Positions 1 through 64,000 of a stretch of DNA of 64,000 nt are shown here, piece by piece. The position numbers and the translations under genes are program-made. Origin of the DNA: an uncultured virus (IMG/VR IMGVR_UViG_3300035501_001058) (Duplodnaviria > Heunggongvirae > Uroviricota > Caudoviricetes); IMG/VR virus record IMGVR_UViG_3300035501_001058; one strand, 5' to 3'. How positions within the stretch are numbered: position 1 is the stretch's first letter; each line of letters begins with the position of its first letter. The notes under the pieces are model-generated. The model worked only from the letters and a program-made list of their open reading frames with translations. It did not search any database and had not been told where the DNA came from.

Positions 1-1
1 T

Positions 2-97
2 GTTGCATTTAGGGAGGATGCAACAGATATAAATGTCTCCTCAGATAAACCAGTTTTTACTGATGAGGTGATTAATTTTGCGAATAGATTTATTTAA
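2..97 (+). CDS. 3' end of an upstream gene (partial)
   Basis: Open frame from window edge (VAFREDATD...NRFI) to TAA at 95-97, overlapping the next gene start as elsewhere in the window. Confidence 0.6.
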   Translation, partial: VAFREDATDINVSSDKPVFTDEVINFANRFI

Positions 98-866
98 AGA
101 TAGAGAACTTTTAAAAGAAGAAAATAGATTACTAGCATACACAGAACAAAGAACATTTACTTTAGCTAGTTCCAAAGAAGAATTAGAAAATGTATGTGGT
201 GATGATAGTGCATTTCTTGATGAATTGCTTGTTACAGCAGCATCACCAAGAGTCTACAATTCTATTTTTGGAAATGCATACGATTCTCATTTTATTCTTG
301 AGGCTATGGGATTAGAAAAGAATACCAAAGAGAATATTATAGTTGTAGATTTAAGTAATAGCCTTGATTATGTTTTACATAGATTAACTGGTTGCTCAGT
401 TGAGAGTGTACATAAACTAAATAATTATGAAGCTGTAAGTAGACATATTATGAATTATAATTTTTCTGCTTTAAGTAATGTAAAAATAAAAGATTTGGCG
501 GCGTTAGATTTAAATATAGCTGAATGGATTGCTAGTTTATTAATCAGTGTTTCTAATAATCAGCTAAGTGATACTGAGATTTTGAATATGCTTATAACTA
601 AGTTTTATAGAGCAATAACTATAGAAGCACAAAAGATACGAAATTACATCATGTTCTATCTTAGGAGTACATGTAATGACACTTTTATAATAAAAAGTCG
701 TTCTTTATGTAGTATACTGGCGACTACAGATGCTGAAATAGATGATGTATGTACCTTATTTGAGTCAGGTAGAGATGATGTTGAGTATGATTTGCATATA
801 TTAAAATTTAAAAAGTATGAGTTTTACAGAGGAGGTGCTTACAATGTTCTTAACTGGAAGCATTAA
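78..866 (+). CDS. Hypothetical protein directly upstream of DNA polymerase
   Basis: 262-aa ORF, TTG start after GAGGTG; overlaps polymerase start. Confidence 0.75.
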   Translation: MRIDLFKDRELLKEENRLLAYTEQRTFTLASSKEELENVCGDDSAFLDELLVTAASPRVYNSIFGNAYDSHFILEAMGLEKNTKENIIVVDLSNSLDYVLHRLTGCSVESVHKLNNYEAVSRHIMNYNFSALSNVKIKDLAALDLNIAEWIASLLISVSNNQLSDTEILNMLITKFYRAITIEAQKIRNYIMFYLRSTCNDTFIIKSRSLCSILATTDAEIDDVCTLFESGRDDVEYDLHILKFKKYEFYRGGAYNVLNWKH

Positions 867-3800
867 GTTTGATGATCAGGAATACTTTATTGCATGGAAG
901 GATATTAAATCATCAGAGGTTCTTTGGTGTTTTTCTCCATATCACAAAGATGATAATATTGAAGTACAGATGGGTGGTGCACCTAAAAATCCTATAATTG
1001 TAGATAAATATGTTTTGAAAAATTTCTATAATGAGAACTATGTTATCGAAATAATGAAAAGATTGAAGGTCTCAGGTGAAGTAAGTGTATATGGGCAACC
1101 ACAAATAATCGAAACTTTTATGGATACATTAGCTTTTGCAAGAAATTATAAATTTGCAAAAGATGACGTAAAAAGAGATTTAGTATCACAGATGTGTGGA
1201 ATGACAACGCAGGATTTTATAGGATCTGATAATCATATTTCTATGTCTTTTACTAAAGAAGATTTATTTTTCACAAGGCTGGATATTGAATATTCTGGTG
1301 TTTCTATACATATGGAAAAGGCTCCATTTTCTTTAAAGGAAAAAGTATTTACATTAGTTGATGCTGATAGGTTATACAAGAAACGTATTCTTACTAAAAC
1401 TATTAAGGATATTGACTATGCAGCGTTATGTGACAGCTTAGATATGACTTGGTATAGAGATGGTGATGTTCTGAAAAAAGATTATTGGAGTATTAAGTCT
1501 GTATTTGAGTTTGAGACTAAAATAATGACACCTATGCTAAAAAAGATTAAGGAATGCTATGATGAAGGCAAAAAGTTTTATGTCTCAGTCGATACGGAAA
1601 CAACAGGCTTGAACGTATATAACTTAGATAAAAATAATCCTGATAAAGATCATGTAGTAGCTATACCGATTACATGGACACCGGATGCAGGTTTCGTAAT
1701 ATTTACCGATATGGAGCATTTTGCTAATGTAGATAATGACTATTGCGTAAGAAGATTAGCAGAAATTTTCGAGAATTTCAAAGGTGAACGTACAATAGAG
1801 TGTTGGGAACCTTGCTCAGAAGATACAATAAAGTTACAAGAAATGAACGTATTTGATGATAAATCAGTATCAAACGTTATAAATGATAGTGATTTAAGTA
1901 AGTGCAAGAAGACTGCAATAACAATCAATAGAAATACAATAAATTTAATTGGGCATAATGTAATGTTCGATAAAAAGGCTTTTATAGACTCTAATTGCTA
2001 TTTTTATTTTGATGATGATACTATGCAAATGTCATTTAATCTAGCAAGTAAATTAGTTAAAGGTTCTAATAAATTGAAGACTTTGACACGTAAGTTATTT
2101 GGACATGAGACTCCGGAGTTAACTGATATTTTAGGAAAAGGTAACGAGGATAAGTATAGATTTTTAGCAAATGAGGAAGTTGCTAGAATTTATGGTTGTG
2201 CCGATGCTGATTATACATTACAGGTATTTTATTATCTTAGAACGTTAACTACTGATTCTATGTATGAAAAATATAAAGCATTAGATGTTCCAATGTTAAA
2301 TATATTACCTAGAAGTGAATACTACGGATTACAGATGCAGGAAGAAAAGGCACTGATGTTAGGTGATGCAGTATTTCATGATATAGAGATATTAAAACAG
2401 TTTGCATACAGGTATGTAGGTATTTTTGTAAATTATTACAGGCAGAGGGAGAAAATAGAAGCAAGAAAAGCTGCAGGTTTGTTTGATTCTGATGAAGCAT
2501 ATCAAGATGCAGTAAATAATATAAAAATTTCTGATTCTGCTATTTATGAATTTGAGTTCAAACCCAATGAGCTAAGAACAGTATTGTTTGAGATATTAAA
2601 ATATCCAATTAAAGCTTGGACAGAAGGGAAAAAGGCTTTACCTAAGCTAGATAAATATGCTATGAAAAAACTGGTTCAGGATAAAAGACCTGAAGGTTCC
2701 ACAGATTTCAACAAGCTGGAACATAATATTTATAGCTATGGACACAGTCAAGAAGAATATGATGAACTTATGGCTAAAGGAACAGAGAAGGCTAAAAAGA
2801 AAGCCGAATCCTTAATACTGATAGATGCTGATGAGTTTAATAAATGCAAATATCCTTTAGCTCTTGTATTACAGAAATATGCAGAATTAAATAAGGAATA
2901 TACAGCATACTTCAAACCAATGAAAGAAACTAATCTTGAGGGTAAGATATTTAAGTCATATTCGTTAGCTAGAATTGAAACAAGAAGAATTCAAAATGCT
3001 GCTCAAACAATGAAAGGTAATTTGAAAGACTTAGTTAAAGCATACAATGAAGATTATTACTTGCTAGACTTCGATATGTCCCAGGTAGAATATCGTATAA
3101 TGCTTAGTTTAGCAGGATACATGGCCATGGTTGATAAGATGAAAGACCCTGAAAAGGATTATCATACTGAAACAGCCAGCTTAGTTAATGGAATACCTGC
3201 TCACAAGGTAGATAAGAAAACTAGAAAAAGTGCTAAGAGTGTAAGTTTTGGCGTGCCTTATGGATTAGGTGAACGTTCATTGTGTGAGAAAATCTTTGGT
3301 GATCCAACAGAAGAACATTTATTTGCCACAAGATTACTTTTGGCTAAATGGGAAAAAGCCAACAAGCCTATAATGGAATTTCTTAACAGTGAAAGAGATA
3401 ATGCTTTGATAGCTAGAGCAATGTCTGATGATCTTCGAGATTTTATGGATGCTTGGGAAAAGAATGAAGATGGTTCATACAAATTAGACCCTTTAGGCAA
3501 GAAAATTCCTAAACCTACTGGTTTTGTTTATGATAAATATGGATTTTATCGTACTTTCGATGTATCAAATATTGATCAAAGTGAATCAGCAAAACGTAGA
3601 CGAGCTACAGGACATTACACATCAGATGAAGCTAAGATACGAAGACCAGCTGGTAATTTCCCTATTCAGTGTTTTGCAGCAGAAATGTTTAGGATAATAC
3701 TTATTAGATTCTATAATAGATGTGAAGAAGAGGGAATTAATGATAAATTAATCTGGCATATGCTAATTCATGATGAACTGTTGTGCAGTGTTCATAAGAG

Positions 3801-5034
3801 TATACATCCATTTTTTATTTACAAATTGGTAAAAGAGAGTTGCATGATTACTATGAAAGGACATACTAATTATTTTGTTGGAATAAATATTGGTAATACT
3901 TGGGGTGAGGTTAAAGATGATGCAAGAGAAGCTCCAGTTTATTTTGTAGATAGAATTGTAAAAAGATGGGATTCTGGCGAGTTTGGTAATGGACCTTTCT
4001 GGTTTGATAATCCATGGGATGATCTTATAAAAGATGAAAGAGCTAAATATGTCGATGAGCGTATCTGGGAAGTTATTCATGAAGTTCAGAAGGACATAGA
4101 TAATGCGCCAATTAATATACCTTATATTATGGAACATTTTGATAACTATACTGTACGAGCATACGTGAAAGATGGATATTCACTTAATAATAAAGTTGTT
4201 GGTGATTACTCAGGTGATGAAAAAGCTGATAGAGAGTGGGCAAGCAGATTTGAGACATGGGCTTTAGGCAGATTTCCTATTGGAAAGCCTATAATCAATT
4301 ACGATGGCAAATTAGTTGTATTAAGAAACGGAAATTATGAGGAAGGAAACGTAAGTGATCCATTAGATTTAGATACTTCATTATTCTTTGAAGATGATGA
4401 TGAAGATATCGAAGCTAATAGTTATTGGAGTTTTGATACAACCGAGTGTAATAATGCATTTGATGCAGAGATTAGTGATGATTCATCAGATGATGATGTA
4501 TTTATGTATGCATTAGATGATGAAAAACAAGGTGCTCATAATATTGCTGAGATGTTACAAGTAACACGTAAGTATAATAATTTAAGCGTAATGCTTGAGC
4601 AAGTTGTTATAACAACAAGTAAAAATCGTCAAGAAGAGATAAAACGTTATTTACAGCCTTATGTCACTTCCAGTGGTAAAAGTATAGTATTTATCTTTCG
4701 AGGTGGCGGTGCAGAAAGATGGCTTAAAGTAAATGATCAAGTAAACTGGGATAAGCTTGATGAATTCATCAAGGAAATTGATAAAATTGAGTCATTAGCA
4801 AAATCTAATAAGTCTTATAAGCCAGAATTATTTACTTTACTGAATAACAATCTTGTAATTACACTCTCAAATAAATATAAATTTGTTAACTGTGAGAATT
4901 GGTTGATGAATTTTGAAAGTCATAATGGGTATGGAGTGATACTTAAAACTCCGTTAGGCGATATACGTAAATTGCCAATAAAGATTATGCTTGATTTTAA
5001 GAAGCTGGATAATTATCTACGAAAGGAGCTTTAA
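844..5034 (+). CDS. polA: Large family-A DNA polymerase with 3'-5' exonuclease and long N/C extensions
   Basis: ExoI VDTETTGL, ExoII GHNVMFD, ExoIII YGCADAD; pol motif A DMSQVEYR, B RKSAKSVSFGVPYG, NFPIQ, C IHDEL. Start moved to ATG 844 after GGAGGTG. Confidence 0.92.
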   Translation: MFLTGSIKFDDQEYFIAWKDIKSSEVLWCFSPYHKDDNIEVQMGGAPKNPIIVDKYVLKNFYNENYVIEIMKRLKVSGEVSVYGQPQIIETFMDTLAFARNYKFAKDDVKRDLVSQMCGMTTQDFIGSDNHISMSFTKEDLFFTRLDIEYSGVSIHMEKAPFSLKEKVFTLVDADRLYKKRILTKTIKDIDYAALCDSLDMTWYRDGDVLKKDYWSIKSVFEFETKIMTPMLKKIKECYDEGKKFYVSVDTETTGLNVYNLDKNNPDKDHVVAIPITWTPDAGFVIFTDMEHFANVDNDYCVRRLAEIFENFKGERTIECWEPCSEDTIKLQEMNVFDDKSVSNVINDSDLSKCKKTAITINRNTINLIGHNVMFDKKAFIDSNCYFYFDDDTMQMSFNLASKLVKGSNKLKTLTRKLFGHETPELTDILGKGNEDKYRFLANEEVARIYGCADADYTLQVFYYLRTLTTDSMYEKYKALDVPMLNILPRSEYYGLQMQEEKALMLGDAVFHDIEILKQFAYRYVGIFVNYYRQREKIEARKAAGLFDSDEAYQDAVNNIKISDSAIYEFEFKPNELRTVLFEILKYPIKAWTEGKKALPKLDKYAMKKLVQDKRPEGSTDFNKLEHNIYSYGHSQEEYDELMAKGTEKAKKKAESLILIDADEFNKCKYPLALVLQKYAELNKEYTAYFKPMKETNLEGKIFKSYSLARIETRRIQNAAQTMKGNLKDLVKAYNEDYYLLDFDMSQVEYRIMLSLAGYMAMVDKMKDPEKDYHTETASLVNGIPAHKVDKKTRKSAKSVSFGVPYGLGERSLCEKIFGDPTEEHLFATRLLLAKWEKANKPIMEFLNSERDNALIARAMSDDLRDFMDAWEKNEDGSYKLDPLGKKIPKPTGFVYDKYGFYRTFDVSNIDQSESAKRRRATGHYTSDEAKIRRPAGNFPIQCFAAEMFRIILIRFYNRCEEEGINDKLIWHMLIHDELLCSVHKSIHPFFIYKLVKESCMITMKGHTNYFVGINIGNTWGEVKDDAREAPVYFVDRIVKRWDSGEFGNGPFWFDNPWDDLIKDERAKYVDERIWEVIHEVQKDIDNAPINIPYIMEHFDNYTVRAYVKDGYSLNNKVVGDYSGDEKADREWASRFETWALGRFPIGKPIINYDGKLVVLRNGNYEEGNVSDPLDLDTSLFFEDDDEDIEANSYWSFDTTECNNAFDAEISDDSSDDDVFMYALDDEKQGAHNIAEMLQVTRKYNNLSVMLEQVVITTSKNRQEEIKRYLQPYVTSSGKSIVFIFRGGGAERWLKVNDQVNWDKLDEFIKEIDKIESLAKSNKSYKPELFTLLNNNLVITLSNKYKFVNCENWLMNFESHNGYGVILKTPLGDIRKLPIKIMLDFKKLDNYLRKEL

Positions 5035-5035
5035 A

Positions 5036-5713
5036 ATGGCAATAGGAATGAAGGATTCTGAAGAACCACAGAAAAAGGTTGTTGATAATTTAGATGAAGA
5101 ATCAAAAGAAACTATAACACGAAGCAAAAATAGTATGATAATAATTGGAGTAACTGCAATTATTATCATACTTATTATAGTTATGGTTAAGTCTATTTTT
5201 TCTAATAAAGATAATAATGAAATAAATTTAGTTGATGGACAGAGTATCATAAGTAATTCTGAGGAAGAATATGATACTGAAAATACTGTGACTGAAGCAG
5301 AGGAAGATGATAGTAATAATAAATATGTTGATATTGGGCTACCAGATTTTGATGCTGATGAAAATGGTACTACATCAGCTATAGTTTATAGTGCTAGTGA
5401 TTATATAAAGGATCTAAACGGAAGTGATATACCAGCTGTTTATACAACAGCATCTAGAACTTATATACGTGATTTCGTTAATTATGAAGCCAAGAGAGCT
5501 ATAATTGATGATGGTATGGAAATGTACTGGCTAGAAGTTACCTATAAGGGTAAAAAATACAGATGTCAGGTACCATTTTATGTTTTTAAAGACTTAGATG
5601 CTACCGGTATCTGTGTCGTAAATATAGAACTTTTAACTTTGGAAGATGGTGGACAGGTTATAAGTTTTATGGAGGTTGTAACTGATTATGATGATTTAAT
5701 TAATGCAGATTAG
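5036..5713 (+). CDS. Single-pass membrane protein with acidic extracellular domain
   Basis: Hydrophobic run MIIIGVTAIIIILIIVMV; AAGGAG before ATG 5036. Confidence 0.75.
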   Translation: MAIGMKDSEEPQKKVVDNLDEESKETITRSKNSMIIIGVTAIIIILIIVMVKSIFSNKDNNEINLVDGQSIISNSEEEYDTENTVTEAEEDDSNNKYVDIGLPDFDADENGTTSAIVYSASDYIKDLNGSDIPAVYTTASRTYIRDFVNYEAKRAIIDDGMEMYWLEVTYKGKKYRCQVPFYVFKDLDATGICVVNIELLTLEDGGQVISFMEVVTDYDDLINAD

Positions 5714-5721
5714 GAGACATT

Positions 5722-6963
5722 ATGAAATTTAATGAAATGAAAGCTAAATATGATGAGTTCAATGCCTTCTCGGATTTCTGTACAGTAGAGCATGCCAAGC
5801 AAATAGATTTAATTCCAGTTGCTTGGCATGATGTTTTTCCTAATAAATGTTCATGCGGTAGTGAAATGATAATAAATTTAGCACGTACTAAATTTACATG
5901 TTGTAATCCTAGATGCAGAATAAAGCAAGGATTTGCATTAAGTGAGTTGTTTAGCAGATTTAATATAAAGGGTATTGCAGATGCAACATGCTCTGATGTT
6001 TATGAGATGCTACAAAGAAAGAATGAGGAAAGAACATCACAAGGAGAAAAACCTTTATTTCTTTCAGATTCATACGTGGAGATACTTAACGTTGATGAAA
6101 AAGATTATCCTATTAGTTTTCAGCAGAGTGCTAAAGGTATGGAGTTTATCGATGGAATTAATTCTATGAAGAATTGCAGTTTAACTTTTTCAGAAATGGT
6201 TTCGAGATTAGGTTTGCCCGAATTTGATTCTACTGCTAAAAAACTATTTAGTGATATAAATAGCTTTGAGGAACTTATGACTACTATTAAAGCTGAGAAT
6301 GGTATCTATAATTTTTGTAGTAGAAGAGGTGTTTATGCAGTACAAAAAATGTTCTGGTTAAAAGTGTCTTTACAGGATATTGCTGTTGCCTGGTTTATCT
6401 TTGGAGAACAGTCTAGAATGCATGGTTTACAAAATCTTGATATCTGTATCACCGGTAGTGTATTTTATAATGGCTCAAAGTACACTAAAAGCGATTTTAT
6501 TAAAATTTGTAATGCACATGCCTACTCGCATAGCATGAGTGAGATACTAAAAGAGATCTTTAAAGATAATTCTATGATAGAATATGAGGATTTTATAAAG
6601 ATTTGCAAAGAACTAAAATGTGAAATAAACACACAAAAATTTGAAACTATTAATCAAAATGAATTATTTGAATTGATTGATCAGTCCGAGTTGGATTTTG
6701 CTGTTCAGTTATATGAGATTAATATGACTACAGCAAAAAAGAGTGTTCCTTATATTGTAGGGGATACACCATCTAGTAGTTCTAAGTATCTGGAAGGCCT
6801 AAGAAGAGGTGTGGAAATTGACAGTGATGGAAATTCTCACAAAGTGTTAGTGACTTCTAATGAACTAATAAGTGAGATTGATAATAAAGTAAAAATTTGG
6901 GAAGGTGGATTGATTAAACGATGCAAGAATTTGATACAGAGTTCCAAGATGACGATCTTCTAG
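5722..6963 (+). CDS. NAD-dependent DNA ligase C-terminal-like protein (Zn finger, HhH, BRCT-like); no adenylation domain
   Basis: PNKCSCGS...CCNPRC zinc finger, NIKGIADAT HhH-like, ICITGS BRCT-like start; no KxDG motif. Confidence 0.65.
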   Translation: MKFNEMKAKYDEFNAFSDFCTVEHAKQIDLIPVAWHDVFPNKCSCGSEMIINLARTKFTCCNPRCRIKQGFALSELFSRFNIKGIADATCSDVYEMLQRKNEERTSQGEKPLFLSDSYVEILNVDEKDYPISFQQSAKGMEFIDGINSMKNCSLTFSEMVSRLGLPEFDSTAKKLFSDINSFEELMTTIKAENGIYNFCSRRGVYAVQKMFWLKVSLQDIAVAWFIFGEQSRMHGLQNLDICITGSVFYNGSKYTKSDFIKICNAHAYSHSMSEILKEIFKDNSMIEYEDFIKICKELKCEINTQKFETINQNELFELIDQSELDFAVQLYEINMTTAKKSVPYIVGDTPSSSSKYLEGLRRGVEIDSDGNSHKVLVTSNELISEIDNKVKIWEGGLIKRCKNLIQSSKMTIF

Positions 6964-9900
6964 ATTTGCTTACTGAAGAAGTGACTGCCAATGATGAGCA
7001 TAAGCAAGATGATGACAATGTAGATGATTTGTTGTCATTACTAAATGATGACCTGGAAGATGCAGAAGCCGATGATTTAGCACAAGTTGAGTACAATGAT
7101 CTAAATCATCTTTCATTTAGCGAGGATTATGCAGAAAATGTTGAGGGAGTCAATATTGAATATGACGTCGAAAGTACACTCGTTGAAAGTAATTTTGATC
7201 ATAGTGCAGATGAGGATTCATTAGATTCAGTAAAAGATCAAGAAATCTTAGAATCGCTACAGAACGAGTTAGCACAAAAGGGTTACAAGTTTTTAGAATA
7301 TTATGACTATGAACAACTTGAAGCTCTTATAAGGATTGAAGAGTTTTGTGAGAATGAAGATATATTGGAGGAACAACGCAATTCTCTTATTGAAAATTTT
7401 GATAATATAAAGAATTTGATTAAGACGACCAATGCATCTTTTCTTAAACAGTTTTCTGCAAAGAGTTACAAGTGGAGAGAAATGCCTAATGTAAAAACCT
7501 CTTTACCTCAACCTTTTATAGAAATTATTTGGGATGTAATTCTAGAACTATTAAGCAAATCTGGTAATAGTAAACAGATTGAGGATACTGTAAATATTAC
7601 AAAAGTTACTGAGAGGGTACTTGATGGACCTAAAAACTATAAAGTGTATATTGAAAGCTCTGAATACTATAATTATTTGCATAGTGTTTTGCCAATAGCG
7701 ATATCTAATTTTAAGGATATGCGAATGGGTATAAGGGAGTTTGAATTACAAAGAGATAAAACTGTCTCATTTCTTTTACAGGATGAACATAATGCTATGA
7801 AAGATATGGAACAGGGAGATATTGACTTTATAAAACAGATATACAAAAGGTCAGAGTCTTATGTATACTGCTGTAATAATTGTAACACTGAGTCAGAATT
7901 AAAGAGTGCTATAGTATCGTATATTCTATATGCTTCTGAGCAGGGAACTTATAAACCTGTCTTGTTACCACGAATGATTACATGTTCATGCTGTGGAAAG
8001 AAGTACATGTTGCCTTTAACAATTTATGCAGAGATTAGAGATAATCTCGATAAGGTGTACAAGAGAGGTTCTTCAGAATTATTCAAGTACTTAAATAAAG
8101 TATCTACAGGTACTGCTCTAACTAAGATTACACCTACAGTTGAAGATATGTTGGAAAAATTTAATTTTCCAGATGTTGGTGCTAATATCGATGAAAGAAT
8201 AACGACTGAAGATACTAAGCAACCAGTAGAAATATTCTATGATGATTATGAATACTATGAGGCTATTAAAGCTTTTAATAATCGTTGTCTTTTATTTAAT
8301 ACTGATGTATCAAAACAAACTAAAAATAAAACTCGCGATTCACAAGGTGATGAATTCCTTAGTTTTGAAACTGATGATGCAATTGATGAATTAGTAGAAG
8401 CTTCAGATACTAAAGTAAATAATCTCTCCTATAAAGATTTAGTGCGCTGCATGATTGCAGAGCTATCACTAGATTATAATACAGTAAAAAATAAAGCTAT
8501 TTATTCACTGATAATGGCATTTAATGAAGTAGATTGTATTAAAAGATATTTACATTTAAGTGATTATTGGAATTGGAAAAATCAATATAATGTACTGAAA
8601 AATGTAGAGAAGTATAATGAAAATGATAAAGAAATGCTTTCCATTTGCAATGCTTTATACAGACAGTTTAATACAGAATCTGCCAAAAATTTATCAGAAT
8701 TAAAAGATTTTCTGATTAAGTATCGTGAGCAAATAAAAGAAACTATTAAAGATTTTGAAAATAAGCATGCAGAGATTTTATTACAAATTCATAATAATAA
8801 GGATTTATATGCACATACAAAGATACTGAATATAAATCAGGTAAGTTATTCTTTATTAGTTGACTATTTAGCAGATAAGACATTATACGCTATGGTAGAT
8901 GATATTACGGATAGAATGATAGTCAATAATTATGCTGAGGCTTTTTCAGATTCTCTATTTAGAGGCTCTATACTGAATAGTGGTTATCTCAGAAGGCACC
9001 TTTTAGAGATATCATCTGGTATGATATTACATAAAACAATTGAAAATTTTATGGATAATAGAGGTATCCCATTTCCTTATGACATAATGGAGAGACTATA
9101 TTATGTCTCTGGAAACCATTTAGTTGCATTACGAGATGCAGCGGATGCTTTAAAGGAATATGATTATTACAACTTTTTGAAGAATTTAAGTGAACTATCA
9201 GATTATAATACTCTGATAAATCTTGATGCTGATGATAAACTAAGAAAAGCCTCTGAATTAGCAAAAACGGAGTTTAATACTATAAAAAATAGTAACTATG
9301 TTGCATATAATCTTTGTGACTTCACAGAAGAGGAATTACAAGATAAAAGTTGTAGGAAGGAGCTAGCTAGAATAAACTTTGGTGCGTTTATACCTAAACG
9401 GTTACCTAATGAAACGTTATCTGAATACCTAAAGAGATATAGCGAGCTAAGCACTAAGGATTTATTAGGTACAGTGGAGTGTTACGACCATAGGAAAGAA
9501 TTTGATAAATTTTCAGATTATTTTGTTGTTATAGCAGCTGGTTATAATGTTTTAGATTTGGATAGTAGCAATTTTGCACTTGCTAATTTTATACGATGTT
9601 GGTTATATGTGTGCTGCGAATGTATGAGTAGATCTAATGCTTTAGGCTATTTAGGATATTCTGAGAAATATTTTAATCGTCTAAAAGCACTCGATACTAA
9701 CAATTATGATAAGGCATTTGAAGAAAGTATTTTCAGTGAAAGTGCTTCACTTTATAGGATCTGGCATGGTTACTATGTTAATCCAGTTGATGAATTTTTA
9801 ACTGTAAAATGCAATAACCCAGCTAATATTACCCTCAATGAAAAATCTAAAATAGATTCTATGTTGGTACCTAGAATTAGTGATATTATTACGGCTATTG

Positions 9901-10046
9901 AAGATGCTTCTGATAGTGAAATCTGTTCATTAAGCTCAAAACGTAATAAGTCTGATGATGTAAATAGGGCAGAAGCAGAAGAACTTGAAAATGCAGGTTC
10001 GATGCGAGAAGATATGATTAATGAGATTGAAAGTTATAAGGAGTAA
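6921..10046 (+). CDS. Large hypothetical protein with acidic N-terminus and putative zinc ribbon
   Basis: 1041 aa; D/E-rich N-terminus; CNNC and CSCC pairs. Confidence 0.8.
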   Translation: MQEFDTEFQDDDLLDLLTEEVTANDEHKQDDDNVDDLLSLLNDDLEDAEADDLAQVEYNDLNHLSFSEDYAENVEGVNIEYDVESTLVESNFDHSADEDSLDSVKDQEILESLQNELAQKGYKFLEYYDYEQLEALIRIEEFCENEDILEEQRNSLIENFDNIKNLIKTTNASFLKQFSAKSYKWREMPNVKTSLPQPFIEIIWDVILELLSKSGNSKQIEDTVNITKVTERVLDGPKNYKVYIESSEYYNYLHSVLPIAISNFKDMRMGIREFELQRDKTVSFLLQDEHNAMKDMEQGDIDFIKQIYKRSESYVYCCNNCNTESELKSAIVSYILYASEQGTYKPVLLPRMITCSCCGKKYMLPLTIYAEIRDNLDKVYKRGSSELFKYLNKVSTGTALTKITPTVEDMLEKFNFPDVGANIDERITTEDTKQPVEIFYDDYEYYEAIKAFNNRCLLFNTDVSKQTKNKTRDSQGDEFLSFETDDAIDELVEASDTKVNNLSYKDLVRCMIAELSLDYNTVKNKAIYSLIMAFNEVDCIKRYLHLSDYWNWKNQYNVLKNVEKYNENDKEMLSICNALYRQFNTESAKNLSELKDFLIKYREQIKETIKDFENKHAEILLQIHNNKDLYAHTKILNINQVSYSLLVDYLADKTLYAMVDDITDRMIVNNYAEAFSDSLFRGSILNSGYLRRHLLEISSGMILHKTIENFMDNRGIPFPYDIMERLYYVSGNHLVALRDAADALKEYDYYNFLKNLSELSDYNTLINLDADDKLRKASELAKTEFNTIKNSNYVAYNLCDFTEEELQDKSCRKELARINFGAFIPKRLPNETLSEYLKRYSELSTKDLLGTVECYDHRKEFDKFSDYFVVIAAGYNVLDLDSSNFALANFIRCWLYVCCECMSRSNALGYLGYSEKYFNRLKALDTNNYDKAFEESIFSESASLYRIWHGYYVNPVDEFLTVKCNNPANITLNEKSKIDSMLVPRISDIITAIEDASDSEICSLSSKRNKSDDVNRAEAEELENAGSMREDMINEIESYKE

Positions 10047-10048
10047 AT

Positions 10049-10942
10049 ATGATTTTTGTTTTACTTGAGCAAGAGAATAATGTCATAGCGCCAATGATAC
10101 CTAAACTGACAGCTTCTATTAATAAATCTTGTGTGAAATATATACAAAATAAGGTAAAAGTAGATCAGATATTGTGTTACAAGGAACTTCCATTATTTGA
10201 ACGTGGTTGGTTTCTTGTATACAGTGGGATAGATAAGTCAGTTATAAAATTTTTATGCTCATTAGATACTAGCACAGTAGTTTTAAAGCAGGTGAGTAAA
10301 TCTAAATGTGAAGCAACTATAGCTTTGCTGAAATCTCTTAAACTAGATTATAAGTTTATTGATAATTGGGAAATTAAGAAGCAAACAAAAATAGATTATA
10401 TACTGCGAGAAATTAGTGTAGATAATAAGGATGCAGAATATTTATACAATAGAACAAGAGGCTATACAAAAGCTATTGTTGAAGGGGTAAGTGCTCTAAA
10501 AACTTTAAATAATATAACACGAGAAGACATTAGAGCACTTGTACCTAAATCAGATAGATACGGTCTATTAGATTTATACAAATATCTAATTCTGTCTCCT
10601 GATTGTACAATGGGTTATTCTGATGCTGTCTTAATTATATATAGGTATCGATACGGTTTTCAGTACGTAAAAGACTTTTTATTAGGAAATCTTACAACGG
10701 CGATGGAAGTTTATGGATATATTGCTTCCGGGGAACTTACAATTACCAACTATCGTGAAGTTCATGCCAAATTAATAACCACAATAACAGAATATCAGGT
10801 TTATAAGATAATAGAGCAATATAATAGAGTTTCTTATGAATACTTATACTTTTTATATACCAGTATCTCTAAATTAAGTAAGGGAGATACTGGTATTTAT
10901 ATGTTGCTTAATATTCTTAGAGTAAGAAAGGGGAAAGATTAA
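10049..10942 (+). CDS. Clamp-loader delta (HolA)-like protein
   Basis: 297 aa, LPLF motif in N-domain, NITREDIRALV segment typical of delta; dnaX in same element. Confidence 0.5.
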   Translation: MIFVLLEQENNVIAPMIPKLTASINKSCVKYIQNKVKVDQILCYKELPLFERGWFLVYSGIDKSVIKFLCSLDTSTVVLKQVSKSKCEATIALLKSLKLDYKFIDNWEIKKQTKIDYILREISVDNKDAEYLYNRTRGYTKAIVEGVSALKTLNNITREDIRALVPKSDRYGLLDLYKYLILSPDCTMGYSDAVLIIYRYRYGFQYVKDFLLGNLTTAMEVYGYIASGELTITNYREVHAKLITTITEYQVYKIIEQYNRVSYEYLYFLYTSISKLSKGDTGIYMLLNILRVRKGKD

Positions 10943-11739
10943 TGTTTAACGTGGAAGATTATCTGGAGTTTACCAGAAATGCTACTATTCCTGATAGCTA
11001 TGTTATAGAAAATGCGGCTGATTATGTTCCAGAGTTAGAGGGTTTTTATGTTTGTCTTACAAAAGATCACATACCTGCGATAAAAGATTTTATTTCTGGT
11101 GAAAAAAATGCAACTTTTATTTTAAAGACCTTCGAATTAGACCCAACAAATGGTTTGTCTGTCTTAAGAGTGCATAAAAAGATAAATTCTTATACAGAGC
11201 TATTTGTTAAATACTATGGTGGAGTTTCAGCAATTTTAGAAAATCCAATGTTTACTTCAAGTAGTCCTGTAGAGTTACAAACACAAGAAAGTGAAGATGT
11301 TCAAGAAACTTTACCAGAGATAACAGAGGAAATAATACAAACTAAAGATGTTGCACAATCAGAAGAAGCATCTGTAATAGATGCTTCTATTTTTGATGAT
11401 GCATTTAGCTCAGGAATAAAAGATAACGCAGATCAAATAGAGGAGGTCTCTGAAGAGCCTGTAGTATTATCTAAAATGGCACAAGATGAAGAAGTAATGC
11501 TTTTATTAAGAGCAATAGCTAGCAAACTTGGCATTATGGAATATGATGATTCCAGTATCTTGAGTAAGGCTGAAATGAAAAAGGCACAAAAAGCGGTAAA
11601 GGTACTCTCACCTATAACAGTACAAGAGGCTTTTATTGGTGCACTATCATTGGCAGAAAGAAAAGAAGATTTGTCAGCAGTTACTAGGTTTCTGGAGTTG
11701 TTTTATACATACATAAATAATAAAGGTTTAATAAGATAG
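10942..11739 (+). CDS. Hypothetical protein
   Basis: 265-aa ORF coupled to previous gene; acidic central linker. Confidence 0.75.
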   Translation: MFNVEDYLEFTRNATIPDSYVIENAADYVPELEGFYVCLTKDHIPAIKDFISGEKNATFILKTFELDPTNGLSVLRVHKKINSYTELFVKYYGGVSAILENPMFTSSSPVELQTQESEDVQETLPEITEEIIQTKDVAQSEEASVIDASIFDDAFSSGIKDNADQIEEVSEEPVVLSKMAQDEEVMLLLRAIASKLGIMEYDDSSILSKAEMKKAQKAVKVLSPITVQEAFIGALSLAERKEDLSAVTRFLELFYTYINNKGLIR

Positions 11740-11752
11740 ATAAGGAGATAAT

Positions 11753-12397
11753 ATGAATAAGAGAGATAAAGATAAATTGCTAATATTAGCAATACTTATA
11801 TTATACGTACTAATGACATTAGGTTTTATCTTTGGCACAAAAAATCTTAAATGGCAATGGTTTGTGATAATTACTGCTGTTGTTGAGTACTTAATTGTAC
11901 AGCCGAGAGTCTGTGAACTATATTATTCTGCAAATAAGCAGCACGTAGGCATTACTAGATTTATACCTTTTTGGAATGAAGTTATCATTTTTAAGTCTAG
12001 TTATGCCATGGCAACATTGATATCTTACATAGCTATTGTAATAGCAATAGGAGTTTTAGAAGCCCCTGTTGATTTATTAGCTAATGTTGTCAGTGAACAT
12101 TTTTTGTTAAATTACAAAATTTATGATGTAAAAATAATTATGATACTTGTACTTATTAATTCTATTTTTGTAGGTCTTGGGTTTCAACAAGTAACATCTA
12201 AAATTAAACAATTACATGCAAAATTGTCTGGGAGTAACAGACATTTTTCAACAAGTGTATTTTCATCTATTCTTTTGTTTATTCCAATCATTAGACTTAT
12301 TCCATTAATTGGATTAATGAATATGTTAACAAAGATAGTTGTGTTTAATAATTTTACAATAGATACCAGTAAGGTGGAGACCCTTATAGAGGAATAG
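11753..12397 (+). CDS. Multi-pass membrane protein
   Basis: ~5 hydrophobic segments; AAGGAG RBS. Confidence 0.8.
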   Translation: MNKRDKDKLLILAILILYVLMTLGFIFGTKNLKWQWFVIITAVVEYLIVQPRVCELYYSANKQHVGITRFIPFWNEVIIFKSSYAMATLISYIAIVIAIGVLEAPVDLLANVVSEHFLLNYKIYDVKIIMILVLINSIFVGLGFQQVTSKIKQLHAKLSGSNRHFSTSVFSSILLFIPIIRLIPLIGLMNMLTKIVVFNNFTIDTSKVETLIEE

Positions 12398-12406
12398 GAG
12401 GTAATT

Positions 12407-13048
12407 ATGAGAGGACAGGAAATTGATATTCGTTCAATTATAAACAGCTCTTTGGAGGACGAACCAAGCGATGATCCTTCAAGTGTTGGATTTATGAATC
12501 AGATGCTTGAAATGGCATCGACAAAGGAAGCCCGTGAATCAGAGTCAGCAGAGGTAATTAAAAATTATGCAGAGGAAGAAGAAGCTTTCGATTTAGACGA
12601 AGGCGAAGATGTACCAGTTGATGTCTTAACACAAGAAGTAATAACAATAAATGTAATTAAAGACACGCAAGGTTTACTTTCCGATAAAGTACGAGAAGTA
12701 ATGGAAAAGTATAATGTAGTTTGTGTGCCATTTAGTATAGCTGGAATTCTTGAGCAGGTAGATGACTTACGCGATTATGTTGTATATGAATTAAATGGTG
12801 TGAAATATGCAATGTACAATGCGGCAAGAAATGAGGTAGTTGTGTCCTATGTAAAGCAAATAAAATCTCAGTTAGAGGCAGGATTGCCATATAAGAAGGT
12901 TATTTCTACAGTTGTTGAAACAGAAGATGGAACATTTCAATCATTTAGTTTAACCTCTGTTGAATGGATGTATATCTGTAATCTGTTCCGTAATTATAAT
13001 TCTCGTATGAGATATAAAAACGGAGAACTTTTTATGATGGTAGGTTGA
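12407..13048 (+). CDS. Hypothetical protein
   Basis: 213 aa, AGGAGG RBS, acidic N-half. Confidence 0.8.
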   Translation: MRGQEIDIRSIINSSLEDEPSDDPSSVGFMNQMLEMASTKEARESESAEVIKNYAEEEEAFDLDEGEDVPVDVLTQEVITINVIKDTQGLLSDKVREVMEKYNVVCVPFSIAGILEQVDDLRDYVVYELNGVKYAMYNAARNEVVVSYVKQIKSQLEAGLPYKKVISTVVETEDGTFQSFSLTSVEWMYICNLFRNYNSRMRYKNGELFMMVG

Positions 13049-13052
13049 TATA

Positions 13053-13409
13053 ATGGCAAACACAGATAACTTAGTTGAATTGCAAGAAGTTGATGATTTT
13101 ATTCCTGTGGATAAGTTTAAAGTTATTTATCCACATGTTTTAATTAGAGGTATTTCTACAGAAGAGGAAGTTATTTATTTTCATAACAAATTTTCAAATC
13201 CTGAAAAATCGCTTCCATTATATTTACAGTTTGAAAATTCATACAAATGCATTGGAAATTTTGAGCTAACTCTTAATAATCTACTAATTATCCGGTGCAT
13301 AGATAATTACTTACTATCAATTGTTGTTGAAGAAGATAAAGAAATACCTATTAACTTAGATGAACCAGAGCAATTATTAAAATTTATAACTTTAGTAGAA
13401 AGGGGGTAA
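13053..13409 (+). CDS. Hypothetical protein
   Basis: 118-aa ORF in operon. Confidence 0.7.
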   Translation: MANTDNLVELQEVDDFIPVDKFKVIYPHVLIRGISTEEEVIYFHNKFSNPEKSLPLYLQFENSYKCIGNFELTLNNLLIIRCIDNYLLSIVVEEDKEIPINLDEPEQLLKFITLVERG

Positions 13410-13414
13410 ATTTA

Positions 13415-13567
13415 ATGGAACTTAAAACAATAATTATAATAGCTATTATTGTACTTTTATTTATTTTTGGTGGCGGTAATATTTTCCATGATAATGGTGG
13501 AAATGGTAAAGGTGGCTCGAAAGGCGGTAATAGTGGAAATTCAGGAGGAACAGCTGATGGTAATTAA
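13415..13567 (+). CDS. Small membrane-anchored Gly-rich peptide (50 aa), absent from ORF track
   Basis: MELKTIIIIAIIVLLFIFGGGNIFHDNGGNGKGGSKGGNSGNSGGTADGN*; AGGGGG RBS upstream; fills the gap between neighbours. Confidence 0.75.
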   Translation: MELKTIIIIAIIVLLFIFGGGNIFHDNGGNGKGGSKGGNSGNSGGTADGN

Positions 13568-13793
13568 TATAGTTATACTAATTGTACTAATTGCTATTAC
13601 AGTTACTTGTGATTTTACTCCGTATACTTTAAGTGACAATGAAGTGAAGTTGCTATACAGTGACACACATACTGATGATGATTCTATTTTTGGTACAAGC
13701 ACTGTAACAGGTGACTTCGATGCAAATGAATTACAGAGTTCTTCAGCAAAAGATCAAGCAGAAGAACTCTTGAATCAAATTTATAATGGTTAG
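13557..13793 (+). CDS. Small membrane-anchored protein (78 aa)
   Basis: AGGAGG at 13543-13548 before ATG 13557; N-terminal hydrophobic helix. Confidence 0.7.
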   Translation: MVINIVILIVLIAITVTCDFTPYTLSDNEVKLLYSDTHTDDDSIFGTSTVTGDFDANELQSSSAKDQAEELLNQIYNG

Positions 13794-13801
13794 GTGATTA
13801 G

Positions 13802-14182
13802 ATGAATAGATATGAGTCTAATATAATGGTAAATACTATTATCATGAAAGTATTATTCGCAATAATAGCAATATCTAATTTAGTATTGCCATTTTATAAA
13901 GATTGGTCTTGGCGGTTTAGTGTTTTCCAAATAATAGCAGTGCTTATTTGGGTATATGGCTTAATGGGAGGTCTAGGTTACTTCAATCAGGCAACTCCAA
14001 TATTAGCTATAGGTATTTTACGTATGCTACAGGCTGGGTGCTATTTGATATTTCGCAGAAGTCAAATAAATTGGATAGTATTTGCTATTTTTATAGCTTT
14101 AGATGTAATTTTTACAATTTTTTTGATTTTTGATAAAGCTAACTATGAATATGTAAAGGAGGAAGTATCAAATGAAAATTGA
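13802..14182 (+). CDS. Membrane protein (about 4 TM)
   Basis: Multiple hydrophobic segments. Confidence 0.75.
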   Translation: MNRYESNIMVNTIIMKVLFAIIAISNLVLPFYKDWSWRFSVFQIIAVLIWVYGLMGGLGYFNQATPILAIGILRMLQAGCYLIFRRSQINWIVFAIFIALDVIFTIFLIFDKANYEYVKEEVSNEN

Positions 14183-15062
14183 AAGTATGAATTCTTTTGG
14201 TAATGCTCAAGATTCAGATGCAGTTAAATACTTGGATAGGACAGAGCTAATCGAAGGACAAAGTTATGAAAGATTAGCTTTCGTAGCCAATAACAATAGT
14301 GGTATTGATAGAAATGAAAATGGATTTTTTACGTTTTATTTAAAAACTATAGATAATGCAATACTTACAGCTCAACTTTTTAATGTTAATGATTTTGTAA
14401 GAAGTGGTGGTATAGCGAAAATGCTTATACATAAGCCTGTAAAAGTTAGTTTTATCGCGCAAATCTATAGAGGGCGCTGGTCATTATTGTTAAAGGATAT
14501 AAAACTGTGGAATGGTGAATTTAATACTTCATTATTTTTAGGAAAAATAAAAGTAGACACAGATAAAATCTTAAGCGCATCTAGAAAAACTGAAGTTTTT
14601 ATAGATGTGGCATCATGGGAGGAAGCCTCATTTTCATCATTAGCTGATGGTAATGCAGGAGCGTTTGCAATTATGGCAAATGCAGTTCTTGAACACGCTA
14701 GAAATTATGTAGATTTATGGGGCGTAGAGTATGAGATGTTTACTACAGTAATTCTTCACACATTAAAAACCTTATACATTAAATACAGCTTACAGGAAGA
14801 AATGCCTTTTGTACCTGTAAATGATATTTCTGAGAAAATTTACACGCAGTTATCTGGTATTACAGATAAAACAATAAAAGCTGTTTGCTTTGAGTCTTGT
14901 TCTGCCATAGCAGGATTGTGTAAACCACAGCATTTATACGCTATTTTAGCAAATAGATTAATAAATGAAACAATAACAGATTTACATTTAATTTACACAT
15001 GTAAAGGTATGCCTCTCGGAGCAATTACCACAGTAGATGGCGTACAATTAGTACGATACTAA
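14172..15062 (+). CDS. OB-fold protein resembling YhaM/Cbf1, with helical domain lacking HD catalytic residues
   Basis: N-region FFTFYLK...TAQLF...YRGRWSLLL resembles YhaM OB fold; no HD dyad visible. Confidence 0.4.
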   Translation: MKIESMNSFGNAQDSDAVKYLDRTELIEGQSYERLAFVANNNSGIDRNENGFFTFYLKTIDNAILTAQLFNVNDFVRSGGIAKMLIHKPVKVSFIAQIYRGRWSLLLKDIKLWNGEFNTSLFLGKIKVDTDKILSASRKTEVFIDVASWEEASFSSLADGNAGAFAIMANAVLEHARNYVDLWGVEYEMFTTVILHTLKTLYIKYSLQEEMPFVPVNDISEKIYTQLSGITDKTIKAVCFESCSAIAGLCKPQHLYAILANRLINETITDLHLIYTCKGMPLGAITTVDGVQLVRY

Positions 15063-15073
15063 GAGGTGATTAG

Positions 15074-15844
15074 ATGAAAAAGTCATACTTGATGTACACA
15101 ATAGTAGTACTACTATTGTGTACAGGCTGCTCTAGCCCAGGTGATATGTTTAATACTGGTTTAGACCAAACCAGTATTTCTAAAATAACGCAACCATACA
15201 CAAATGATGTTGGGTATGTTACAGTTAATTTTGATTTAAAGAATGTAGATTCTCCTGAAGAAAACATACTTAATGAGTATGATTTTTCTGGACCAATGGA
15301 AGCGGTTTTTAATCAAGCCGGAACTAATAATACAAATTCAACTGTAATAGAGGCAGAGGAAGTTTCAGTTACTACAGATCAATCTGAAAGTATAAATCCC
15401 AATTTAATGGAAAATGCTGAGACAGGATTATGTGCACCTTTAGAAAATAGTATTAGTACATACATATCATCGCCATTTGGCCCAAGAACTAGTCCAACAG
15501 CTGGTGCTAGCTCCGACCACAAAGGGATTGATCTTCCTGTTGCTACAGGGACTAGTGTATATGCAATTGCTAGTGGCACTGTCACTGTTTCACAATACAG
15601 TTCAAGTGCAGGAAATTATGTGAAGATTGAACATGATGTAGATAATGGTATTTCTGCAAGTCTTTACATGCACAATTCTGAGTTAATTGTAAAAGTGGGC
15701 GATCATGTTGAAAAAGGACAAATAATTTCACGTAGTGGTTCTACCGGGTACAGCACAGGACCTCACTTGCATATAGCATTACTGGATTCTGAAGGTAATT
15801 ATGTTAATCCAGTAGACTATTTGCCGGAATTTTATAGTAAATAA
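15074..15844 (+). CDS. M23 family metallopeptidase lipoprotein
   Basis: Lipobox-like LCTGC; HKGID, YMHN, STGPHLH motifs. Confidence 0.92.
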   Translation: MKKSYLMYTIVVLLLCTGCSSPGDMFNTGLDQTSISKITQPYTNDVGYVTVNFDLKNVDSPEENILNEYDFSGPMEAVFNQAGTNNTNSTVIEAEEVSVTTDQSESINPNLMENAETGLCAPLENSISTYISSPFGPRTSPTAGASSDHKGIDLPVATGTSVYAIASGTVTVSQYSSSAGNYVKIEHDVDNGISASLYMHNSELIVKVGDHVEKGQIISRSGSTGYSTGPHLHIALLDSEGNYVNPVDYLPEFYSK

Positions 15845-15848
15845 TCAA

Positions 15849-15882
15849 GGTGGTTAAAGTACAAAAGCTTTAACCATTTTTT
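15849..15882 (+). terminator. Intrinsic terminator with TACAAAAG loop
   Basis: TGGTTAAAG/CTTTAACCA stem followed by T6. Confidence 0.85.
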
Positions 15883-15908
15883 AAAATAAATTGTAGGAGG
15901 TATACAGA

Positions 15909-17132
15909 ATGTTTTCTGAATATAAATATTGCTATATGCGAAACGTGTTTACTTCAGAGGATGATAAAACTGTTGGATTTTGTTTTATTTTAAGTAATAG
16001 CACTTTTGATGATGTGGCTCTTTATATAACTGATGCATCAGGTCTGAAGATGCTGGATGCTGATAATCACTTAATTAAAGACTTTAGTATCGACAAAAAT
16101 ACTAATTACTTAAAATGTGACTCAGTTAATAGATTATTACTTACTCAAGAAGATATGAATCATAAAAATGAGTTAATTAAGTTGGAACAAGATACTAGTA
16201 CTTTTATTGATTTTATTAATATGGGAGCTGCAAATGAGTTTGTTTTGATAGATAATGAGTCTGCTGAGTCTGATAAAGATGTAATTGGTAATGTCACATT
16301 ATTTAATGAAATTAATATTGCACAGAATACAATGTCAGTTTTCTGTCCTATCATAGCAGATAACACAATTCATAATAAGATGTTATTAGTTGCGAATGAA
16401 AATAAATTAGAGATAAAACCTTTTTATTTTGCAACTAATACAGAGTTAGATTTGCAACAGCCAGAGTATAAATATATAAGTTATGTAAGAAAAGTGCTAG
16501 TTAATAACATAGATATGTATTTGTACAAGATGGAAGATTATAGAATATATCCATCTACTGCTATCTTGAATCCTGCATTAATAAATAAATTGATGTATAG
16601 AAGTGTACGATTAAAAAGTATACTAGATTCACTTAAAGATTTTCGGAAATCTCTGAATTTGTTAAGAGGTTTTGAAGATTCTGTAGATTCTATTAGTTGG
16701 AATGGTGGTGGTAATTCTTTTGAGAACCCATATGGTGTTTATTTAAAATCATCAGTTCCTTCATTAAGTAAAAGTAGGAGACAAAAATGCATAGATTACT
16801 ACTTTAATCTTATGTCATCAGGTAAATCCATACAGGAGATAGAAGAGACTATTAATACTTTGCAACCTGATTTAACTAAAGATGTAATATTGTTTTTACA
16901 TAATATTTTTACATCAAGCGATGATTTAGAAGAAGTTATGTGTAATTTTTATGAGACTAGAGATAGATTGCGTCTAGAGTTACTTGCAACCAATAGTTGG
17001 TTATATAAAGTTAGATTATATTCTTATAGAAAAGGAATACGTTTGGCTTCTATAAAAAATCCAATACTTGTAGGCAGCGAAGAGGATTGCTATACACTTG
17101 TGAATAGCAAGCAATTTTATGAAATGAGGTAA
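15909..17132 (+). CDS. Hypothetical protein
   Basis: 407 aa, AGGAGG RBS. Confidence 0.8.
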   Translation: MFSEYKYCYMRNVFTSEDDKTVGFCFILSNSTFDDVALYITDASGLKMLDADNHLIKDFSIDKNTNYLKCDSVNRLLLTQEDMNHKNELIKLEQDTSTFIDFINMGAANEFVLIDNESAESDKDVIGNVTLFNEINIAQNTMSVFCPIIADNTIHNKMLLVANENKLEIKPFYFATNTELDLQQPEYKYISYVRKVLVNNIDMYLYKMEDYRIYPSTAILNPALINKLMYRSVRLKSILDSLKDFRKSLNLLRGFEDSVDSISWNGGGNSFENPYGVYLKSSVPSLSKSRRQKCIDYYFNLMSSGKSIQEIEETINTLQPDLTKDVILFLHNIFTSSDDLEEVMCNFYETRDRLRLELLATNSWLYKVRLYSYRKGIRLASIKNPILVGSEEDCYTLVNSKQFYEMR

Positions 17133-17134
17133 AT

Positions 17135-18322
17135 ATGGATAGAGAAACGTTTGTGAAAAATGCTATATACCGTACTTTAGTAAAAGTAGATTCACGTGAG
17201 AAGGCTGTTGTTATAAATGGCACTTATTTCACTTACAAGCAGAAGAGTGTATATGCAATGATTTATGAGAATGATTCTGTAGAGTTCTATATCAGAGAAC
17301 AAAATAGTACAGAGGATAATGGAGAAACTCGACATAGTACTGAGAGAGCACAGATACATTTTTATACGGATGAAATACTATTACAGTTAACCAATATTAT
17401 CTGTGCAAATTCCTTAGGTGATTTTTCTATTGATGACAGAATCCCTGTTGAATTATTACATATTGATATTGATAGTAACTTAGAGTTACTAATTATTGAG
17501 GGTGTACTGTATAGATTAGCAAGAGAGGCTATAAAGCAGGGCTCAGTACGAGCACCTTTACAGAATGACTATTTTTCATTAGCTGCAACAGATGTAAGGC
17601 TTTTGGTTAACGCTTTTAAGGAAAAAAGTTATGAGACATACTATAAGTTCATCTTTAATAAAAATCAGAGACGTGTACTGAACAGATGTTACAAGAAGAA
17701 ACCATTTTTCAATATATTACATGCTTTTACTCCTGTGATTATCTACTACAAGTATATTTATAATCCACTTATTGATGACCCTGATAATCAAATCTTTAAA
17801 CAAAGTAATTTATTTTTAATGGCAGAGCAAAATAATAGACTTGTGCAGGTGAATGAAAATCTATACTGCTATATGCTTACACATGAGGAAATCTGTAAAT
17901 CTCTAGGACTTACATCGTTTATGAGATTCACTCCTTCATTTTTATATAGATATATAGTAGGTTTATTACATCCAGAGTTAGAAACCTTTCCTACTAAGAC
18001 AAGAAAAGTTTATGTACGTCCTGTAAGTGATGAAGATACTATGGGCCTCAGTACAAGTTACTCAGAGAAAGAGTTTAATGATTTGATGGGTAAGTTACTT
18101 GATGAATTAGATTCAGCATTAGCAGAATCTTCGCAAAAAGAGCTTAAAGATAAAATAACATTACTTAGTTCCTATAGTAATGTTGACACCTTATACTATG
18201 AAATAGATAAAGAGTTAAGGGCTTTAGTTAATATAGGCTCTGTAGGAATTGATGGTAGGGTTAACACCGATTCACTATATAGTATTATTTTTGAGGGACA
18301 ATTATTATTAGGAGGTGATTAA
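17135..18322 (+). CDS. Hypothetical protein
   Basis: 395-aa ORF, GAGG RBS. Confidence 0.8.
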   Translation: MDRETFVKNAIYRTLVKVDSREKAVVINGTYFTYKQKSVYAMIYENDSVEFYIREQNSTEDNGETRHSTERAQIHFYTDEILLQLTNIICANSLGDFSIDDRIPVELLHIDIDSNLELLIIEGVLYRLAREAIKQGSVRAPLQNDYFSLAATDVRLLVNAFKEKSYETYYKFIFNKNQRRVLNRCYKKKPFFNILHAFTPVIIYYKYIYNPLIDDPDNQIFKQSNLFLMAEQNNRLVQVNENLYCYMLTHEEICKSLGLTSFMRFTPSFLYRYIVGLLHPELETFPTKTRKVYVRPVSDEDTMGLSTSYSEKEFNDLMGKLLDELDSALAESSQKELKDKITLLSSYSNVDTLYYEIDKELRALVNIGSVGIDGRVNTDSLYSIIFEGQLLLGGD

Positions 18323-18323
18323 A

Positions 18324-19046
18324 ATGATTCGTTATGGCATTGAAAGTTTTAAAGATACAGATATCTTCCTAGTTCTATCATTGGTTAATATCTATAATAA
18401 TAAACAAAATACATTAGCTAACATGAAATATAAAACATTCTTTTCTTTTCTCTCAGAAGAAAATCAGGCTAATGTACTAGGAATAATAACAAGTTATGAA
18501 AATTCAGTGTTAGACACTGAAGATATTTTAGATTTTGTTAAATACGTTAAAATGCAAAAAGATTCTTGTGCATTTAAATGTATAGTTAATGAATTAGACT
18601 ATCTAAGAAAAGAGTGCATTAAAAATTCTAATAATGCAGCAAGAATTGATCCTAAACTTGGGTTTGTTGTAAAGTGCTATTATAGAGATGATGATTATGG
18701 AAATTCGTATGGTGCATTGAATGATTCTATAGTGGCTCCTATTGCACAAGCTGGCATATCTTTTATAGATTTGATAAATGATCCTATCATTTATAAGATA
18801 GCAAATAGACTTCGTTTAATGAAAAATATAACATATAAAGATTTGCAGATGTATGTAGAGGATAGTATTAAGAATGAAGCCGCTACAAAATATGTTTACT
18901 CTGTGTTTGTGACAATTATGGTGAAGTTTATTTTAAGTGCACCGACAGACAATTTAGCAGCACTTGACTGGAGTTATATTTTTTCAAAAATAGTAACATT
19001 TTCAGAAAGAGAGGAGGATTTCACTACATGTTATCTAAATTTTTAG
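18324..19046 (+). CDS. Hypothetical protein
   Basis: GGAGGTG RBS precedes ATG 18324. Confidence 0.75.
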   Translation: MIRYGIESFKDTDIFLVLSLVNIYNNKQNTLANMKYKTFFSFLSEENQANVLGIITSYENSVLDTEDILDFVKYVKMQKDSCAFKCIVNELDYLRKECIKNSNNAARIDPKLGFVVKCYYRDDDYGNSYGALNDSIVAPIAQAGISFIDLINDPIIYKIANRLRLMKNITYKDLQMYVEDSIKNEAATKYVYSVFVTIMVKFILSAPTDNLAALDWSYIFSKIVTFSEREEDFTTCYLNF

Positions 19047-19936
19047 GAGAATATTTAGTTAGTAATTATTATGAATACAACGGAAACTTTTCTGGTATAA
19101 ATACAACAAATCTAATGCAGTTTATAGAGCAAACTTCCGCTAATAGAACTGTTGATGATGTGTGCTATGAAAGTTTAGGTTACAGCGGTGTCGGTAATCT
19201 TAGTGCTAAAGATGTCGCTCTTTTAAGAAAAGATATAATGAAAGCTTTATTAAATAATTGTAAGTTGGAAGATATTAAGGAATATAAATCTTTGATAGTG
19301 GCAGGTGGTACTTATATTGATCCACGGGTTACTGTGATTAATCATAATTATGGTGAATTAAATGATATATTTGAGTTACTATACCGATACTATTGCGATT
19401 GCTGTCATAGTGAGTTCACTTTTAAAGAATATCGTGTAAATTTTCATGAGAATCTGGCAACATTTAGAATATCAGGTAAGCGAGTTGCTTCATTATACGA
19501 TTCGTTAAAAGAATCTAATACATGCATGAAATACAGTAGAACTAATGATGACATTAGTTATATTAGTAATAATGTACTGATAACTAATAAGACATTCAGT
19601 GAGTCTATGTTTAATAAAATCGATTATGCAGCTTTCAGGTGTGCAATACAAGGTAAAACTGCCGTTTTAACAAAGTTAAAGGTGCCTTATGGAAATTTGC
19701 CTATTGTACGATTTGTTAACAGAGAAAAGTATCTAATTTTATTAGATATTGCTTCCGCAGCTGGTATAACATATAAAGAATTATTATCAGAAATTGGTAT
19801 TAACGTAGCAGATCAATTAACAGCCTATGACACATTAGGATATGCAATTATTTCTTTAAGTGATGATAACTTAGTAACTGCCATTGATAATAATTGTACT
19901 GAGTCCAGTAAGTATGTAAGGAAGGTGTTAATATAA
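19028..19936 (+). CDS. Hypothetical protein
   Basis: 302 aa, GAGGAGG RBS. Confidence 0.75.
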   Translation: MLSKFLGEYLVSNYYEYNGNFSGINTTNLMQFIEQTSANRTVDDVCYESLGYSGVGNLSAKDVALLRKDIMKALLNNCKLEDIKEYKSLIVAGGTYIDPRVTVINHNYGELNDIFELLYRYYCDCCHSEFTFKEYRVNFHENLATFRISGKRVASLYDSLKESNTCMKYSRTNDDISYISNNVLITNKTFSESMFNKIDYAAFRCAIQGKTAVLTKLKVPYGNLPIVRFVNREKYLILLDIASAAGITYKELLSEIGINVADQLTAYDTLGYAIISLSDDNLVTAIDNNCTESSKYVRKVLI

Positions 19937-20598
19937 TGTATTATTTATTATTCGATACAGAAACTACAGGTATGGGTAGTAAAGACGAAGTAATACAATT
20001 TACTGGGTTATTACTTCGTGATTTAGACCCTGAGGAATTAGAAGAACATAGAAGATTAAATAAAAAATCTGCACCTATTAAAATGCTGAAATTATATAAT
20101 TTCTACTGTGATACAACAAGAAAAATTGATAGTGGAGCTTATAAGGTGCATGGTATAGACAAAGCGCTACTGAAGGAATTATCAGAGGGTCATACTTTTG
20201 AAGATAATTTTTTAAGTATGATAAATTTTCTAAAGGGAAAGGATGTGTGCTGGATTGCTTATAATGTTGCTTTTGATAAAAGATTAATTAATCAGACATT
20301 AAGTAATAATAATTTACCAAAATTTAATTTTGGTAAGAATCTCGCATTGCTTTCTGATGTAAAGGGAACTTCAAATTTCTGTTTAATGCGTGGCGTGACT
20401 GGTTTATCAAAAAAGGGTGAAAGAAATCTAGGAACAGTTGCAAACGATATTTATGATGATAACACTATTAGGAAGCTTTTTGAAGTTTTTAGTAAAAAAG
20501 CAGGTATCGAGCAAGATATAGATTACCATAATGCTATATTTGATGTGTTTGTATCTTATTTAATTTTCTCATATTACTTCTATAGATTGAGAGGTTAA
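19936..20598 (+). CDS. DEDDh 3'-5' exonuclease (DnaQ/epsilon-like)
   Basis: FDTETTG, VHGI, AYNVAFD, YHNAIFD motifs. Confidence 0.9.
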   Translation: MYYLLFDTETTGMGSKDEVIQFTGLLLRDLDPEELEEHRRLNKKSAPIKMLKLYNFYCDTTRKIDSGAYKVHGIDKALLKELSEGHTFEDNFLSMINFLKGKDVCWIAYNVAFDKRLINQTLSNNNLPKFNFGKNLALLSDVKGTSNFCLMRGVTGLSKKGERNLGTVANDIYDDNTIRKLFEVFSKKAGIEQDIDYHNAIFDVFVSYLIFSYYFYRLRG

Positions 20599-20599
20599 T

Positions 20600-22411
20600 A
20601 TGAATTATAATGAAGTAAAATCCTGTATTGATTCTTGTAGAGGTCAGATTTCTGATTTGAAACGTTTAATAAAGAAGAATAATGATGAACAGGAGAATTT
20701 ACATCAGTCTATTCAGAATATTGAATCATCATTCCAATTAGGGATCAGAGATGAAAAAGAAAAAGCCTTAAATACTGCCATCGAAAGTGCTACTTCAGAA
20801 ATAGTAAAATCTATTGCTAATAAAAATGAAGTTATAGCCAAGAAAAATCAAGATTTTACTGCAGAAATGGAAGATTTACAGAATGTGGATATAACAAATA
20901 GCTACACAGATGAACAGGCAATGACTGCAGAGATAAGAGCATCACTAGCTATATTACAGACACAGTTAAATAAATCTATAAGTTCCCGTTTTCAGAGTGA
21001 GTTAGAATCACAACTTGATAAGCAGGTTCTTAATATACAACCAGAAGATGTTGATACGATAGTAAAATTTTTCAATAAGCAAAGTAAAAGTTTGAGTAAA
21101 ATGGCTGAGTCAAATATAATTGATAATGTAATTGATAAAATTTTACGTAATGTGCGAGTTCCTTTACCAGATGATACATCAGATAATAAAGGGAAAATTA
21201 CTTATGGTGTATTATCAGTTATTTTGGTAGTCATTTTTTGTCTTTCTGCAAAAGTTATCTTCCCTTTTTATGTATTCTTTCTTGGTTTATTAGTAGCATA
21301 CAATATTAGTAAAAATTATAAGATATACGCTGCTTTGATTTCACAAAAAGCTGTAAAAGATAATCTGGAGATTATTGAGAATACACTTAAAACAAAAGCT
21401 GAACGAAAGCTTGCTGAAAGAAAGGAAAAGGTTCAAGAAAAGTACAATAAGGAACTACTACAACTCCAAAAAGAGCTTGAAATTCTTGAACAGCAAAAAA
21501 TACAGGCAGAGAGTGAGGTTAATTCCTCTTTTTCTTTTGATACAGCTGAATCACATAATCGTTATCAGAATGCATTAAAGATAAATAATAGCAGAATGCA
21601 GCAATTGAAAAATACTGGGGATCAGCTAAAGAACGAATTAGTAATGAGACAAAATGAACTACAGCGATTTGAAGATGATTTAAGATCTATTGCTGGTGAT
21701 TTACAAAATGATTTTCTTAATTATGAAAAAATCGGAACAGATGCTATATTTAATAATAAATTTTTAGTTGATTTTAAAGGCACTAAACCTGTTTATTTTC
21801 TACATCCCAAGGGTAGTGCTCTTTTCCTATATGATTCTGTAAATGATGTTACTAATTTTATAAGATTATTAATTGTACAGTTGCGTACAAAGATTAATCC
21901 TAATAATCTTAAATGCGCAGTGGTAGATTTTGATAGTTTAGGTGTACCATTTCTTGCATTTTCAGAGGATAGCGAAAATACAGAGAATTCTGTTAAAAAC
22001 TTATTTCGTATTATAACGACAAATGATGATGTGAAAGAGCTTAATACAGAATTAAATGATAGTGTAAGTAAAAGAATTATGTCAATTAGAAAATCTTACA
22101 ATAATATTGAGGACTATAATAGAGCTATGCTAGAGACTGATTCTTTGACAGAAATATATAATTTTGTTTTCTATCAAAATCCAACACAAAATATTTTAAA
22201 CGATGATAATTTCAAAAAAGTTTATGTTAATGGTGGTTCATTAGGTATTTACTCTCATGTATTTTTAAAAAAATCTGAGTTTTATGAAATGGGTGATATG
22301 GCTAGAAGCCTAATTGAAAATGCGAGTGGTATTTACGCACTTCAAGATGGAAATATTAACAAAAGAGCAAAAGAATTTGCGCTAGAAAGATTAGTTAAGT
22401 CTGAAGAATAA
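20600..22411 (+). CDS. Coiled-coil membrane protein with degenerate FtsK-like C-terminal domain
   Basis: Long coiled coils flanking 2 TM helices; C-domain (VVDFD, NIEDYN, GGSLGIYSHVF) echoes FtsK/EssC but has no Walker A. Confidence 0.5.
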   Translation: MNYNEVKSCIDSCRGQISDLKRLIKKNNDEQENLHQSIQNIESSFQLGIRDEKEKALNTAIESATSEIVKSIANKNEVIAKKNQDFTAEMEDLQNVDITNSYTDEQAMTAEIRASLAILQTQLNKSISSRFQSELESQLDKQVLNIQPEDVDTIVKFFNKQSKSLSKMAESNIIDNVIDKILRNVRVPLPDDTSDNKGKITYGVLSVILVVIFCLSAKVIFPFYVFFLGLLVAYNISKNYKIYAALISQKAVKDNLEIIENTLKTKAERKLAERKEKVQEKYNKELLQLQKELEILEQQKIQAESEVNSSFSFDTAESHNRYQNALKINNSRMQQLKNTGDQLKNELVMRQNELQRFEDDLRSIAGDLQNDFLNYEKIGTDAIFNNKFLVDFKGTKPVYFLHPKGSALFLYDSVNDVTNFIRLLIVQLRTKINPNNLKCAVVDFDSLGVPFLAFSEDSENTENSVKNLFRIITTNDDVKELNTELNDSVSKRIMSIRKSYNNIEDYNRAMLETDSLTEIYNFVFYQNPTQNILNDDNFKKVYVNGGSLGIYSHVFLKKSEFYEMGDMARSLIENASGIYALQDGNINKRAKEFALERLVKSEE

Positions 22412-22474
22412 AAACCTAAAAATAACTGTTTTGAGGTTATTAATAATTAAGAATTTGAAAGGAGGGCATTAATT

Positions 22475-22738
22475 ATGTCAGCTAATTTTAGTGAAGAGTT
22501 TGCAAACAAACTCAGAAATTCCGCAGCTACTGTAGAAGATGTAGTTATAGCGAACACAAAAACAGGCATCGCAAATACTCTTGATCTTGCAGAATCAACA
22601 GGTTCTGATAAGTTTATTAAGTCAGCAAAGGGTTTTGAAGCAGGTGCCAACGAGCTCCTTAAGACAGCAGATGAGCTTGTAGAATTATTAAAGAAGGTAG
22701 CAGCTCAGTATGATAAACTGAACGCTGCACTGAACTAA
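22475..22738 (+). CDS. Small helical protein, WXG100-like size
   Basis: 87 aa, Ala-rich helices with central turn (ESTGS); strong RBS. Confidence 0.55.
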   Translation: MSANFSEEFANKLRNSAATVEDVVIANTKTGIANTLDLAESTGSDKFIKSAKGFEAGANELLKTADELVELLKKVAAQYDKLNAALN

Positions 22739-22755
22739 GAAAGGAGGAAATATCT

Positions 22756-23094
22756 ATGTTAAAACTTGATAAGGCTGCTGTAGACAGCTCAATTGGAAAT
22801 TTACAGAAAGCATTCAACGGAGACACTTTAGAGGTATTTGCTTCCTTAGCAGGTGTTCTTCGTGAAGAAGAAGCAAATGGTGGTAATCCAATTATCACTC
22901 AGACATTGGAAGCTTGCAAGAAGTTCCAGGCTCAGTACAATGTATGCTTGGAGTCATTTAGAGGACTTTGCAAGGATGCTGAAGGTGTCGCAGAAATCGC
23001 AGAATATGTTAATAAGGTACAGATGGGTGATGTTACAACAAGAGACACATCTTTTGCTACCCAGGGCATAAATGCTGATGATGTTAGAATGTAA
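22756..23094 (+). CDS. Small helical protein, WXG100-like size
   Basis: 112 aa, helices around NGGNP turn; AAGGAGG RBS. Confidence 0.5.
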   Translation: MLKLDKAAVDSSIGNLQKAFNGDTLEVFASLAGVLREEEANGGNPIITQTLEACKKFQAQYNVCLESFRGLCKDAEGVAEIAEYVNKVQMGDVTTRDTSFATQGINADDVRM

Positions 23095-23118
23095 TAATTC
23101 TAAATAAGAAAAAGAATA

Positions 23119-23150
23119 GCCAGCAGAGCTTAAAATCTCTGTTGGTTTTT
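23119..23150 (+). terminator. Intrinsic terminator (loop CTTAAAAT)
   Basis: GCCAGCAGAG/CTCTGTTGGT stem with G-U pairs, then T run. Confidence 0.8.
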
Positions 23151-23171
23151 ACGATAAAAAATAAGAATAGT

Positions 23172-23200
23172 TTGGGAGTACTTTTTGTACTCCCAATTTT
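23172..23200. terminator. Second hairpin (terminator-like)
   Basis: Perfect TTGGGAGTAC/GTACTCCCAA inverted repeat, T5 loop. Confidence 0.65.
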
Positions 23201-23224
23201 ATTTATTAAAAAGGAGGCAAAAAA

Positions 23225-25777
23225 ATGCTATTTTATGTTACACGTAATATACAATTACCAAATGGAACAGTAGAGCCAGTAAAAATTGTAGTAGGTGCTG
23301 TTAATACAGCTTTAGACAGTTCTTTTTATTTTCCGGGGGATTTAATTGCTGATGTTGAGAATCTTAAACGATTCTTAAGTGATGGTGATTTAAAAGTTGC
23401 AGCAGTCCCAAATAAAAAGTGCTTAATGGTAACAGTGCAGGAATTCTATAATGAATCTTTAGGAATAGATTCAGTTGTTGCAATTATACAGAAATATTTG
23501 CAATCATATAATCTGACAGAGTTACCGTTAAATATAAAAACTAATTTAAGAAATCAACTGGTTGCAAAATTTAAGCTCAGTGAGACTGTCGCTACTTGTG
23601 TAGTAGTATCAGCATGGGAATATCTGACGAACTTTGCTAAAGAAACTTTAGAAGATCCGGTAAATATTGGACCTAGTTACTATGATACCAGATTCTTAGT
23701 TGCAACAAAAGATTTAATAGATGAACTGAATATCTCTGTTTCTTGGCCATTTACAGAGTTTACAATAAAAGAAAATAATACACATTTTCAGCAGAAATGT
23801 GATGATGAATTGTTTATAGAATTTCCAAACAGAAATGCTTTATTAAATGATGAATCAGATAATATGAATAGCTTTTTACCAAAACTTAGTGATTTGTGTA
23901 ACCCATATGGAATCTATGATTTAGATGACATGTCAGAGTATAAGAGTAGTCCTAAGTTTCCAGAGAAATTATATCCTTTGGTAGAGGGACAAAGTTCTAA
24001 TGATACTACTGAATTATATGATAATGAAAAGCATTATTACAATGCTCTTGTTGAATGGGTTCAGTTTAATATGAAAAACACAATAGCTGGCGATGTTGAT
24101 GTTTCAACTTCAAATCCGAATATTGATAGACTTAGTCAAGTATACTTAGAGGAACTTGCAAAGTTATTGTACACTAAGCATTGGTATCATAATAAGAATA
24201 TTCCTATCTTTAATCAGTTGGTTGAAGATGACCTTACAGACTTACTCGATAGCACTACAAACGATTCAGTCACATCAGATTATGAATTTAGAGCATCAAA
24301 TGAAGAAAAGTCTATGATTAATTCTGGTGCTAGAGAAGTGACTATAAAAGCCGGTACTCATATAAATGCTTTGGAATTACTGGTAAGTTTTTTAAGAGAA
24401 GCCTCATTAATAGTTGGTTATGGCGCATACTTGCAGGCAATAATACAGCTAGCAAGATGGGGTGAGAGAAAGCCTACTAAGATAATAATAGAAAATTATT
24501 CTTTGGTATTTAGTTTAGGTGATAATAAGATTAAAACTTACATGGGTTCAATTAATAATTATAAAATTAAGCCAGTTGATGGCTGCTCAGTTTCTGCTGT
24601 AAATGCTTTATATGATGATGTAGCATTAAAGTGTAAGCAATTTATGATTGATGAAGGATATCCATACAAGAATGTACTTGCTCCAGTGGGTCTTACTACT
24701 GTAAAAGTGCTTGAAAATACTACAGACAAAGGACCTAAATCAATAGAAGTATTTTTAACTTATTCTATTATTGAAATAATTGAAAGTTATGTATCTGGTA
24801 GTAATAATATTAATATTGCAGGGATCACCTATGATGGTAATAAGTTTACTGCAGATGATGTTGTCATAGATACATCATTAACATATCAGGCATCTAAAAC
24901 ATCATGGGCAAATAACGATAATAATCTAGAGTCACCTTTTAAATCTTCAAGAGATTTATATGAATTATCATTAGAATTAGATGTACCAATACCTGCGACA
25001 TTCACACATTTTGATGTACTTGATGCATGTGCAAGACAGGAGGATTTAGATTTATTCATTGAGAATAATAAATTTAGTAGCAAAGATGACCTTAATGATA
25101 AGATAAGAACCAGCCATATAAGAAATAAAAAATCAGCATTTATGTACTCTTTAGGTAGTAAGTTATTACCTATTTACTTTAAGGTATCTTTAAAACTTAA
25201 TGAGTTAAAGGAAGCTGGAGGCTATAATTTTGGGGATGTTTTGAATATCTACAAGGAAGTGCTCAGTAAAAATTCATTAGACATTTTTGAGAAAGAAGAA
25301 AAATCTAAGAGTGAAAATGATAATGTAAATAACATGAATGTTTTTGGTAATTCTACTACTAACATGGATGCATCTGAGACTACTACAGAACAAGCAATTA
25401 CGCCTAATAATATTGCTGAAACAGTAACAGCTAGATTTACTTTTATTCGAGAAAAATCAGCAGATTCTAAGATATCAAAAATAGTATCAGGTGGTAAAAC
25501 AATTGGTTATTGTGCTGTAGATTATGTAACTGTTAATTCCAAAAAAGGACCTGTTAAAGCTTCAAGATTTACATTACTTCAGAATACACCGGAATATGAG
25601 AGTGCTTCTGCTGGTAATAAGACCCTAGAGTTATCTGCAATTATTTATAGAATAGTATTCGATTTATATTCATACGAGATTAATGATGAAAACAAAATCT
25701 TTTTATATTTCTCAGATTTAAGTTGTATGAAGTATTATGTAAGAACAATTAAGGAGTGCTTTGACAATAAGGGGTGA
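23225..25777 (+). CDS. Large hypothetical protein upstream of FtsK-like ATPase
   Basis: 850 aa, AAGGAGG RBS. Confidence 0.85.
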   Translation: MLFYVTRNIQLPNGTVEPVKIVVGAVNTALDSSFYFPGDLIADVENLKRFLSDGDLKVAAVPNKKCLMVTVQEFYNESLGIDSVVAIIQKYLQSYNLTELPLNIKTNLRNQLVAKFKLSETVATCVVVSAWEYLTNFAKETLEDPVNIGPSYYDTRFLVATKDLIDELNISVSWPFTEFTIKENNTHFQQKCDDELFIEFPNRNALLNDESDNMNSFLPKLSDLCNPYGIYDLDDMSEYKSSPKFPEKLYPLVEGQSSNDTTELYDNEKHYYNALVEWVQFNMKNTIAGDVDVSTSNPNIDRLSQVYLEELAKLLYTKHWYHNKNIPIFNQLVEDDLTDLLDSTTNDSVTSDYEFRASNEEKSMINSGAREVTIKAGTHINALELLVSFLREASLIVGYGAYLQAIIQLARWGERKPTKIIIENYSLVFSLGDNKIKTYMGSINNYKIKPVDGCSVSAVNALYDDVALKCKQFMIDEGYPYKNVLAPVGLTTVKVLENTTDKGPKSIEVFLTYSIIEIIESYVSGSNNINIAGITYDGNKFTADDVVIDTSLTYQASKTSWANNDNNLESPFKSSRDLYELSLELDVPIPATFTHFDVLDACARQEDLDLFIENNKFSSKDDLNDKIRTSHIRNKKSAFMYSLGSKLLPIYFKVSLKLNELKEAGGYNFGDVLNIYKEVLSKNSLDIFEKEEKSKSENDNVNNMNVFGNSTTNMDASETTTEQAITPNNIAETVTARFTFIREKSADSKISKIVSGGKTIGYCAVDYVTVNSKKGPVKASRFTLLQNTPEYESASAGNKTLELSAIIYRIVFDLYSYEINDENKIFLYFSDLSCMKYYVRTIKECFDNKG

Positions 25778-25781
25778 TTAA

Positions 25782-27905
25782 ATGATCGTAGTTAGTGATG
25801 ATGATATCCGAAAAAATCATAATTTGTTTATAGATTCTTTCAGAAATTCGCAGACGTCATTCCTCGAAAGCAGTTACATTAAGAAAGCTTTTCCTCTAAT
25901 TGAGCGAGAAGCTAATAGAAATTATCCATACGAGGTTAAGTTGCCAAAATCTTTAGCGGAGTTAGCTCAAGGAGATTTTGAGCCATCAAGAATAATTACT
26001 GTAGAGAAACCTTTTAGTGGTCTCTACAGTAATGTTTGGTTTGGAGATGCGACGTACAGATGTACTTTAAGATGCGGTTATGTTGATGGAAATAGTTCTA
26101 AGTTATGTCAGCAAACTATAGGAGCAGAAGACATTCATATGGTTTTGGGAGGAGCTACAGGACAGGGAAAATCTGTTACTTTGAATTCAATCATTTTTGG
26201 GTTATGCCTTGAATTTGCTCCTTGGGAAGTTGACTTAACCTTGTGCGATGCTAAGATAGTGGAGTTTAAGTCATATGCATTACAGCATCCGATGCCACAT
26301 ATTCGTCGAATAGCAGCAACAGAAGATGCTGATTATATTATTTCTGTATTAGATACGCTTAATAGGGAAATGCTTACGTGGAATAATGTCTTTACATTAG
26401 TCGGTAAAAAGAAAATAGATGATTTTAGGAAAGTCACTGGATTAGCAATACCTCAGCATATTATTATAATTGATGAATTTCAGACCATGTTTAAAAATGC
26501 AAAAAAGAAGATGAACACTATTATAGATTTACTAAATTCTTTTGCTAGACTTGGTCGTTCTACCGGGTTTCATTTGCTTTTAGCTTCACAGGAACTTGGG
26601 TCAGATTTACCTAAAGAAGTTCTATCAAATATATCAATTCGTGCAGCTATGGGATGCGATGCAAATGTATCAGAAATGATTCTTGGTAATGATGAAGCAA
26701 AAAATAATAAAGGTCAGCGAGGTAGAATGATAATTAATAAAGAAATCAATCTTGGTAAAGAGGCAAATGTTCAAGTACAAGTACCTTTCATGCCAGATGA
26801 TGAACGTTTAGCTTTAGGTAAAAATGTAATAGAACTAGCTAAATCTATTAATTATGAAACAACTCTATCTTTTTACGATGCAGAAACATCTGTAGTTGAA
26901 GATGACTATAAGGTATATCTTCATAGATTTAAGCAAGGGCAATTCAGATTTTTATTGGGTGAACCATCTTTTGTTAAAGATGGGGAGCAAGTTGTATCAC
27001 TAGATTTTACCGGTAGTGATATAGAAAATATACTAGTTATAGCTCCTTCTATTGTTAACCAGCATAGATATTTTAAGATGTTAAAAACTAATGCTGAAAA
27101 TTTGCCATATGCACAGAATATTGTAATAGAGTTAAATGACTCGTTTAGCTCTGAGTGCGATGCAAAGTCATTAGCTACAGGTAAAATGTTTTCTGATAAA
27201 AAATCTTTTGATAATGATGCCTTAAGTGCAGCATTTACTTTAATTGCTAGACGTAAATTATGCTTAGCTATTGATAAATATATATTTAGTAATTCAGGGT
27301 CTATTACTAATAGTGAAGATTTTTATAAAGAATTTCAAGAAGGGTCTGAGATAGATACAGAATTAAATAAACAACGTTTTGCTGCCGGTTTATACTTGCT
27401 GAGTACAGATAAAGAACTACATTCTATTTTTGAGTTAGATAATTTGGCAGGAGCAGAAAAAGTTCAAAGATGTAATAAGATTGTTGGTGCAGCTGTTGAT
27501 ACTATCAATCTTTATGGGTGCCAGAAAGTAATGTTGGATAAGCATAAGATGCCTCCAATATTTGTTTGGATACTCGGAATTGATCGTATGATAGGATTAG
27601 GGCGTGATCCTAAATTTGCTAATATAGCAAAACTTAAAAAGATGTTACAAGATTGTACAGAATATAATTTCAGATTTATTATGTTTACTGGTAGTCTGAC
27701 TGATATGTCAGATTTAAAACATGGAATTAGATGGGTAATTTCTGATGGAGCGTCTTTAAAGGATATAAATCAGCTTACTTTATCTGACCATTTTCCTGAC
27801 CAAATTAGCTCTAACCTTGCAGTATTATCAGATTTATTAGCTTCAGAAGATAAATGTGTTAAATTTAAGAAGATGCGTTTAAGAGATGAAATTTTTACAT
27901 CTTAA
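25782..27905 (+). CDS. FtsK/SpoIIIE (EssC/EccC-like) ATPase
   Basis: HMVLGGATGQGKS, DAK, IIIDEF, ARLGRSTGFHLLLASQ, NISIR; second degenerate ATPase-like region; no TM. Confidence 0.9.
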   Translation: MIVVSDDDIRKNHNLFIDSFRNSQTSFLESSYIKKAFPLIEREANRNYPYEVKLPKSLAELAQGDFEPSRIITVEKPFSGLYSNVWFGDATYRCTLRCGYVDGNSSKLCQQTIGAEDIHMVLGGATGQGKSVTLNSIIFGLCLEFAPWEVDLTLCDAKIVEFKSYALQHPMPHIRRIAATEDADYIISVLDTLNREMLTWNNVFTLVGKKKIDDFRKVTGLAIPQHIIIIDEFQTMFKNAKKKMNTIIDLLNSFARLGRSTGFHLLLASQELGSDLPKEVLSNISIRAAMGCDANVSEMILGNDEAKNNKGQRGRMIINKEINLGKEANVQVQVPFMPDDERLALGKNVIELAKSINYETTLSFYDAETSVVEDDYKVYLHRFKQGQFRFLLGEPSFVKDGEQVVSLDFTGSDIENILVIAPSIVNQHRYFKMLKTNAENLPYAQNIVIELNDSFSSECDAKSLATGKMFSDKKSFDNDALSAAFTLIARRKLCLAIDKYIFSNSGSITNSEDFYKEFQEGSEIDTELNKQRFAAGLYLLSTDKELHSIFELDNLAGAEKVQRCNKIVGAAVDTINLYGCQKVMLDKHKMPPIFVWILGIDRMIGLGRDPKFANIAKLKKMLQDCTEYNFRFIMFTGSLTDMSDLKHGIRWVISDGASLKDINQLTLSDHFPDQISSNLAVLSDLLASEDKCVKFKKMRLRDEIFTS

Positions 27906-27922
27906 AAGAATCGCAGATAATA

Positions 27923-27957
27923 GGTGCTCAAAGTATAAAAGCTTTGAGCATTTTTTT
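27923..27957 (+). terminator. Intrinsic terminator with TATAAAAG loop
   Basis: TGCTCAAAG/CTTTGAGCA stem followed by T7. Confidence 0.85.
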
Positions 27958-27983
27958 AAACTTTTAAGAAAGTTGGTGAAAAA

Positions 27984-29759
27984 ATGTTTAAATTTTATAA
28001 AGGCACTGAAATTGATTTTGATAAGTATGAAAGTTATTTAAGATATAGACCATATATAGTTTTTGACAGAGAAAAAATGACGCAGATACTACATTATGAA
28101 GAATGTCGCGAAGAAACTTTAGCGGCGTTAGCTATAGATACAATGTTATTTAGAAGCGGTGGTCATTGCTCTGATTTGAGTAGGAATGTAATACTTAACT
28201 ATTTAATGGATTATGAGAATTGTCCTGAAAGATACTTTCATAATCATAAAACACAATCAGCTTCTTTAGATTCTAAAAAGGTACTAGAAAAACTTTTACA
28301 GAATAATCATGCTGTGGAGTTTTTAACAGATTATATGAGATACAAATCATTGGTATCTAAAAATGGAAAAATCAAAGGTATTATAAAAAATAGTAATCAG
28401 GATGCAGGTCATAATAGAGATAATGTTGAATTAACGAAATTGTTTTTTAATGTAAATCAGCAGAAGAATCTCAGATATAATTACAAAGACAGTGACATTA
28501 TTGCAATACCTAAAGAGTACAATAGTTGTATTTCTGTAGATAATGGTTATTTCCTTGCTTGGGGGGATTTCGGGCAATCCGATTTTAGAATTGCTTATAA
28601 TTTATTTATGAGAAGCCCAGAGCATGATGAAATAATGAATGCATATGATGATAAATATGAAGCTTTGGCTAGAATGGTTATTGGTTCGGAGGGAAAGCTG
28701 TTTGATTACGATCAGTTCAAAGAAGAACGTCAATTGTATAAGAAATTGACATTAGCCACTGTTTATGGTACACGTGCTAGTGCAGTTCCTTCTGAACAGC
28801 CTTTTATAGATAGATTAACTGAGTTTCTTAGACAATGTCCAAAATATATGGAGTATAATAAACGTTTAAATGACCGAGTTGATATAGGGTTACCTATAGC
28901 AATTGATAGTTATTTTGGTAATTCGCAGATAATTGCTGGAAAATACAGAGATGTGGATATTATTAATGATGCTTTAAATGCACCTGTTCAAACTGGTACT
29001 TCAGAGATAGTTGCTTTAACAACTATGCAGATATTAGAAGAGTTTTATAACAGAGGATACTCAGAGGAAGATATTAGTGTATATTATGTAAGGCATGATG
29101 AACCGGTATTTAGGGTAAGCGAAAAAGCACTTAAAGACGCTTGGATATTTAATCAGTTTAATCAAATTTTGATAGACGACTGGACTCCATTACGAATGGA
29201 TTTTAATTTTGGATATTATTATAAACAGCAAGATGAAAAGCTAGAAAACATTATAAAAGAGTGTTACAAAGACAATGCTAATAAGATAGTTAATATTAAA
29301 GTCGGAAATACCATAAATAATTTTTATCCAGTTCCTCCTGTTTGTTCATTAACTGTGTCTAAAACGGAAACAGCCGATAACAAAATTGTATATTGCTTAT
29401 TTTCTGAAGAACTTAATGGTGCACATTATAAATTACTTAATTCTAAACCAGAATCAGAAGAGAATTATGTATTTAAAATAATAAGTGATTTAGAGGAACA
29501 GATTTATAGAAAAGGATACAGAGGCATCCTTGTTAAAGCAAGTTTTGTAAATACAACGGAATCTTTTATTGGTAATTCATATATTCAACTTCGATTTGTT
29601 AATGATAATACATTAAGTAAATCTCAGCTATTGTCTGATTTTATGGCTATTAAGTATAGCATAAAGAATAAAATTGACTACAGTAGAATTTCTCTGCCTT
29701 ATAAAGAGGATGAAGCTTTTATAAAAACAGTCAAAGATTTTACAGATGTTATGAAATAG
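27984..29759 (+). CDS. Second family-A DNA polymerase (polymerase domain only)
   Basis: Motif A DFGQSDFR, B RQLYKKLTLATVYG, NAPVQTG, C RHDE; no exonuclease motifs. Confidence 0.85.
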   Translation: MFKFYKGTEIDFDKYESYLRYRPYIVFDREKMTQILHYEECREETLAALAIDTMLFRSGGHCSDLSRNVILNYLMDYENCPERYFHNHKTQSASLDSKKVLEKLLQNNHAVEFLTDYMRYKSLVSKNGKIKGIIKNSNQDAGHNRDNVELTKLFFNVNQQKNLRYNYKDSDIIAIPKEYNSCISVDNGYFLAWGDFGQSDFRIAYNLFMRSPEHDEIMNAYDDKYEALARMVIGSEGKLFDYDQFKEERQLYKKLTLATVYGTRASAVPSEQPFIDRLTEFLRQCPKYMEYNKRLNDRVDIGLPIAIDSYFGNSQIIAGKYRDVDIINDALNAPVQTGTSEIVALTTMQILEEFYNRGYSEEDISVYYVRHDEPVFRVSEKALKDAWIFNQFNQILIDDWTPLRMDFNFGYYYKQQDEKLENIIKECYKDNANKIVNIKVGNTINNFYPVPPVCSLTVSKTETADNKIVYCLFSEELNGAHYKLLNSKPESEENYVFKIISDLEEQIYRKGYRGILVKASFVNTTESFIGNSYIQLRFVNDNTLSKSQLLSDFMAIKYSIKNKIDYSRISLPYKEDEAFIKTVKDFTDVMK

Positions 29760-29769
29760 AGGTGTTTTT

Positions 29770-29988
29770 ATGAATAGAATGCAATCTTATGATGATGCTA
29801 TTACGATAAGTAAAGAATACTACGAAAAATTACTCAAGTATCGTGATAGCTATAATGGTTTGCTAGTAAGCATGCATAACCAATTTGAATTCAATAATAA
29901 TGGTCGTGCGGTTACAGCTAATATAGAAGCTATTGCGGAAACCCTAAAACCTCTTATGGAAGAAGTTCACAGAAGAATAGAAGATTAG
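29770..29988 (+). CDS. Small hypothetical protein
   Basis: 72 aa, GAGGTG RBS. Confidence 0.7.
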   Translation: MNRMQSYDDAITISKEYYEKLLKYRDSYNGLLVSMHNQFEFNNNGRAVTANIEAIAETLKPLMEEVHRRIED

Positions 29989-29998
29989 GAGGTAAATA

Positions 29999-30742
29999 AT
30001 GATAAAACGATTTGAAGGTAATTTTATAAGTTACTATGGAGCCACAGTAAAAAATAGTATTGTATACGATGATGATTTTTTTATGGTTAAAGAGGTTATG
30101 CCTGATATGTATAGTTTGCTGTATGTAGGAAAAGATGGTAGGGTACCACAACCTATAGGTTGTACAACATACCAATCTATGTTTGAGGGAAGGCAAGACA
30201 TTCATAGCCTAGATTTGTCTGAATGGGACACATCATTAGTAGATGATTTTTCTTGTATGTTTATGAATGACATAAATTTGGTTGAGGTTAAAGGAGTTGA
30301 AGATTGGAACACTAGCAGTGGTAGAAGCTTTGACTCCACTTTTTGTGGTTGTAGTTCATTAAAAGCTTTAAATTTAAATAAATGGGATTTAAAGAAAGCT
30401 GAAACAATCACTGGTATGTTTTGTGAATGCTACGATTTAGAAAAATTAGATGTATCTGAATGGAATACAATAAGTTTAAAAGATGCATCTATGTTTATAT
30501 ATGGATGTACAAATTTAAAAACTATAGATGTTAGTAAATGGTGCGTAGAAAATTTATCAATGGCAGAGAATTTTGCATGCTCATGTGTTGCATTAAGCTA
30601 TGTTGGAGTTGAGAACTGGTACACTCCAAATTTAATAGAATACAAGGGCATGCTTAATAATTGTTTAAATTTACCAGAGTTAAACTTAGATAAGCTTGGT
30701 TTATCAGAATATGCTATAAGTAAGATATTCTTTTGTGACTAA
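29999..30742 (+). CDS. BspA-like/DUF285 leucine-rich repeat protein
   Basis: ~26-aa repeats LDLSEWDTS..MF..C..L; no signal peptide. Confidence 0.85.
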   Translation: MIKRFEGNFISYYGATVKNSIVYDDDFFMVKEVMPDMYSLLYVGKDGRVPQPIGCTTYQSMFEGRQDIHSLDLSEWDTSLVDDFSCMFMNDINLVEVKGVEDWNTSSGRSFDSTFCGCSSLKALNLNKWDLKKAETITGMFCECYDLEKLDVSEWNTISLKDASMFIYGCTNLKTIDVSKWCVENLSMAENFACSCVALSYVGVENWYTPNLIEYKGMLNNCLNLPELNLDKLGLSEYAISKIFFCD

Positions 30743-30788
30743 AATAGATAACTTAGGCTGGCTTTATGCCAGAAAGTGAGGTAGTAAT

Positions 30789-31988
30789 ATGAAATTACTT
30801 ACAGATGAACTGGAAACTCAGTTTAAGGAAAATCCATTAATGTCACAAGACGGAAAACTTGAGGAAGCAAGAATTATTGCTAAAATATCAAACAAGTCTG
30901 GTCCGGGAACTTGGCTAATCACAGAAGGTTCTCAAGAAGACGATGATTGGTGTATGTTTGGTTATTGTCATATTGTTTGCTGGGAATGGGGTTATGTAAT
31001 GCTAAGTGAATTACAGAATCTTATAGATTCAGGTTTTGCTGATTTAGAGCTACTAGTATACAAGAATAAGTGCACTGTTGGGGACTACATAAGCACACAT
31101 GTAAATGTTGATACTGTATATAGTGAAGAGGATTTAATTGCTTTAGTAACTAAATACTGTTTAACAGAATATGATACTATAGCTAAGATTACAACAGTAA
31201 ATAAAATAAATCATTCTTGTAATAGTATTGCAGTACCTTCACTAGCACATAAAAATATGAGTGCGTGTTTTGATTGCAGGAAGCTGTTCCAAGACTACCA
31301 AAATACCGGATATGAAAGTATTTGTGCATTGATAGATGTAGCGGTTCATAGAGAAATGAATGAAATTGTAGAAAATAGATGCAAACCTATTAGCTATTTC
31401 AAACAATTAGTAAATTATGAATTAAATAAGGAATTTTTAAAAGATGCTATATTTGAAAAATTCCTTGATCTTGCTATTGTGATACGTGCTGTAGTTATTG
31501 ATACTGATCATAGTGTTGGTAGTATGATTATGACAGAGGCAGTGACAAAAGAGTTAGGGTTAACAAAAGAGCAATTATTCAGCTTAACTTTAGAAAAAAC
31601 AGATTATAATGAGATATTAATCATGCCTGTAGAAGAAATGCTACAACGTGCATTAAAGCAGGACGCTAATTGTGTTTCAAGTGCAGAAGCAGAAATAACA
31701 ATGTATGCAGTAACAAATAAACAATATCTTAACGGAAGTGGTGCTATACTCTCGGATACATTTAAGAAGTTTGCTAAGAAATTAGATAGTGATCTGTTCT
31801 TATTGCCATCTAGTATACATGAATGGTTCATCGTTATAGACAATACAACATTAGATAGAGAAACATCAATAAAGGATTTAAAAGATATTGTTAAATATGC
31901 TAATGATAATGTCTTAAATGAGAAAGAGTTTTTGTCAAACAACGTATACATGTATGATAGAATAACTGATAGTTTTAGCATTATATAA
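30789..31988 (+). CDS. Fusion of DUF2958-like and DUF5688-like domains
   Basis: N: GTWLITE...FGY...EWGYVMLSEL; C: MYAVTN...NGSGAI...LLPSSIHE...LSNNVYMYD. Confidence 0.7.
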   Translation: MKLLTDELETQFKENPLMSQDGKLEEARIIAKISNKSGPGTWLITEGSQEDDDWCMFGYCHIVCWEWGYVMLSELQNLIDSGFADLELLVYKNKCTVGDYISTHVNVDTVYSEEDLIALVTKYCLTEYDTIAKITTVNKINHSCNSIAVPSLAHKNMSACFDCRKLFQDYQNTGYESICALIDVAVHREMNEIVENRCKPISYFKQLVNYELNKEFLKDAIFEKFLDLAIVIRAVVIDTDHSVGSMIMTEAVTKELGLTKEQLFSLTLEKTDYNEILIMPVEEMLQRALKQDANCVSSAEAEITMYAVTNKQYLNGSGAILSDTFKKFAKKLDSDLFLLPSSIHEWFIVIDNTTLDRETSIKDLKDIVKYANDNVLNEKEFLSNNVYMYDRITDSFSII

Positions 31989-31992
31989 TAAC

Positions 31993-32024
31993 GGGGGTGC
32001 CTATAAAAGGGTGCCCTTGTTTTT
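31993..32024 (+). terminator. Terminator-like hairpin with TATAAAAG loop
   Basis: GGGGGTGCC/GGTGCCCTT stem (needs G-U pairs) then GTTTTT. Confidence 0.7.
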
Positions 32025-32042
32025 ACAGATAGGGGTGATTTA

Positions 32043-32777
32043 ATGTCATATAAGAGCAGTACAAATGAAAAGTTATTACAGCTATACAAAGATACTAGTA
32101 AAGATAATGTGATACAAGTAGGTAGAGCTATGTTAGAGTCAAGCACACATAAGGAGGATAAACATTTTCTAGCACACACACATGGAGAAATTTGTGAAAC
32201 AGTGTTAGAGTGTATAATACTTGATTATCTGAAAAAATATAATTTAACAAAATATGGATGGTTTTATGAAAAAGGTTTAATTTTAAAAGATGTAAATAAT
32301 GCTGAATCTGGGTATTTTACAGAGCTAGATTTAACAGTATTTACCCCACAAAAGATCTTCGCTTTTGAATGTAAATCATATGGTGGAGATAAAAAGATTA
32401 CAGATGTATGCACAATTAGAAAGAAATCTGGTTCATCTTTTGATGTATATGAACAGCACAAAAAGCATTTTATGGTTCTGGCGGACCAATTAAAACCATT
32501 TAGAATCATTAATAGTGAAAATTCTCTAGAAAATCCGTATCAATTAATCTTATTTAATTTCAGCACAGGAACTACTATTGATAATAGAGACACTGCTAAT
32601 AAATTACTTATGCCCTGCTTAGATGAATCTAATGTTGAAAATATTTTTAAACTTGCATGGGATAAACCTGTAATGTGGGATGTGAATAGAGTACATAAAG
32701 CTATGCAGATAATTGAAAAACATTCGGAAGCTAATAGAGTTAAACATTTAAATTATGTAAAAAATTTAAAACATTGA
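32043..32777 (+). CDS. NERD-domain (PD-(D/E)xK) nuclease-like protein
   Basis: GEICE, ELDLTV, IFAFECKSYGG, YEQ motifs. Confidence 0.8.
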   Translation: MSYKSSTNEKLLQLYKDTSKDNVIQVGRAMLESSTHKEDKHFLAHTHGEICETVLECIILDYLKKYNLTKYGWFYEKGLILKDVNNAESGYFTELDLTVFTPQKIFAFECKSYGGDKKITDVCTIRKKSGSSFDVYEQHKKHFMVLADQLKPFRIINSENSLENPYQLILFNFSTGTTIDNRDTANKLLMPCLDESNVENIFKLAWDKPVMWDVNRVHKAMQIIEKHSEANRVKHLNYVKNLKH

Positions 32778-32789
32778 ATGGAGGAGCTT

Positions 32790-33569
32790 ATGAAATTACA
32801 ATATTTTGAAGATGTTTGGAGCAATTTAGATAAAAGTTATAATAAATATAATAAAATACAGAGTTGCACAAAGAAGGAGTACATGTGTTTACTTCTTAAT
32901 GCAGAAGAACCATTAAAAGGTGCACAGATGCTTGAAAATTATTTAAGTGATGAAATAGAAACATATAATGAGGAAGAAATGACAAGATATGATAAACTGC
33001 ATGATACATTACAAGCAGCTTTAGATAAATATGATGCTTTAGGTAAGCAATCTTTGGACGATTTCGATGCATTCTTAAAGCATGAAGTTATTAAATTTAA
33101 TATAAATAATTATGGTTGGAAAACAAACAGGGAACATATTTTACCTGAAGAATTATTAAGTAAAGGTTTTGTTATTGATACAGTCGTACTAGAACATGGT
33201 AATGTAAAATCATATGTAGTGGAGACAACAGACGAATACAGAATTTTCTGGGGAGTAAGTGATTTAGAGTCATTATTATATAGCGATAGATTGGATAGCC
33301 GCTTCGATAGAGTTATATATGTCGCTCTTAAACAGCTAGCTGTTGAGCATAAGCTCACTACGCCTATAGTTGCTATGAGTTCTAAATATTTTGATTGTGT
33401 TAAATCTCAGTTTATTGCAGGTAAATTTAAGAAACCTTTTAAGGATTTACGGGAAGGATTAACTGAACTAAAAACAATAAAAGGTGAAGAATACTCTGTC
33501 GAGTATAAATATGTCATTGTAAGGACAAGAGTTGGCGGCCGCTACTGCACGATAATAGGGGTGATTTAA
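32790..33569 (+). CDS. Hypothetical protein
   Basis: GGAGGAG RBS before ATG 32790. Confidence 0.75.
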   Translation: MKLQYFEDVWSNLDKSYNKYNKIQSCTKKEYMCLLLNAEEPLKGAQMLENYLSDEIETYNEEEMTRYDKLHDTLQAALDKYDALGKQSLDDFDAFLKHEVIKFNINNYGWKTNREHILPEELLSKGFVIDTVVLEHGNVKSYVVETTDEYRIFWGVSDLESLLYSDRLDSRFDRVIYVALKQLAVEHKLTTPIVAMSSKYFDCVKSQFIAGKFKKPFKDLREGLTELKTIKGEEYSVEYKYVIVRTRVGGRYCTIIGVI

Positions 33570-34336
33570 TGTCATTAGCTTCAAGCTGGGATTATTTATA
33601 TAAGAATGTTATGATAAATGACAGAGATAGTCAGTTAGGATATCTAAGTCTCATAAGTGAAAAAGTGAGAGAGATACCAAAAGAGGCCTTAATTTCTGAG
33701 CAGGCTCTGTTTATTCCGAATGATGATTACATTAGTTATTATGGTGACGAGTTAATAATTTTTGATGAAAATGGTTTTTACAGTGGTGGCAACTCCATTT
33801 GGACAGATTATGTAATTTTTCCAATCAGAGGTTTAGACAACGCAGCGAAAGGACTTGGTGGGTTCTCACCAAGACTATACTTAACTGCTAAGGAAACTAA
33901 TGATTATAGTATTGCATACTATAGTTATTCAACAAAAAGGATTTTTAATAAAGGTGCATACTTATTTTGGGGACTTGATGGATTTGAAAAAGCATACACA
34001 GCAGGATATGTTATACTAGTCGATGGTATGTTTGATGCTATCAATCTAAGACGTCTAGGCTTTAATGCAGCTGCTTTAATGGGTTCTTCACTGACTGAAA
34101 TAATAATAAGCCAATTACGGTTTTTTAAAAAGGTTATAATAGTTAGTGATAATGATGATGCTGGTAATAAGTTAGAAAATAGACTGAAAAAGCAATTACA
34201 TAACTGTGCTTACTTGCGACAAAGTTTTGATAAAGATGTTGATGGCGCGATAAAGGCAGGATTTAGCAAAGAGATAATCTCAGAATTAAATAAAATGATA
34301 GCTGAACCAATGATCTTAGATCACGTGATACGCTAA
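33569..34336 (+). CDS. DnaG-like primase catalytic core (Toprim) without zinc-binding or helicase-binding domains
   Basis: VIFPIR, GGFSPR, VDGMFDA, ALMGS, DNDDAG, KDVD. Confidence 0.85.
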   Translation: MSLASSWDYLYKNVMINDRDSQLGYLSLISEKVREIPKEALISEQALFIPNDDYISYYGDELIIFDENGFYSGGNSIWTDYVIFPIRGLDNAAKGLGGFSPRLYLTAKETNDYSIAYYSYSTKRIFNKGAYLFWGLDGFEKAYTAGYVILVDGMFDAINLRRLGFNAAALMGSSLTEIIISQLRFFKKVIIVSDNDDAGNKLENRLKKQLHNCAYLRQSFDKDVDGAIKAGFSKEIISELNKMIAEPMILDHVIR

Positions 34337-34484
34337 TTTGTTAAAAATACCTAATGAAAATAAACCGATTATGACCTTTTTATTTGCTATTTATAATTGT
34401 CAAAAAGTAGAGATGCAAAAAGATGATAAAACTTTTTGTGAACTTGAAAGGACAAATAAGTACAAAGAAAAGGAGAAAAAGAGT

Positions 34485-35843
34485 ATGGCAATGTTAAGTT
34501 TGTCAGAGTTCATGAATGAGCTCAAGGAAAATGGTACAGATGGTACCTCAAAGTACAATTTAAGAAATGAGAATGAGCAGGTTAAATCCCGTGTTGCTAC
34601 CATTCCAAAATTGAAAAAGGAGTTAAAGAAAAAATCAAAGTTATTGATTATTATGGAATTAGCTATTCCATTTAACCCTTTAACCGGTAAAGCAGATGAT
34701 GTTTACAACCCAGATAAGAAGTTTAGACCACAGAAATCTGCAACCACTGTGGCATTAATGCTAAAAGAAGAAGCAAATGAAAATGAAGCATTAAAAGAAA
34801 CATTAATGCACAGAGCAGGTGTTGAGACTTGGGACACTTCAGACGCTTCTGTTCTTAATGATGTAGATAAGAAGATTTTTAAGAAGTACAGAGTACCTTC
34901 AGTGTACACATTCCCAGTAGTTAATGTTGATATACCGGTTATGACAAAACAGTATAGCAGAGATTACATTATTAATGTTCAGAGAGATCCAGTTACTGCG
35001 CAGATTATTGGTGAGAAACCTTTGGCAATACAGGCTAATGAATTTTTCCGTGATATAGCATACGAAGAATACAATGATTTTCAGCAGAAGTGCACATCAG
35101 GTGAGATTAATATGACAGACAAGCAGAAGCAGGAAAGAACTCTTCAGATTTTTGGTAAGGTTCCTGTTTCTGATGATCACCCTGTTAACTACTTAATTGC
35201 AATGGAACTTCCATTAGATAATAAATATGATTTGAAAGATGATTATGCCGGAATTAAGGAAGACGATGTGAAAAAGTTGCTTGTGCAGACAAGAAGATCA
35301 AAAGGTCTTGGAGATGCAATAAGTAAGTATCTTAGCGAGGAATGGGGTAAATATGATGTTCACTTTGATTTTGTAGAAATCGATATGTGTTGCCCAGCAG
35401 AAGGTGATACACCGGCGGAGATTGGACAGGGAACAACATACGAGAAACCAGAAGCTATTCCTGAGAGCAATAGTAAGCCTATTGAAGATGCTCTTAGAGC
35501 ATACTTCGATTCCCAGGATGATTTAGAAGCAACAATGATTAATTCTGTGCGTATTTCAAAATATGATGAAAATGTAGAAAGACAGTTGTGCTCTGCACTT
35601 GCATCTGTTGTTGATAGTGATAATCCTTTCTTGACTAAAGATGTTATTAGACAGCACAGAGAATTTATCACAGTTGCATTAGGTGATGTCGGTTCAGAAT
35701 TATTACTTTCAGTTGAAATGGATGATGAAGATAGAGCAGACGGTAGTCTTAATCAGGAGGAAGCTGCTAAGTTATCAAAAGAAGTTAGCTTAGAGTCTAT
35801 AATGCAGGAAGATGATGTACTTGATTTGGAAGTAATAGAGTAA
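34485..35843 (+). CDS. Acidic hypothetical protein (452 aa), candidate ssDNA-binding protein
   Basis: AAGGAG before ATG 34485; own intergenic leader and terminator; acidic tail EDDVLDLEVIE; beside primase. Function is inference. Confidence 0.7.
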   Translation: MAMLSLSEFMNELKENGTDGTSKYNLRNENEQVKSRVATIPKLKKELKKKSKLLIIMELAIPFNPLTGKADDVYNPDKKFRPQKSATTVALMLKEEANENEALKETLMHRAGVETWDTSDASVLNDVDKKIFKKYRVPSVYTFPVVNVDIPVMTKQYSRDYIINVQRDPVTAQIIGEKPLAIQANEFFRDIAYEEYNDFQQKCTSGEINMTDKQKQERTLQIFGKVPVSDDHPVNYLIAMELPLDNKYDLKDDYAGIKEDDVKKLLVQTRRSKGLGDAISKYLSEEWGKYDVHFDFVEIDMCCPAEGDTPAEIGQGTTYEKPEAIPESNSKPIEDALRAYFDSQDDLEATMINSVRISKYDENVERQLCSALASVVDSDNPFLTKDVIRQHREFITVALGDVGSELLLSVEMDDEDRADGSLNQEEAAKLSKEVSLESIMQEDDVLDLEVIE

Positions 35844-35863
35844 TATACAAATAGATGCGTAAA

Positions 35864-35897
35864 GGGGAGCTGTTGGTAAAACAACAGCTCCTTTTTT
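35864..35897 (+). terminator. Intrinsic terminator (loop GTAAAA)
   Basis: GGAGCTGTTG/CAACAGCTCC stem then T6. Confidence 0.85.
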
Positions 35898-36023
35898 AGG
35901 TTATAAGGAATACTTTAAAAATAGGGAATACTCGAGATAATTTTTTATATAGTCATACGGGGATATTTTTAGGGTAGGAAGTTTGACATTTTATGAAATG
36001 ATAATTTTATGTTAGGAGGAAAT

Positions 36024-37211
36024 ATGTTACAGGCAATTAGATTAGTAGACTGTCAATCTTTTGAAGATGCTACATTAGAGTTTTCAACAGATAGAGTTAA
36101 TATACTTGTAGCAGAAAATAATACTGGTAAGAGTATTTTATTTAAAATGCTAAAGGTTACTGTCAATCCGAATGGGCTTCCAAATGTAAAAAGAAATCAA
36201 TTAATTCGAAGGGGAGCTAAATGTGCATCTATGATATGTGCTTTTACAGATGGAAGTATAGGTATAACACAAGTTTATAAAAATACAGTAATTTATAGAT
36301 TTAAAGATGCAGACTCTGATAATTTTTATACATACAATGAGCCACCTGACAAGTATATTAAGGCTTTAGGATTAGTTGTTGATAAGAGGACAAAGTTTAT
36401 AGCAAATATCATTGATACAGAGCAGGATATGTTACTAGTTAACTCAGATCAAAAAGGTAATAATGAACTTTTGAGATTACTTGCTGAGAGCACGGAGTTA
36501 TTAGATTTACGAGATAAATTAACAATAGAATATAATAATTGCAAGAGATATGGGTCAGATTTACTTATTAAAGAGTCTGCACTAAAGCAATCTATAGATA
36601 CATTACAGTATGGTGATGTGGAAAAACTTGAATATGAATATAATAGAAGTAGTGCAATATATAAGTCTTTGAGCTTATTAGTCAATGCATCTGAAACAGT
36701 AGAGAATATATTTGCTGATAATATGAATTCATATAATTATGGTAAAGCTATTACTATGATAGATTTGTTGATTGAGCTAGATAATATTGATAGAACCTTT
36801 TCAGAAATAACAACACAACAGCCTATTTCTGAGGACGGATTGAAATTATTAGGGGTCATTGATGCTATAAATAATGCACTAAATGATGTTATGGTCTTAC
36901 CAAAAATAGACATGAATAACGAATTCGTACAACTATTAATAGATATACAATCTATGTGTGATTTTATAAGTGTTACTCATGATAATTCTATAGCTATTAC
37001 AAGAGTTGATGAAATGAAACTGCTTAATAGTGCTTTAGCATCTGTAATAAATGTAAATAGGTTAAGGGAAGAACTTACTTCTATTGAGTCAGATTGTGCA
37101 AGAGTAATAAATCAGATGACAATAGCTGGTAAACAAGTAAACTGTCCTATTCACGGAAAGGTGGTATACGATGGGAAAGAATGCGTACCTTATAATCTCG
37201 GATTTGCATGA
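36024..37211 (+). CDS. SbcC/Rad50-like ATPase, N-terminal half
   Basis: CQSF, Walker A AENNTGKS, LIRRG, Q-loop region EQD, coiled coil ending in CPIH...C. Confidence 0.8.
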   Translation: MLQAIRLVDCQSFEDATLEFSTDRVNILVAENNTGKSILFKMLKVTVNPNGLPNVKRNQLIRRGAKCASMICAFTDGSIGITQVYKNTVIYRFKDADSDNFYTYNEPPDKYIKALGLVVDKRTKFIANIIDTEQDMLLVNSDQKGNNELLRLLAESTELLDLRDKLTIEYNNCKRYGSDLLIKESALKQSIDTLQYGDVEKLEYEYNRSSAIYKSLSLLVNASETVENIFADNMNSYNYGKAITMIDLLIELDNIDRTFSEITTQQPISEDGLKLLGVIDAINNALNDVMVLPKIDMNNEFVQLLIDIQSMCDFISVTHDNSIAITRVDEMKLLNSALASVINVNRLREELTSIESDCARVINQMTIAGKQVNCPIHGKVVYDGKECVPYNLGFA

Positions 37212-38244
37212 CTTTTGCAGTAACTTAGATAACAGAATAGATTATCCAGGTGAAATAGAAGAAGTTAAGCAGAAGATTTTACAACTTGGGGTTAAGTACA
37301 AAGAAAATGGATTTAATCCAATAGCTATTTTAATGGGAGATGTTAATAACAGGTCCTACAGAGATGTTAATAAAGCTGTTTTGAATAATAATTATTGGAT
37401 AGCTGCTAAAGAAATTTTCAGTACAATATATAGTGTACTAGGTAATCATGAAACATCTTATTATAGTTCTAACCCATTTTTCACATTAGTAAACTCAATA
37501 GATTCTGTAAAATTGCAGAATCTTCAAAGTAAGGTATGGCAACCAGTCGGAATTTTTAACGTTTTCAATGTTGTAGACTATGTAGAAGATGGTGATGTTG
37601 AATTTCATTTTAATCATTATGGTTGCCCAGTAACATTACCGAGTTCTGATAAGTTTAATATAGGCTTATTCCACACAGATTTTGTTTTTCAAGAAATTTT
37701 AAAAGCATCTGAAGATAGATTCCATAATGGAGTTTTTGCAACAAATATTATAAAGGCAGAACATAATGAATTTCTTGAATTATACGATTTATGTTTTTTT
37801 GCACATCATCATAAAATTTATGGCTGTTGGAAGATTGAAACAGAAAATGGACATAAATGTGTAATATATCATCTTGCGAGTTTGGGCAGACCCAATGTTA
37901 CAGAAGTAAATAATAATTTTCTAGAACGTAATATACCAGTAGTTATAACAGAAAATGGCAAATTTATTAATGTTGAAGATAATAAGTTTAATTTGCGTAG
38001 CAGAGAAGCCTCTGTTAGGGAAGATGTAGTTGAGATTAATAAAGAGAGCTATGCTCGTGTAAAAGCATTACGCAATACAAATAATTATGTTCCTATAAAA
38101 GATGATCCAATCGAGAATGTAAAATTGTATTGTGCGTCAGATAATTACCTAACCAGAATAGTAGAGGATTTATTATTATTTGACAAGGATTCTTTAACTA
38201 CTGAGATAGAGAAAGAAGTTAATTTAGAAGGAGTTACAATATGA
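37171..38244 (+). CDS. SbcD/Mre11-like metallophosphoesterase nuclease
   Basis: SDLH, GD, GNHE, FH, AHHH, ASLGR motifs. Confidence 0.85.
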   Translation: MGKNAYLIISDLHDFCSNLDNRIDYPGEIEEVKQKILQLGVKYKENGFNPIAILMGDVNNRSYRDVNKAVLNNNYWIAAKEIFSTIYSVLGNHETSYYSSNPFFTLVNSIDSVKLQNLQSKVWQPVGIFNVFNVVDYVEDGDVEFHFNHYGCPVTLPSSDKFNIGLFHTDFVFQEILKASEDRFHNGVFATNIIKAEHNEFLELYDLCFFAHHHKIYGCWKIETENGHKCVIYHLASLGRPNVTEVNNNFLERNIPVVITENGKFINVEDNKFNLRSREASVREDVVEINKESYARVKALRNTNNYVPIKDDPIENVKLYCASDNYLTRIVEDLLLFDKDSLTTEIEKEVNLEGVTI

Positions 38245-38537
38245 ATAATACAGAACTTTCTACCCTTAGAGATCAATTATTAGAGAAAAGGGCAATACAA
38301 CAACAGAAAAGAGCACAATCTGATAAAGCAATAGAAAATCTTAAGGGGCTAATAGCTGAACTTTTAACAAATCATCAGAGTGATTTGTGCAATATAGGAG
38401 TAGAAATAGACAAGTTTAGTGATATAGATTATGACAGATTAAAGGACGATGAAGAATATTTACAGATAATAAAGAGGCTCATAGCAGACACTATTGAAAA
38501 GCTTCGGATTAGTTTGGAGGAGATTCTAAGTGTATAG
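38241..38537 (+). CDS. Small coiled-coil protein
   Basis: 98 aa helical, coupled within the sbcCD-like operon. Confidence 0.7.
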   Translation: MNNTELSTLRDQLLEKRAIQQQKRAQSDKAIENLKGLIAELLTNHQSDLCNIGVEIDKFSDIDYDRLKDDEEYLQIIKRLIADTIEKLRISLEEILSV

Positions 38538-39537
38538 AATAAATGTATCTAATGAAAATCAGATAAAAAAGTTTCTTTCAATAAATGATACAGAATACAT
38601 AGATGCAATTATAAATGGAAAAAATGCTATTTTGATAAATAATTCTAGAGAGATTTTTGCAGCGCTTACACTTGATGCAATTGCAATAGATGAAAGAGAG
38701 CTCTTGCAGATTAGGATACCGAGAAAGTTACTGAACAATTTAGTTACAGTAGGATACTTCTTAGTAAAAATAATTGACACACAAGTACAGCTTGAATTTT
38801 TCGAAGATTTTGAGGGTGATACAGAAAAATCTTGCTCTGTAAGATATCCAAAGCAAGATATCTGGAGTATGTCCTACAAAGAAAAATTGGAAATTATCAG
38901 CAATATTGATTCGAGTATGACATACGATATTTCTAGTTTATCCAACCTTGTAAAAGTTGGTACTATTAATAAAAGTATCATTGATTGCAATAACGGAATA
39001 GCAAGTATTTCTATTAACTCAAATTGTAAAATTTATAGAAGAGTAACATCTGCTATGGATTTTTCCATATCTGCAAGTGCATTAAGTGTACTAATGAAAG
39101 TATCTTCGGAAGTTTTTGATTATCAAAACTATTTAGGTGTTAGTATCAGCGGTTTTACTATTTTGTGTACTAAGGCAAGAGGAAATTCAAATGAAGAATA
39201 TACATTAATACAAGATGAAAGGTCCTCTTGTATTGCTGATGTTGACTTAAGATATCTACAAAGATTTTTAAGTAAAATAAAGGTTGATAATGAAGTATTT
39301 TCGATGAATTTAGATGACGGTGTAACAGAGATAGATAGCAGTTCTAGAAATTACACTTTACCTATCATGGTAAGAAATTTGCAAAAGAGCACGGATAAAC
39401 CTTGCATAATTAATATAACAAAAAGTGTTTTGGAAGTATTAGATAAAGTATGTAAGGGTGACATTGTAAAGCTTTACAATAAGCGTACTTTTGTATTATT
39501 AGATGGAAGTGAAAGTTCTATAATTTATAGGAGTTAG
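38530..39537 (+). CDS. Possible DNA sliding clamp (beta-like)
   Basis: 335 aa with roughly three ~110-aa helix/strand repeats; element encodes clamp-loader subunits. Fold is inference. Confidence 0.4.
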   Translation: MYRINVSNENQIKKFLSINDTEYIDAIINGKNAILINNSREIFAALTLDAIAIDERELLQIRIPRKLLNNLVTVGYFLVKIIDTQVQLEFFEDFEGDTEKSCSVRYPKQDIWSMSYKEKLEIISNIDSSMTYDISSLSNLVKVGTINKSIIDCNNGIASISINSNCKIYRRVTSAMDFSISASALSVLMKVSSEVFDYQNYLGVSISGFTILCTKARGNSNEEYTLIQDERSSCIADVDLRYLQRFLSKIKVDNEVFSMNLDDGVTEIDSSSRNYTLPIMVRNLQKSTDKPCIINITKSVLEVLDKVCKGDIVKLYNKRTFVLLDGSESSIIYRS

Positions 39538-39540
39538 AAT

Positions 39541-40209
39541 ATGACGAAGGCAGAATTGGAATATTATCAAGAAAAGATAATTAATAAAAAAGCTGCATTA
39601 GAAAATGCAAAAGTTATCAATGCTAAACGTGAAGAATTGACATATAAGTATAATCATGTTTATAGTTTGCGCAGAAAGTGCAATAATCATGTTCTTAAAC
39701 TTGAGCAATTACTAAAAATAATAAATCAGGAAGATGCAGCTTTTCGTGAGAGGCGAATTGCTTTTCTCAATGAACATGTAACAGAGGAATTATTAAAGAT
39801 TTTTCCTTCTAAAGGGTATGAAGCTAAGATTGATTGCGACTTTAAAAGAAGTAATGGAATAGCAACACTTACCTTGAAGGATAAATACGGTATTGAGCGT
39901 ATACCAGAGATTACTGAAGGAAAATTGTGTCAGTATCTTATAAGTTTTGCTAGTACTGTAGGAGCAGTAAAGGGTTTGGGAACAAATAATATTTATATAG
40001 ATGAGGCTTTTGGTGTATCCTCTTCTAATAATTTACCAAAGATTGGTGAAATAATAGCAAATACTGTTGAGGGTGGTTTACAAATTATACTAATAAGTCA
40101 GAATAGTGGTTTGTATACAGATATACCTCGAAGAGAAATACACCTACTACTTGATGAAACAGAGGATGTCGCACGTGTAGAGAAAATAGAAGATTTAGGA
40201 GAGAAATGA
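39541..40209 (+). CDS. SbcC/Rad50-like ATPase, C-terminal half
   Basis: Coiled coil, degenerate signature TEGK, Walker B/D-loop IYIDEAF, QIILISQ. Confidence 0.8.
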   Translation: MTKAELEYYQEKIINKKAALENAKVINAKREELTYKYNHVYSLRRKCNNHVLKLEQLLKIINQEDAAFRERRIAFLNEHVTEELLKIFPSKGYEAKIDCDFKRSNGIATLTLKDKYGIERIPEITEGKLCQYLISFASTVGAVKGLGTNNIYIDEAFGVSSSNNLPKIGEIIANTVEGGLQIILISQNSGLYTDIPRREIHLLLDETEDVARVEKIEDLGEK

Positions 40210-40210
40210 T

Positions 40211-41926
40211 ATGGAAACTGTTAAATATAATCAAATTTTTTCAGAGAGAAATAAGCCAGTTTTTGGTATAAGTGATCCAGATTTTCTGGCTTTATATTAT
40301 TTCTTCTCTAATCATGAGCAGGACACTGAATATCTTGTAGAAGATATACCAGAATCTGTTGATATAGAGCAAGCTACAGTTAATCTTTTTGGGGCATACG
40401 GAATTATGTTTGAACAACATGCAATTACTTCGGATGAAAGAGTTGAACAACAATTTGTAATCATTCCAGCTAGCGAATTAGATGATCATGAGAGGTTGAG
40501 CTTTTATGTTCAGAAAATTCGCAGTACTAACCTAATACCGACACATTGTATAGTTGAGAAGGATTTAACTAAATACTCCATTGATGATTGTGATAAGTTA
40601 ATGTCTATTATACGAAAGGAAATACCATTTGTAACTATCATTAACCCATTACCAGTAACTAATACAAAAGTTTTGGTGAGCAATCAGTCAAGTTTGTCAC
40701 ATTTAGAAAAATACGTAAATCCTCTAAATCAGAAAAAGTTTAATTTTATTGATGTAACTGAGAAATTTATTAATATCTCTGAGAGTTCTTTAAACAGTTA
40801 CATAAAGCAGTGCCTTGAAATAATAGGTTATGTCGATAATCTAAACTTAACCGAAGAAGATATACTTACAATAGATTTTTCTAAAGTTAATAAGCAAGTA
40901 GTGTTTGCTTACTATGCTGTAGCAGCATACTTATTATTAGATAAAGGGATTAAATCTTATATTCCTATGAGTGACTTTAGCATTTTCACTTCGTTTGTAA
41001 ATAGAGCAAAGAGTAATGCTTATATGTTTGTAGATGATTATTTATTTAGTTTACAAAATTTTCCAGATTTTTCTATTTCCTTTAGGGGTGACATAAATTA
41101 TCTATGGATAAAGAATAAGAATGCAATAAATAATCCTAATTATCGTGATAGATATAGTATTAAGATTATGTTGTATAGAGCTCCTATAGATTTAAAAAAT
41201 TGGAAAGTAGGTAATTTTGATGATAAACCTTTAATACTGTCATTAAATCAGTTGAAATCAATATTAAAGTTCAGGGAAGTATGTGATATTGGAAGTAATG
41301 ATTTTGATAAAGCCTCTGCATCTTTTAAGACACTTAATGATGTGTGTAGTGACATAAATTGTCAATTAAGTAAATTAAAAATACTTGCTCCTGATGAATT
41401 TGTAAATGTAAATAATTTATTACTATATGAACAAGGGGGTTTAAGCTTCATAGCTTATGTAGCATCTATTAATGGAAAAATTCCTTTTAATGTGTGTCCT
41501 TTGTTGCGTAGTTGGGCTCCATTCAGTGTTGATTTAAGTATAAATGATTTGCAAGGGTTAAATGATATAGCATTATACTATGATAGCCCTGCTTATATCG
41601 AACCAATCAAGAGACAACTTGGCAAGACCACAGACATAACTAAAAGGTTTTATGATCACGAGACGCTAAGAGGAATTATTCTAAAGGGATATAGACCAAG
41701 AAAGAATTCAATTAGCCCAGATGCAGGGTTAACTTTCTCTGAGGTAGGTATGTGGAGCACTCAAACGTCAGAATTTAGGGAGCACTACAGAAAATCCTTC
41801 TCTGAACTATTCAATAAACAAGCAATTCTTGATAAACAGTGTATCTCTTTCTTTGGGTTTAAGCACCCTCAGATTAGTGGAGGTTTAAGCCTAAGTTTAG
41901 ATGATAAAGATTGGAGGTTAACATGA
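40211..41926 (+). CDS. Hypothetical protein
   Basis: 571-aa ORF in operon. Confidence 0.8.
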   Translation: METVKYNQIFSERNKPVFGISDPDFLALYYFFSNHEQDTEYLVEDIPESVDIEQATVNLFGAYGIMFEQHAITSDERVEQQFVIIPASELDDHERLSFYVQKIRSTNLIPTHCIVEKDLTKYSIDDCDKLMSIIRKEIPFVTIINPLPVTNTKVLVSNQSSLSHLEKYVNPLNQKKFNFIDVTEKFINISESSLNSYIKQCLEIIGYVDNLNLTEEDILTIDFSKVNKQVVFAYYAVAAYLLLDKGIKSYIPMSDFSIFTSFVNRAKSNAYMFVDDYLFSLQNFPDFSISFRGDINYLWIKNKNAINNPNYRDRYSIKIMLYRAPIDLKNWKVGNFDDKPLILSLNQLKSILKFREVCDIGSNDFDKASASFKTLNDVCSDINCQLSKLKILAPDEFVNVNNLLLYEQGGLSFIAYVASINGKIPFNVCPLLRSWAPFSVDLSINDLQGLNDIALYYDSPAYIEPIKRQLGKTTDITKRFYDHETLRGIILKGYRPRKNSISPDAGLTFSEVGMWSTQTSEFREHYRKSFSELFNKQAILDKQCISFFGFKHPQISGGLSLSLDDKDWRLT

Positions 41927-44340
41927 TAAGTACAAATACTCCGGATAATATAAATGATTTAAGTTTTGATGATGTAGTTAAGCTAATACATGATGATGGC
42001 TTTACTAATTTACCTAAACCAGTGAATAGAATGAAAATTATTCGGTTAATTTTTCAAGTACTAGGTTATGATTTGTCTTCAGATGCAGCTCTTGCTTTAT
42101 GTGCAGAACCCATAGCACAATTAATTATAGCAACTGCTGGTGGAGGTAAAACCACTAATGCACAAATAAATGCAATACTTCAAAAAATTTGGAGGCCGTC
42201 TCGTAGAAATCCTAGTAAGAAAATAAGTGGAGATAAAATATTGTGTCTTGTTTACAATAAGCACAATGTAAAACCTATGGAGGATAAACATAAAGCTCTT
42301 GTAAATAGACTGCGCATGGCAAACTTTAGTGATTTAAAGATTGATGACGAGATAAATGCATCAACTATGCATAGTTTTTGCGACCAGATTAGAAAAGAAA
42401 ATGTGGCTAAAATGCAGTTAATGGGATTTCGATTGCAGAAAGATACAGAGGCATTAACATTAATGCGCATGGTAAAAACAAAGATGATTAATAAATATAA
42501 TGTAAGAAGTAATCCTATGGATGAGGATATTTTGGCGTTATATAACTATGCAAAAGAAAGTATGCTTGAGGTAGACAAACTTAAAGAAACTGATAAGTTT
42601 CAGGAAGTAAATCTTCCGTTAAACGTTTTAGCTGACATCTTTAGATATTATGAAAAGCTGAAAAAGGCTAAGAAGCGTTATGATTATGTTGACTTACTTA
42701 CAAGCGTTTATGAATTATTGAGCACAGATAAAAGTGCCTTACAAGCAACACAGAGATACTACGAGTATGTAATTGCTGATGAGGTGCAGGATTTTACACC
42801 AATAATGATGAGTATTTTACAATTGATGGTGAGCAACGGGACACCATTAATGTGTATTGGTGATGAGGACCAGGGAATATATAATTTCCGAGGCGCTGAT
42901 ATTTATAATACATTAGATTTCAGTAATAAGTTCCCTGGAGGAGAAGTATACTCTTTAACACGTAATCGAAGATGCAGAAAAGAAATTCTTGATTTTGCTA
43001 AAGGTGTTATAGAAGAAAATAAGATAAGATACAATAAGATTATTGAGGGAGTAAAAGATGGTGGTTCTGTGGAAATGATTCCGTATTCTTCTATAGAGAG
43101 TGAACACTTAAAAATTGTCTCAATGATAAGAAATTTATCTGAAGCTGATCTTAATAACTCTGTTATTTGTTACAGAGATAGATATTCTTCAATTATGTTA
43201 GCAGAAATGTTGGCAGAAGCCAATATACCATTTAATATAATTAGTGGTTTTGAGGCATACTCACACATTTTATATAAGGATTTAATTGAGATTTTTAATG
43301 CATTGGAATCTCCTTTTGATAAAGCTTTAAGTATTTCATTATACAAAGTGTTGCCTGTAAAGAAAGATAAAATGTTCAGTGTTTTTGGGTATGATCCGGC
43401 ACTTCGCAGATTTAGAACTGACGATAAAAAACATTTTGCTTCATATGATTATGGTGATGCTATGGCTATAAATGGATTTGCTGATAATCTAGAGGTTCTA
43501 AATAGATTATCTGTAGAAATTCAAGATGGAACTATGGATAGGGTTTTCCCTACCATTTTTCAAATGTTAAAGAAATATCATTGGAATTACTTAAGAAGAG
43601 ACAGAGAAAAAATAGCAATTTATGATGATTTTATAGAAGATAGAGTTGACAAAGTGTTTAATCAGCATAGAACATATAAAGCTATTTTTGAGCAATTAAG
43701 CCAGAAAATGGAAAGATGCCGACGTAATAATAGGAATAAGGAAGGTATCACCTTAGCTACATTTCATGGCTTAAAAGGTCTTGAGTTTAAAAATTGTTAT
43801 TTGATGGATCTTGATAATGGAAGATTCCCAAATTTTTCATTAATTGATAGTAAACCATATAAAGAAGAAGTTAAGGAAGCTCTAAAAGAATGTGAGACTA
43901 GGTTGTTTTATGTAGCTGCCACAAGAGCTAAAGATAACCTTATTATGTTCTATTATGAGGATAATCCATCTAGATATTTACTTAAATATCTTAAAGGGAA
44001 CCAGCTAATTGAAAGTAACGAGGATGTGCAACCTAAAGAGTTATTAGTGACAGTGCAGGAAGAAGATAATGAGATTGAAGATGATTCCTTACTAGAATTA
44101 CTAGATGATTATGATGATAGTGCTTCTAGCAATACTGACCCTATCACTGGTACTGATGCTGAGGATGATCTGTTAGAATTATTGACAGAATTTGACGATG
44201 TCAAGGTTAAGCAGGAACCAACAGTATTACAAAATGTTGATGTTAATAATGTTAATGTATCATCTACTAGTTCTAGCAGTTCATACATAGGAAAAGTTAT
44301 AGGCAATTTGAGTAAGGCAGGTGTATTTGGTGGAAAATGA
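41923..44340 (+). CDS. UvrD/PcrA-like SF1 helicase with acidic C-terminal tail
   Basis: ATAGGGKT, TMHSF, DEVQD, GDEDQGIYNFRGA, TFHGLKGLEF, RLFYVAATRAK. Confidence 0.95.
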   Translation: MISTNTPDNINDLSFDDVVKLIHDDGFTNLPKPVNRMKIIRLIFQVLGYDLSSDAALALCAEPIAQLIIATAGGGKTTNAQINAILQKIWRPSRRNPSKKISGDKILCLVYNKHNVKPMEDKHKALVNRLRMANFSDLKIDDEINASTMHSFCDQIRKENVAKMQLMGFRLQKDTEALTLMRMVKTKMINKYNVRSNPMDEDILALYNYAKESMLEVDKLKETDKFQEVNLPLNVLADIFRYYEKLKKAKKRYDYVDLLTSVYELLSTDKSALQATQRYYEYVIADEVQDFTPIMMSILQLMVSNGTPLMCIGDEDQGIYNFRGADIYNTLDFSNKFPGGEVYSLTRNRRCRKEILDFAKGVIEENKIRYNKIIEGVKDGGSVEMIPYSSIESEHLKIVSMIRNLSEADLNNSVICYRDRYSSIMLAEMLAEANIPFNIISGFEAYSHILYKDLIEIFNALESPFDKALSISLYKVLPVKKDKMFSVFGYDPALRRFRTDDKKHFASYDYGDAMAINGFADNLEVLNRLSVEIQDGTMDRVFPTIFQMLKKYHWNYLRRDREKIAIYDDFIEDRVDKVFNQHRTYKAIFEQLSQKMERCRRNNRNKEGITLATFHGLKGLEFKNCYLMDLDNGRFPNFSLIDSKPYKEEVKEALKECETRLFYVAATRAKDNLIMFYYEDNPSRYLLKYLKGNQLIESNEDVQPKELLVTVQEEDNEIEDDSLLELLDDYDDSASSNTDPITGTDAEDDLLELLTEFDDVKVKQEPTVLQNVDVNNVNVSSTSSSSSYIGKVIGNLSKAGVFGGK

Positions 44341-45862
44341 TTTCTATTCAGCATTGAAAAAACGAGATCTTCTATATGTGTTAGAGCGTGTTGAGTATAG
44401 GCCTGGTGATTATAAAGGGTACGATAAAATGCGTCTGTTGTTTGACGAGATTGCATTTAAACCCAATAGTAAAATACTTATATATGGGGATTACGACCCT
44501 GATGGTTTAATGTTTACTTTGATAACGCAGAACTTCTTAGATAGCTTGATGTGCTCAAATGTAACTATTTTTCCTTATTGGAAAAGAACACATGAGCTAG
44601 ATAGAGGTGCTGTTCGTATGTGTATACAAGGTAATTACGATTATTTTATTATAGGGGACACTGCCTCAAATGCTATAAGTGCATTAAATGAAATTGCGTC
44701 TAATGGTACTAAGATTATTGTGATAGACCATCATGTAACTTCTTATAATTATGAGGATTATAATAGCAATGTTGCTATTATAAATTCTCAGATTGAGAAT
44801 GCTCTAATAGATAAACAGCAATATGCATACAGCGCCGCAGCATTGGCTTATTCTATATATGATTTATATGCCGGAGAGCATTATATCGAGTTTGATATCT
44901 CTAATGCTTGTTATGCTTTAGTTAGTCTTTACTCAGACTGCATGGATATGTCAAACAGGTATAATAGGGCTATTTATTACAGAGCATGCAGCGTAGAACG
45001 TGAAAGCTTACCTAATTATATATTGCACTTTTTGAATGAATTTCAAACGTTTGGTGCAAGATTTATAGGGTTTTGGTATGCACCAAGGATTAACTCATTA
45101 TTTCGTAGTGAGAATTTTGATCTGGTAAATAAGTATTTTTTTGACGCAGAATTAAATGCTATCGAAAGAGCTAAATGCATAGAAGAGATAAATAATATTT
45201 ACAAAAATGATAGAGAATTCACCAATCTACTTAGTGATCTTGTTGATGTAGAGGAATTAGAACATTTTGTCTATGCTAATTTAGATAGTGCTGTAGAGAA
45301 AAATGAATACTTAAATAGGAAAGCATACAATTACACTGGATTGGTGGCTAATAAATTATCACAAAGGTACAATAAAACAGCTGTTGTAATTTGTACACAT
45401 AATGATCATTATAAAGGGTCAGTGAGAGATTTATATGGTAGGCATTATCTAGAGTTGTTTAAGAAAATGGGTTATGCAGAAGGACATAATTCTGCTTTTG
45501 GTATACAAATACGATTTCTAGATTTGAGAGAGTATAGAAACAGACTAGATCTAATAGATAAAAAGTATAGTATAGATAGTATACCAAATGAACCTATTAT
45601 AATTCAGCATGAATATGCAGAACCAGATTCTACATTATTAAATGATATTGCGCTTTACAATGAATTTAGTGGTAGTGCAATACCGGTTACTTATATTTAT
45701 AAGCAGCTAGTTGGTGCGATGAAGGAATCTAAAAATGCGTATTATTATAAATACGATTGGGGAGACTTCTTTGTACAAAGTGAACATAAGTTAGATTTTG
45801 CTACAAAAATGATTATTAAACCAATACATAGCGGAAGAATAAAATTATTATATCAAGGATAG
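44321..45862 (+). CDS. recJ: RecJ-like DHH ssDNA exonuclease
   Basis: YGDYDPDG, IDHH, SD, APRIN, GSVR, GH motifs. Confidence 0.88.
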   Translation: MYLVENDFYSALKKRDLLYVLERVEYRPGDYKGYDKMRLLFDEIAFKPNSKILIYGDYDPDGLMFTLITQNFLDSLMCSNVTIFPYWKRTHELDRGAVRMCIQGNYDYFIIGDTASNAISALNEIASNGTKIIVIDHHVTSYNYEDYNSNVAIINSQIENALIDKQQYAYSAAALAYSIYDLYAGEHYIEFDISNACYALVSLYSDCMDMSNRYNRAIYYRACSVERESLPNYILHFLNEFQTFGARFIGFWYAPRINSLFRSENFDLVNKYFFDAELNAIERAKCIEEINNIYKNDREFTNLLSDLVDVEELEHFVYANLDSAVEKNEYLNRKAYNYTGLVANKLSQRYNKTAVVICTHNDHYKGSVRDLYGRHYLELFKKMGYAEGHNSAFGIQIRFLDLREYRNRLDLIDKKYSIDSIPNEPIIIQHEYAEPDSTLLNDIALYNEFSGSAIPVTYIYKQLVGAMKESKNAYYYKYDWGDFFVQSEHKLDFATKMIIKPIHSGRIKLLYQG

Positions 45863-45874
45863 GAGAAAAGAATT

Positions 45875-46129
45875 ATGAATGAAAGATTAGAATATGATGT
45901 TAACGATATAGACCTGGATGTGTTAGGTTTTTTGGAAGAACTTGGCTTTGATGATGAAGATGAAATTATAGATTTTTTAAATCTTGTAATGAATGTTAAG
46001 GAATTTGCAAGTATTGATGAGGTGCTTTTGGAAATAAGTAATGGCATTGACGAAGAGGGTGATACTGAAGAAGATGAAGACGAAACTTCATCATTCTTAA
46101 ATGAACTCAGGAGAATTGCTGATGAATAA
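45875..46129 (+). CDS. Small, highly acidic protein
   Basis: 84 aa, very D/E-rich; AGGAG RBS. Confidence 0.75.
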   Translation: MNERLEYDVNDIDLDVLGFLEELGFDDEDEIIDFLNLVMNVKEFASIDEVLLEISNGIDEEGDTEEDEDETSSFLNELRRIADE

Positions 46130-46874
46130 TGCAGGAACTATATTCGCTATTAGTCCTGATTATCTAGATGTGCTAAATAAGGAATCTGCTAAATATGATT
46201 TTGCTCTGCAAGGATACGGTTCATTTCAAAAAGCTTGCAAATGTCTTATTAAAACAAATGTAGAGGATATACTTGGTTATGTTTTCTTAAGTTATGAACT
46301 CCCTAAAGATTTAACTTTCTTTAGGGAGTTTTTGGATAAGTGTAATCTGTGCGGCGGAGATAAAAAGTTTCTTATTGCAACCTTAAATCAGGCAAGGATA
46401 ACTCAATTAGATTATAGTAGTTACAAGAATTTAAAGTTTGGTATAGTAAAAATTAATGAGGTTGTTACAGATGTCGTAATTAATCGCGATATTTTTGGTT
46501 CAATTTTACTAGCTAATTTTGAGCCATATGTTCTTACAGAAAAGGTAGAGCAAAAGAGTATAAATGGTAACGTACCAATATTGACATATGAACCATTACT
46601 AAGTAAAGACGTTTTAGACTGTGTTGATAAAATACAACTTCATTCTTCGCTGGAAGAGACTATTAGATATGATGAAATTTTATATAGGTTTAAGCTAGCT
46701 AAGTCCCCTTTGGCCCTTTTAAGAGAATTTTATATAAAATCATTTTATCCAATTGAGCAGGATAAATCCAGTTTGGAGTGTATTTTAAATAATTGCACTC
46801 CAAAAGAGTATGGTATTTATAAAGCGTTGATAGAAATGGTTAGTTCTGAACATGTAGTACAAGGTGGTGAATAA
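46122..46874 (+). CDS. Hypothetical protein (possible degenerate receiver-like alpha/beta domain)
   Basis: AGGAG before ATG 46122; alternating beta/alpha pattern. Confidence 0.65.
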   Translation: MNNAGTIFAISPDYLDVLNKESAKYDFALQGYGSFQKACKCLIKTNVEDILGYVFLSYELPKDLTFFREFLDKCNLCGGDKKFLIATLNQARITQLDYSSYKNLKFGIVKINEVVTDVVINRDIFGSILLANFEPYVLTEKVEQKSINGNVPILTYEPLLSKDVLDCVDKIQLHSSLEETIRYDEILYRFKLAKSPLALLREFYIKSFYPIEQDKSSLECILNNCTPKEYGIYKALIEMVSSEHVVQGGE

Positions 46875-48486
46875 TATGATTTCATTTGATACTTTCAAAG
46901 TTGCTCCTTTAGAGAAGGAAATTTTTGATTCTATTTATTATGAACAGAATAGCTTAGGTGAAGCTAATTGCTTATTTGACTTAGAATTATACAAGGTTGT
47001 AGATCGTTTCACAATAGTAGACACATTAAAGAAGGAATACCCGTTACTTTGTTCTATTGAAACTGTAAATAGGGATAATACTTTGAGAGATACTGAAGAA
47101 AGATTTGGTGTGATTATAGATAAAATAAGTAATAGAGAGCTTAATGTGATATATCCAGTACTTTCGAATAATATAAATAAGAGTTCTTTAAGTATAAAAT
47201 TAAGTCAGTACAAATTAAATTGGCTTGAAGTAACCAGACTTAACTTTTTACAATTGCAAGGTACAGATATTTCTACTTTTTATAATGAAGATTTATTGTT
47301 CAAGCGAATAGTTGTTGAAGCAATAAATTTAAAGGCAACCGATTTACATTTTTCTGTTGAGCATACTGAAAACGGGGTAGAATACCCATTGTATTATCGT
47401 AGTGGCAGTCAGCTCTTTAAATTAAGTTTATTTGAGTTAGATAAAAAATTAAATAATGCACTAATTAGCAAATTCATTGAAAGAAAAACTACTGATATTT
47501 CACTTGATATTTCTGATTCAGCCGGTGTTACAACGAGCACTTCAGCTTTGTTTAAGACAAGAGCAATAGAACTTAGAGTTTCGGCTAATAAAGTAAATGA
47601 TGGAACAAGATGTGTTATACGAATTCAGGAAAAGAAAACTACAAGTTTACATGTGGATGAATTAGGGTTTGCAGCAAAGGTTACAGACGGAATAAAAGAG
47701 TTAGCTTGCAAAAGAAATGGTATTACTTTTATAACAGGTGCTATAAGAACAGGTAAAAATACCACAGCATTTGCAATTGCAAATGAAATACATAAAGACA
47801 ACGTTAGTCTAATAAGTTATGATTCACCTATAGAGGTTTTAATGCCTTTTCCACAGGTAGACTACAGAGAAAGCCCTGAGCGCTTGCTTAATTGCGTAAG
47901 ACTTGCGAAAAAACAAGATATCGATATTGCATTTTTGAATGAGATACCTTCAAAAGATGTAGCTTTTGCTGTTAAAGATCTTGTAAATAGTTCCATAGGT
48001 GTAGTGACTACATTACATTTAAATAGATTATGGGATTTACCATATAGATTATTTGAATACTATGGTGATTCTTACAAAGATGTTATAGCACAGATTAATG
48101 GTGTGGTAAATCAGAAAATGTTTAGTGTTCCATGCCCACATTGTTTGAAAACAATGAGAGCAAATGATGTAGAAAATAGTACTATTCGTAAGTTACTTGA
48201 AGCCAATAATGTTCAAACTGTTTATGTAAATGATGGCTGTGTTAATTGCTATAATATTTATACAGGTACGTATGGTACAGTTATTGGAAAAAATCAGCCT
48301 TATGCAGAATTTCTTATATTTGATGAAGAGATTCGTTCCAGCCTTTTACGGTTTGATAGTACATGGGAAATGGCAGAATACTTAAAGGGTCAGCTATTGA
48401 GCAGAAAGCAGAATCTAGAAGTGTTTATGATTGAAGCAATTAAGCAAGGAAGATTATCATATGAGGCTTTACAATACATAATTTAG
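46864..48486 (+). CDS. PilB/GspE-like secretion/pilus assembly ATPase (divergent)
   Basis: ATDLHF, ELRVS, CVIRI, ELGF, ITGAIRTGKNTT, DSPIE, NEI, TTLH, CPHC...GCVNC; start may be ATG 46876. Confidence 0.85.
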   Translation: MVNNMISFDTFKVAPLEKEIFDSIYYEQNSLGEANCLFDLELYKVVDRFTIVDTLKKEYPLLCSIETVNRDNTLRDTEERFGVIIDKISNRELNVIYPVLSNNINKSSLSIKLSQYKLNWLEVTRLNFLQLQGTDISTFYNEDLLFKRIVVEAINLKATDLHFSVEHTENGVEYPLYYRSGSQLFKLSLFELDKKLNNALISKFIERKTTDISLDISDSAGVTTSTSALFKTRAIELRVSANKVNDGTRCVIRIQEKKTTSLHVDELGFAAKVTDGIKELACKRNGITFITGAIRTGKNTTAFAIANEIHKDNVSLISYDSPIEVLMPFPQVDYRESPERLLNCVRLAKKQDIDIAFLNEIPSKDVAFAVKDLVNSSIGVVTTLHLNRLWDLPYRLFEYYGDSYKDVIAQINGVVNQKMFSVPCPHCLKTMRANDVENSTIRKLLEANNVQTVYVNDGCVNCYNIYTGTYGTVIGKNQPYAEFLIFDEEIRSSLLRFDSTWEMAEYLKGQLLSRKQNLEVFMIEAIKQGRLSYEALQYII

Positions 48487-48879
48487 GTGGTGATTATAGT
48501 GATAGGTATGAAAGATGTTGATAAGGACACTGTAAATAATTCTAATATAAATATAAAACAGAATGTAACAGTAGAAGCTGCTATGTATACTGATGAATCT
48601 AAGAAAATGCCTTTAAGCATACTTCAAAATAGTGTGTTTACATGTAGTCCGGTCGAAATTGATTATATCCCTATGGTTAAATGGATTCTTTCTGTTGAGA
48701 GTATAGAAAAAACAGTACCATTTGTTGGAGACTTATCTGATAGATACTCTATTGATTCAGCAATTAATAGAGTTATTAATGTTATAGAAAATAAGGGAAT
48801 GCATGGCACTATTGCTATAGAAAAAACTGCAGTAAATAATGCACCTGCACAGGAGAAAGTAGGTGTTACGTTCCTATGA
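48487..48879 (+). CDS. Hypothetical protein
   Basis: ORF in PilB-like operon; start uncertain (48487 or 48508). Confidence 0.6.
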   Translation: MVIIVIGMKDVDKDTVNNSNINIKQNVTVEAAMYTDESKKMPLSILQNSVFTCSPVEIDYIPMVKWILSVESIEKTVPFVGDLSDRYSIDSAINRVINVIENKGMHGTIAIEKTAVNNAPAQEKVGVTFL

Positions 48880-49385
48880 AAAGAATTTTATCTATTTGTT
48901 TTTTAGTATTGATGTGCCTAGTTATAATATTGTTTGGTTGGAGAACCTGTACAGATGCATTAAGCTCATTTAAACAAAAACAAACATTACAAAAAGAGAT
49001 AAAAACTGCTCAAGATCAGATAAGTGAAAATGAAGTAAAGTTATCTAATATGCTTACAGAACAATCTGCCACAATTATGGATAATTCTAGTTTATATGAT
49101 TCATTAGTAGATTTTATAACTGAGGAATGCTCTATAACAAAGATAGTCGGAGAGAGAATTGCTTCAAGTGGTGAATTAACACCAGTTGCAACCTTTATAG
49201 GAATAGATGATATACATGCAATGCCAACAATAGATGCTTTGCAAGTAGTCTTTAATGCTACAGATGAAGAAAACTTTCTTCAAATCTTAGATGAGACTAA
49301 TTATAAAAGAATTAGTACTGAATTTTTTCCGGGAGAGAATTGTATAATTGTCACTTTTCTTGTTACAGGAGGTGATGAATCATGA
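48876..49385 (+). CDS. Membrane-anchored coiled-coil protein, PilO-like topology
   Basis: N-terminal TM, coiled coil, small alpha/beta domain; follows PilB-like gene. Confidence 0.5.
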   Translation: MKRILSICFLVLMCLVIILFGWRTCTDALSSFKQKQTLQKEIKTAQDQISENEVKLSNMLTEQSATIMDNSSLYDSLVDFITEECSITKIVGERIASSGELTPVATFIGIDDIHAMPTIDALQVVFNATDEENFLQILDETNYKRISTEFFPGENCIIVTFLVTGGDES

Positions 49386-50605
49386 TTGAAGCCATTATAG
49401 AGCTGGATAATAGTTTGCGTTTAGTAATTACTAAAGATTACGATGTAGTTCTTATAGATGAATTAAAAATAACTAGCAATACTTTAGATATGTTGTACAC
49501 AATACTAAATGAGTTAGCTGTTAATAAAGTTACTGTCATAATGCATGCTGTTTATGATAAGTTAATGTATAGTAATGCAATAAATGTTGACACCATCCAA
49601 ATCGGTGATGAAGTTTATTATGGTTTTTTCTCACGAAGTGATATAGATAGATTAAATGCAGTCTTTCGTGCTCTAAAAATCACTGATGTAACTTACTATA
49701 ATAAAATGGACTTGTATAAAACATTTATTGAAAAAAATCAGTGTATTGTTGATGTACATGGAAATTCTATAATTATTTTAGTAAAACAGGATAATCTATG
49801 TTATTTAGGATATTCAAAAACTTTAAATTTTGATCAAAGATTACTACAGATATGCAGTAAATATGGGGTTAAGGATATTGTAGATTTTTCTACATTTGTT
49901 GATTATGATTGTATTTGCAAATTTAACAATTTTGCGAAAGTGAATGTTTTAACAGGGTACACTACGTTATCTATTTTTGGTTTTTTCAGATATAGTAATA
50001 GATGTTTACCTATACAGTGTAATAATTTCTATGATGAAAGTTCAGCAAAAGAATGGTTTGTTAATAATGAACCTACAGATAATAAACATGGAGAAAATAA
50101 AATAGAATCTTCTAAAGAAAAAAGACCCAAAAAAGAGGATTCTGTGAAGCAAGAACAACATATAAAAGTAAAACAGCATCATGATTTAGTAACGTTTATA
50201 TGTACTTCACTCGGTATTCTGATAGTACTTGTAGTCTTGCTGGCTGTTATAGCTTGCAATTTACTAGGGTCAAACAATGAGTCTCTGGAGAATGATTTAT
50301 TAGTTTTGAATGATAAAAATTCTTGTTACGTACATAAATTAGATTATGTAATGAGAGATTCTGAGATAAGCTATACTGAAATATATGATCTTTTGCAAAA
50401 TGGGTTACCAGATGGCATTTTGGTATATTCATGTGAGATAACCGATAGTATTAATTTAACTATGCTCGTTCCAGATGATGTTGAAAGTTCAACATTAGGT
50501 TCAGCACTTCCGGAAGGTCTAAGTATGCAAAGTGCAACTGAAATAGGATTAGTAACACAAGGTGATGTTGTATATGTAAAATATCTAATTTCATGTAGTA
50601 AATAG
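49382..50605 (+). CDS. PilM/PilN (GspL)-like architecture protein
   Basis: Cytoplasmic alpha/beta domain, charged linker, one TM, coiled coil and small external domain. Confidence 0.45.
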   Translation: MIEAIIELDNSLRLVITKDYDVVLIDELKITSNTLDMLYTILNELAVNKVTVIMHAVYDKLMYSNAINVDTIQIGDEVYYGFFSRSDIDRLNAVFRALKITDVTYYNKMDLYKTFIEKNQCIVDVHGNSIIILVKQDNLCYLGYSKTLNFDQRLLQICSKYGVKDIVDFSTFVDYDCICKFNNFAKVNVLTGYTTLSIFGFFRYSNRCLPIQCNNFYDESSAKEWFVNNEPTDNKHGENKIESSKEKRPKKEDSVKQEQHIKVKQHHDLVTFICTSLGILIVLVVLLAVIACNLLGSNNESLENDLLVLNDKNSCYVHKLDYVMRDSEISYTEIYDLLQNGLPDGILVYSCEITDSINLTMLVPDDVESSTLGSALPEGLSMQSATEIGLVTQGDVVYVKYLISCSK

Positions 50606-50608
50606 TTG

Positions 50609-50641
50609 GTGTGGTGTAACGTAACTGTACACCACATTTTT
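50609..50641 (+). terminator. Intrinsic terminator
   Basis: TGTGGTGTA/TACACCACA stem then T5. Confidence 0.75.
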
Positions 50642-50667
50642 AGATTAAAGTAAAGGAGGTTTTATAC

Positions 50668-51999
50668 ATGCGTATAGGAGGTTTTTATGGTTTTACTGTA
50701 CCTATGCTAATACCTGTTTATGACGAGCAGATGCAAAGAATACTTAAAACTTTTAACGGTAAACTAAACACATATGCAACATTAGATCTTAGGAAGGAGT
50801 TATGGCACTTCAGGCGTGCACTAACAATGTTACCAAGAGAATTATCTTCTGAAGATAATTCATTAAATGAGTTTTTAGACAGTGCTACTGTAATAGCTGG
50901 TAAAATTGTAGGAAAATATATGGAGCAACCTGACTCAGATGAGATAGAGCATCAAATTATGCAGGCATTATGTGATGCTTGTGGTAAAAGATTATATGAA
51001 CAAATGATACGAGGAAAGTTCTATGATGTAAGAGATTTAGAGGATTCATCATCATTTATGCCAAAGTTATTTGAGCTAGTGAAAACAGCTATGATTGGTA
51101 AGACTTTTTCCTTAACTAATGTAAATGTTTTATACAGGGCTTTTTTGAAGCTGTTGAGTGCAGATAATAGTGTAGGTAATTATGATGTAGTTAAAAGAAA
51201 CATTAGAATGTTTTGTAATCTAAGAGAGTATACACCAAATCAAATATTTATGGATGGGGAACTTATTACTTTAACAGAGCAGGAAATAAAGGTTATTGAT
51301 TATTATAGAAGTAATATTAATGTCATTGATAAAATGGCAAAATGTGTAGATATTTCAGGTTATGCAGATGAAAAGATTTTTGGAGTATCATTTATTGATT
51401 TTCTTAATAGAAAACCTACAAGTCTGTATTATATGGTTTTACAGCAATTTGATCATTTAAAAAACTCTGATATCAAGTTGTTCCCTAATGTTCTTGATAA
51501 AGTTAAGACTGAGTTTGGGACATGTAAGAATATGATAGATTCTTATTTAGCATCAAATCAGGCAGAAAATAGTATGGTTAGTAGAGATGAATTGATAAAT
51601 GTCTACTCTGATTTAGATGAAGATCTGGTTACATTTTTGTTAGAGTCATATGATATTGCTAATGTTAATGAAATAAGTACTATCGATTTGGATAATCTAG
51701 TAGTGCTATATAATGCGGCAAGATTTCTATCATTGGATAACTTAAACAGTATTTGGGAAACCGAATTATCTGAGGAAGATTTTAAAGTAATGGCATCTAA
51801 ATTCGATAAATTACATTTGGGTGGAATGACATTATTGACGAACAAGTTATTTAAAGAGTCTTTAAATGAAATTATTTTTGTAAGTAATTTAAAGGTTTCA
51901 CGTTCTGAAGAGTATGTTAGTGAATTAAAGCAAATTTGCAAAGATGTAGATGCACTGCTAAGTACATTTAAGCCAATTGGAGGTGAACTCTATGTATGA
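50668..51999 (+). CDS. Hypothetical mainly helical protein
   Basis: 443 aa, AAGGAGG RBS. Confidence 0.8.
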   Translation: MRIGGFYGFTVPMLIPVYDEQMQRILKTFNGKLNTYATLDLRKELWHFRRALTMLPRELSSEDNSLNEFLDSATVIAGKIVGKYMEQPDSDEIEHQIMQALCDACGKRLYEQMIRGKFYDVRDLEDSSSFMPKLFELVKTAMIGKTFSLTNVNVLYRAFLKLLSADNSVGNYDVVKRNIRMFCNLREYTPNQIFMDGELITLTEQEIKVIDYYRSNINVIDKMAKCVDISGYADEKIFGVSFIDFLNRKPTSLYYMVLQQFDHLKNSDIKLFPNVLDKVKTEFGTCKNMIDSYLASNQAENSMVSRDELINVYSDLDEDLVTFLLESYDIANVNEISTIDLDNLVVLYNAARFLSLDNLNSIWETELSEEDFKVMASKFDKLHLGGMTLLTNKLFKESLNEIIFVSNLKVSRSEEYVSELKQICKDVDALLSTFKPIGGELYV

Positions 52000-53020
52000 T
52001 TTACATATTCTTGATGTATCTGCCTTATTGCATTTTGGTATGAATTCAGAGTTTTATAAAGATAGAGTTAGTTATACATATAATGTTGGTGGAATACATA
52101 AAGTTATGCGACACATTATGACTGCTTTTTTTAATAATGATGAAGTTGTACTAGCTTTTGATTCTAGAAACAATTTCAGAAAACAACTTATGCCTAGCTA
52201 TAAGGCAGGAAGAGTATCAAATAAGTATGTGATTTCACAAAATGAATTGTTACTTGAGGAATTACCACGAATTGGTTTTCATTGTTATCAATTCGATGGT
52301 TATGAAGGTGATGACATTATTAATTGGGCTGTAAATGACTTACACTCTTCTGGATATGGCAAAATACTTATTATTGGTAACGATAATGACTTAGCCCATA
52401 ATGTCAGGAATGATGTTGTATTTCACAGTATTAATGATAATGTGAATAGCGTTACAGAAAATAATTTTGCATTTGCACTTAGCCGAAATGAATCCGTACC
52501 ATTTAATTTCATCAGTGTAAAAAAAGTGTTAACTGGCTGTAAATCAGATAAAGTTGCACCATTTATATCGGAAAAGGGTATTACTGGTACAGAATTATTT
52601 GATGCATATTTAAAGGCTTTAGAGAGTGCTAATGTGCCTTTTGTATATAATAATACAACTAGTTCTAAGTTATTTATGATGTTTATGAAAGCTTGCTCTG
52701 ATTTGACTGACAAAGATTTACAGGAGCTAGAATTAAGATGTAAAATTATTTTTCCTGCTCAGAAACCATCAGATGTTTCCATAGTAGCTGACAGATATAG
52801 AAAGTTAGATAGAGATTTATTAATAGATTTTTTGTCTTTTGTAAATGATTATGATTCATTAAAAAGGATTCCTGCATCTAAGCATGCTTTACGAGAAAAT
52901 CAGAAAAAGGAGCTATCTGATAGAAATAAGGCACTTACTTCTGGAACATTTGCAGTAGATCGTAATTTCCCAGTAAATGAAAGCTATGAGGATTCTGTAT
53001 TGACATTAAAGGAGTTTTGA
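51992..53020 (+). CDS. 5'-3' exonuclease/flap endonuclease (PolI N-domain / T4 RNase H-like)
   Basis: ILD, AFDS, FRKQLMPSYKAGR, EGDDII, DNDL, GCKSD. Confidence 0.9.
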   Translation: MYDLHILDVSALLHFGMNSEFYKDRVSYTYNVGGIHKVMRHIMTAFFNNDEVVLAFDSRNNFRKQLMPSYKAGRVSNKYVISQNELLLEELPRIGFHCYQFDGYEGDDIINWAVNDLHSSGYGKILIIGNDNDLAHNVRNDVVFHSINDNVNSVTENNFAFALSRNESVPFNFISVKKVLTGCKSDKVAPFISEKGITGTELFDAYLKALESANVPFVYNNTTSSKLFMMFMKACSDLTDKDLQELELRCKIIFPAQKPSDVSIVADRYRKLDRDLLIDFLSFVNDYDSLKRIPASKHALRENQKKELSDRNKALTSGTFAVDRNFPVNESYEDSVLTLKEF

Positions 53021-53021
53021 T

Positions 53022-53618
53022 ATGGAGCAAAAGAGATTAATTGTTACATATGAACGTGTTGATCATTTACTTGCTATAGCAAGTGCTAAATTGTCTGAAC
53101 AGCTTGATATTAATGGAGAGGAATATTTATATGTTGTACCTTTTTCTGATTATATTAAGAGTCAGATACATTTAAATGTTACTAATAGGCTTTACAATAG
53201 AGATAGTAGATTGTACAAAGCTGCTTATGATTATCTAATTGGAGAAAGCACAAATGCTGAAAGTTTAAATCCTATTCTTGAATTTTTTTATTCAGATATG
53301 AAGGATTTTTTATTGCATAATAAGTACAATATTAGGCTAGAATTAGATATTAATGTTGAGGTACCAGATACAAAAAAGGTATCATATAATTATGGAGATA
53401 TTAGAACTGAACTATTATGCACTGCAAATGAAAATTTCAGTGATTTTAATGATGCTAGATTATGGTTAAAGAAACATCATTATGCTGAAAATGTTATGCA
53501 GTACGTAAATAGTAATACAGAGTTATTTAATAAAATTGATTCTTATACAGCTATCGCAATTTTATCTGATAACTTAGGTAAGAAAAATATTAAATGGGAG
53601 GTTCCAAATGAGAATTGA
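53022..53618 (+). CDS. Hypothetical protein
   Basis: 198 aa, AAGGAG RBS. Confidence 0.75.
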   Translation: MEQKRLIVTYERVDHLLAIASAKLSEQLDINGEEYLYVVPFSDYIKSQIHLNVTNRLYNRDSRLYKAAYDYLIGESTNAESLNPILEFFYSDMKDFLLHNKYNIRLELDINVEVPDTKKVSYNYGDIRTELLCTANENFSDFNDARLWLKKHHYAENVMQYVNSNTELFNKIDSYTAIAILSDNLGKKNIKWEVPNEN

Positions 53619-54207
53619 AATTGAAAAAGGTTATGGAAAGATAGTTGCTAATTTTTTGAGACAACTGCTTATAACAAAAGTTCCATGCTGGCGACCAATT
53701 GCTTTTGCTGTAGGTAGTGATACCACAATAGTATCAGTAGGAGATTCAGTATTAGAGGATTCCACTGAAATAGTAAGTAACTTAGTAAAATATCATTATG
53801 AAATTGATTCAAATGAAGATTTCTATGTATTGAAACTAAATGTAAAAGATTTGAATATAGATGATTTAAATAGAGATGCTGTTCATGTACTTGATAGTGA
53901 TGGACAGCATATTTTTCATTCTATGACAGCAGAATTGCCAGTAGTTATATATTTCGCAAAAGCAAAAGGTTCTTCTTTATTAAATCAGAATCAAACAAGG
54001 TTAAGACAGAATGGTATTGATAATGATAGGGTTGTTGTTTTTAATGCAAGATTTACAAACTTAGATGCTGTGCAAGTTACAGTGGAAGAATCGTCAGATA
54101 TAAATGATATTATTACTTTAGAGATAGAGTCACACTGCGAAATTAATGAAGAAGAGCTACTGCATATTTGTTGTAGTGATATTGTTGATAAGTTTTCTAA
54201 ATTATAA
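53608..54207 (+). CDS. RNA polymerase alpha subunit N-terminal-domain homolog (no CTD)
   Basis: EKGYGKIVANFLRQLL ~ ERGYGxTLGNxLRRxLL; VLEDSTEIVSNL ~ VxEDVxEIILNL; FTNLDAVQVTVE ~ FxPVxxVxYxVE; DIITLEIES. Confidence 0.8.
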   Translation: MRIEIEKGYGKIVANFLRQLLITKVPCWRPIAFAVGSDTTIVSVGDSVLEDSTEIVSNLVKYHYEIDSNEDFYVLKLNVKDLNIDDLNRDAVHVLDSDGQHIFHSMTAELPVVIYFAKAKGSSLLNQNQTRLRQNGIDNDRVVVFNARFTNLDAVQVTVEESSDINDIITLEIESHCEINEEELLHICCSDIVDKFSKL

Positions 54208-54235
54208 TGGGAAAATTTGAGTTTCACCCTTAGAT

Positions 54236-54251
54236 TTTTCAACCTTGAAAA
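54236..54251. promoter_or_regulatory. Short palindrome, possible operator
   Basis: TTTTCAA-CC-TTGAAAA in intergenic region. Confidence 0.3.
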
Positions 54252-54300
54252 CTTTGCAATCATTTTATTTAAAAGTAAGTAATGAAAGGGAGGCATTTGC

Positions 54301-55992
54301 ATGATAACACTGAATTATCTAAAAAGTATTGGGTGTATTTCATCTGATTATTTTGAAGTGGATTATCATAGTAATAATTCTGTTAGCATTACAGAATTAT
54401 TGTCATGGTCACAAAGTAAACAGGAACAATTTACAGGTGTTGTTTTATGTGACAATTGTCTCTGGGCAGCAACGTTAAAGCGATTACCCTTAGCAAAGGC
54501 TAATAAGATATACTCAAGTGATGGAGAGAGCTTATGTTGTTGGGATTCTGAAAAACGCACTGTCTTCATTAAAAGTCTAATCGATAAAAAATTGGTAACG
54601 GTTAGACAATATATTTTGCCAAAAATAAAAAAAGAAAAGGAGATTAGAAAAATGGCAGACATAAACATTGATGGATTGGATTTAAACGAAATGACCAATT
54701 TTAGTGATGAATCAGTAGTAGCTGGACCAGCTACAGGTAAAGGCTCAAGAGAGGAGTCTGAAAGATCAAGAGATAACAGAAGATATATTGAAAAGATGCA
54801 GAATGCAGATATCAGTGTTCAGGAGAATACTGCTATTATAACTGAGAATCAGTCAAAGGGTAGATCACTTGGTTTTATAACAAGAACAGATAAGGCTGTT
54901 CGTATGTCACTTGTTAAGGTTGCAAAGAAGGGTCCAGATGGACGAGTTATCCTTAATGAGGAGGGAAGCAAAAATCCCGATGTTGTTAAGAAGTATGAAG
55001 ACTACAAGGCAGGAAAGGAAAACTCAACGATGCCAGCTAAGAAGTATCTTGAGGTGGAATATGATTTCAAGTTTAAGGAAGCTAAGCCAGGTAAGATAGT
55101 TGCTATGATTATTAAGATACCTGCATCTACAGCAGATATTAACTATGCTAATTTCCTGAATTCTGAAGTTGCACTTAGTTCCACTTCATCAACAGAGACT
55201 GTTGTTCGTATTCTCCCTATTGAGCAGGCATATGATTATCTTATTACTGCTTTTGATGGTAAGATTAAGGAAGATGAAGCTCTTCTTGGAGCTAGAGCAG
55301 CTTGGTTACAGATCAAGGGTGTAATAGCTAAGCCAACAGGAAAGAACGCTGCAGTTGAAGGAGATAATGTAAGATTGTCTCTTATTCTTGCTGCTAAGTC
55401 AGAGACTAGAAAGACTCTGCTTACAGAAGGCAATTATATTCCTATGAAGGTTTATAAGGCACTCTCTCAGAATGATATCAAGAGTGCTGAAGATGCTGAG
55501 AAGCTTAACAACAACGTAAAGCAGTTATTCAAGGATAGCGATAAGGCTGCAAATCTGACAGAAGCAGCAAAGAGTATCTTTGATGCAGATAACTTAACAG
55601 TTAAATATTTTGCTCAGGCTAATTCAGAGCGTCAGACAATTGAAGCTCCTGATCGTTTTGATGGTAATGGAAAGGTTGCAAATGTTAAGATTGCACTTAG
55701 AGATTCAAAGGTATCAAAGACATCAGGTAAGAATACATATCCATACATCTATGAAGATGATTTCTCAGCAATTGTGAAGTCAAATCGTTCTGTTGCTGCA
55801 ATAATGGAAGCTGCAAATGTTACTGCTGAAGATCTTGCAGCAGAGTTCAAGAAACTTAGCAAGACAACTTCTAGAACCAGTGGTAGCAAGAACATTACAA
55901 GCCTTGATATTGACACTCTTAAGAAGTCAGTTAAGGCTAAGGGTGCTAAGAGCACTAAGGATTTGGCAGCTCTGCTTGCAGGTATTGCATAA
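54301..55992 (+). CDS. Hypothetical protein; main start probably ATG 54652 (446 aa, Lys/Ala-rich, likely abundant)
   Basis: RBS before both 54301 (GGGAGG) and 54652 (AAGGAG); AAG/GCT-rich codon usage after 54652. Confidence 0.8.
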   Translation: MITLNYLKSIGCISSDYFEVDYHSNNSVSITELLSWSQSKQEQFTGVVLCDNCLWAATLKRLPLAKANKIYSSDGESLCCWDSEKRTVFIKSLIDKKLVTVRQYILPKIKKEKEIRKMADINIDGLDLNEMTNFSDESVVAGPATGKGSREESERSRDNRRYIEKMQNADISVQENTAIITENQSKGRSLGFITRTDKAVRMSLVKVAKKGPDGRVILNEEGSKNPDVVKKYEDYKAGKENSTMPAKKYLEVEYDFKFKEAKPGKIVAMIIKIPASTADINYANFLNSEVALSSTSSTETVVRILPIEQAYDYLITAFDGKIKEDEALLGARAAWLQIKGVIAKPTGKNAAVEGDNVRLSLILAAKSETRKTLLTEGNYIPMKVYKALSQNDIKSAEDAEKLNNNVKQLFKDSDKAANLTEAAKSIFDADNLTVKYFAQANSERQTIEAPDRFDGNGKVANVKIALRDSKVSKTSGKNTYPYIYEDDFSAIVKSNRSVAAIMEAANVTAEDLAAEFKKLSKTTSRTSGSKNITSLDIDTLKKSVKAKGAKSTKDLAALLAGIA

Positions 55993-56038
55993 ATCAAAAA
56001 TAAATTAATGTAAGTACAACTCTAGTACGCTAGTGCGG

Positions 56039-56070
56039 TAGGTGGTGCATAAAAACACCACCTATTGTTT
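56039..56070 (+). terminator. Terminator hairpin (loop CATAAAAA)
   Basis: TAGGTGGTG/CACCACCTA stem then TTGTTT. Confidence 0.8.
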
Positions 56071-56090
56071 AAAATTAAGATGAATTTACA

Positions 56091-56116
56091 AGGGTGCATT
56101 TTATGCACCCTATTTT
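56091..56116. terminator. Second hairpin (terminator-like)
   Basis: AGGGTGCAT/ATGCACCCT inverted repeat then ATTTT. Confidence 0.65.
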
Positions 56117-56137
56117 ATATTTAGGGAGGTACATAAA

Positions 56138-57340
56138 ATGCGGCTATATAATTTTGATGAGGTTGTAGGTAATAGCAATGTTGTTGCTATTATTCGTCAA
56201 TCTTTAGCTAATGACTCTTTTCCCCAAATAGCTATCTTTAGTGGAGTTTACGGCACAGGTAAAAGTACATGCGCTGAAATTGTCAGCTTAGCCTTAACAT
56301 GTAAAAATAGTAAAAGTGGTTTACCATGTTTAGAGTGTGAAAATTGTAAATCAACAATAAAAGCTTTACAAACAACAGCAGAGAATACACGTGTTATAAA
56401 AATAAATGTAGCACACAAGAACACAAAAGAAGATTTAGATAAAATGATACGAGATATTTTTGTTCTTAAATCTTCTAGTAGTAGAGTCGTATACATAATA
56501 GAGGAAGCACACTCATTAAGTAAAGCGCAGCAAACAGCATTCTTGGAAGAATTAGATAAAATACAAAAAGGAGTGTATGTAATTTTCTGCACAACAAAGA
56601 TAACTGATTTACTCCCAGAATTACGTAGTAGAGCAATAAATTTTGCTTTTACTCGAATAAATGATAATGAAGCTGCAATACTTTTATCAAACTTGGAAAG
56701 GAAATATTCTTTTTATTTAGATAATGCTTCAAAACAGATAATAATTAATTATGCAAAGGGAATACCTCGACAATTAACCAATCTTTATGAATTTGTAAAA
56801 AATGGTGGCTATCAATCTGAGACATTAGCGTCTTTTTTGGGTGTTATAAATGAGAATGAATATATTACATTATTTGAAATAATGTCATCTAGGGATATGT
56901 TCATGTATACTAATTCTCTTGATCAATTATTAAAATCATACAGTATCGATGTTTTTCTTGAACAGATGAAAGAATTTATGCTAAAGGTCGTTTTTCTCAT
57001 TGAAGGTAGTATTAAATCAGGTTTCTCTAATGATGATATACAGAGAATCAGAAGAGTTTTTAACGGAATAGATGTTTTAAAGGTGGCTAATGTTATCAGC
57101 AATATAAATTATAATGCAACTGAAGCAGACTTTAAGTTTTCTATGTTAAAAATTAGACAGATTATGTGTAATAAGACAATGAATGATATTGTAAAAGATA
57201 GTGCCACTGAAGCTGTTGCACAGGTACGACAAGCAAAAACACTTGATAAAGCAATAACAGATACGAAGAGAGAAGAAAGCAATAAAAATTCTTTTTCACC
57301 ACTTAATCTTCAGTTTTTGAATCAATTCGGAGGTGATTGA
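56138..57340 (+). CDS. dnaX: DNA polymerase III gamma/tau-like clamp-loader ATPase
   Basis: FDEVVG, GVYGTGKST, C..PCLECENC zinc module, IIEEAH, LRSR, GIPR. Confidence 0.9.
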   Translation: MRLYNFDEVVGNSNVVAIIRQSLANDSFPQIAIFSGVYGTGKSTCAEIVSLALTCKNSKSGLPCLECENCKSTIKALQTTAENTRVIKINVAHKNTKEDLDKMIRDIFVLKSSSSRVVYIIEEAHSLSKAQQTAFLEELDKIQKGVYVIFCTTKITDLLPELRSRAINFAFTRINDNEAAILLSNLERKYSFYLDNASKQIIINYAKGIPRQLTNLYEFVKNGGYQSETLASFLGVINENEYITLFEIMSSRDMFMYTNSLDQLLKSYSIDVFLEQMKEFMLKVVFLIEGSIKSGFSNDDIQRIRRVFNGIDVLKVANVISNINYNATEADFKFSMLKIRQIMCNKTMNDIVKDSATEAVAQVRQAKTLDKAITDTKREESNKNSFSPLNLQFLNQFGGD

Positions 57341-57801
57341 TTATGCGAATTCTTGTACGTAAAGAATTAAATATGGACAAACCTATTAATTTACGTTTGT
57401 TATCACCATCGGAAAAGATAAAAGCTGGATTTGTTACACAAATCCAGCAAACAAATATGTACAAAAGAAATAAACAAAGAAATGATGAAATGAAATACAT
57501 AGAGCTTATGCAGAAAGATGAAAATCTTAAAACATATTTGCTTGCAATACTATACAGAGAGCTTAACCAAAATACCTCATTAGCTAGTAAGAATAAAATA
57601 TGTGAAAGCGTTATTATTTCTGTTGCTCAGAAATATGAGGATAGTTTAAAAAGATTATTTCCAAATTTATTTGGTGAAACAGGTGAAACAAATAAAGATT
57701 TCTTATCTTACGAAATAGAAAGAGTTGAAGAAAATAATGATATACGTAAAGCATTTAAAGAAATGCCTTATCTTTTAAGGTGTTCAAAAAAGAGTATTTA
57801 G
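57337..57801 (+). CDS. Hypothetical protein
   Basis: ~152-154 aa, GGAGGTG RBS. Confidence 0.7.
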   Translation: MIMRILVRKELNMDKPINLRLLSPSEKIKAGFVTQIQQTNMYKRNKQRNDEMKYIELMQKDENLKTYLLAILYRELNQNTSLASKNKICESVIISVAQKYEDSLKRLFPNLFGETGETNKDFLSYEIERVEENNDIRKAFKEMPYLLRCSKKSI

Positions 57802-57814
57802 GAGGTGGTGTACT

Positions 57815-60800
57815 TTGGTTAAAAGGTTTATAACAATTGTTGTTGCCGGAACACTTATACTTTCATCAGTTAGTACTCTAGCAGCTTCGGATAAAATACC
57901 AGATGAAGCAAAAAATACTGTTAACTATGTTAATAATCAATATAACAATATAGATTATAAATACGAAGTTACAGATGAAAGTAAGATAGATGGTATTCCT
58001 TCAGCAAATAATAAAACATTAGTAAAAAATGATACTGGTAGTAAAAATCTAGAAGATTTGGATACAGTTAAGTCTTGGTTAATTAGTAATGATATAATTT
58101 CAAGACCATACAAATTAAAAGATGGCTCTGTCACAATAAATGAATATGAAGATACTGATTATTGTCCACAAACATTACTATGGACTATGTTATACAAAGC
58201 TAAAAATGGTGTTATAGAAAGTAGACCTTTAGCTAATAAAACTAAACGTACCGGAGAATACACCATAGATAACAGTACAACAGAAGTCACAACGGAAGCA
58301 ACAACAGAAGTTACGATAGAGGCAACAACTGAAAGTACTACTGAAGGTGCTACTGAATCAGCAATACAAAATACTACTGAAAGTAAATCAGAAACAATCA
58401 GTATCGAACCAGTTGATGCAACTGTAGTACAAAAAAGTAAATCAAAGAAAAAAACAACAGAGGCAACAACAGAAGTAGTTTCATACACTGCTAAAGATTA
58501 TGATGTATTAGTTTCATCTAATGTATATGAATTATACTTGAAAGAGTTAATGGATCAAGGAATGATTGATAAGAGTACATTTAACTCTAAAAATGGTAAA
58601 AAATTCTTATCTGATTACAAAAAACTCAGTAATAAAAAATCTGATGATGCTAATGTTGCATGGGATAATAGACTGAAATATGGGACATTAAAGACAAAAA
58701 ATGTCTTAGGATATAGTACTAGTTATAATACTGATTTTAATGTAACAGAAAAGAAGCCAAACTATTTTGTTAATGAAAAGATGTACACTATTGGTGCTTT
58801 ACAGATAATAGCAAAATATGTACGTAGTACAGAAAAAGATATGTCTAATCTTGAAGCATCTATTGTAACCTATAAGTATGGTATAAATTATAAGTTTACT
58901 GTAGATGATGAAGCTGCACAAAATGATATTGAATTCTTAATAGCTAAAGGTATTTTGGACTTTGAGAATCCAGAAGAGTTTACTAATTTATATGGAGAGT
59001 TCACATACGAAAGTGCATTAAAGATAATTTACAGAGTTGCTAATGAGGATGCTAGACTGAATTTTAGTGAAGTTACTCTTACTGATGGAGAATCATTTTG
59101 GCTTGATCAAGGTTACTATGAAGATAATATGTCGATCGTTGAATCAACAAGCCTTCCTCAGGTAAAAACTATAACAGACGATTACTGGAATAGTCTTCTT
59201 GAAAATGATCCAGATGAAGTAGAAAATAGTGATGATGAAGATTCTACTGAATCAAACATAGGTAATAATTTTATTGATGATATACTTGGTCTAAACTTTA
59301 GTAAAGTATCTGTAATGGCTGCAAGTGAGATGCCTACATTCACTGTGGTAAAGATGTTTGATTTATCTTATGACTATACATACAAAGGAATAAATATTAA
59401 GGAACTTAGTGATTCAAATAGCAAACCTGAGGAGTTTGTCAGTTACGAGGAAAGCTCTTTCAATGGTTTAAGTGCCAATGGTAAAACGACTTTAGCAAAA
59501 GTTACATTTAAAGTTGAAGCTAAAAGCTATGACACTGCTGTATTATATGTAGATAATAATATTGCAATAGATGGTTATTTGACATCATCTGATATGTTGG
59601 CGTATACAACAATTAACGAAAATGGTGAAGAAATAACATTAGTACCTGCCACAACTTTACAAAATAGTTTGTCCAATATTTCTATTATTGAAGATAAAGT
59701 TTTGATGAATAATGTAACAGGTGCACAGGCTATTATCTTACCAGAGCAAGGATACGCATTAGTTGGAAACAGAGTTGTGGTGTCAGATACATTAATGATG
59801 ACTGATACATCAGATGAAGTATACTATAACTTAGACGTAATTTGTACTCTGCTTGGAAATACATACTTAAGTAAGCTAACAAATAAACAGTTATATGTTT
59901 GCTCAAGTATTAATAATGAAGTAACAGCAACTATAAAGAGTTCATCAGGAAGCACTCTAGGGAAAGCTTATGTAGTTGATTTTCTTACATCTACAAGTAA
60001 AAAGAAGACTACAACAAAGAAATGTTTTAATGTAGATAATGTTAATTATGGTGTTAATGTTTTGACTAGAAAGTTTAATATTACAGTTAACGGTAATAGT
60101 GAAGATGTTTATTTTATTGTCAATTGGGATTACTGCGTTCCAGACGAAACGGCATTGAGGGATATGATTGATAATAATGTTTTTGGAACATCAACATTAA
60201 CACTAAATGATGTAAATGAGGCAATTTATACTAAGCCATCTGATAAAAGTCTTGCTCTTTGGTGGGATACAAATTTAAGTATTTCTAACTCTTTAGCAAA
60301 TTTCATGTATGGGACAACCAATGTTGAATACGTAAAATCAGGATATCTGACACCGTCTTTAACAATCCTTAGAGATAGTACTGTTCCAGATTCAGCTATC
60401 AATTCTATTTTTACAGCAAATGGCTTTAAACTTGATGATACTGGCTTAAAATACAGTGGTTCTACAACTAATTGGTGGGAAACTTTTTATGGTGCGTCTT
60501 TAATAGAAGATAGCTTTGTAAAAGCTTTAGCATTGAGTAATAGAACTTGTAATGTTTATAATAGTACAGAGCTTAATGATGGATTTGCATACGGAAACTC
60601 ATATTATGTTACAAAAGCTGGTGTAATTTATGAAGATTTTGATAGTGCTAAATCTATTTCTTATGATGTAGCAAAGAAGCAGATTTTGATAAGTTCTAGG
60701 AAAACCGGAGAAGAAGTTGAATCTGTAGCAGATAATACAGTTTTTAGTTATGGTGGAAGTGAATGGATTTATGTCGGAGCTAAAACTATGACTAATAGTA

Positions 60801-62290
60801 AAGGTGAATCTGTTTTGTGTTATAAGATACAACCTAATTTTGTTATAAGTAAATACAATAATGTTACTATCACTAAAACAAAATATGGTGTATTACCTAG
60901 GTTTACAGCTATAACATCAAAGCAATCTGATACAGCTATATATAATGATAATGTTAATGAACTAAGCGCGTTATACAGTACATACTTTCCTACAGTTTCA
61001 CCTATAGTGAAATATAAGGATTCATCTGAAATGTATGGTGTTTCATCTTTTCGTATAAAGAATTTTTATAAGAGTTTATACGATAAAGGAAGTTATTATG
61101 TTAACGGAACAAATATCTCTACTGACGGAAAGACAAAAGTTTCTTTAACTTCTGGTAAAAGTTATAAGACGTACTCAAGTAATAATATACAGGCTATTCC
61201 GTACTTCTATGTACCAGCTTCTAATTTTTATTTCACAAAGGTTAATGATCAATTAATGATGCAGGAAGGTTCCGCAGTAATAGCTTTAACTATGAATAAT
61301 GTGTTCACATCAGGTATCTCTAAGAATGTAATAGACAATATACTTTTTAAAGAGACTAAAACAATAGCAGTTAATTCAATGTTAAATGGACAACAGTTAT
61401 TGATAGATGATGTACTTTATACAAAAACCACAGACAATTCAGGTAACGCTATTTTTATCTCTGAACCAATTACTGATACAAAATTTGCAAATGCATTAAA
61501 AAATGCGGAACAAGATGATGAATTAGGAATTATTAAATCGCACCTATTTGCAGCACAACAAATAACTTGCGAAGGAGTTTCTTACTATCTAAGTTCCTTT
61601 GTAATAGGTGGTACGGTGGGAGATATCTCTAACGCTGAAGATGGTGGCCAAACACTTTATAAGCATGGAGGAAATAAATATATCTATGTGGATAGTACAA
61701 ATCAAACAGTAGATGCTAGTAGCAGTACTGCAAAATCTGTATGTATTGCAATAACATTAGCAGATGGTTTATATGCTAGACCTACTAATGAAAAACAGAA
61801 TACATACATACTGCTGAAAGCTAGTAATGTTACACCTGATAGTAGCATTGATTATATTCCATTCTTTAATGAGAACCTTACTTTCTCTGAAAATGTGGAT
61901 TCTTATGTGAGTGTTACTAATTCTAAATTTAATGCATCTTCTCTGTTCCTTAATGCAAAAACAGGATATAAGAAGATGATGAAAGAGGCTTTTCAGGGTG
62001 ATGTAATAACTGTTATCTGGATGATTATTTTCTACTTCTGTGTTTACATGACAGTGGTTGTTTGGATAATGTACATTATTCTCGGAAAAGGATACGGTTT
62101 AGCTTTCTTCAGAGCAGCAACTATTCCGTCAGGGAAAAATGGATATCTGAAACACGGTTTCGATTTAATAAAAATTTTTACATTTGGTACTTATAATATT
62201 GATTCAATGCCAACACTAGCGCGAACTATGATAACAAGTTTTATCACTTTTTTCATTTCATACGCTATTGTATTTTGGCAGCCTTTTTAG
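57815..62290 (+). CDS. Very large secreted/membrane-anchored surface protein
   Basis: Signal peptide ending STLA-A; S/T-rich; two C-terminal hydrophobic segments. Confidence 0.85.
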   Translation: MVKRFITIVVAGTLILSSVSTLAASDKIPDEAKNTVNYVNNQYNNIDYKYEVTDESKIDGIPSANNKTLVKNDTGSKNLEDLDTVKSWLISNDIISRPYKLKDGSVTINEYEDTDYCPQTLLWTMLYKAKNGVIESRPLANKTKRTGEYTIDNSTTEVTTEATTEVTIEATTESTTEGATESAIQNTTESKSETISIEPVDATVVQKSKSKKKTTEATTEVVSYTAKDYDVLVSSNVYELYLKELMDQGMIDKSTFNSKNGKKFLSDYKKLSNKKSDDANVAWDNRLKYGTLKTKNVLGYSTSYNTDFNVTEKKPNYFVNEKMYTIGALQIIAKYVRSTEKDMSNLEASIVTYKYGINYKFTVDDEAAQNDIEFLIAKGILDFENPEEFTNLYGEFTYESALKIIYRVANEDARLNFSEVTLTDGESFWLDQGYYEDNMSIVESTSLPQVKTITDDYWNSLLENDPDEVENSDDEDSTESNIGNNFIDDILGLNFSKVSVMAASEMPTFTVVKMFDLSYDYTYKGINIKELSDSNSKPEEFVSYEESSFNGLSANGKTTLAKVTFKVEAKSYDTAVLYVDNNIAIDGYLTSSDMLAYTTINENGEEITLVPATTLQNSLSNISIIEDKVLMNNVTGAQAIILPEQGYALVGNRVVVSDTLMMTDTSDEVYYNLDVICTLLGNTYLSKLTNKQLYVCSSINNEVTATIKSSSGSTLGKAYVVDFLTSTSKKKTTTKKCFNVDNVNYGVNVLTRKFNITVNGNSEDVYFIVNWDYCVPDETALRDMIDNNVFGTSTLTLNDVNEAIYTKPSDKSLALWWDTNLSISNSLANFMYGTTNVEYVKSGYLTPSLTILRDSTVPDSAINSIFTANGFKLDDTGLKYSGSTTNWWETFYGASLIEDSFVKALALSNRTCNVYNSTELNDGFAYGNSYYVTKAGVIYEDFDSAKSISYDVAKKQILISSRKTGEEVESVADNTVFSYGGSEWIYVGAKTMTNSKGESVLCYKIQPNFVISKYNNVTITKTKYGVLPRFTAITSKQSDTAIYNDNVNELSALYSTYFPTVSPIVKYKDSSEMYGVSSFRIKNFYKSLYDKGSYYVNGTNISTDGKTKVSLTSGKSYKTYSSNNIQAIPYFYVPASNFYFTKVNDQLMMQEGSAVIALTMNNVFTSGISKNVIDNILFKETKTIAVNSMLNGQQLLIDDVLYTKTTDNSGNAIFISEPITDTKFANALKNAEQDDELGIIKSHLFAAQQITCEGVSYYLSSFVIGGTVGDISNAEDGGQTLYKHGGNKYIYVDSTNQTVDASSSTAKSVCIAITLADGLYARPTNEKQNTYILLKASNVTPDSSIDYIPFFNENLTFSENVDSYVSVTNSKFNASSLFLNAKTGYKKMMKEAFQGDVITVIWMIIFYFCVYMTVVVWIMYIILGKGYGLAFFRAATIPSGKNGYLKHGFDLIKIFTFGTYNIDSMPTLARTMITSFITFFISYAIVFWQPF
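58275..58480 (+). repeat. Coding low-complexity TTE repeats
   Basis: STTEVTTEATTEVTIEATTESTTEGATE ... TTEATTEV; imperfect 12-bp units. Confidence 0.8.
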
Positions 62291-62305
62291 AAAGGAGGAT
62301 TTTAT

Positions 62306-63430
62306 ATGCAACATGTTTTTGCAGTTACATCTACTGAATTAACTGATTTGTTTTACACGGAAGCTTTTAGCGGCTCCTGGGCAATTTTTTCGAAGTTTAA
62401 TTGGTTAGGTGCTTTAATGCAGTTTATAATTTCTGCATTTTGTTTAATTGGAATTTTTCTTACAATGTATCAATTACTTGTAACTATGCTATACTTAAGT
62501 TCGAGAACATTATTTGATAGAATACATGAATTAAAGCAGGCAGGTAAGGGAGGCAAAGCTTTAGGTTTACCTAATTTATTTAAGGATAGCATAGCAACAG
62601 CTAATAATGGTACAGGATTGGATGCAATATTATCCTTTCTGTTATCATTACTTCCTGACGTTAAAGCATACTCAGATTATAATGAGGGACAGCGTTCATA
62701 CAATTTGCAGGACGATGATACTATTACAACTTACATTTTAAAGAAAGCATTACCTACTATTATGATAGTATTTTTCTTTGCAATGGGATTTAATGGTACA
62801 TTGTTCAGGGCATATGGTATGGTAGTAGATGCTATGGCTACAGCTGCAGAAGAGGTCGTTTCAACAGATTTAACTGCTACTGTTAGCAAATGGATGAATT
62901 CCGGAAAAGCATACAATTTTGCTTACAGTGCTGATGGCACTAATTATGGTGAGTTAAGGCAGAATATTGCTTCTTCAATGTATAATAAAACATTAGCCAA
63001 GACCGATGATTTATCAACTAATGCAAAATTATACATTGGACAGCAGATAGAATCGTGGATTAATAACAATACAGATATTTCTGAAGGAAGCAATAAAGTT
63101 GGCTCTGCTGAAGTGCCTGGTTTTGCTGGTACTGATGCAGATTGTGCTAATTTGCAAGTTTCTGTTGTTATTAATGGTACACAAAAAATTAATAACACAG
63201 AGAATTCTCAGGAGTTAACTGGTCAAGGTATAGCAATGTCAAACTTTGGTATTACTGGTGATAATGCTAATGATTATTATATGCATGTTTTTATTACAAA
63301 GAAGTCTAGTGCGAATGAGACAAACTACTTTAGTGTTGACGAAGACGATGCTACAAACGCTACTAGTAGTGGTGGTAGCTCAAGTAATAACTCTAATAAG
63401 CCAGCATCACAAATAGAAGTAGATGAGTAA
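62306..63430 (+). CDS. Membrane protein with extracellular C-terminal domain
   Basis: Hydrophobic segments in N-half; polar C-half; AAGGAGG RBS. Confidence 0.8.
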   Translation: MQHVFAVTSTELTDLFYTEAFSGSWAIFSKFNWLGALMQFIISAFCLIGIFLTMYQLLVTMLYLSSRTLFDRIHELKQAGKGGKALGLPNLFKDSIATANNGTGLDAILSFLLSLLPDVKAYSDYNEGQRSYNLQDDDTITTYILKKALPTIMIVFFFAMGFNGTLFRAYGMVVDAMATAAEEVVSTDLTATVSKWMNSGKAYNFAYSADGTNYGELRQNIASSMYNKTLAKTDDLSTNAKLYIGQQIESWINNNTDISEGSNKVGSAEVPGFAGTDADCANLQVSVVINGTQKINNTENSQELTGQGIAMSNFGITGDNANDYYMHVFITKKSSANETNYFSVDEDDATNATSSGGSSSNNSNKPASQIEVDE

Positions 63431-63437
63431 TAAACAG

Positions 63438-63472
63438 GAGTACATAGTATAAAAGCTGTGTGCTCTTTTTTT
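63438..63472 (+). terminator. Intrinsic terminator with TATAAAAG loop
   Basis: GAGTACATAG/CTGTGTGCTC stem (2 G-U) then T7. Confidence 0.85.
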
Positions 63473-63503
63473 GTATAGTTCTGCGAATGGAGGTGTAAAA
63501 CAG

Positions 63504-64000
63504 GTGCAGACTAGAAAAATAGTTCTTACTGTCATTTTAATAGTTTGTATGATAATGTCAGATGTAACGCCAAACGTAGTATTAGCTGATGGAAGTTCTA
63601 ATACAGTGGAAACAGATACAGAGATTGCACAATACAAACTTGCTATAACGACAAGAATTTCTGAATTAGAAAGTGGCTTAAATAATGATTTACACAATCA
63701 AGTTGGTTTATTAATGAATTCAAGATATTTAGCTGAATACATGATGTATTATTTACATATATATCGAAATAAAGATGAATTGGGGTTTTCCTCTGCGGAA
63801 ATTTTATATTATGCAAAAAGGTTAAATCAATACATGGGTATTTTTAATGATTCATTTGGTGGTGATAATACTGAATTTGAGTGCTTAAACCTTGATTGTT
63901 TTGATAGTGATGATAATGTTAAATCTTCAAAGATAAAGGATAAATGTGTAAGTAATCTACAAAGTAAGTTACTAAATTATTATCAAAAAATCTTAAGTGA
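63504..64000 (+). CDS. Secreted protein, partial (runs off window end)
   Basis: GGAGGTG then GTG 63504; MQTRKIVLTVILIVCMIMS... signal-like; frame open to 64000. Confidence 0.75.
   Translation, partial: MQTRKIVLTVILIVCMIMSDVTPNVVLADGSSNTVETDTEIAQYKLAITTRISELESGLNNDLHNQVGLLMNSRYLAEYMMYYLHIYRNKDELGFSSAEILYYAKRLNQYMGIFNDSFGGDNTEFECLNLDCFDSDDNVKSSKIKDKCVSNLQSKLLNYYQKILS

What the first reader, a model, noticed from the sequence alone, without database searches (positions are those of the whole stretch)
1..64000. Backbone of a giant extrachromosomal element with its own replication, transcription and secretion machinery
Seen: all credible genes are co-oriented over 64 kb, about half are unassignable, and host housekeeping genes are absent. 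Seen: very divergent homologs of PolA (x2), DnaX, primase, UvrD, RecJ, SbcCD, LigA C-half and RpoA-NTD, plus FtsK/T7-like and PilB-like modules and large surface proteins. No virion genes were recognised. Inference: a megaplasmid or phage-plasmid-like replicon that replicates and possibly transcribes semi-autonomously and may transfer by a non-canonical machine.
Basis: partly seen in the sequence, partly recalled or inferred. Interest (0 to 1): 0.85.

Follow-up and report, generated by a model that had tools for sequence, protein, structure and literature searches.

The report
Giant integrative element with own polymerases
This stretch is the core of a roughly 150-180 kb mobile element of gut Lachnospiraceae that carries its own DNA-replication and RNA-polymerase genes, sits integrated in the chromosome in its relatives, and shares its gene backbone with the enigmatic conjugative plasmid pXO16 of Bacillus thuringiensis.

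Summary
All 52 credible ORFs are on one strand. The window has no tRNA, rRNA or ribosomal genes, and 33 of 52 proteins have no family. The listed PolA (x2), DnaX, primase, UvrD, RecJ, SbcCD, LigA C-half, RpoA-NTD, FtsK-like and PilB-like genes are there.

This is a giant mobile element with its own replisome. Relatives also carry a fused RpoB-RpoC just upstream of the window block. However, the two relatives with a visible end are integrated in Lachnospiraceae chromosomes. One is 180,360 bp long, lies between 24-bp direct repeats at the 3' end of tRNA-Met, and has a tyrosine integrase. The other abuts a large serine recombinase. The host genomes keep their own PolA, RpoB and DnaX.

No terminase, portal or capsid family was found in 171 ORFs scanned with PHROGs. 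The closest named relative is pXO16, a 350-kb conjugative plasmid with all genes co-oriented. Nine window families plus a VirB4-like ATPase have homologs there, and 9 of these 10 lie in the same order.

Best reading: a pXO16-like giant conjugative element, here in an integrative form and carrying its own multisubunit RNA polymerase. A capsid-less or cryptic giant prophage is not excluded.

The parts
78..866 (+). Conserved protein of unknown function (262 aa), the first gene of the window block.
   Evidence: Collinear homologs in c1, c2, c3 and c4. No family found.
817..5034 (+). Giant family-A DNA polymerase (1405 aa) with a 3'-5' exonuclease region. Probably the element's replicative polymerase.
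   Evidence: Pfam DNA_pol_A 2.4e-31 and PHROG 17 3.8e-39. 299 relatives, best 66% identity. pXO16 homolog at 2.5e-46.
5722..6963 (+). Protein resembling the C-terminal half of NAD-dependent ligase LigA. The adenylation half is a separate gene upstream of the window block in relatives.
   Evidence: NCBIfam TIGR00575 positions 391-622, E 7.6e-5. pXO16 homolog at 1.6e-11. LigA adenylation-domain gene at c1 200391-201629.
6921..10046 (+). 1041-aa acidic protein with invariant CxxC...CxxC. Function unknown.
   Evidence: Alignment A4. No family found.
10049..10942 (+). Possible clamp-loader delta (HolA)-like protein. The assignment is weak.
   Evidence: NCBIfam TIGR01128, E 2e-4, below cut-off.
11753..15844 (+). 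Envelope cluster: a 6-TM protein (11753-12397), 3-TM and 4-TM small proteins (13449-14182), a 296-aa unknown protein, and an M23 peptidase lipoprotein (15074-15844).
   Evidence: TM scan. Pfam Peptidase_M23 9.2e-28.
15909..17132 (+). 407-aa conserved protein that folds confidently but matches no solved structure.
   Evidence: 91 homologs. pLDDT 95.3, pTM 0.93. No PDB match. BFVD hits: an unnamed viral protein at 2.3e-6 and a Bacillus phage SP-15 protein at 4.6e-3.
19936..20598 (+). DnaQ/RNase T-type 3'-5' exonuclease.
   Evidence: Pfam RNase_T 3.7e-7 and PHROG 192 2.5e-19.
22756..23094 (+). Small, highly conserved protein (112 aa) that follows the longest intergenic gap.
   Evidence: 71% identity to c1. 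RNA-library contigs identical to the window at 22481-22811. No WXG100 support.
23225..25777 (+). 850-aa conserved protein of unknown function, upstream of the FtsK-like ATPase.
   Evidence: Homologs in all 4 relatives. No PDB or atlas match.
25782..27905 (+). FtsK/SpoIIIE-type ATPase (707 aa, no TM segment). Its ATPase domain resembles EssC/EccC.
   Evidence: Pfam FtsK_SpoIIIE 1e-18, PHROG 1358 1.7e-36, NCBIfam EssC 2.9e-22 (far below cut-off). TM scan.
27984..29759 (+). Second, exonuclease-less family-A polymerase-like protein (591 aa).
   Evidence: Pfam DNA_pol_A 7e-5, below cut-off. Motif A/B/C-like invariant columns. PDB Pol I at 0.078.
29999..31988 (+). DUF285/BspA-like repeat protein, followed by a DUF2958 + DUF5688 protein.
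   Evidence: Pfam 3.7e-30, 1.7e-42 and 6.9e-8.
32043..32777 (+). NERD nuclease-related protein.
   Evidence: Pfam NERD 1.1e-7. 72% identity to c1.
33569..34336 (+). Toprim (DnaG-type) primase catalytic domain. The CHC2 zinc-ribbon protein is a separate gene elsewhere in relatives.
   Evidence: Pfam Toprim_2 6e-11 and PHROG primases. c1 93453-94187 Zn_ribbon_DnaG. pXO16 homolog at 1.9e-11.
36009..38244 (+). SbcC-like (weak) and SbcD-like nuclease pair.
   Evidence: AAA_23 5.6e-4 and Metallophos 8.1e-7. pXO16 homolog of the first at 6e-9.
41911..45862 (+). UvrD-family helicase (809 aa) and RecJ-like DHH exonuclease (513 aa).
   Evidence: Pfam UvrD 8.9e-37 and DHH 1.4e-10; PHROG 1967 4.9e-70 and PHROG 2484 6e-43. 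pXO16 homologs at 5.9e-32 and 7.5e-21.
46864..48486 (+). PilB/GspE/ComGA-type secretion ATPase (540 aa).
   Evidence: Pfam T2SSE 4e-24 and NCBIfam GspE 7.1e-25, both below equivalog cut-offs.
51977..53020 (+). 5'-3' exonuclease / flap endonuclease.
   Evidence: Pfam 5_3_exonuc_N 6.7e-17. pXO16 homolog at 3.1e-10.
53608..54207 (+). RNA polymerase alpha subunit, N-terminal (assembly) domain only (199 aa).
   Evidence: NCBIfam rpoA 9.2e-10. All 10 PDB profile hits are RNAP alpha, best 1.6e-9.
56138..57340 (+). DnaX (gamma/tau)-like clamp-loader ATPase.
   Evidence: NCBIfam TIGR02397 2.2e-39, below the 250-bit cut-off. Host DnaX lies on other contigs in 4 of 4 relatives. pXO16 homolog at 7.2e-33.
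57815..63998 (+). Start of the presumed mating-pore/surface module. It holds a 1491-aa protein with a signal peptide and C-terminal TM segments, a 374-aa 3-TM protein, and the N-terminus of a ~1600-aa polytopic protein that is cut by the window end.
   Evidence: TM scan. The full-length homolog is 1634 aa in c1. In relatives these are followed by a VirB4-like ATPase and a 3D-domain hydrolase.
15845..15883 (+). Terminator-like hairpin plus T-run. It is one of three similar copies; the others are at 27919-27957 and 63433-63471. Each follows a stop codon.
   Evidence: Repeat family D1. Positions checked against ORF ends.

Best explanation
The window is the central half of the ~120-130 kb conserved, collinear backbone of a giant (about 150-180 kb) mobile element of Lachnospiraceae. 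The element is a distant relative of the conjugative plasmid pXO16.

Shown:
- The backbone is a conserved gene order, found in four other genomes.
- The element copies of PolA, DnaX and RpoB are extra to the host's own copies.
- One relative is inserted site-specifically at tRNA-Met and carries an integrase.
- The backbone order is shared with pXO16.

Inferred life cycle:
1. The element rests integrated in the chromosome and is excised by its recombinase.
2. It replicates on its own replisome. This comprises a PolA-type polymerase with proofreading, a DnaB-like helicase, a split primase, a DnaX/delta-like clamp loader, FEN, a split LigA, and RecJ/SbcCD/UvrD. A TubZ-type partition protein keeps the free form.
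3. It transcribes itself with its own bacterial-type RNA polymerase: the alpha NTD encoded in the window, plus the beta-beta' fusion and sigma-like factors found in relatives.
4. It moves to new cells through a non-canonical, pXO16-like type IV secretion apparatus. The candidate parts are a VirB4-like ATPase, polytopic giant membrane proteins, cell-wall hydrolases, FtsK-like and PilB-like ATPases, and sortase-anchored adhesins.
For: Synteny with relatives:
- 51 of 52 window ORFs are collinear on G001:C37, 43 of 52 on G002:C1, 43 of 52 on the isolate's G003:C12, and 25 of 52 on G004:C397, where the contig ends.
- The core extends over c1 ~70-203 kb and c2 ~155-273 kb.

Integration:
- c1 1-66 kb holds host genes (PrfA, L31, Rho, Tig, MreB, butyrate pathway), followed by a tyrosine integrase at 65881-67143.
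- A 24-bp direct repeat lies at c1 65793 and at 246153. The second copy is the 3' end of tRNA-Met. This makes the element 180,360 bp.
- c2 holds host genes up to ~143 kb, then a large serine recombinase at 143090-144769.

Extra copies: canonical PolA (E~1e-165) and DnaX (E~1e-138) lie on other contigs in 4 of 4 genomes, and canonical RpoB (E~1e-130) in 3 of 4.

RNA polymerase:
- Beta-beta' fusion of 2877 aa with Rpb2_6 1.5e-54 and Rpb1 domains.
- NADFDGD is present in c1 and c2 (the motif itself is recalled).
- The alpha NTD lies in the window.
- Sigma70_r4 and alpha-CTD-like proteins occur in c1.

Link to pXO16:
- 9 of 52 window-family HMMs, plus the VirB4-like profile (3.4e-32), hit pXO16.
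- 9 of these 10 markers are in the same order. Only 77 of 200,000 random permutations reach that.
- pXO16 also has one-sided GC skew around the whole circle, and 252 versus 20 ORFs of at least 150 aa on the two strands.
- Reviews describe pXO16 as having all CDS in a common orientation, few homologues, and proven ssDNA conjugation distantly related to T4SS (PMC6199540 section 30 passages; PMC9673590 section 16).

VirB4-like ATPase (656 aa, about 8 kb downstream of the window's end in relatives):
- Pfam on 33 members: 14 hit DUF87 and 3 hit TraG P-loop.
- NCBIfam on 33 members: 9 hit TraC, 6 VirB4_plasma, 2 VirB4_CagE and 2 CD1110 VirB4-like.
- The best PDB hit is a VirB4-like protein (0.077).

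Envelope and adhesion parts: polytopic 1634-aa, 3-TM and N-terminal-TM proteins and a 3D-domain hydrolase lie around the VirB4-like gene. Sortases and SpaA/TQ adhesins are present.

No virion hallmark was found in 52 + 119 ORFs with PHROGs. IMG/VR gave nothing.
Against: - No relaxase, no canonical coupling protein (the FtsK-like ATPase has no TM segment) and no oriT were found.
- All VirB4 evidence is below curated cut-offs. hhalign against 5 canonical VirB4 ORFs gave only 34% probability (E 4.3e-4).
- Only 9 of 52 window families are detectable in pXO16, and all 9 are replication or repair genes. pXO16 has no RpoB-like gene.
- Several features are typical of large phages: a complete replisome, an own RNA polymerase, thymidylate synthase, dNMP kinase and TubZ/PhuZ.
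- The one folded unknown protein matches only viral predicted structures.
- Only one junction per relative was seen for c2. The window's own flanks are unknown.
- Not every ORF was scanned. Six c1 ORFs that span the 20-kb fetch boundaries were never scanned, and three of them lie in the element. The c2 core was judged only through its homology to c1.
- Transfer and excision have not been observed.
Confidence: 0.6

Rival explanations
1. It is a giant temperate phage (prophage). Its capsid, portal, terminase and tail genes are too divergent for current HMM libraries. The replisome and RNA polymerase serve lytic growth, as in jumbo phages.
For: - It is integrated at a tRNA gene with an integrase.
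- It has an own multisubunit RNA polymerase, PolA, DnaB-like helicase, primase, ligase, thymidylate synthase, dNMP kinase and TubZ/PhuZ-like protein, many of them with PHROG hits.
- An M23 peptidase and a marginal holin-like protein are present.
- The folded 407-aa unknown protein matches only viral predicted proteins: an unnamed BFVD entry at 2.3e-6 and Bacillus phage SP-15 at 4.6e-3.
- A phage-like nature has also been suspected for pXO16 (PMC6199540 passage).
- 33 of 52 window proteins are unassigned and could hide structural genes.
Against: - No terminase, portal, major capsid, tail tube or tail sheath family was found in 171 ORFs with PHROGs, nor in the Pfam scans.
- IMG/VR holds no relative.
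- Sortases, SpaA adhesins and a VirB4-like ATPase point to cell-to-cell transfer.
- The related pXO16 transfers by conjugation, and plaques have never been obtained from it.
- The confidently folded unknown protein matches no solved capsid structure.
Confidence: 0.2
2. The window's copy is a free megaplasmid. It would be a circular pXO16-like replicon that never integrates, with the integrated relatives as a side branch.
For: - pXO16 (349 kb) and the 215.9-kb B. amyloliquefaciens plasmid, which share PolA and the VirB4-like ATPase, are circular plasmids.
- TubZ partition genes occur in relatives.
- The PolA family is common in metagenome assemblies (299 clusters). It was found in only 1 of 401 sampled genomes of G001's family, namely G001 itself. 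This is what one would expect if most copies are not binned with chromosomes.
Against: - Both relatives whose contigs reach an element end are joined to host chromosome beside a recombinase.
- No Rep_3, ParA or ParB family appeared in the c1 element.
- The closest relative (65% PolA identity, 51 of 52 genes collinear) is the integrated one.
Confidence: 0.15
3. It is an ordinary chromosomal region whose genes are the host's own, merely divergent, housekeeping genes.
For: Co-orientation and GC skew of similar sign also occur in the chromosomal flanks of relatives: 46 of 54 and 38 of 41 ORFs.
Against: - The host's canonical PolA, RpoB and DnaX lie elsewhere in the related genomes.
- The element copies score far below the equivalog cut-offs.
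- The block was found in 1 of 401 genomes of the family sampled.
- The block is bounded by att repeats.
Confidence: 0.02

Closest known systems
pXO16, the 350-kb conjugative plasmid of Bacillus thuringiensis sv. israelensis (records NZ_CP045024.1, NC_018516.1)
   Same: - Giant size, with nearly all genes on one strand and one-signed GC skew throughout.
- Few database homologues (PMC9673590 section 16).
- Homologous PolA, LigA-C-like, Toprim primase, SbcC-like, w34, UvrD, RecJ, FEN, DnaX and VirB4-like genes. Nine of the 10 are in the same order.
- The same local layout: DnaX-like ATPase, then giant proteins, then the VirB4-like ATPase.
- No relaxase identified in either element.
   Different: - pXO16 is a free circular plasmid of Bacilli and is twice as large.
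- It has no RpoB-like or RpoA-like gene.
- Only 9 of 52 window families are detectable in it, at about 20-28% identity.
- No hit in pXO16 was seen for the window's FtsK-like and PilB-like ATPases at E 1e-3.
- Relatives of the window element are integrated by tyrosine or serine recombinases.
Unnamed 215.9-kb circular plasmids of Bacillus amyloliquefaciens/velezensis (NZ_CP071971.1, NZ_CP076292.1)
   Same: - PolA homolog (E 6e-29, covering 60% of the query).
- VirB4-like homolog (E 1.8e-53).
- Annotated DnaB-like helicase, CHC2 primase and sigma factor in a co-oriented array.
   Different: - They are free circular plasmids with an annotated ParB.
- They were not examined for RNA polymerase or for overall synteny.
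Integrative and conjugative elements of Bacillota (ICEBs1, Tn916, pCW3-type Tcp systems; names and properties recalled)
   Same: - Site-specific recombinase at one end, and tRNA-targeted insertion with direct repeats.
- VirB4-clade ATPase, FtsK-type ATPase, cell-wall hydrolases and surface adhesins.
   Different: - This element is five to ten times larger.
- It carries a complete replisome and a multisubunit RNA polymerase.
- No relaxase or TM-anchored coupling protein was recognised.
Jumbo phages with their own multisubunit RNA polymerase (phiKZ, AR9/PBS2; recalled) and the SPbeta prophage
   Same: - Own RNA polymerase, PolA-type or other replisome genes, nucleotide-metabolism genes and tubulin-like TubZ/PhuZ.
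- SPbeta-like use of a large serine recombinase in one relative.
   Different: - No virion genes were recognised.
- The RNA polymerase here is a full-length bacterial-type beta-beta' fusion plus an alpha NTD. As recalled, the jumbo phages have split, alpha-less subunits.
- Sortase/adhesin and VirB4-like genes are present.
Hodor megaplasmids (PMC12934698) and Inocles (PMC12340149)
   Same: - They are giant, long-overlooked elements of human-associated Bacillota.
- Hodors also carry sortases and a surface module and were first taken for huge phages (section 5).
- Inocles have ~32% GC (passage).
   Different: - Hodors have Rep_3, ParA/ParB/ParM, VirB4, VirD4 and a MOBH relaxase, 45-47% GC, and are ~357-kb circles. 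None of Rep_3, ParA or ParB was found in the c1 element.
- Inocles are circular with two replichores and an ORF-orientation switch, and live in oral streptococci.
- Neither text contains 'RNA polymerase' (0 occurrences).
- No sequences of either were compared here.

Membership tests
Integrative and conjugative element (ICE) | Site-specific recombinase at an element end | tested here: met
   In relatives only. Tyrosine integrase at c1 65881-67143 (Pfam 2.5e-20). Large serine recombinase at c2 143090-144769 (Resolvase 3.2e-32 plus Recombinase plus Zn ribbon). The window itself holds no recombinase.
Integrative and conjugative element (ICE) | Insertion bounded by att direct repeats in a host chromosome | tested here: met
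   G001:C37 has a 24-bp exact repeat at 65793 and at 246153. The second copy is the 3' end of tRNA-Met. Host genes lie on both sides. This cannot be seen for the window's own copy.
Integrative and conjugative element (ICE) | VirB4-family ATPase | tested here: inconclusive
   Tested on the 656-aa family just downstream of the window in relatives. 14 of 33 members hit DUF87, 3 of 33 TraG P-loop, 9 of 33 TraC, 6 of 33 VirB4_plasma and 2 of 33 VirB4_CagE. The best PDB hit is VirB4-like at 0.077. hhalign against canonical VirB4 gives 34% probability. All hits are below curated cut-offs, and a fold could not be made.
Integrative and conjugative element (ICE) | Relaxase and coupling protein | tested here: inconclusive
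   No relaxase family appeared in the Pfam scans of the 52 window ORFs or of 150 c1 ORFs. An FtsK-type ATPase is present but has no TM segment. An HD-domain protein lies in the c1 arm. pXO16 conjugates although no relaxase has been identified in it.
Integrative and conjugative element (ICE) | Observed excision and transfer | not testable with these tools
   This needs PCR or reads across attP/attB, and mating assays.
pXO16-like giant conjugative elements | Giant size with (nearly) all CDS on one strand and one-signed GC skew | tested here: met
   Window: 52 of 52 ORFs, with skew + in 32 of 32 bins. c1 element: 169 of 172 ORFs. pXO16: 252 versus 20 ORFs, with skew + in all 18 bins.
pXO16-like giant conjugative elements | Homologous backbone genes in conserved order | tested here: met
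   9 of 52 window HMMs plus the VirB4-like profile hit pXO16. 9 of the 10 are collinear, and 77 of 200,000 permutations reach this.
pXO16-like giant conjugative elements | Free circular plasmid | tested here: not met
   Relatives c1 and c2 are joined to host chromosome. No terminal overlap was found on c1 or c2. The window's own topology is unknown.
pXO16-like giant conjugative elements | tip-locus functions (two ATPases, one cell-wall hydrolase) and aggregation-linked ssDNA transfer | not testable with these tools
The VirB4-like homolog and the hydrolases are present.
Tailed phage (Caudoviricetes) / prophage | Large terminase, portal and HK97-fold major capsid protein | tested here: inconclusive
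   No such PHROG or Pfam family was found in the 52 window ORFs, 119 further c1 element ORFs or 92 c2 flank ORFs. Only one unknown protein was folded, and it has no capsid-like match. 33 of 52 window proteins remain unassigned.
Bacterial multisubunit RNA polymerase | Alpha N-terminal assembly domain | tested here: met
   Window 53608-54207. All 10 PDB profile hits are RNAP alpha, best 1.6e-9. NCBIfam rpoA gives 9.2e-10, below cut-off.
Bacterial multisubunit RNA polymerase | Beta and beta' subunits with the catalytic NADFDGD motif | tested here: met
   Seen in relatives, outside the window. The 2877-aa and 2752-aa fusions have Rpb2_6 at 1.5e-54 and Rpb1 domains 2-5, and NADFDGD is present (the motif is recalled). 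The window starts about 3.5 kb downstream of this gene's position in c1.
Hodor megaplasmids | Rep_3 initiator with ParA/ParB/ParM | tested here: not met
   None of these Pfam families appeared among the 52 window ORFs or the 150 c1 ORFs. The defining features are taken from PMC12934698 sections 5 and 7.

The most novel reading that the evidence does not exclude
These elements, together with pXO16 and the Bacillus 216-kb plasmids, form a previously unrecognised lineage of capsid-less, virus-sized replicons. They are as autonomous as jumbo phages, with a complete replisome and, in the Lachnospiraceae branch, a full bacterial-type RNA polymerase (beta-beta' fusion, alpha, sigma). They spread by a non-canonical conjugation machine and can rest integrated in the chromosome. 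The element's own RNA polymerase would let it express itself independently of the host's transcription machinery, for example immediately after entry into a new host.
Probability: 0.3. Interest if true: 0.9.

Novelty: new variant of a known kind. Interest (0 to 1): 0.7.

Why it matters
- pXO16 has been called '350 kb of terra incognita'. It is a proven but mechanistically unexplained conjugative device, and no relatives outside the Bacillus cereus group were named in the two pXO16 reviews read here.
- A shared, collinear backbone in gut Clostridia gives a comparative handle on which pXO16 genes are core. These are the replisome and a VirB4-like module.
- In five literature searches I found no description of an integrative element that carries a whole replisome and a multisubunit bacterial-type RNA polymerase. 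If confirmed, it blurs the line between ICEs, megaplasmids and jumbo phages.
- It raises the question of why a conjugative element needs transcriptional autonomy.
- The family is abundant in gut metagenome assemblies (299 PolA clusters) but nearly absent from reference genomes. It was found in only 1 of 401 genomes sampled from G001's family, G001 itself.
- A cultured isolate carries it, so the questions can be tested at the bench.

Tried and rejected
- No whole genome is held for the window, so size, circularity and rRNA content of its contig could not be inspected.
- A single-protein search of IMG/VR and genome contigs found nothing. Even the PolA alignment found nothing in IMG/VR.
- PDB profile searches gave nothing for the 850-aa (A5), 563-aa (A7), 603-aa (A6, coiled-coil noise only) and 501-aa (A10) unknown proteins.
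- The atlas holds the 850-aa protein, but only as a poor model (pLDDT 0.34) with no usable hit.
- The 407-aa protein folded very well, but Foldseek against the PDB (no E <= 1e-3) and the VIA wide search (best Z 5.6, helices only) found no known fold.
- The idea that 62306-63427 is a beta clamp and 57815-62290 a Pol III alpha was rejected. Both are membrane or secreted proteins.
- The idea that 22756-23094 is a WXG100/T7SS substrate beside the EssC-like ATPase was rejected. There is no Pfam or PDB support and no WXG motif.
- Hodor and Inocle were considered and rejected as identities.
- Only one public run held part of the window, an RNA library with 6% of the words. Eight short contigs identical to the window lie at 22.5-22.8, 26.2-27.7 and 35.4-35.8 kb. 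The parts without cover say nothing, and DNA carry-over cannot be excluded.
- No att-like direct repeat was found for c2. This is expected for a serine recombinase, so its far end is undefined.
- The search of earlier findings returned nothing.

Full report
**1. What is in the window**

ORF listing gives 61 ORFs of at least 100 aa. Fifty-two lie on the + strand and tile the window at 96.6% coding, leaving only seven gaps of 100 nt or more. The nine - strand ORFs all lie inside + strand ORFs. GC is 0.30-0.36, and GC skew is positive (+0.15 to +0.31) in all 32 two-kb bins. There is no tRNA and no Rfam family at gathering score.

- a 1405-aa family-A DNA polymerase with an exonuclease region (817-5034);
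- a second, exonuclease-less PolA-like protein (27984-29759). It is below the Pfam cut-off, but motif A/B/C-like columns are invariant in five homologs;
- a DnaQ-type exonuclease (19936-20598);
- a Toprim primase (33569-34336);
- an SbcC-like/SbcD-like pair (36009-38244);
- UvrD (41911-44340) and RecJ (44321-45862);
- a flap endonuclease (51977-53020);
- DnaX (56138-57340);
- a weak HolA-like protein (10049-10942);
- a weak match to the C-terminal half of LigA (5722-6963);
- an FtsK/EssC-like ATPase (25782-27905);
- a PilB/GspE-like ATPase (46864-48486);
- an M23 lipoprotein inside a cluster of small polytopic proteins (11753-15844).

The RpoA N-terminal domain at 53608-54207 is well supported. 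A four-sequence profile hits only RNA polymerase alpha chains in the PDB (10 of 10, best E 1.6e-9).

Thirty-three of the 52 proteins have no family, which is more than the 'about half' reported.

**2. The block is a conserved backbone, and its genes are extra copies**

The PolA has 299 relatives at E <= 0.001 among the 7,999 candidates scored. The best is 66% identical. All come from metagenome or MAG sources, on contigs of up to 333 kb. IMG/VR holds none.

An alignment-based scan of one genome per species found four loci, all in Lachnospiraceae or Clostridium-labelled records. One of them is a cultured isolate.

I fetched the full contigs and compared them by tblastn:
- 51 of 52 window ORFs are collinear on G001:C37;
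- 43 of 52 on G002:C1, at only 20-56% identity;
- 43 of 52 on the isolate's G003:C12;
- 25 of 52 on G004:C397, which ends inside the block.

Between the two full contigs, the collinear core runs over about 120-130 kb (c1 ~70-203 kb, c2 ~155-273 kb). The window is its central half.

All four genomes carry a canonical PolA (E~1e-165) and a canonical DnaX (E~1e-138) on other contigs. Three of the four carry a canonical RpoB (E~1e-130). The element copies score far lower. These are therefore not the hosts' sole orthologs.

The element is sporadic. With the window PolA as query, only G001 itself matched among 401 sampled genomes of its family.

**3. Relatives are integrated, not free**

On G001:C37, the first 66 kb encode ordinary chromosomal genes: RF1, PrmC, L31, Rho, trigger factor, LuxS, the thiolase-to-Etf butyrate genes, MreB, DHFR and IspF. 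A tyrosine integrase follows at 65881-67143, and then the element.

A 24-bp exact direct repeat lies at 65793, beside the integrase, and again at 246153. The second copy is the 3' terminal 24 nt of a tRNA-Met gene that heads a nine-tRNA host cluster. This is the classic signature of tRNA-targeted site-specific insertion. It sets the element's length at 180,360 bp (33.3% GC, against 35.4% in the flank).

On G002:C1, host genes run up to ~143 kb: LexA, Obg, L27, L21, RNase G, the his operon and RelA-like. A large serine recombinase follows at 143090-144769, and then the element. A tyrosine integrase lies at ~293.8 kb, and the far end is not defined.

The two relatives thus use different recombinases at the same end of a conserved backbone.

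The element's GC follows that of its host: 28-30%, 31% (the window), 33%, 36-38% and 43-45%.

Co-orientation is near total in the element (169 of 172 ORFs in c1). It is already 85-93% in the chromosomal flanks.

The window is internal to the element, and no genome is held for it. The state of this particular copy is unknown.

**4. What the rest of the element carries**

I scanned 150 of the 177 c1 ORFs outside the window block with Pfam. I scanned 119 of the 122 element ORFs outside the block with PHROGs. Six ORFs that span the 20-kb fetch boundaries were never scanned, and three of them lie in the element.

- *Upstream of the window block:* a LigA adenylation-domain protein; a 2877-aa RpoB-RpoC fusion (Rpb2_6 1.5e-54 and Rpb1 domains 2-5, with the catalytic NADFDGD motif in both c1 and c2, motif recalled); an HNH endonuclease; and a 911-aa unknown protein.
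- *Downstream of the window block:* a DnaB-like helicase, an SNF2 helicase, a CHC2 zinc-ribbon protein, a RuvC-like resolvase, an Hsp70-like protein, two Sigma70_r4 proteins (one also with an alpha-CTD-like region), a weak GreA-like hit, sortase, signal peptidase, transglutaminase and a 3D-domain hydrolase.
- *In the variable arms:* TubZ, SpaA/TQ adhesins, thymidylate synthase, dNMP kinase and an HD protein.

No terminase, portal, major capsid, tail tube or tail sheath family appeared in the 52 window ORFs plus 119 further element ORFs scanned with PHROGs. None appeared in the Pfam scans either.

**5. The link to pXO16**

The best plasmid matches of the PolA are 349.6-kb Bacillus thuringiensis plasmids. 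By size and accession (NC_018516, pBTHD789-1) these are pXO16 (PMC6199540: Table 2 passage, Figure 7 legend).

Two reviews describe pXO16:
- It is highly coding, with all CDS in a common orientation and very few database homologues.
- It has been suspected of a phage-like nature, although plaques were never obtained.
- It has been proven to transfer single-stranded DNA by a mechanism distantly related to T4SS.
- No relaxase or oriT has been identified.
(PMC6199540 section 30 passage; PMC9673590 section 16 read in full. The primary papers were not read.)

I fetched the whole record. It has 33.4% GC, positive skew in all 18 bins, and 252 versus 20 ORFs of at least 150 aa on the two strands.

HMMs built from each window protein and its homologs hit pXO16 for 9 of 52 families: PolA 2.5e-46, DnaX 7.2e-33, UvrD 5.9e-32, RecJ 7.5e-21, LigA-C-like 1.6e-11, primase 1.9e-11, FEN 3.1e-10, SbcC-like 6e-9 and the w34 protein 2.8e-7. 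The profile of a 656-aa ATPase that lies just downstream of the window in relatives hits at 3.4e-32.

Nine of these ten markers lie in the same order on both elements. Only 77 of 200,000 random permutations reach that, allowing any circular start and either direction.

The local layout is also the same: DnaX-like ATPase, then giant proteins, then several mid-sized proteins, then the 656/678-aa ATPase.

A 215.9-kb circular B. amyloliquefaciens plasmid shares the PolA (6e-29) and this ATPase (1.8e-53) as well.

pXO16 has no RpoB-like gene, and the RpoA-like HMM found no hit in it. The RNA polymerase therefore appears to be specific to the Lachnospiraceae branch.

**6. Is the ATPase a VirB4?**

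The 656-aa family has 149 relatives. Scans of 33 members gave:
- Pfam: 14 hit DUF87 (best 3.4e-7) and 3 hit TraG P-loop.
- NCBIfam: 9 hit TraC (best 4.2e-9), 6 the Mbov_0397 VirB4 family (best 8.1e-12), 2 VirB4_CagE and 2 the CD1110 VirB4-like family.

The best PDB hit is a VirB4-like protein, at only E 0.077. hhalign against five canonical VirB4-type ORFs from the isolate gives 34% probability (E 4.3e-4) over 157 columns around the Walker A site.

Every hit points to the conjugative VirB4 clade, but none passes a curated cut-off. A structure prediction could not be run. I therefore call it VirB4-like, not proven.

Around it lie a 1634-aa protein with at least six TM segments (its N-terminus is the window's last ORF), a 3-TM protein, a 695-aa N-terminally anchored protein and a membrane-anchored 3D-domain hydrolase. 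Such a set is what one would expect of a Gram-positive mating channel.

**7. Unknown proteins**

The 407-aa protein at 15909-17132 has 91 diverse homologs and folds with pLDDT 95.3 and pTM 0.93. It has no PDB match by Foldseek or by the wide VIA search. Its only matches are an unnamed viral predicted protein (E 2.3e-6, TMq 0.38) and a Bacillus phage SP-15 protein (4.6e-3). This is a small point in favour of a phage connection. It is not a capsid match.

**8. Expression**

One gut metatranscriptome library holds eight short contigs identical to the window. This is a weak hint that the element is present in that sample and possibly transcribed there. DNA carry-over cannot be excluded.

**9. Verdict**

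- Its inference of an autonomous giant mobile element with its own replication and transcription genes, and an unusual transfer machine, is supported and extended.
- Its 'extrachromosomal' label is not supported: the relatives are integrated.
- The best-supported reading (0.6) is a pXO16-like giant conjugative element in an integrative form that has acquired a full bacterial-type RNA polymerase.
- A cryptic giant prophage (0.2) and a free-plasmid state for this copy (0.15) remain open.
- In five full-text searches I found no description of such an RNA-polymerase-bearing integrative element, nor of pXO16 relatives in Clostridia. Subscription papers and supplementary files were not searched.

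Noticed in passing
window 15845-15883, 27919-27957, 63433-63471: There are three copies of a ~39-nt terminator-like hairpin with a shared loop and a T-run. Each follows a stop codon: after the M23 gene, after the FtsK-like gene and after the 3-TM gene. They suggest a few long operons with element-specific terminators.
   Followed up: partly
window 15909-17132: This 407-aa protein gives a very confident model (pLDDT 95.3) but has no solved-structure match. Its N-terminal half is beta-rich and its C-terminal half is a bundle of long helices. Its only structural neighbours are predicted viral proteins, including one from the jumbo Bacillus phage SP-15.
   Followed up: yes
window 5722-6963 and c1 (G001:C37) 200391-201629: The NAD-dependent ligase appears to be split into two genes about 15-20 kb apart, one for the adenylation domain and one for the C-terminal half. 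The primase is split in the same way, into Toprim and CHC2 zinc-ribbon genes.
   Followed up: partly
window, c1, c2, c3 and c4 as wholes: The element's GC content tracks that of its host across relatives (28-30%, 31%, 33%, 36-38%, 43-45%), although the gene order is conserved. This suggests long residence in, or co-divergence with, each host lineage.
   Followed up: partly
G001:C37 65881-67143 versus G002:C1 143090-144769: The same end of the conserved backbone carries a tyrosine integrase in one relative and a large serine recombinase in the other. The integration module has been swapped.
   Followed up: partly
G001:C37 249975-250280: A second, truncated integrase lies at the contig end, beyond the host tRNA cluster. 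Another mobile element probably sits next door.
   Followed up: no
G002:C1 295-310 kb: Beyond the tyrosine integrase lie Schlafen/AlbA_2, GmrSD-N, an M78 peptidase and several DUF4116 proteins. This looks like a defence or accessory island, and it is unclear whether it belongs to the element.
   Followed up: no
G001:C37 189480-189983: An HNH endonuclease gene sits between the 911-aa unknown protein and the RpoB-RpoC fusion. It has no detectable counterpart in c2 by tblastn.
   Followed up: no
window 22412-22755 and 22756-23094: The longest intergenic gap (344 nt) precedes a small, highly conserved 112-aa protein. The RNA-library contigs with the highest depth lie here.
   Followed up: partly
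L045 (NZ_CP071971.1): The 215.9-kb circular B. amyloliquefaciens plasmid is typed 'non-mobilizable'. Yet it carries PolA, a VirB4-like ATPase, a DnaB-like helicase, a CHC2 primase, ParB and a sigma factor in one orientation. It looks like another unrecognised member of this supergroup.
   Followed up: partly

Follow-up and report, generated by a model that had tools for sequence, protein, structure and literature searches.

The 64-kb stretch of DNA analyzed here (the window) carries the parts of a bacterial-style replisome that, as we read it with moderate confidence, is built around a family A DNA polymerase, PolA1, and belongs to the part of an integrative mobile element (~180-190 kb) of Lachnospiraceae that is devoted to replication and recombination. 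The window was scanned for ORFs of at least 100 amino acids (aa), which gave 52, and these were compared with Pfam families at E ≤ 0.01. Every gene named in the initial annotation was found on the plus strand of the ORF list, where it had been described. Collinear orthologs of 50 of the 52 ORFs, with 26-76% identity, were present on contig C37 (250 kb) of a Wujia (Lachnospiraceae) MAG. This collinear relative spans ~180 kb of the contig and is integrated at a tRNA-Met gene of a Bacillota chromosome. The replicon-wide search for polymerases was made in the relative.

DNA_pol_A was the sole polymerase family among the 52 window ORFs, with a strong match at 817-5034 and a weak one at 27984-29759, and no C- or B-family polymerase was detected among them by Pfam at E ≤ 0.01. 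The corresponding features are:

817..5034, plus strand, PolA1, proofreading family A DNA polymerase (PF00476, 109.5 bits against a cut-off of 34.3; phrog_17, E 3.8e-39)
4369..4398, plus strand, candidate docking peptide LDTSLFFEDD, PolA1 residues 1185-1194 ([L/M/F]-F conservation)
4423..4437, plus strand, YWSFD, PolA1 residues 1203-1207, after the candidate docking peptide (Y1203, W1204, F1206, and D1207 invariant)
27984..29759, plus strand, PolA2, divergent family A-like polymerase of 591 aa, exonuclease-less (PF00476, E 7e-5, 22.4 bits)

The PolA1 ORF encodes 1,405 aa, but translation probably begins at the ATG at position 844, as the corresponding Met is the start in 12 of 15 relatives. 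Besides its 3'-5' exonuclease and polymerase domains, PolA1 has an N-terminal domain without known function, an acidic linker, and a C-terminal domain of ~190 aa; the polymerase domain contains a conserved insert of ~55 aa that was placed at the thumb by eye from the sequence. It qualifies as a family A enzyme, scoring above the Pfam cut-off with a full motif set. Exo I-III and motifs A (DFDMSQVEYR), B (RKSAKSVSFGVPYG), and C (HDE) are all intact and are invariant in 16 relatives, which come from contigs as long as 316 kb and share 44-66% identity. A large, proofreading, conserved polymerase of this kind fits the role of main replicase.

The statement in the initial annotation that only family A polymerases are present held to the extent that the window showed no other family; PolA2, however, lies below the Pfam cut-off (34.3 bits) and may be of the primase type. 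Its match spanned PF00476 profile positions 51-349, it matched NF011539 at E 2.2e-4, and it has strings resembling motifs A, B, and C at Pol I-like spacing that are identical in the relative. Comparison of PolA2 with PolA1 by hhalign gave no support (P 0.52), and a PDB sequence search with PolA2 returned no match. Judged by its sequence, PolA2 could be a second polymerase, a repair enzyme, or a TV-Pol/CcPol-like primase; exonuclease-less PolA enzymes of Bacillota mobile elements act as primases, according to excerpts of PMC10061031. A 72-aa ORF (29770-29988) directly follows PolA2.

The search for dnaE or polC was extended beyond the window to the collinear relative, and neither was found: six-frame analysis of its 250-kb contig with PF07733 revealed no DnaE/PolC domain at E ≤ 0.01. 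Across the Wujia MAG, PF07733 matched on contigs C58 and C16 only, PF00136 on C8 only, which is not the element, and PF00476 on C64 and the element. Pfam scans of 185 further C37 ORFs identified no other polymerase. A C-family alpha subunit, as in the Pol III holoenzyme, was thus found neither in the window nor on C37. Seven window ORFs of 501-1,491 aa have no assigned function, and two of them concern the search for polymerases:

6921..10046, unassigned 1,041-aa ORF immediately preceding the delta gene (no family match in Pfam, PHROG, or NCBIfam)
57815..62290, unassigned 1,491-aa ORF immediately following dnaX (no family match in Pfam, PHROG, or NCBIfam)

We consider it very improbable that a polymerase outside family A is hidden in these large ORFs, with the PolA enzymes as accessories. 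Both ORFs do lie within runs of replication genes while lacking a family match, and very divergent or split minimal versions of Pol III alpha and PolB occur in jumbo phages (PMC7824862 and PMC3201878, excerpts). However, the 1,491-aa protein matched nothing in PDB sequence searches at E ≤ 10 and the 1,041-aa protein matched at chance level only (E 0.14 and 2), the ESM Atlas neighbors of the former were surface-protein-like and below trust level, and six-frame searches of the relative's element at E ≤ 0.01 were negative for both PF07733 and PF00136.

The clamp and its loader are encoded by three genes:

38530..39537, plus strand, predicted three-domain beta-type sliding clamp, 335 aa (AF2 fold, Foldseek)
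56138..57340, plus strand, gamma-length (400-aa) DnaX, ATPase of the clamp loader (TIGR02397, E 2.2e-39; PF13177, E 3.5e-18)
10049..10942, plus strand, predicted clamp-loader delta (HolA-like), 297 aa (AF2 fold, Foldseek, ESM Atlas)

The clamp fold proposed for the ORF at 38530 on account of its size was confirmed by a fold test set beforehand. Its AF2 model (pLDDT 96.4, pTM 0.90) matched DnaN (3t0p_A) best in Foldseek, over the full length (E 5.6e-16, TM 0.72/0.67), and all 37 of the matches listed were beta clamps. Modeling thus points to a bacterial beta clamp, predicted to be one chain of three tandem clamp-fold domains. Internal repeats were detected between domains 1 and 3 (P 3.5e-5) and domains 2 and 3 (P 9.8e-5), and hhalign aligned domain 3 with DnaN domains 1 and 2 at P 4e-5 and 2e-5, respectively, compared with 0.26-0.59 for controls. 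Identity to solved DnaN proteins was only 7-12%, and Pfam (including PF00712, PF02767, and PF02768), PHROG, and NCBIfam scans of the product gave no match. The clamp family comprises 140 representative clusters at E ≤ 1e-3; PF00712 was matched by three of 131 relatives (best E 0.0016), and the family profile reached 7evp in the PDB at E 0.041. The acidic pI of 5.25 predicted for the clamp is matched among 28 cellular Bacillota DnaN proteins, whose values run from 4.59 to 6.73. By the standard set out in excerpts of PMC3201878, such a value fits, as indirect evidence, a loader-dependent ring.

The assignment of DnaX was supported by its profile matches and motifs. The TIGR02397 match covered positions 4-335 and, at 135.7 bits, was below the 250-bit equivalog cut-off. 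The attributes expected of a DnaX (AAA+ module, Walker A, DExx, SRC arginine finger, and collar domain) were found; the translation shows Walker A, a Cys4 module, IIEEAH, and the arginine finger as SRA. The protein ends at residue 400, only ~65 residues past the N-terminal model, and lacks tau domains IV-V, the parts that contact DnaB and Pol III alpha. The lack of these alpha-coupling domains was counted in favor of a PolA1 replisome.

For the HolA-like ORF, the model agreed with a delta fold, though sequence evidence was weak. The AF2 model (pLDDT 83.9) matched B. subtilis delta (3zh9) best in Foldseek (E 8.9e-7), and the next six rows were E. coli chains from clamp-loader and delta:beta-clamp structures, with E values from 8.9e-7 to 4e-5 over the top matches. 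There were 38 matches at E ≤ 1e-3, and among the matches listed 36 of 36 were clamp-loader entries. TM scores of the top matches were only 0.34-0.49, as would be expected of a flexible three-domain chain; in an ESM Atlas structure search, named delta clusters occupied seven of the 10 rows listed (TM 0.47-0.67). By sequence, TIGR01128 was matched by one of six family members (E 2e-4, 20.8 bits against a cut-off of 80), hhalign gave P 0.0065, and the Pfam scan (PF06144) gave no match. From its model, the product has a clamp-loader fold of three domains without ATPase motifs and is closest to delta. Its PPLFE string (residues 47-51), located between a helix (38-45) and a strand (55-58) and kept in six of seven sequences, may be the counterpart of the E. 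coli delta L73/F74 clamp-opening element. Pfam and NCBIfam scans, among others, detected no delta-prime in the window.

The chromosome that hosts the relative in the Wujia MAG encodes its own PolC (1,504-aa frame) and its own DnaE (1,169 aa). Host polymerases are thus at hand, which weakens the case for PolA1: the element's clamp and loader might recruit PolC and DnaE for bulk synthesis and leave initiation, gap filling, or repair to the PolA enzymes. The likeness of PolA2 to exonuclease-less PolA primases of Bacillota mobile elements (PMC10061031, excerpts) would agree with such a division of labor. We nevertheless regard it as improbable, given a clamp so distant from solved DnaN proteins, a DnaX without the polymerase-binding tau domains, and a PolA1 whose size, proofreading domain, and 44-66% conservation are those of a main replicase.

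How PolA1 would contact the clamp is less obvious from its sequence. No canonical clamp-binding motif (QLxLF) was found in PolA1 or PolA2. Two other strings count for little as clamp motifs: 12 of 15 relatives start downstream of an apparent N-terminal QEVLxMF of PolA1, and a C-terminal LxKEF tail common to PolA1 and the flap endonuclease is lost in more distant PolA1 relatives. LDTSLFFEDD, in the acidic, indel-rich linker, is a putative clamp-binding peptide. Its [L/M/F]-F is present in 14 of 16 PolA1 family members and absent in two, and its flanks vary. A PSSM scan of other element proteins found no conserved second copy of this Leu/Phe peptide. The peptide might instead bind another partner.

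The initial annotation had PolA enzymes replacing PolIII alpha as clamp-dependent replicases. Neither of the two refuting outcomes named with it was observed in the window or the relative, and it gained partial support. The parts, their folds, and the failure to detect DnaE/PolC speak for this claim, whereas the missing canonical motif, the sub-threshold score of PolA2, and the availability of host PolC and DnaE in the relative speak against it. We infer that PolA1 may be the replicase, that it may depend on the clamp, and that LDTSLFFEDD may dock it there.

PolA1 could also replicate without the clamp, relying on its thumb insert or extra domains for processivity, while clamp and loader serve PolA2, the flap endonuclease, the ligase, repair, or late transcription by the element's RNA polymerase. 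We take this possibility seriously while thinking it rather unlikely. Family A replicases of the T7, T5, and SPO1 type work without a clamp, the T7 thumb carries a thioredoxin-binding loop, and T4 gp45 is a clamp that activates late transcription. The absence of a canonical clamp motif from PolA1 would fit, as would its conserved ~55-aa insert, which by eye occupies the thumb site of the T7 thioredoxin-binding loop. Clamp-free solutions for PolA are noted in excerpts of PMC3201878, and late transcription of phage Mu uses the host clamp (PMC12867686, excerpts). The element itself encodes a bacterial-type RNA polymerase of its own: an RpoA-like protein (alpha-NTD-like) is encoded in the window, and a fused beta-beta' of 2,877 aa with sigma-like and GreA-like proteins in the relative. 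However, a clamp-binding tail was recognized on no transcription factor, this reading gives no account of the conserved Leu/Phe peptide, and viral clamps and loaders as a rule accompany viral polymerases (PMC4889955, excerpts).

Further replication and recombination genes surround these parts in the window:

5722..6963, plus strand, protein like the C-terminal half of NAD-dependent ligase, weak (TIGR00575, E 7.6e-5, model 391-622)
19936..20598, plus strand, DnaQ/epsilon-like DEDDh 3'-5' exonuclease, 220 aa (PF00929, E 3.7e-7; phrog_192, E 2.5e-19)
33569..34336, plus strand, DnaG-type Toprim primase core (Toprim_2, E 6e-11; TIGR01391, E 3.9e-15)
36009..38244, plus strand, SbcC-like ATPase and SbcD-like phosphoesterase pair, weak assignment (AAA_23, E 5.6e-4; Metallophos, E 8.1e-7)
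41911..45862, plus strand, UvrD-type helicase and RecJ-like exonuclease (PF00580, E 8.9e-37; phrog_2484, E 6e-43)
51977..53020, plus strand, 5'-3' flap endonuclease, a free-standing Pol I N-terminal-type nuclease (PF02739, E 6.7e-17)

The epsilon-like exonuclease and the DnaG core were both borne out by these matches, the former also by its three visible DEDDh motifs with an intact catalytic set. The DnaG core has no zinc finger, as its TIGR01391 match is limited to model positions 196-346. Outside the region matching the window, the relative encodes a free-standing Zn_ribbon_DnaG protein (L010:13456-14187) as well as a DnaB-like helicase (L011:454-2067), and its ligase adenylation half is a separate gene elsewhere (L016:394-1629; PF01653 and phrog_3869). 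In a PolA1-centered replisome, several copies of the gamma-length DnaX together with the delta 'wrench' would open the beta-type clamp and load it at primers, which would be made by the split DnaG primase working with the DnaB-like helicase. PolA1, with built-in proofreading, would ride this clamp as the replicase, perhaps docked through the conserved Leu/Phe peptide of its acidic linker, and the flap endonuclease and split NAD-ligase would finish Okazaki fragments.

No capsid, portal, terminase, relaxase, or VirB4 gene was recognizable in the element, which would be a giant element that is either a temperate phage of very divergent type or not viral at all. A bolder and distinctly doubtful reading is that it stands apart from ordinary phages as a giant integrative element of a new kind, of ~180 kb and at a tRNA-Met site, with a complete set of bacterial-type information-processing genes (for an RNA polymerase of its own and for a PolA clamp replisome tethered by a previously undescribed acidic-linker Leu/Phe peptide) and without recognizable virion, relaxase, or VirB4 genes. 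Integrated at a tRNA gene and with its own RNA polymerase, the element is more unusual than the replisome and may be of wider interest. The replisome parts confirm that bacterial clamp and loader components are not tied to C-family polymerases, and they add to the few predicted PolA-clamp replicases a very divergent lineage that has a delta wrench and whose clamp family escapes Pfam. A limited literature search found no biochemical reconstitution of a phage or mobile-element PolA-clamp replicase; the conserved PolA1 peptide offers a concrete target for mutation.

The bacterial Pol III holoenzyme consists of an alpha-epsilon-theta core, a beta clamp, and a gamma/tau-delta-delta' loader. The element shares with it a three-domain beta clamp, a DnaX ATPase, delta, a DEDDh exonuclease, and a DnaG/DnaB-type primosome, but a family A polymerase with built-in exonuclease was found in place of C-family alpha, and neither tau domains nor delta-prime were found. 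In T4 (gp43-gp45-gp44/62), a short hydrophobic peptide tethers a B-family polymerase to a loader-dependent ring, the clamp being a two-domain, PCNA-like trimer. The proposed peptide tether is similar, as is a loader that may combine several copies of one ATPase with one odd subunit, whereas the element's polymerase is of family A and its clamp of the three-domain beta type. PolA2 resembles the CcPol-MP and PolA-SSB primases (Rice 2023, PMC10061031, excerpts) in being truncated, exonuclease-less, and located on a Bacillota mobile element, but no OB-fold partner was identified for it.

The pairing of PolA with a bacterial clamp and loader is not unprecedented and has been described before. Replicases of PolA, polIII-beta, and polIII-gamma were proposed in 2011 for Microcystis phage Ma-LMM01 and Ralstonia phage RSL1 (Kazlauskas & Venclovas, PMC3201878, excerpts), where stimulation of E. 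coli Pol I by beta is also cited. Shared with these phages are a genome of >150 kb, family A as sole polymerase, a remote beta-clamp homolog, a gamma-type ATPase with intact motifs, and the proposal that the clamp serves PolA. The element differs in adding the delta wrench and an epsilon-like exonuclease, in a clamp without Pfam signal, and in residing at a tRNA gene of a Bacillota host without recognizable virion genes. Streptococcus virus MS1 (KY629621.2), a cultured phage of 56 kb, is annotated with DnaN, DnaX, delta-prime, a further loader subunit, DnaB, DnaG, and SSB, and with DNA polymerase I as its only polymerase. By annotation it is thus, like the element, PolA-only with its own clamp and loader. 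Its parts are recognizable by Pfam and accompanied by capsid, portal, and terminase genes, unlike those of the element, and its DnaX is only 26% identical to that of the window. In the window's lineage, PolA is 1,405 aa long and has additional domains, and delta-prime was not detected. With PolA as sole polymerase and its own polIII-beta and polIII-gamma homologs, the element belongs with Ma-LMM01, RSL1, and MS1; the design itself is not new, and the element represents a new, very divergent lineage of this known PolA-clamp arrangement.

The window has a G+C content of 31% and a GC skew that is positive throughout (0.16 to 0.28), and all 52 ORFs of at least 100 aa that were taken as genes lie on the + strand. 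No tRNA genes were found in the 64 kb. Most of the products matched no family in Pfam, PHROG, or NCBIfam, and the remainder were mainly DNA-metabolism proteins. A collinear relative is present on contig C37 (250,423 bp) of a Wujia sp. (Lachnospiraceae) MAG, which encodes orthologues of 50 of the 52 window ORFs in conserved order, at 26 to 76% identity. The initial annotation had noted family A polymerases beside parts of a bacterial-type sliding clamp and clamp loader, and family matches, motifs, and folds confirmed this observation. The replication genes are as follows (L-numbers are loci on C37).

Window 817-5034, + strand: PolA1, family A polymerase
Window 5722-6963, + strand: C-terminal half of an NAD-dependent DNA ligase (weak match), adjoining PolA1
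Window 10049-10942, + strand: delta (HolA-like) candidate, 297 aa
Window 19936, + strand: epsilon-type DEDDh exonuclease
Window 27984-29759, + strand: PolA2, divergent PolA-like ORF
Window 33569-34336, + strand: DnaG Toprim core
Window 38530-39537, + strand: sliding clamp candidate, 335 aa
Window 56138-57340, + strand: DnaX
Relative L010:13456-14187: CHC2 zinc-ribbon protein
Relative L011:454-2067: DnaB-like helicase
Relative L016:394-1629: adenylation half of an NAD-dependent DNA ligase, outside the window-matching region

PolA1 matched PF00476 at 109.5 bits (cutoff, 34.3) and phrog_17 at an E value of 3.8e-39, and its catalytic motifs (Exo I to III and motifs A, B, and C), read from the translation, are intact. 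Judged by its sequence, it is a clear family A polymerase of 1,405 aa with extra domains. The Met equivalent to nt 844, the start chosen in the initial annotation, is the start in 12 of 15 PolA1 relatives. The designation of PolA2 as a PolA is weaker. Its Pfam score (22.4 bits) fell below the cutoff, a PDB sequence search returned no match, and hhalign against the PolA1 family gave no support; sequence strings like motifs A, B, and C do occur, at Pol I-like spacing, and are identical in the relative.

DnaX matched TIGR02397 (E 2.2e-39) and carries a Walker A motif, a Cys4 module, a DExx box, and an SRA arginine finger. It stops at residue 400 and is therefore of gamma length, lacking the tau domains. 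The exonuclease was assigned by Pfam, PHROG, NCBIfam, and motif reading, and the primase core, in which the zinc finger is missing, by Pfam and NCBIfam. DnaG is split, with the CHC2 zinc-ribbon protein encoded apart in the relative; this protein and the DnaB-like helicase are tens of kilobases away. The NAD-dependent DNA ligase also appears to be split into two distant genes.

The clamp candidate had no family match in Pfam, PHROG, or NCBIfam, and sequence-only PDB searches returned no match for it or for the delta candidate. A word-indexed database yielded only three relatives of the clamp besides its own sequence (46 to 54% identity), and an exhaustive profile search gave 140 representative clusters. 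PF00712 was touched weakly by 3 of 131 family members, and the best PDB match of the clamp profile was a beta clamp (E 0.041). Three internal repeats were recovered by hhalign, with P values of 3.5e-5 for domains 1 and 3, 9.8e-5 for domains 2 and 3, and only 0.018 for domains 1 and 2. Domain 3 aligned with DnaN domains 1 and 2 at P values of 4e-5 and 2e-5, compared with 0.26 to 0.59 for HolA controls. The AlphaFold2 model, built from a 131-sequence input, had a pLDDT of 96.4 and a pTM of 0.90, and in Foldseek it matched full-length bacterial DnaN proteins, the top match being Eubacterium rectale 3t0p_A (E 5.6e-16; TM 0.72/0.67). All 37 of the Foldseek matches listed were beta clamps, so that the clamp fold proposed for this product in the initial annotation is borne out by its model. 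Its pI is 5.25, within the values spanned by 28 cellular DnaN proteins of Bacillota.

Sequence support for the delta candidate was thin (TIGR01128 at E 2e-4 in one of six members; hhalign P 0.0065). Delta clusters made up 7 of the 10 neighbour rows of its ESM Atlas model. The AlphaFold2 model (pLDDT 83.9) matched Bacillus subtilis delta (3zh9) best, at a Foldseek E value of 8.9e-7, and next in rank were chains from E. coli clamp-loader and delta:beta-clamp structures. At E ≤ 1e-3, 38 matches were obtained, and all 36 of those listed were clamp-loader entries. Together with the ESM Atlas neighbours, these models uphold the delta fold that had also been proposed. A PPLFE element after a domain I helix is kept in six of seven sequences. 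For delta-prime, phmmer found no DnaX or delta paralogue suited to the role, and NCBIfam detected none. The loader may consist of DnaX and delta only, or a further subunit may be among the ORFs with no family match; the ORFs at 10942 and 39541 are candidates for delta-prime.

The initial annotation went on to propose that PolA enzymes have replaced PolIII alpha as clamp-dependent replicases. A database record places the delta protein of the window on a contig of up to 191 kb, and a search for other polymerases was made in the relative. In six-frame searches of the Wujia MAG, DnaE/PolC domains were confined to contigs C58 and C16, with none on C37, and PolB domains to contig C8; PolA was found on host contig C64 and in the element on C37. 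Among 185 further ORFs of C37, Pfam revealed no additional polymerase. Because neither search places one there, the relative's element has no detectable polymerase outside family A. Its host encodes PolC and DnaE.

A regular-expression scan of PolA1 and PolA2 found no canonical clamp-binding motif. Three candidate docking sites in PolA1 were rejected: an N-terminal QEVLxMF precedes the start codon that 12 of 15 relatives use, a C-terminal LxKE[FL] tail is lost in more distant PolA1 relatives, and the thumb insert has no QLxLF. The LxKE[FL] tail is common to PolA1 and the flap endonuclease in both the window and C37. An [L/M/F]-F peptide (LDTSLFFEDD, PolA1 residues 1185 to 1194) is conserved in 14 of 16 relatives; it is positioned in the acidic, indel-rich linker that joins the polymerase to the C-terminal domain, and is followed by an invariant YWxFD. 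A PSSM of this linker peptide identified no conserved second copy in the other proteins of the element (two weak matches at a score of at least 9, with 1.45 expected by chance). LDTSLFFEDD is the sole surviving lead for a candidate PolA1 clamp-docking peptide. The proposal of a clamp-dependent PolA is partly supported: it gains from both folds and from the lack of a detectable non-A polymerase on the relative's element, but it is weakened by the missing canonical motif and by the PolC and DnaE that the host supplies. We infer clamp use by PolA, and on balance we lean slightly toward PolA1 replicating the element on its own clamp.

The first ~63 kb of C37 are host chromosome, with genes for trigger factor, ClpX, Rho, RF1, and the butyrate pathway. 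A 24-bp direct repeat at C37 65,793-65,816 and 246,153-246,176 (L009 and L018), identical to the 3' terminus of a tRNA-Met gene, encloses an element of ~180.4 kb. A tyrosine integrase gene (65,884-67,143) is found at one end, and host genes flank both sides. Almost every gene of the window is on a single strand, as is the case on C37 (1-250,423), and the GC skew of C37 is strong and uniform over the host flank as well as the element (-0.15 to -0.32). The integrated element therefore shares the orientation of this flank. Further features of the window and the relative are as follows.

Window 13449-13793, + strand: holin-like protein (weak match)
Window 15074-15844, + strand: M23 peptidase
Window 25782-27905, + strand: FtsK/SpoIIIE-like ATPase
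Window 46864-48486, + strand: T2SSE-type ATPase
Window 53608-54207, + strand: RpoA N-terminal-domain-like protein (NCBIfam E 9e-10)
Relative L010:282-914: sigma-like protein
Relative L010:18565-19149: alpha-CTD plus sigma region 4 protein
Relative L011:6532-7002: GreA-like protein
Relative L015:10050-18680: fused RNA polymerase beta-beta', 2,877 aa

The predicted products thus include parts of a bacterial-type RNA polymerase. TubZ, Hsp70, a sortase, a signal peptidase, and SpaA-type surface proteins are also encoded by the relative. No capsid, portal, terminase, tail, relaxase, or VirB4 families were recognised in the window or in C37 66-246 kb (52 window and 185 further C37 ORFs in Pfam; 52 and 105 in PHROGs). 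The element is either a temperate giant phage that has diverged very far or a nonviral element, and it is a less ordinary part of this system than the replisome itself.

Three conserved ORFs are located amid the replication genes. Those at 57815-62290 (1,491 aa), 6921-10046 (1,041 aa), and 23225-25777 (850 aa) had no family, PDB-sequence, or trustworthy ESM Atlas match; PDB sequence searches with the two longest gave nothing useful, and the ESM Atlas was uninformative for the 1,491-aa ORF (best score, 0.82). The C-terminal tail of the 1,491-aa protein, FISYAIVFWQPF, is identical in both elements. The ORFs at 20600, 34338, 40211, and 54301 are likewise unassigned. Between PolA2 and the primase, Pfam identified a DUF285/BspA-type leucine-rich-repeat protein (29999-30742) and a DUF2958 plus DUF5688 protein (30789-31988), families that are common on Bacillota mobile elements.

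The combination of PolA, clamp, and loader is known as prediction and annotation. Microcystis phage Ma-LMM01 and Ralstonia phage RSL1 each have a family A polymerase with polIII-beta and polIII-gamma homologues, as described by Kazlauskas and Venclovas, who suggested PolA as the client of the clamp and pointed to the stimulation of E. coli Pol I by beta (PMC3201878). A similar general picture is given in their 2016 survey and in an overview of jumbo phages (PMC4889955, PMC7824862). A cultured Streptococcus phage, MS1 (56 kb; KY629621.2), is annotated with DnaN, DnaX, delta-prime, a further loader subunit, DnaB, DnaG, and SSB, with DNA polymerase I as the only polymerase. A limited literature search found no biochemical test of the arrangement. 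The PolA-clamp interpretation is not novel in kind. Searches with DNA and with the clamp protein identified no close relative of the lineage among GenBank phages, where PolA1 reached only 21 to 27% identity, across 35% or less of the protein, and PLSDB plasmids contained no relative. Neither the clamp and DnaX of the window nor an alignment of 14 clamp sequences had a match in IMG/VR, and a PolA1 alignment retrieved only four distant PolAs. By these sequence comparisons, the lineage is new: at their sensitivity, it is missing from the GenBank phages, from PLSDB, and from IMG/VR. New in it are a clamp family with no Pfam model, the delta wrench, and the 1,405-aa PolA1 with its extra domains.

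Follow-up and report, generated by a model that had tools for sequence, protein, structure and literature searches.

Gene organization around the short alpha gene

The window, i.e. the whole 64-kb stretch of DNA that was analyzed, contains a gene for a short homolog of the alpha subunit of RNA polymerase (RNAP), embedded in a string of genes of the same orientation (Table 1). On our own reading, the hairpin ahead of the gene at 50668 delimits the unit with alpha on its upstream side, and this gene is likely the first of the unit since it directly follows the terminator-like structure. Within the unit, the overlap between the genes for the 198-aa protein and alpha makes translational coupling likely, and the same overlapping pair is present in a related element (see below). 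The surroundings of alpha comprise a 5'-3' exonuclease, two proteins without known family and a clamp loader, instead of the usual rpsK-rpsD-rpoA-rplQ genes; the initial annotation, which placed the gene outside an rpsK-rpoA-rplQ context, was correct in this respect.

Table 1. Features of the alpha-containing gene string (positions in the window)
Feature	Position	Strand	Remarks
Intergenic hairpin, then T run, then ribosome-binding site of the gene at 50668	50606-50667	+	Author's reading of the sequence; site absent from the list of the terminator scan
443-aa protein, no family found	50668-51999	+	First gene past the terminator-like hairpin; ortholog in the G001 element (24% identity)
5'-3' exonuclease (FEN-like)	51977-53020	+	Pfam 5_3_exonuc_N, E = 6.7e-17; PHROG exonuclease; in one string with alpha
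198-aa conserved protein	53022-53618	+	11-nt overlap with the alpha gene; no PDB or Pfam match
Ribosome-binding site GGGAGG	53596-53601	+	6 nt 5' of the alpha ATG, within the 3' end of 53022-53618; read directly
Alpha gene, N-terminal domain (NTD) only	53608-54207	+	199 aa, ATG start; no C-terminal domain (CTD); N-terminus shorter by about 25 residues relative to cellular alpha
563-aa protein, no family found	54301-55992	+	Downstream of alpha; locally higher GC
Two terminator-like hairpins with T runs	55993-56137	+	Close the unit; the scan lists 56091-56111, the rest is read from the sequence

The proteins encoded at 53022 and 50668 had been suggested as a second alpha or a sigma-like factor. 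This suggestion found no support: compared with the alpha family and with 10 host proteins of the sigma-70 family, both gave hhalign probabilities of at most 0.2%, and neither found a match in Pfam or PDB or a usable one in Atlas. Two larger proteins of the window (1041 and 850 aa) are likewise devoid of PDB matches. Relatives of the 198-aa protein form a family of 46 clusters (181-218 aa), on contigs of the same kind as those with short alphas. Pfam revealed no consistent family across the 46 members, and the best PDB match of the family profile has an E-value of 0.068. The 198-aa protein may be regarded as a candidate accessory subunit of RNAP.

In four gut RNA libraries, the gene for the 563-aa protein is well covered by contigs and is the sole such part of the region 50600-56200; the alpha gene has no cover, an absence that is uninformative either way. 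One freshwater DNA run contained 9% of the sampled words.

A divergent alpha NTD without CTD

Sequence comparisons and structure prediction together confirm the product of 53608-54207 as a true, very divergent homolog of the bacterial RNAP alpha NTD, as initially annotated. With the window alpha as query, phmmer retrieved 42 distinct PDB sequences, all of them RNAP alpha subunits; in the best match (8x6f_A, E = 1.2e-6), residues 5-189 align with chain residues 28-214. The AF2 model (mean pLDDT 95.5, pTM 0.88) resembles the same proteins, and its best 50 Foldseek matches in the PDB are all bacterial alpha NTDs, with E-values down to 1.3e-13, query TM-scores (TMq) of 0.72-0.82 and an identity to solved bacterial alphas of 17-22%.

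Of the two Pfam profiles named in the initial annotation, only RNA_pol_L was found. It matches residues 6-196 over profile positions 4-74 of 74, in the split topology typical of alpha, with an E-value of 2.9e-4 and a score of 21 bits, which is below the gathering cut-off of 24 bits. RNA_pol_A_bac gave no match at E <= 1 in the Pfam scan. The absence of the CTD was borne out as well: the protein stops at residue 199, where the NTD ends, so that linker and CTD are missing, and no RNA_pol_A_CTD was detected by Pfam, including relaxed thresholds, in the scanned ORFs of the window.

A family of short alphas

With the single sequence of the window alpha, tblastn against phage and plasmid records, a word-index homolog search and a scan of IMG/VR all yielded nothing. 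A scan of IMG/VR with the alpha alignment returned a single locus (L001), which was judged a chance match, as the similarity is confined to a short motif within an ORF of 651 aa. The family to which the window alpha belongs contains proteins of ~200 aa in 127 representative clusters. Almost all family hits (124/127) are of at most 235 aa, and the remaining three (320-350 aa) are cellular alphas with E-values of at least 7e-5. A profile built from 80 members matched only alpha subunits in the PDB (54/54), covering profile positions 5-200, with 4noi_A as best match (4.2e-16), and RNA_pol_L was found at E <= 0.01 in 19 of the 80 members.

The family is well separated from its cellular counterparts. 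In a phylogenetic tree, one branch with a length of 2.67 and an SH-aLRT support of 100 parts 60 short alphas from 12 cellular alpha NTDs. Short alphas are devoid of a CTD throughout the family, lack the region of the first beta strand known from cellular alpha and keep the N-x-x-R helix motif. Their most conserved positions (N15, R18, P30 and E50) lie in a segment that aligns with the helix and strand conserved at the N-terminus of alpha. Contigs bearing family members reach 523 kb. Among 801 Bacillota species genomes, only one contains a short alpha, and this genome (G001) is the seed of the search itself.

A related element with a fused beta-beta' subunit

G001 is a cultured Lachnospiraceae isolate. 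One of its scaffolds, of 103 kb, matches the window in gene order over a large part of its length (G001:C12:650-71000), each gene having its counterpart, with protein identities of 22-55%. Scaffold C12 carries the only short alpha of the isolate, together with a GreA-like protein (GreA_GreB_N). A normal host set is present besides, with rpoA on C52, rpoB and rpoC on C11, and rpoZ; RNA_pol_A_CTD occurs solely in the host rpoA. Another scaffold, C37, which resembles the window in its GC skew and in the arrangement of its genes on one strand, contains an open frame of 2751 aa encoding a fused beta-beta' subunit with an intact catalytic motif and the Pfam domains Rpb2_6, Rpb2_45, Rpb2_7 and Rpb1_1 to Rpb1_5. 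In the G001 element, short alpha and beta-beta' are thus found on different scaffolds.

Fused beta-beta' subunits of this type form ~100 clusters of 2400-2900 aa, on contigs of up to 310 kb. The NADFDGD motif is kept in 97 of the 101 proteins examined, and identity with cellular rpoB/rpoC stretches is at most 33%. One of the proteins, P0193 (2891 aa), has an intact NADFDGD motif and shares its longest-contig size of 191,278 bp with P0129, which is the window alpha letter for letter. This equality of contig sizes suggests that the window's own element carries a fused, motif-intact beta-beta'. Equal longest contigs also characterize two further alpha/beta-beta' pairs (P0002/P0195, 93,217 bp; P0340/P0205, 132,584 bp), and the values 191,278, 70,196, 91,844 and 107,681 bp are shared between the family of the 198-aa protein and that of beta-beta'. 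A scan of metagenome contigs with P0193 found nothing.

A search for rpoB, rpoC and sigma genes had been proposed at the outset. Within the window, rpoB and rpoC are absent, as judged from tblastn with P0193 and from a motif scan without any DFDGD-type motif, and the fused beta-beta' was encountered in the syntenic relative. Pfam detected neither sigma nor omega nor a separate alpha-CTD in the window (relaxed scans included) or in scaffolds C12 and C37 of G001, so that the holoenzyme is incomplete as known at present.

Nature of the element

Pfam domains in the window include ATPases of the T2SSE/VirB11 and FtsK types, an M23 peptidase, DUF5688 and DUF2958, which point to a transfer apparatus. 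Capsid, portal and terminase were absent, according to PHROGs, from the 49 window ORFs scanned, and also from 41 previously unassigned ORFs of the G001 element (C12 70-103 kb and C37).

A cellular origin must be considered, namely that the window is part of the small genome of a reduced symbiont or epibiont, with a CTD-less alpha as its sole alpha and a fused rpoB-rpoC. The contig sizes of up to 523 kb would agree with such a genome, as would the Hsp70, class A PBP, ligase and two tRNAs seen in related contigs, and fused rpoBC genes do exist in some bacteria. The gene content speaks another language. No domain of ribosomal proteins or aminoacyl-tRNA synthetases was found by Pfam in the ORFs of the 64-kb window and of ~78 kb of G001 (C12 70-103 kb and C37, except for a few C37 ORFs and two C12 ORFs spanning the locus boundaries). 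With ARAGORN, the window proved free of tRNA genes, and C12 and C37 together yielded only two. Most proteins are without any family, and those that can be assigned include the putative transfer functions. Moreover, G001 holds the element beside a full host set of rpoA, rpoB, rpoC and rpoZ, and short alphas are restricted to this one isolate among the 801 Bacillota species genomes. A cellular origin is therefore very improbable.

Role of the short alpha

Collectively, these data indicate that the element probably encodes an alpha2-beta-beta' core polymerase of its own, for which the window alpha serves as assembly platform. As in cellular RNAP, two 199-aa alphas would dimerize through the RNA_pol_L-type domain, and the dimer would provide the platform for folding and assembly of the single-chain beta-beta'. 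The GreA-like protein seen in the related element, a predicted cleavage factor, may serve the same enzyme. As alpha has no CTD, the polymerase should be unable to read UP elements or to answer activators that act through the alpha-CTD. For the same reason, promoter choice must have another source, which might be a factor not yet recognized or possibly a host sigma. We infer dimerization of alpha, its binding to beta-beta' and autonomy from the host RNAP.

The location of alpha counts against this role, as its gene lies among replication genes (5'-3' exonuclease and clamp loader) and not beside beta-beta'. Other points against it are the absence of beta-beta' from the window, the failure to detect sigma, omega or a separate alpha-CTD in the ORFs covered, and the missing first-strand region of the family. 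It could be imagined that the alpha-NTD fold was exapted as a dimeric scaffold outside transcription, for example in the surrounding replication or repair module. The position of the gene, in a string with the exonuclease, next to the clamp loader and away from beta-beta', would fit this idea, and so would the loss of the N-terminal strand and of the CTD in the family. Yet motif-intact beta-beta' and a GreA-like factor co-occur in the same element family, and the top conserved positions of short alphas fall in the segment that aligns with the conserved N-terminal helix/strand of alpha. To our knowledge, there is no case of an alpha NTD exapted as a non-transcription scaffold, and we consider such a change of function highly improbable.

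The initial annotation had offered a choice between a component of an element-encoded bacterial-type RNAP and a subunit that enters the host RNAP. The former is favored by the beta-beta' and GreA-like protein of the relative and by the pair P0129/P0193, whereas entry into the host enzyme found no support. In its explicit form, the latter idea supposes that the CTD-less alpha joins the core RNAP of the host, where it would pair with host alpha or take its place. The element would then benefit from a host enzyme that no longer responds to UP elements and to activators dependent on the CTD. A genuine alpha NTD without CTD would suit this purpose. Against the family profile, certain host alphas of Bacillota reach E-values of 1e-16 to 1e-18, which implies related fold surfaces, and the lack of a detectable element sigma makes an interplay with host transcription factors plausible. 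However, the element family has its own beta-beta', and the window alpha is remote from bacterial alphas, both in identity to the solved ones and in branch length. For the alpha of the G001 host itself, the E-value against the family profile is no better than 1.2e-8. In addition, 59 of 80 family members have a Gln at a candidate beta-contact position, directly after an Arg kept in 79 of 80; we take this position to be that of E. coli R45, required for beta binding. A Gln at this site agrees with co-evolution between the interface and the beta-beta' of the element itself. Take-over of the host enzyme thus appears highly improbable, and the preferred reading remains a core polymerase of the element's own.

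It is tempting to go further, though only tentatively and with the odds rather against it, and to propose that the window represents a widespread, undescribed family of giant extrachromosomal elements from gut Bacillota, with genes on one strand and contigs of ~100 to >500 kb, and with autonomous bacterial-type transcription. Their machinery would unite a dimer of the minimal alpha with beta-beta' as a single chain and with a GreA-like factor, and the conserved 198-aa protein coupled to alpha might be a novel subunit of the polymerase, with a share in what the alpha-CTD or sigma does for the choice of promoter or template. No RNAP with an alpha subunit has so far been known outside cells and organelles, and this machine would be the first.

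Implications

The most likely interpretation, a stripped-down alpha that is part of an element's own bacterial-type RNAP, has not been reported for phages or plasmids. In the literature consulted (full texts without supplements, with subscription journals outside its range), no element-borne alpha accompanied by a fused beta-beta' is described. If the interpretation is true, the short alpha is a natural minimal version of the subunit, from which the tasks of the NTD by itself can be defined, and large elements in gut Clostridia are able to detach their transcription from that of the host, with a possible escape from host-directed regulation and from inhibitors of the host enzyme. The system would be tractable, because a relative resides in a cultured Lachnospiraceae isolate. 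A practical consequence concerns the many metagenomic contigs with RNAP genes, which could be mis-binned as cellular.

Comparison with known systems

The closest structural relative of the short alpha is the NTD of bacterial RpoA, with which it shares the two-domain fold, the split RNA_pol_L topology, the N-x-x-R helix motif and, presumably, the role of a dimeric platform for beta and beta'. It differs from RpoA by the lack of linker and CTD, the later start, the low identity and the score below the Pfam cut-off, and also by its encoding on a mobile element, away from the rpsK-rpoA-rplQ operon, and its position in a separate clade. Chromosomal rpoB-rpoC fusions, known in Helicobacter and Wolbachia, likewise unite beta and beta' in one polypeptide. 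There, the fused protein belongs to the only RNAP of the cell and works with a full-length alpha, whereas the fusion in the element is a second, very divergent copy beside a normal host set.

Subunits of the Rpb3/RpoD type from archaea, eukaryotes and giant eukaryotic viruses are also alpha homologs devoid of an alpha-CTD, and in giant viruses they are products of the viral genome. A search of BFVD with the alpha model gave six weak matches at E <= 1e-3 (TMq 0.47-0.57), five of them named pithovirus RPB3 and one unnamed, with no bacteriophage protein at this threshold. The best 50 PDB matches of the window alpha, in contrast, are exclusively bacterial alphas.

Regarding the kind of replicon, Inocles of oral Streptococcus offer a parallel. 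These giant extrachromosomal elements of hundreds of kb possess their own genes for DNA repair and replication and a bifunctional transglycosylase (PMC12340149). Compared by description only, they resemble the present elements as large Bacillota elements with replication/repair genes, and an ORF with Transgly and Transpeptidase domains on C37 of G001 is comparable with their transglycosylase. The terms 'RNA polymerase', 'rpoA' and 'rpoB' do not appear in the main text of the Inocle report (PMC12340149).

Finally, the multisubunit RNAPs of jumbo phages (phiKZ, and the virion and non-virion enzymes of AR9/PBS2), the ones known to date from mobile replicons of bacteria, also belong to non-cellular replicons with their own two-barrel beta/beta'-type polymerase and without recognizable sigma. 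In these enzymes, beta and beta' are split over 4-5 polypeptides, and alpha and omega are absent (Sokolova et al. 2020, PMC7598289; 2026 review, PMC13282480). Since alpha is the universal platform, it was asked how the assembly of beta and beta' can proceed in its absence (PMC7598289). The present elements differ by a beta-beta' in one fused chain, by the presence of alpha and by the absence of capsid, portal and terminase from the scanned ORFs. Their polymerase would follow the opposite design, with a minimal alpha kept for its assembly function only and with beta and beta' fused.

A divergent alpha subunit without a C-terminal domain

The 199-aa protein encoded beside a set of replication genes is a real homologue of the N-terminal domain (NTD) of the RNA polymerase (RNAP) alpha subunit. 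This is taken as settled because phmmer, the family profile, the AlphaFold2 model and Foldseek agree. By phmmer against all PDB chains, the 42 distinct sequences matched are without exception RNAP alpha subunits (best 8x6f_A, E 1.2e-6, residues 5–189 versus 28–214), and a profile from 80 relatives retrieves 54 PDB sequences, likewise all alphas (top 4noi_A, 4.2e-16). The model computed from the 80-relative alignment is of high quality (mean pLDDT 95.5, pTM 0.88), and its top 50 Foldseek matches in the PDB are all alpha NTD chains, with E-values down to 1.3e-13, TMq of 0.72–0.82 and identities of 17–22%. By Pfam alone the case is marginal. The sole match, to RNA_pol_L (residues 6–196 versus profile 4–74), is interrupted in a pattern typical of alpha and reaches 21 bits (E 2.9e-4), where the cut-off is 24 bits. 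Of the two profiles named for a check in the initial annotation, RNA_pol_L thus responds below threshold, and the insert-domain model RNA_pol_A_bac finds no match in the Pfam scan. The protein is classed within the alpha NTD superfamily, as a divergent member lying below the Pfam thresholds.

The element alpha starts ∼25 residues later than cellular alphas and has no C-terminal domain (CTD). Its gene overlaps that of a 198-aa protein by 11 nt. Instead of ribosomal protein genes, its neighbours are those for a clamp loader, a 5'-3' exonuclease and two unknown proteins. Likeness to the RpoA NTD, absence of the CTD and a place outside the usual rpsK-rpoA-rplQ context, all proposed from the sequence at the outset, are borne out.

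A family of short alphas

When 1.84 billion representative proteins were searched exhaustively with HMMER, 127 relatives passed E ≤ 1e-3; of these, 50 also passed 1e-10 and 4 passed 1e-30. A length of ∼200 aa is the format throughout the family: all except three are short (124 of ≤235 aa), and the nine below 185 aa are probably fragments. The three long proteins (320, 326 and 350 aa) belong to the ordinary alphas and score close to the E-value limit. Positions N15, R18, P30, E50, R117, G121, N128 and L132 are nearly invariant. In a quick maximum-likelihood tree, one branch (SH-aLRT 100, length 2.67) splits 60 full-length short members, picked by rank out of the 127, from 12 cellular alpha NTDs (nine host ORFs from Bacillota genomes and three matches of the HMMER search).

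No family member turns up in the phage or plasmid record collections searched. Structural matches of the model in BFVD are weak (six at E ≤ 1e-3, TMq 0.47–0.57); all are Rpb3-type subunits from giant viruses of eukaryotes, none a bacteriophage protein. The exact window alpha (representative P0129, letter-for-letter identical) occurs on four contigs, the longest of 191,278 bp, and relatives lie on contigs of up to 523 kb. Among 801 Bacillota species genomes, a single one encodes a short alpha, namely that of the seed isolate itself, the Lachnospiraceae isolate G001; the eight other matches are full-length host alphas (314–327 aa).

A fused beta-beta' subunit in the element lineage

A genome scan with a relative (P0145) gives one locus, on a 103-kb scaffold (C12) of this cultured isolate. 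The window is collinear with G001:C12:650-71000 gene for gene over its whole length (22–55% identity; blastp, all window ORFs), including the overlapping 198-aa/alpha gene pair. In the 5.1-Mb assembly, alpha matches number two, the element's on C12 (1.6e-60) and host rpoA on C52 (1.2e-8, 324-aa frame). RNA_pol_Rpb2_6 and RNA_pol_Rpb1_2 are found in the host genes on C11 (1325- and 1341-aa frames) and in a 2751-aa frame on the 45-kb scaffold C37. The latter is a fused beta-beta', since beta and beta' domains stand in order in one frame (Rpb2_45, Rpb2_6, Rpb2_7, Rpb1_1 to Rpb1_5). A normal host RNAP gene set is carried alongside the element's alpha and beta-beta'. Like C12 and the window, C37 has its genes laid out on one strand and a strong GC skew. 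It carries a DUF5688 gene resembling the window's, a class A PBP, a ligase-like protein and two tRNAs. Farther along C12 lie a DnaB-type helicase, a DnaG zinc-finger protein, an Hsp70 and a SNF2 helicase.

On C37, the second gene downstream of the beta-beta' gene is an HNH endonuclease ORF. The related element further encodes a GmrSD-like nuclease, an ABC1 kinase-like protein and a HEPN/nucleotidyltransferase pair. A GreA-like gene lies on C12 as well; in the window's element, the corresponding region falls past the window's end.

The search for rpoB, rpoC and sigma genes suggested in the initial annotation has a divided outcome: the related element has the fused gene, and the window itself has none (its six frames hold no DFDGD-type motif, and P0193, a 2891-aa fused beta-beta', has no tblastn match there). 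In the G001 search, none of the 37 Sigma70_r2 matches falls on C12 or C37, the omega model matches C21 only and the alpha-CTD model matches host rpoA only.

With the isolate's fused protein as query, 134 proteins are found at E ≤ 1e-10; among the 120 listed, roughly 100 are fused forms of about 2400–2900 aa that carry Pfam domains of both subunits, and their contigs reach 310 kb. NADFDGD is kept in 97 of the 101 fused proteins examined (P0146–P0246). P0193, labelled beta/beta' subunit by its source, has the Pfam order of the isolate's protein. Its longest contig has 191,278 bp, the figure also recorded for the window alpha and the window 198-aa protein (P0266). Such links between families consist of exactly equal longest-contig figures, not shared sequence, with 20 of the 127 alpha representatives looked up. 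They also join alphas P0002 and P0340 to beta-beta' P0195 and P0205 (93,217 and 132,584), alpha P0012 to the 198-aa relative P0276 (29,914), and 198-aa relatives P0294, P0296 and P0297 to beta-beta' P0180, P0160 and P0162 (70,196, 91,844 and 107,681). P0193 has no match in the JGI metagenome collection and no close relative in plasmid or phage records, where every match is <60% identical, none covers 80% of the query and the best are ordinary rpoB/rpoC (about 27–33%). After Rpb1_5, P0193 continues C-terminally for about 350 aa, a stretch with only weak SpaA/fn3-like matches.

Neighbours of the alpha gene

The products of the genes at 53022 and 50668 had been put forward for a check as a second alpha or a sigma-like factor, which the comparisons do not support. 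In hhalign, the alpha family compared with the 198-aa protein and its 46-member family, or with the 443-aa pair, gives probabilities of 0.2%; ten host sigma-70-family proteins against both neighbours give ≤0.2%, and neither has a match in Pfam, PDB or Atlas. The 198-aa protein would be the best candidate for an extra polymerase subunit, given the overlap of its gene with the alpha gene in the window and in the isolate's element and the occurrence of its family on the same contigs.

Nature of the element

The window (64 kb) has a low GC content (0.30–0.36) and positive GC skew throughout, and 49 of its 51 ORFs of ≥120 aa lie on the + strand; the majority are without any match. Both family A polymerase-like genes are kept in the isolate's element (44–47% identity). 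Replication and repair functions further include an RNase T-type exonuclease, a Toprim primase-like protein, SbcC/SbcD-like proteins, a UvrD helicase, a RecJ-like DHH protein, a 5'-3' exonuclease and a clamp loader. DUF5688/DUF2958 proteins and very large surface or membrane proteins are also encoded. The VirB11-type and FtsK/SpoIIIE ATPases, M23 peptidase and 1491-aa protein together look like a Gram-positive DNA-transfer apparatus, beside which no relaxase or VirB4 family is detected. The window ORFs scanned yield no capsid, portal or terminase family, and the window has no tRNA genes. Tentatively, this gene content is taken as that of a large element that is plasmid-like and possibly conjugative. 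A reduced cellular genome is unlikely, given that no translation genes were found in roughly 140 kb whose ORFs were scanned, the coexisting host RNAP set and the restriction of short alphas to the seed isolate among the Bacillota genomes.

Features of the window and of the related element in isolate G001
Feature	Location	Strand	Remarks
Family A DNA polymerase, 1405 aa	817-5034		3'-5' exonuclease domain
M23 peptidase	15074-15844
FtsK/SpoIIIE-type ATPase	25782-27905
Second Pol A-like protein, 591 aa	27984-29759		DNA_pol_A match weak, E 7e-5
T2SSE/VirB11-type ATPase	46864-48486
443-aa protein	50668-51999
198-aa protein	53022-53618
Ribosome-binding site GGGAGG	6 nt upstream of alpha ATG	+	inside end of 198-aa gene
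Alpha, 199 aa	53608-54207	+	ATG start
1491-aa protein	57815-62290		signal peptide, C-terminal multi-pass membrane region
Gaps with hairpin and T run	15845-15908, 23095-23224, 27906-27983, 31989-32042, 35844-36008, 50606-50667, 55993-56137
Fused beta-beta', 2751 aa	L011:3452-11707 (G001:C37)	minus	Pfam
tRNA-Met(CAT)	L012:8743-8818 (G001:C37)
tRNA-Pro(TGG)	L012:12531-12606 (G001:C37)
GreA_GreB_N protein, 154 aa	L017:8014-8478 (G001:C12:88014-88478)		E 1.1e-10

In most larger intergenic gaps of the window, a GC-rich hairpin precedes a T run. In several, the ribosome-binding site of the next gene lies within about 20–30 nt after the hairpin, leaving too little room for a sigma-70-type promoter. 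The hairpins may act as terminators or attenuators, influence RNA stability or belong to unusual promoters. Over 54288-56036, contigs identical to the window, from four animal-gut metatranscriptome runs (four studies), cover essentially only the 563-aa gene at 54301-55992, and two stop at 54288, 13 nt ahead of its ATG. This gene (GC 0.358, above its surroundings) matches no known family; it may yield the element's most abundant transcript and encode a structural or nucleoid protein.

A probable element-specific polymerase

The initial annotation left two readings, an element-encoded bacterial-type RNAP or a subunit that enters host RNAP. The first is supported by the fused beta-beta' with intact motif and the GreA-like factor in the element lineage, and alpha is quite probably part of such an enzyme. 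Entry into host RNAP is disfavoured: the lineage has its own beta-beta', a long branch separates short from cellular alphas, and the isolate's host alpha matches the family profile weakly. A non-transcriptional exaptation of the alpha fold is suggested by a single point, the place of the gene among replication genes.

In the proposed element-specific core enzyme, two alpha copies would dimerize and provide a platform for the fused beta-beta'. As alpha has no CTD, this polymerase would make no use of UP elements or CTD-acting activators. One family position corresponds to E. coli R45, important for beta binding. Of 80 members, 59 have Gln there, and the Arg just before it is kept in 79 (register from the phmmer PDB alignment). 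This pattern fits an interface co-evolved with the element's own beta-beta' and not meant for host beta.

Comparison with known systems

Multisubunit RNAPs of jumbo phages are described as split beta/beta' pieces without alpha and omega (PMC7598289; PMC13282480, a 2026 review). In passages of the jumbo-phage survey of Iyer et al., alpha is named as a host target only, and 'RNA polymerase' appears nowhere in the main text of the paper on Inocles, giant Streptococcus elements. Full-text literature searches, outside which most subscription journals lie, gave no description of a mobile element with alpha and fused beta-beta', though an earlier one may exist. The system is filed as an element-encoded multisubunit RNAP, a known kind, in an alpha plus fused beta-beta' form for which no description was found. 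As far as these texts go, the jumbo-phage enzymes have split beta/beta' and no alpha, whereas the lineage studied here combines a fused beta-beta' with an alpha subunit.
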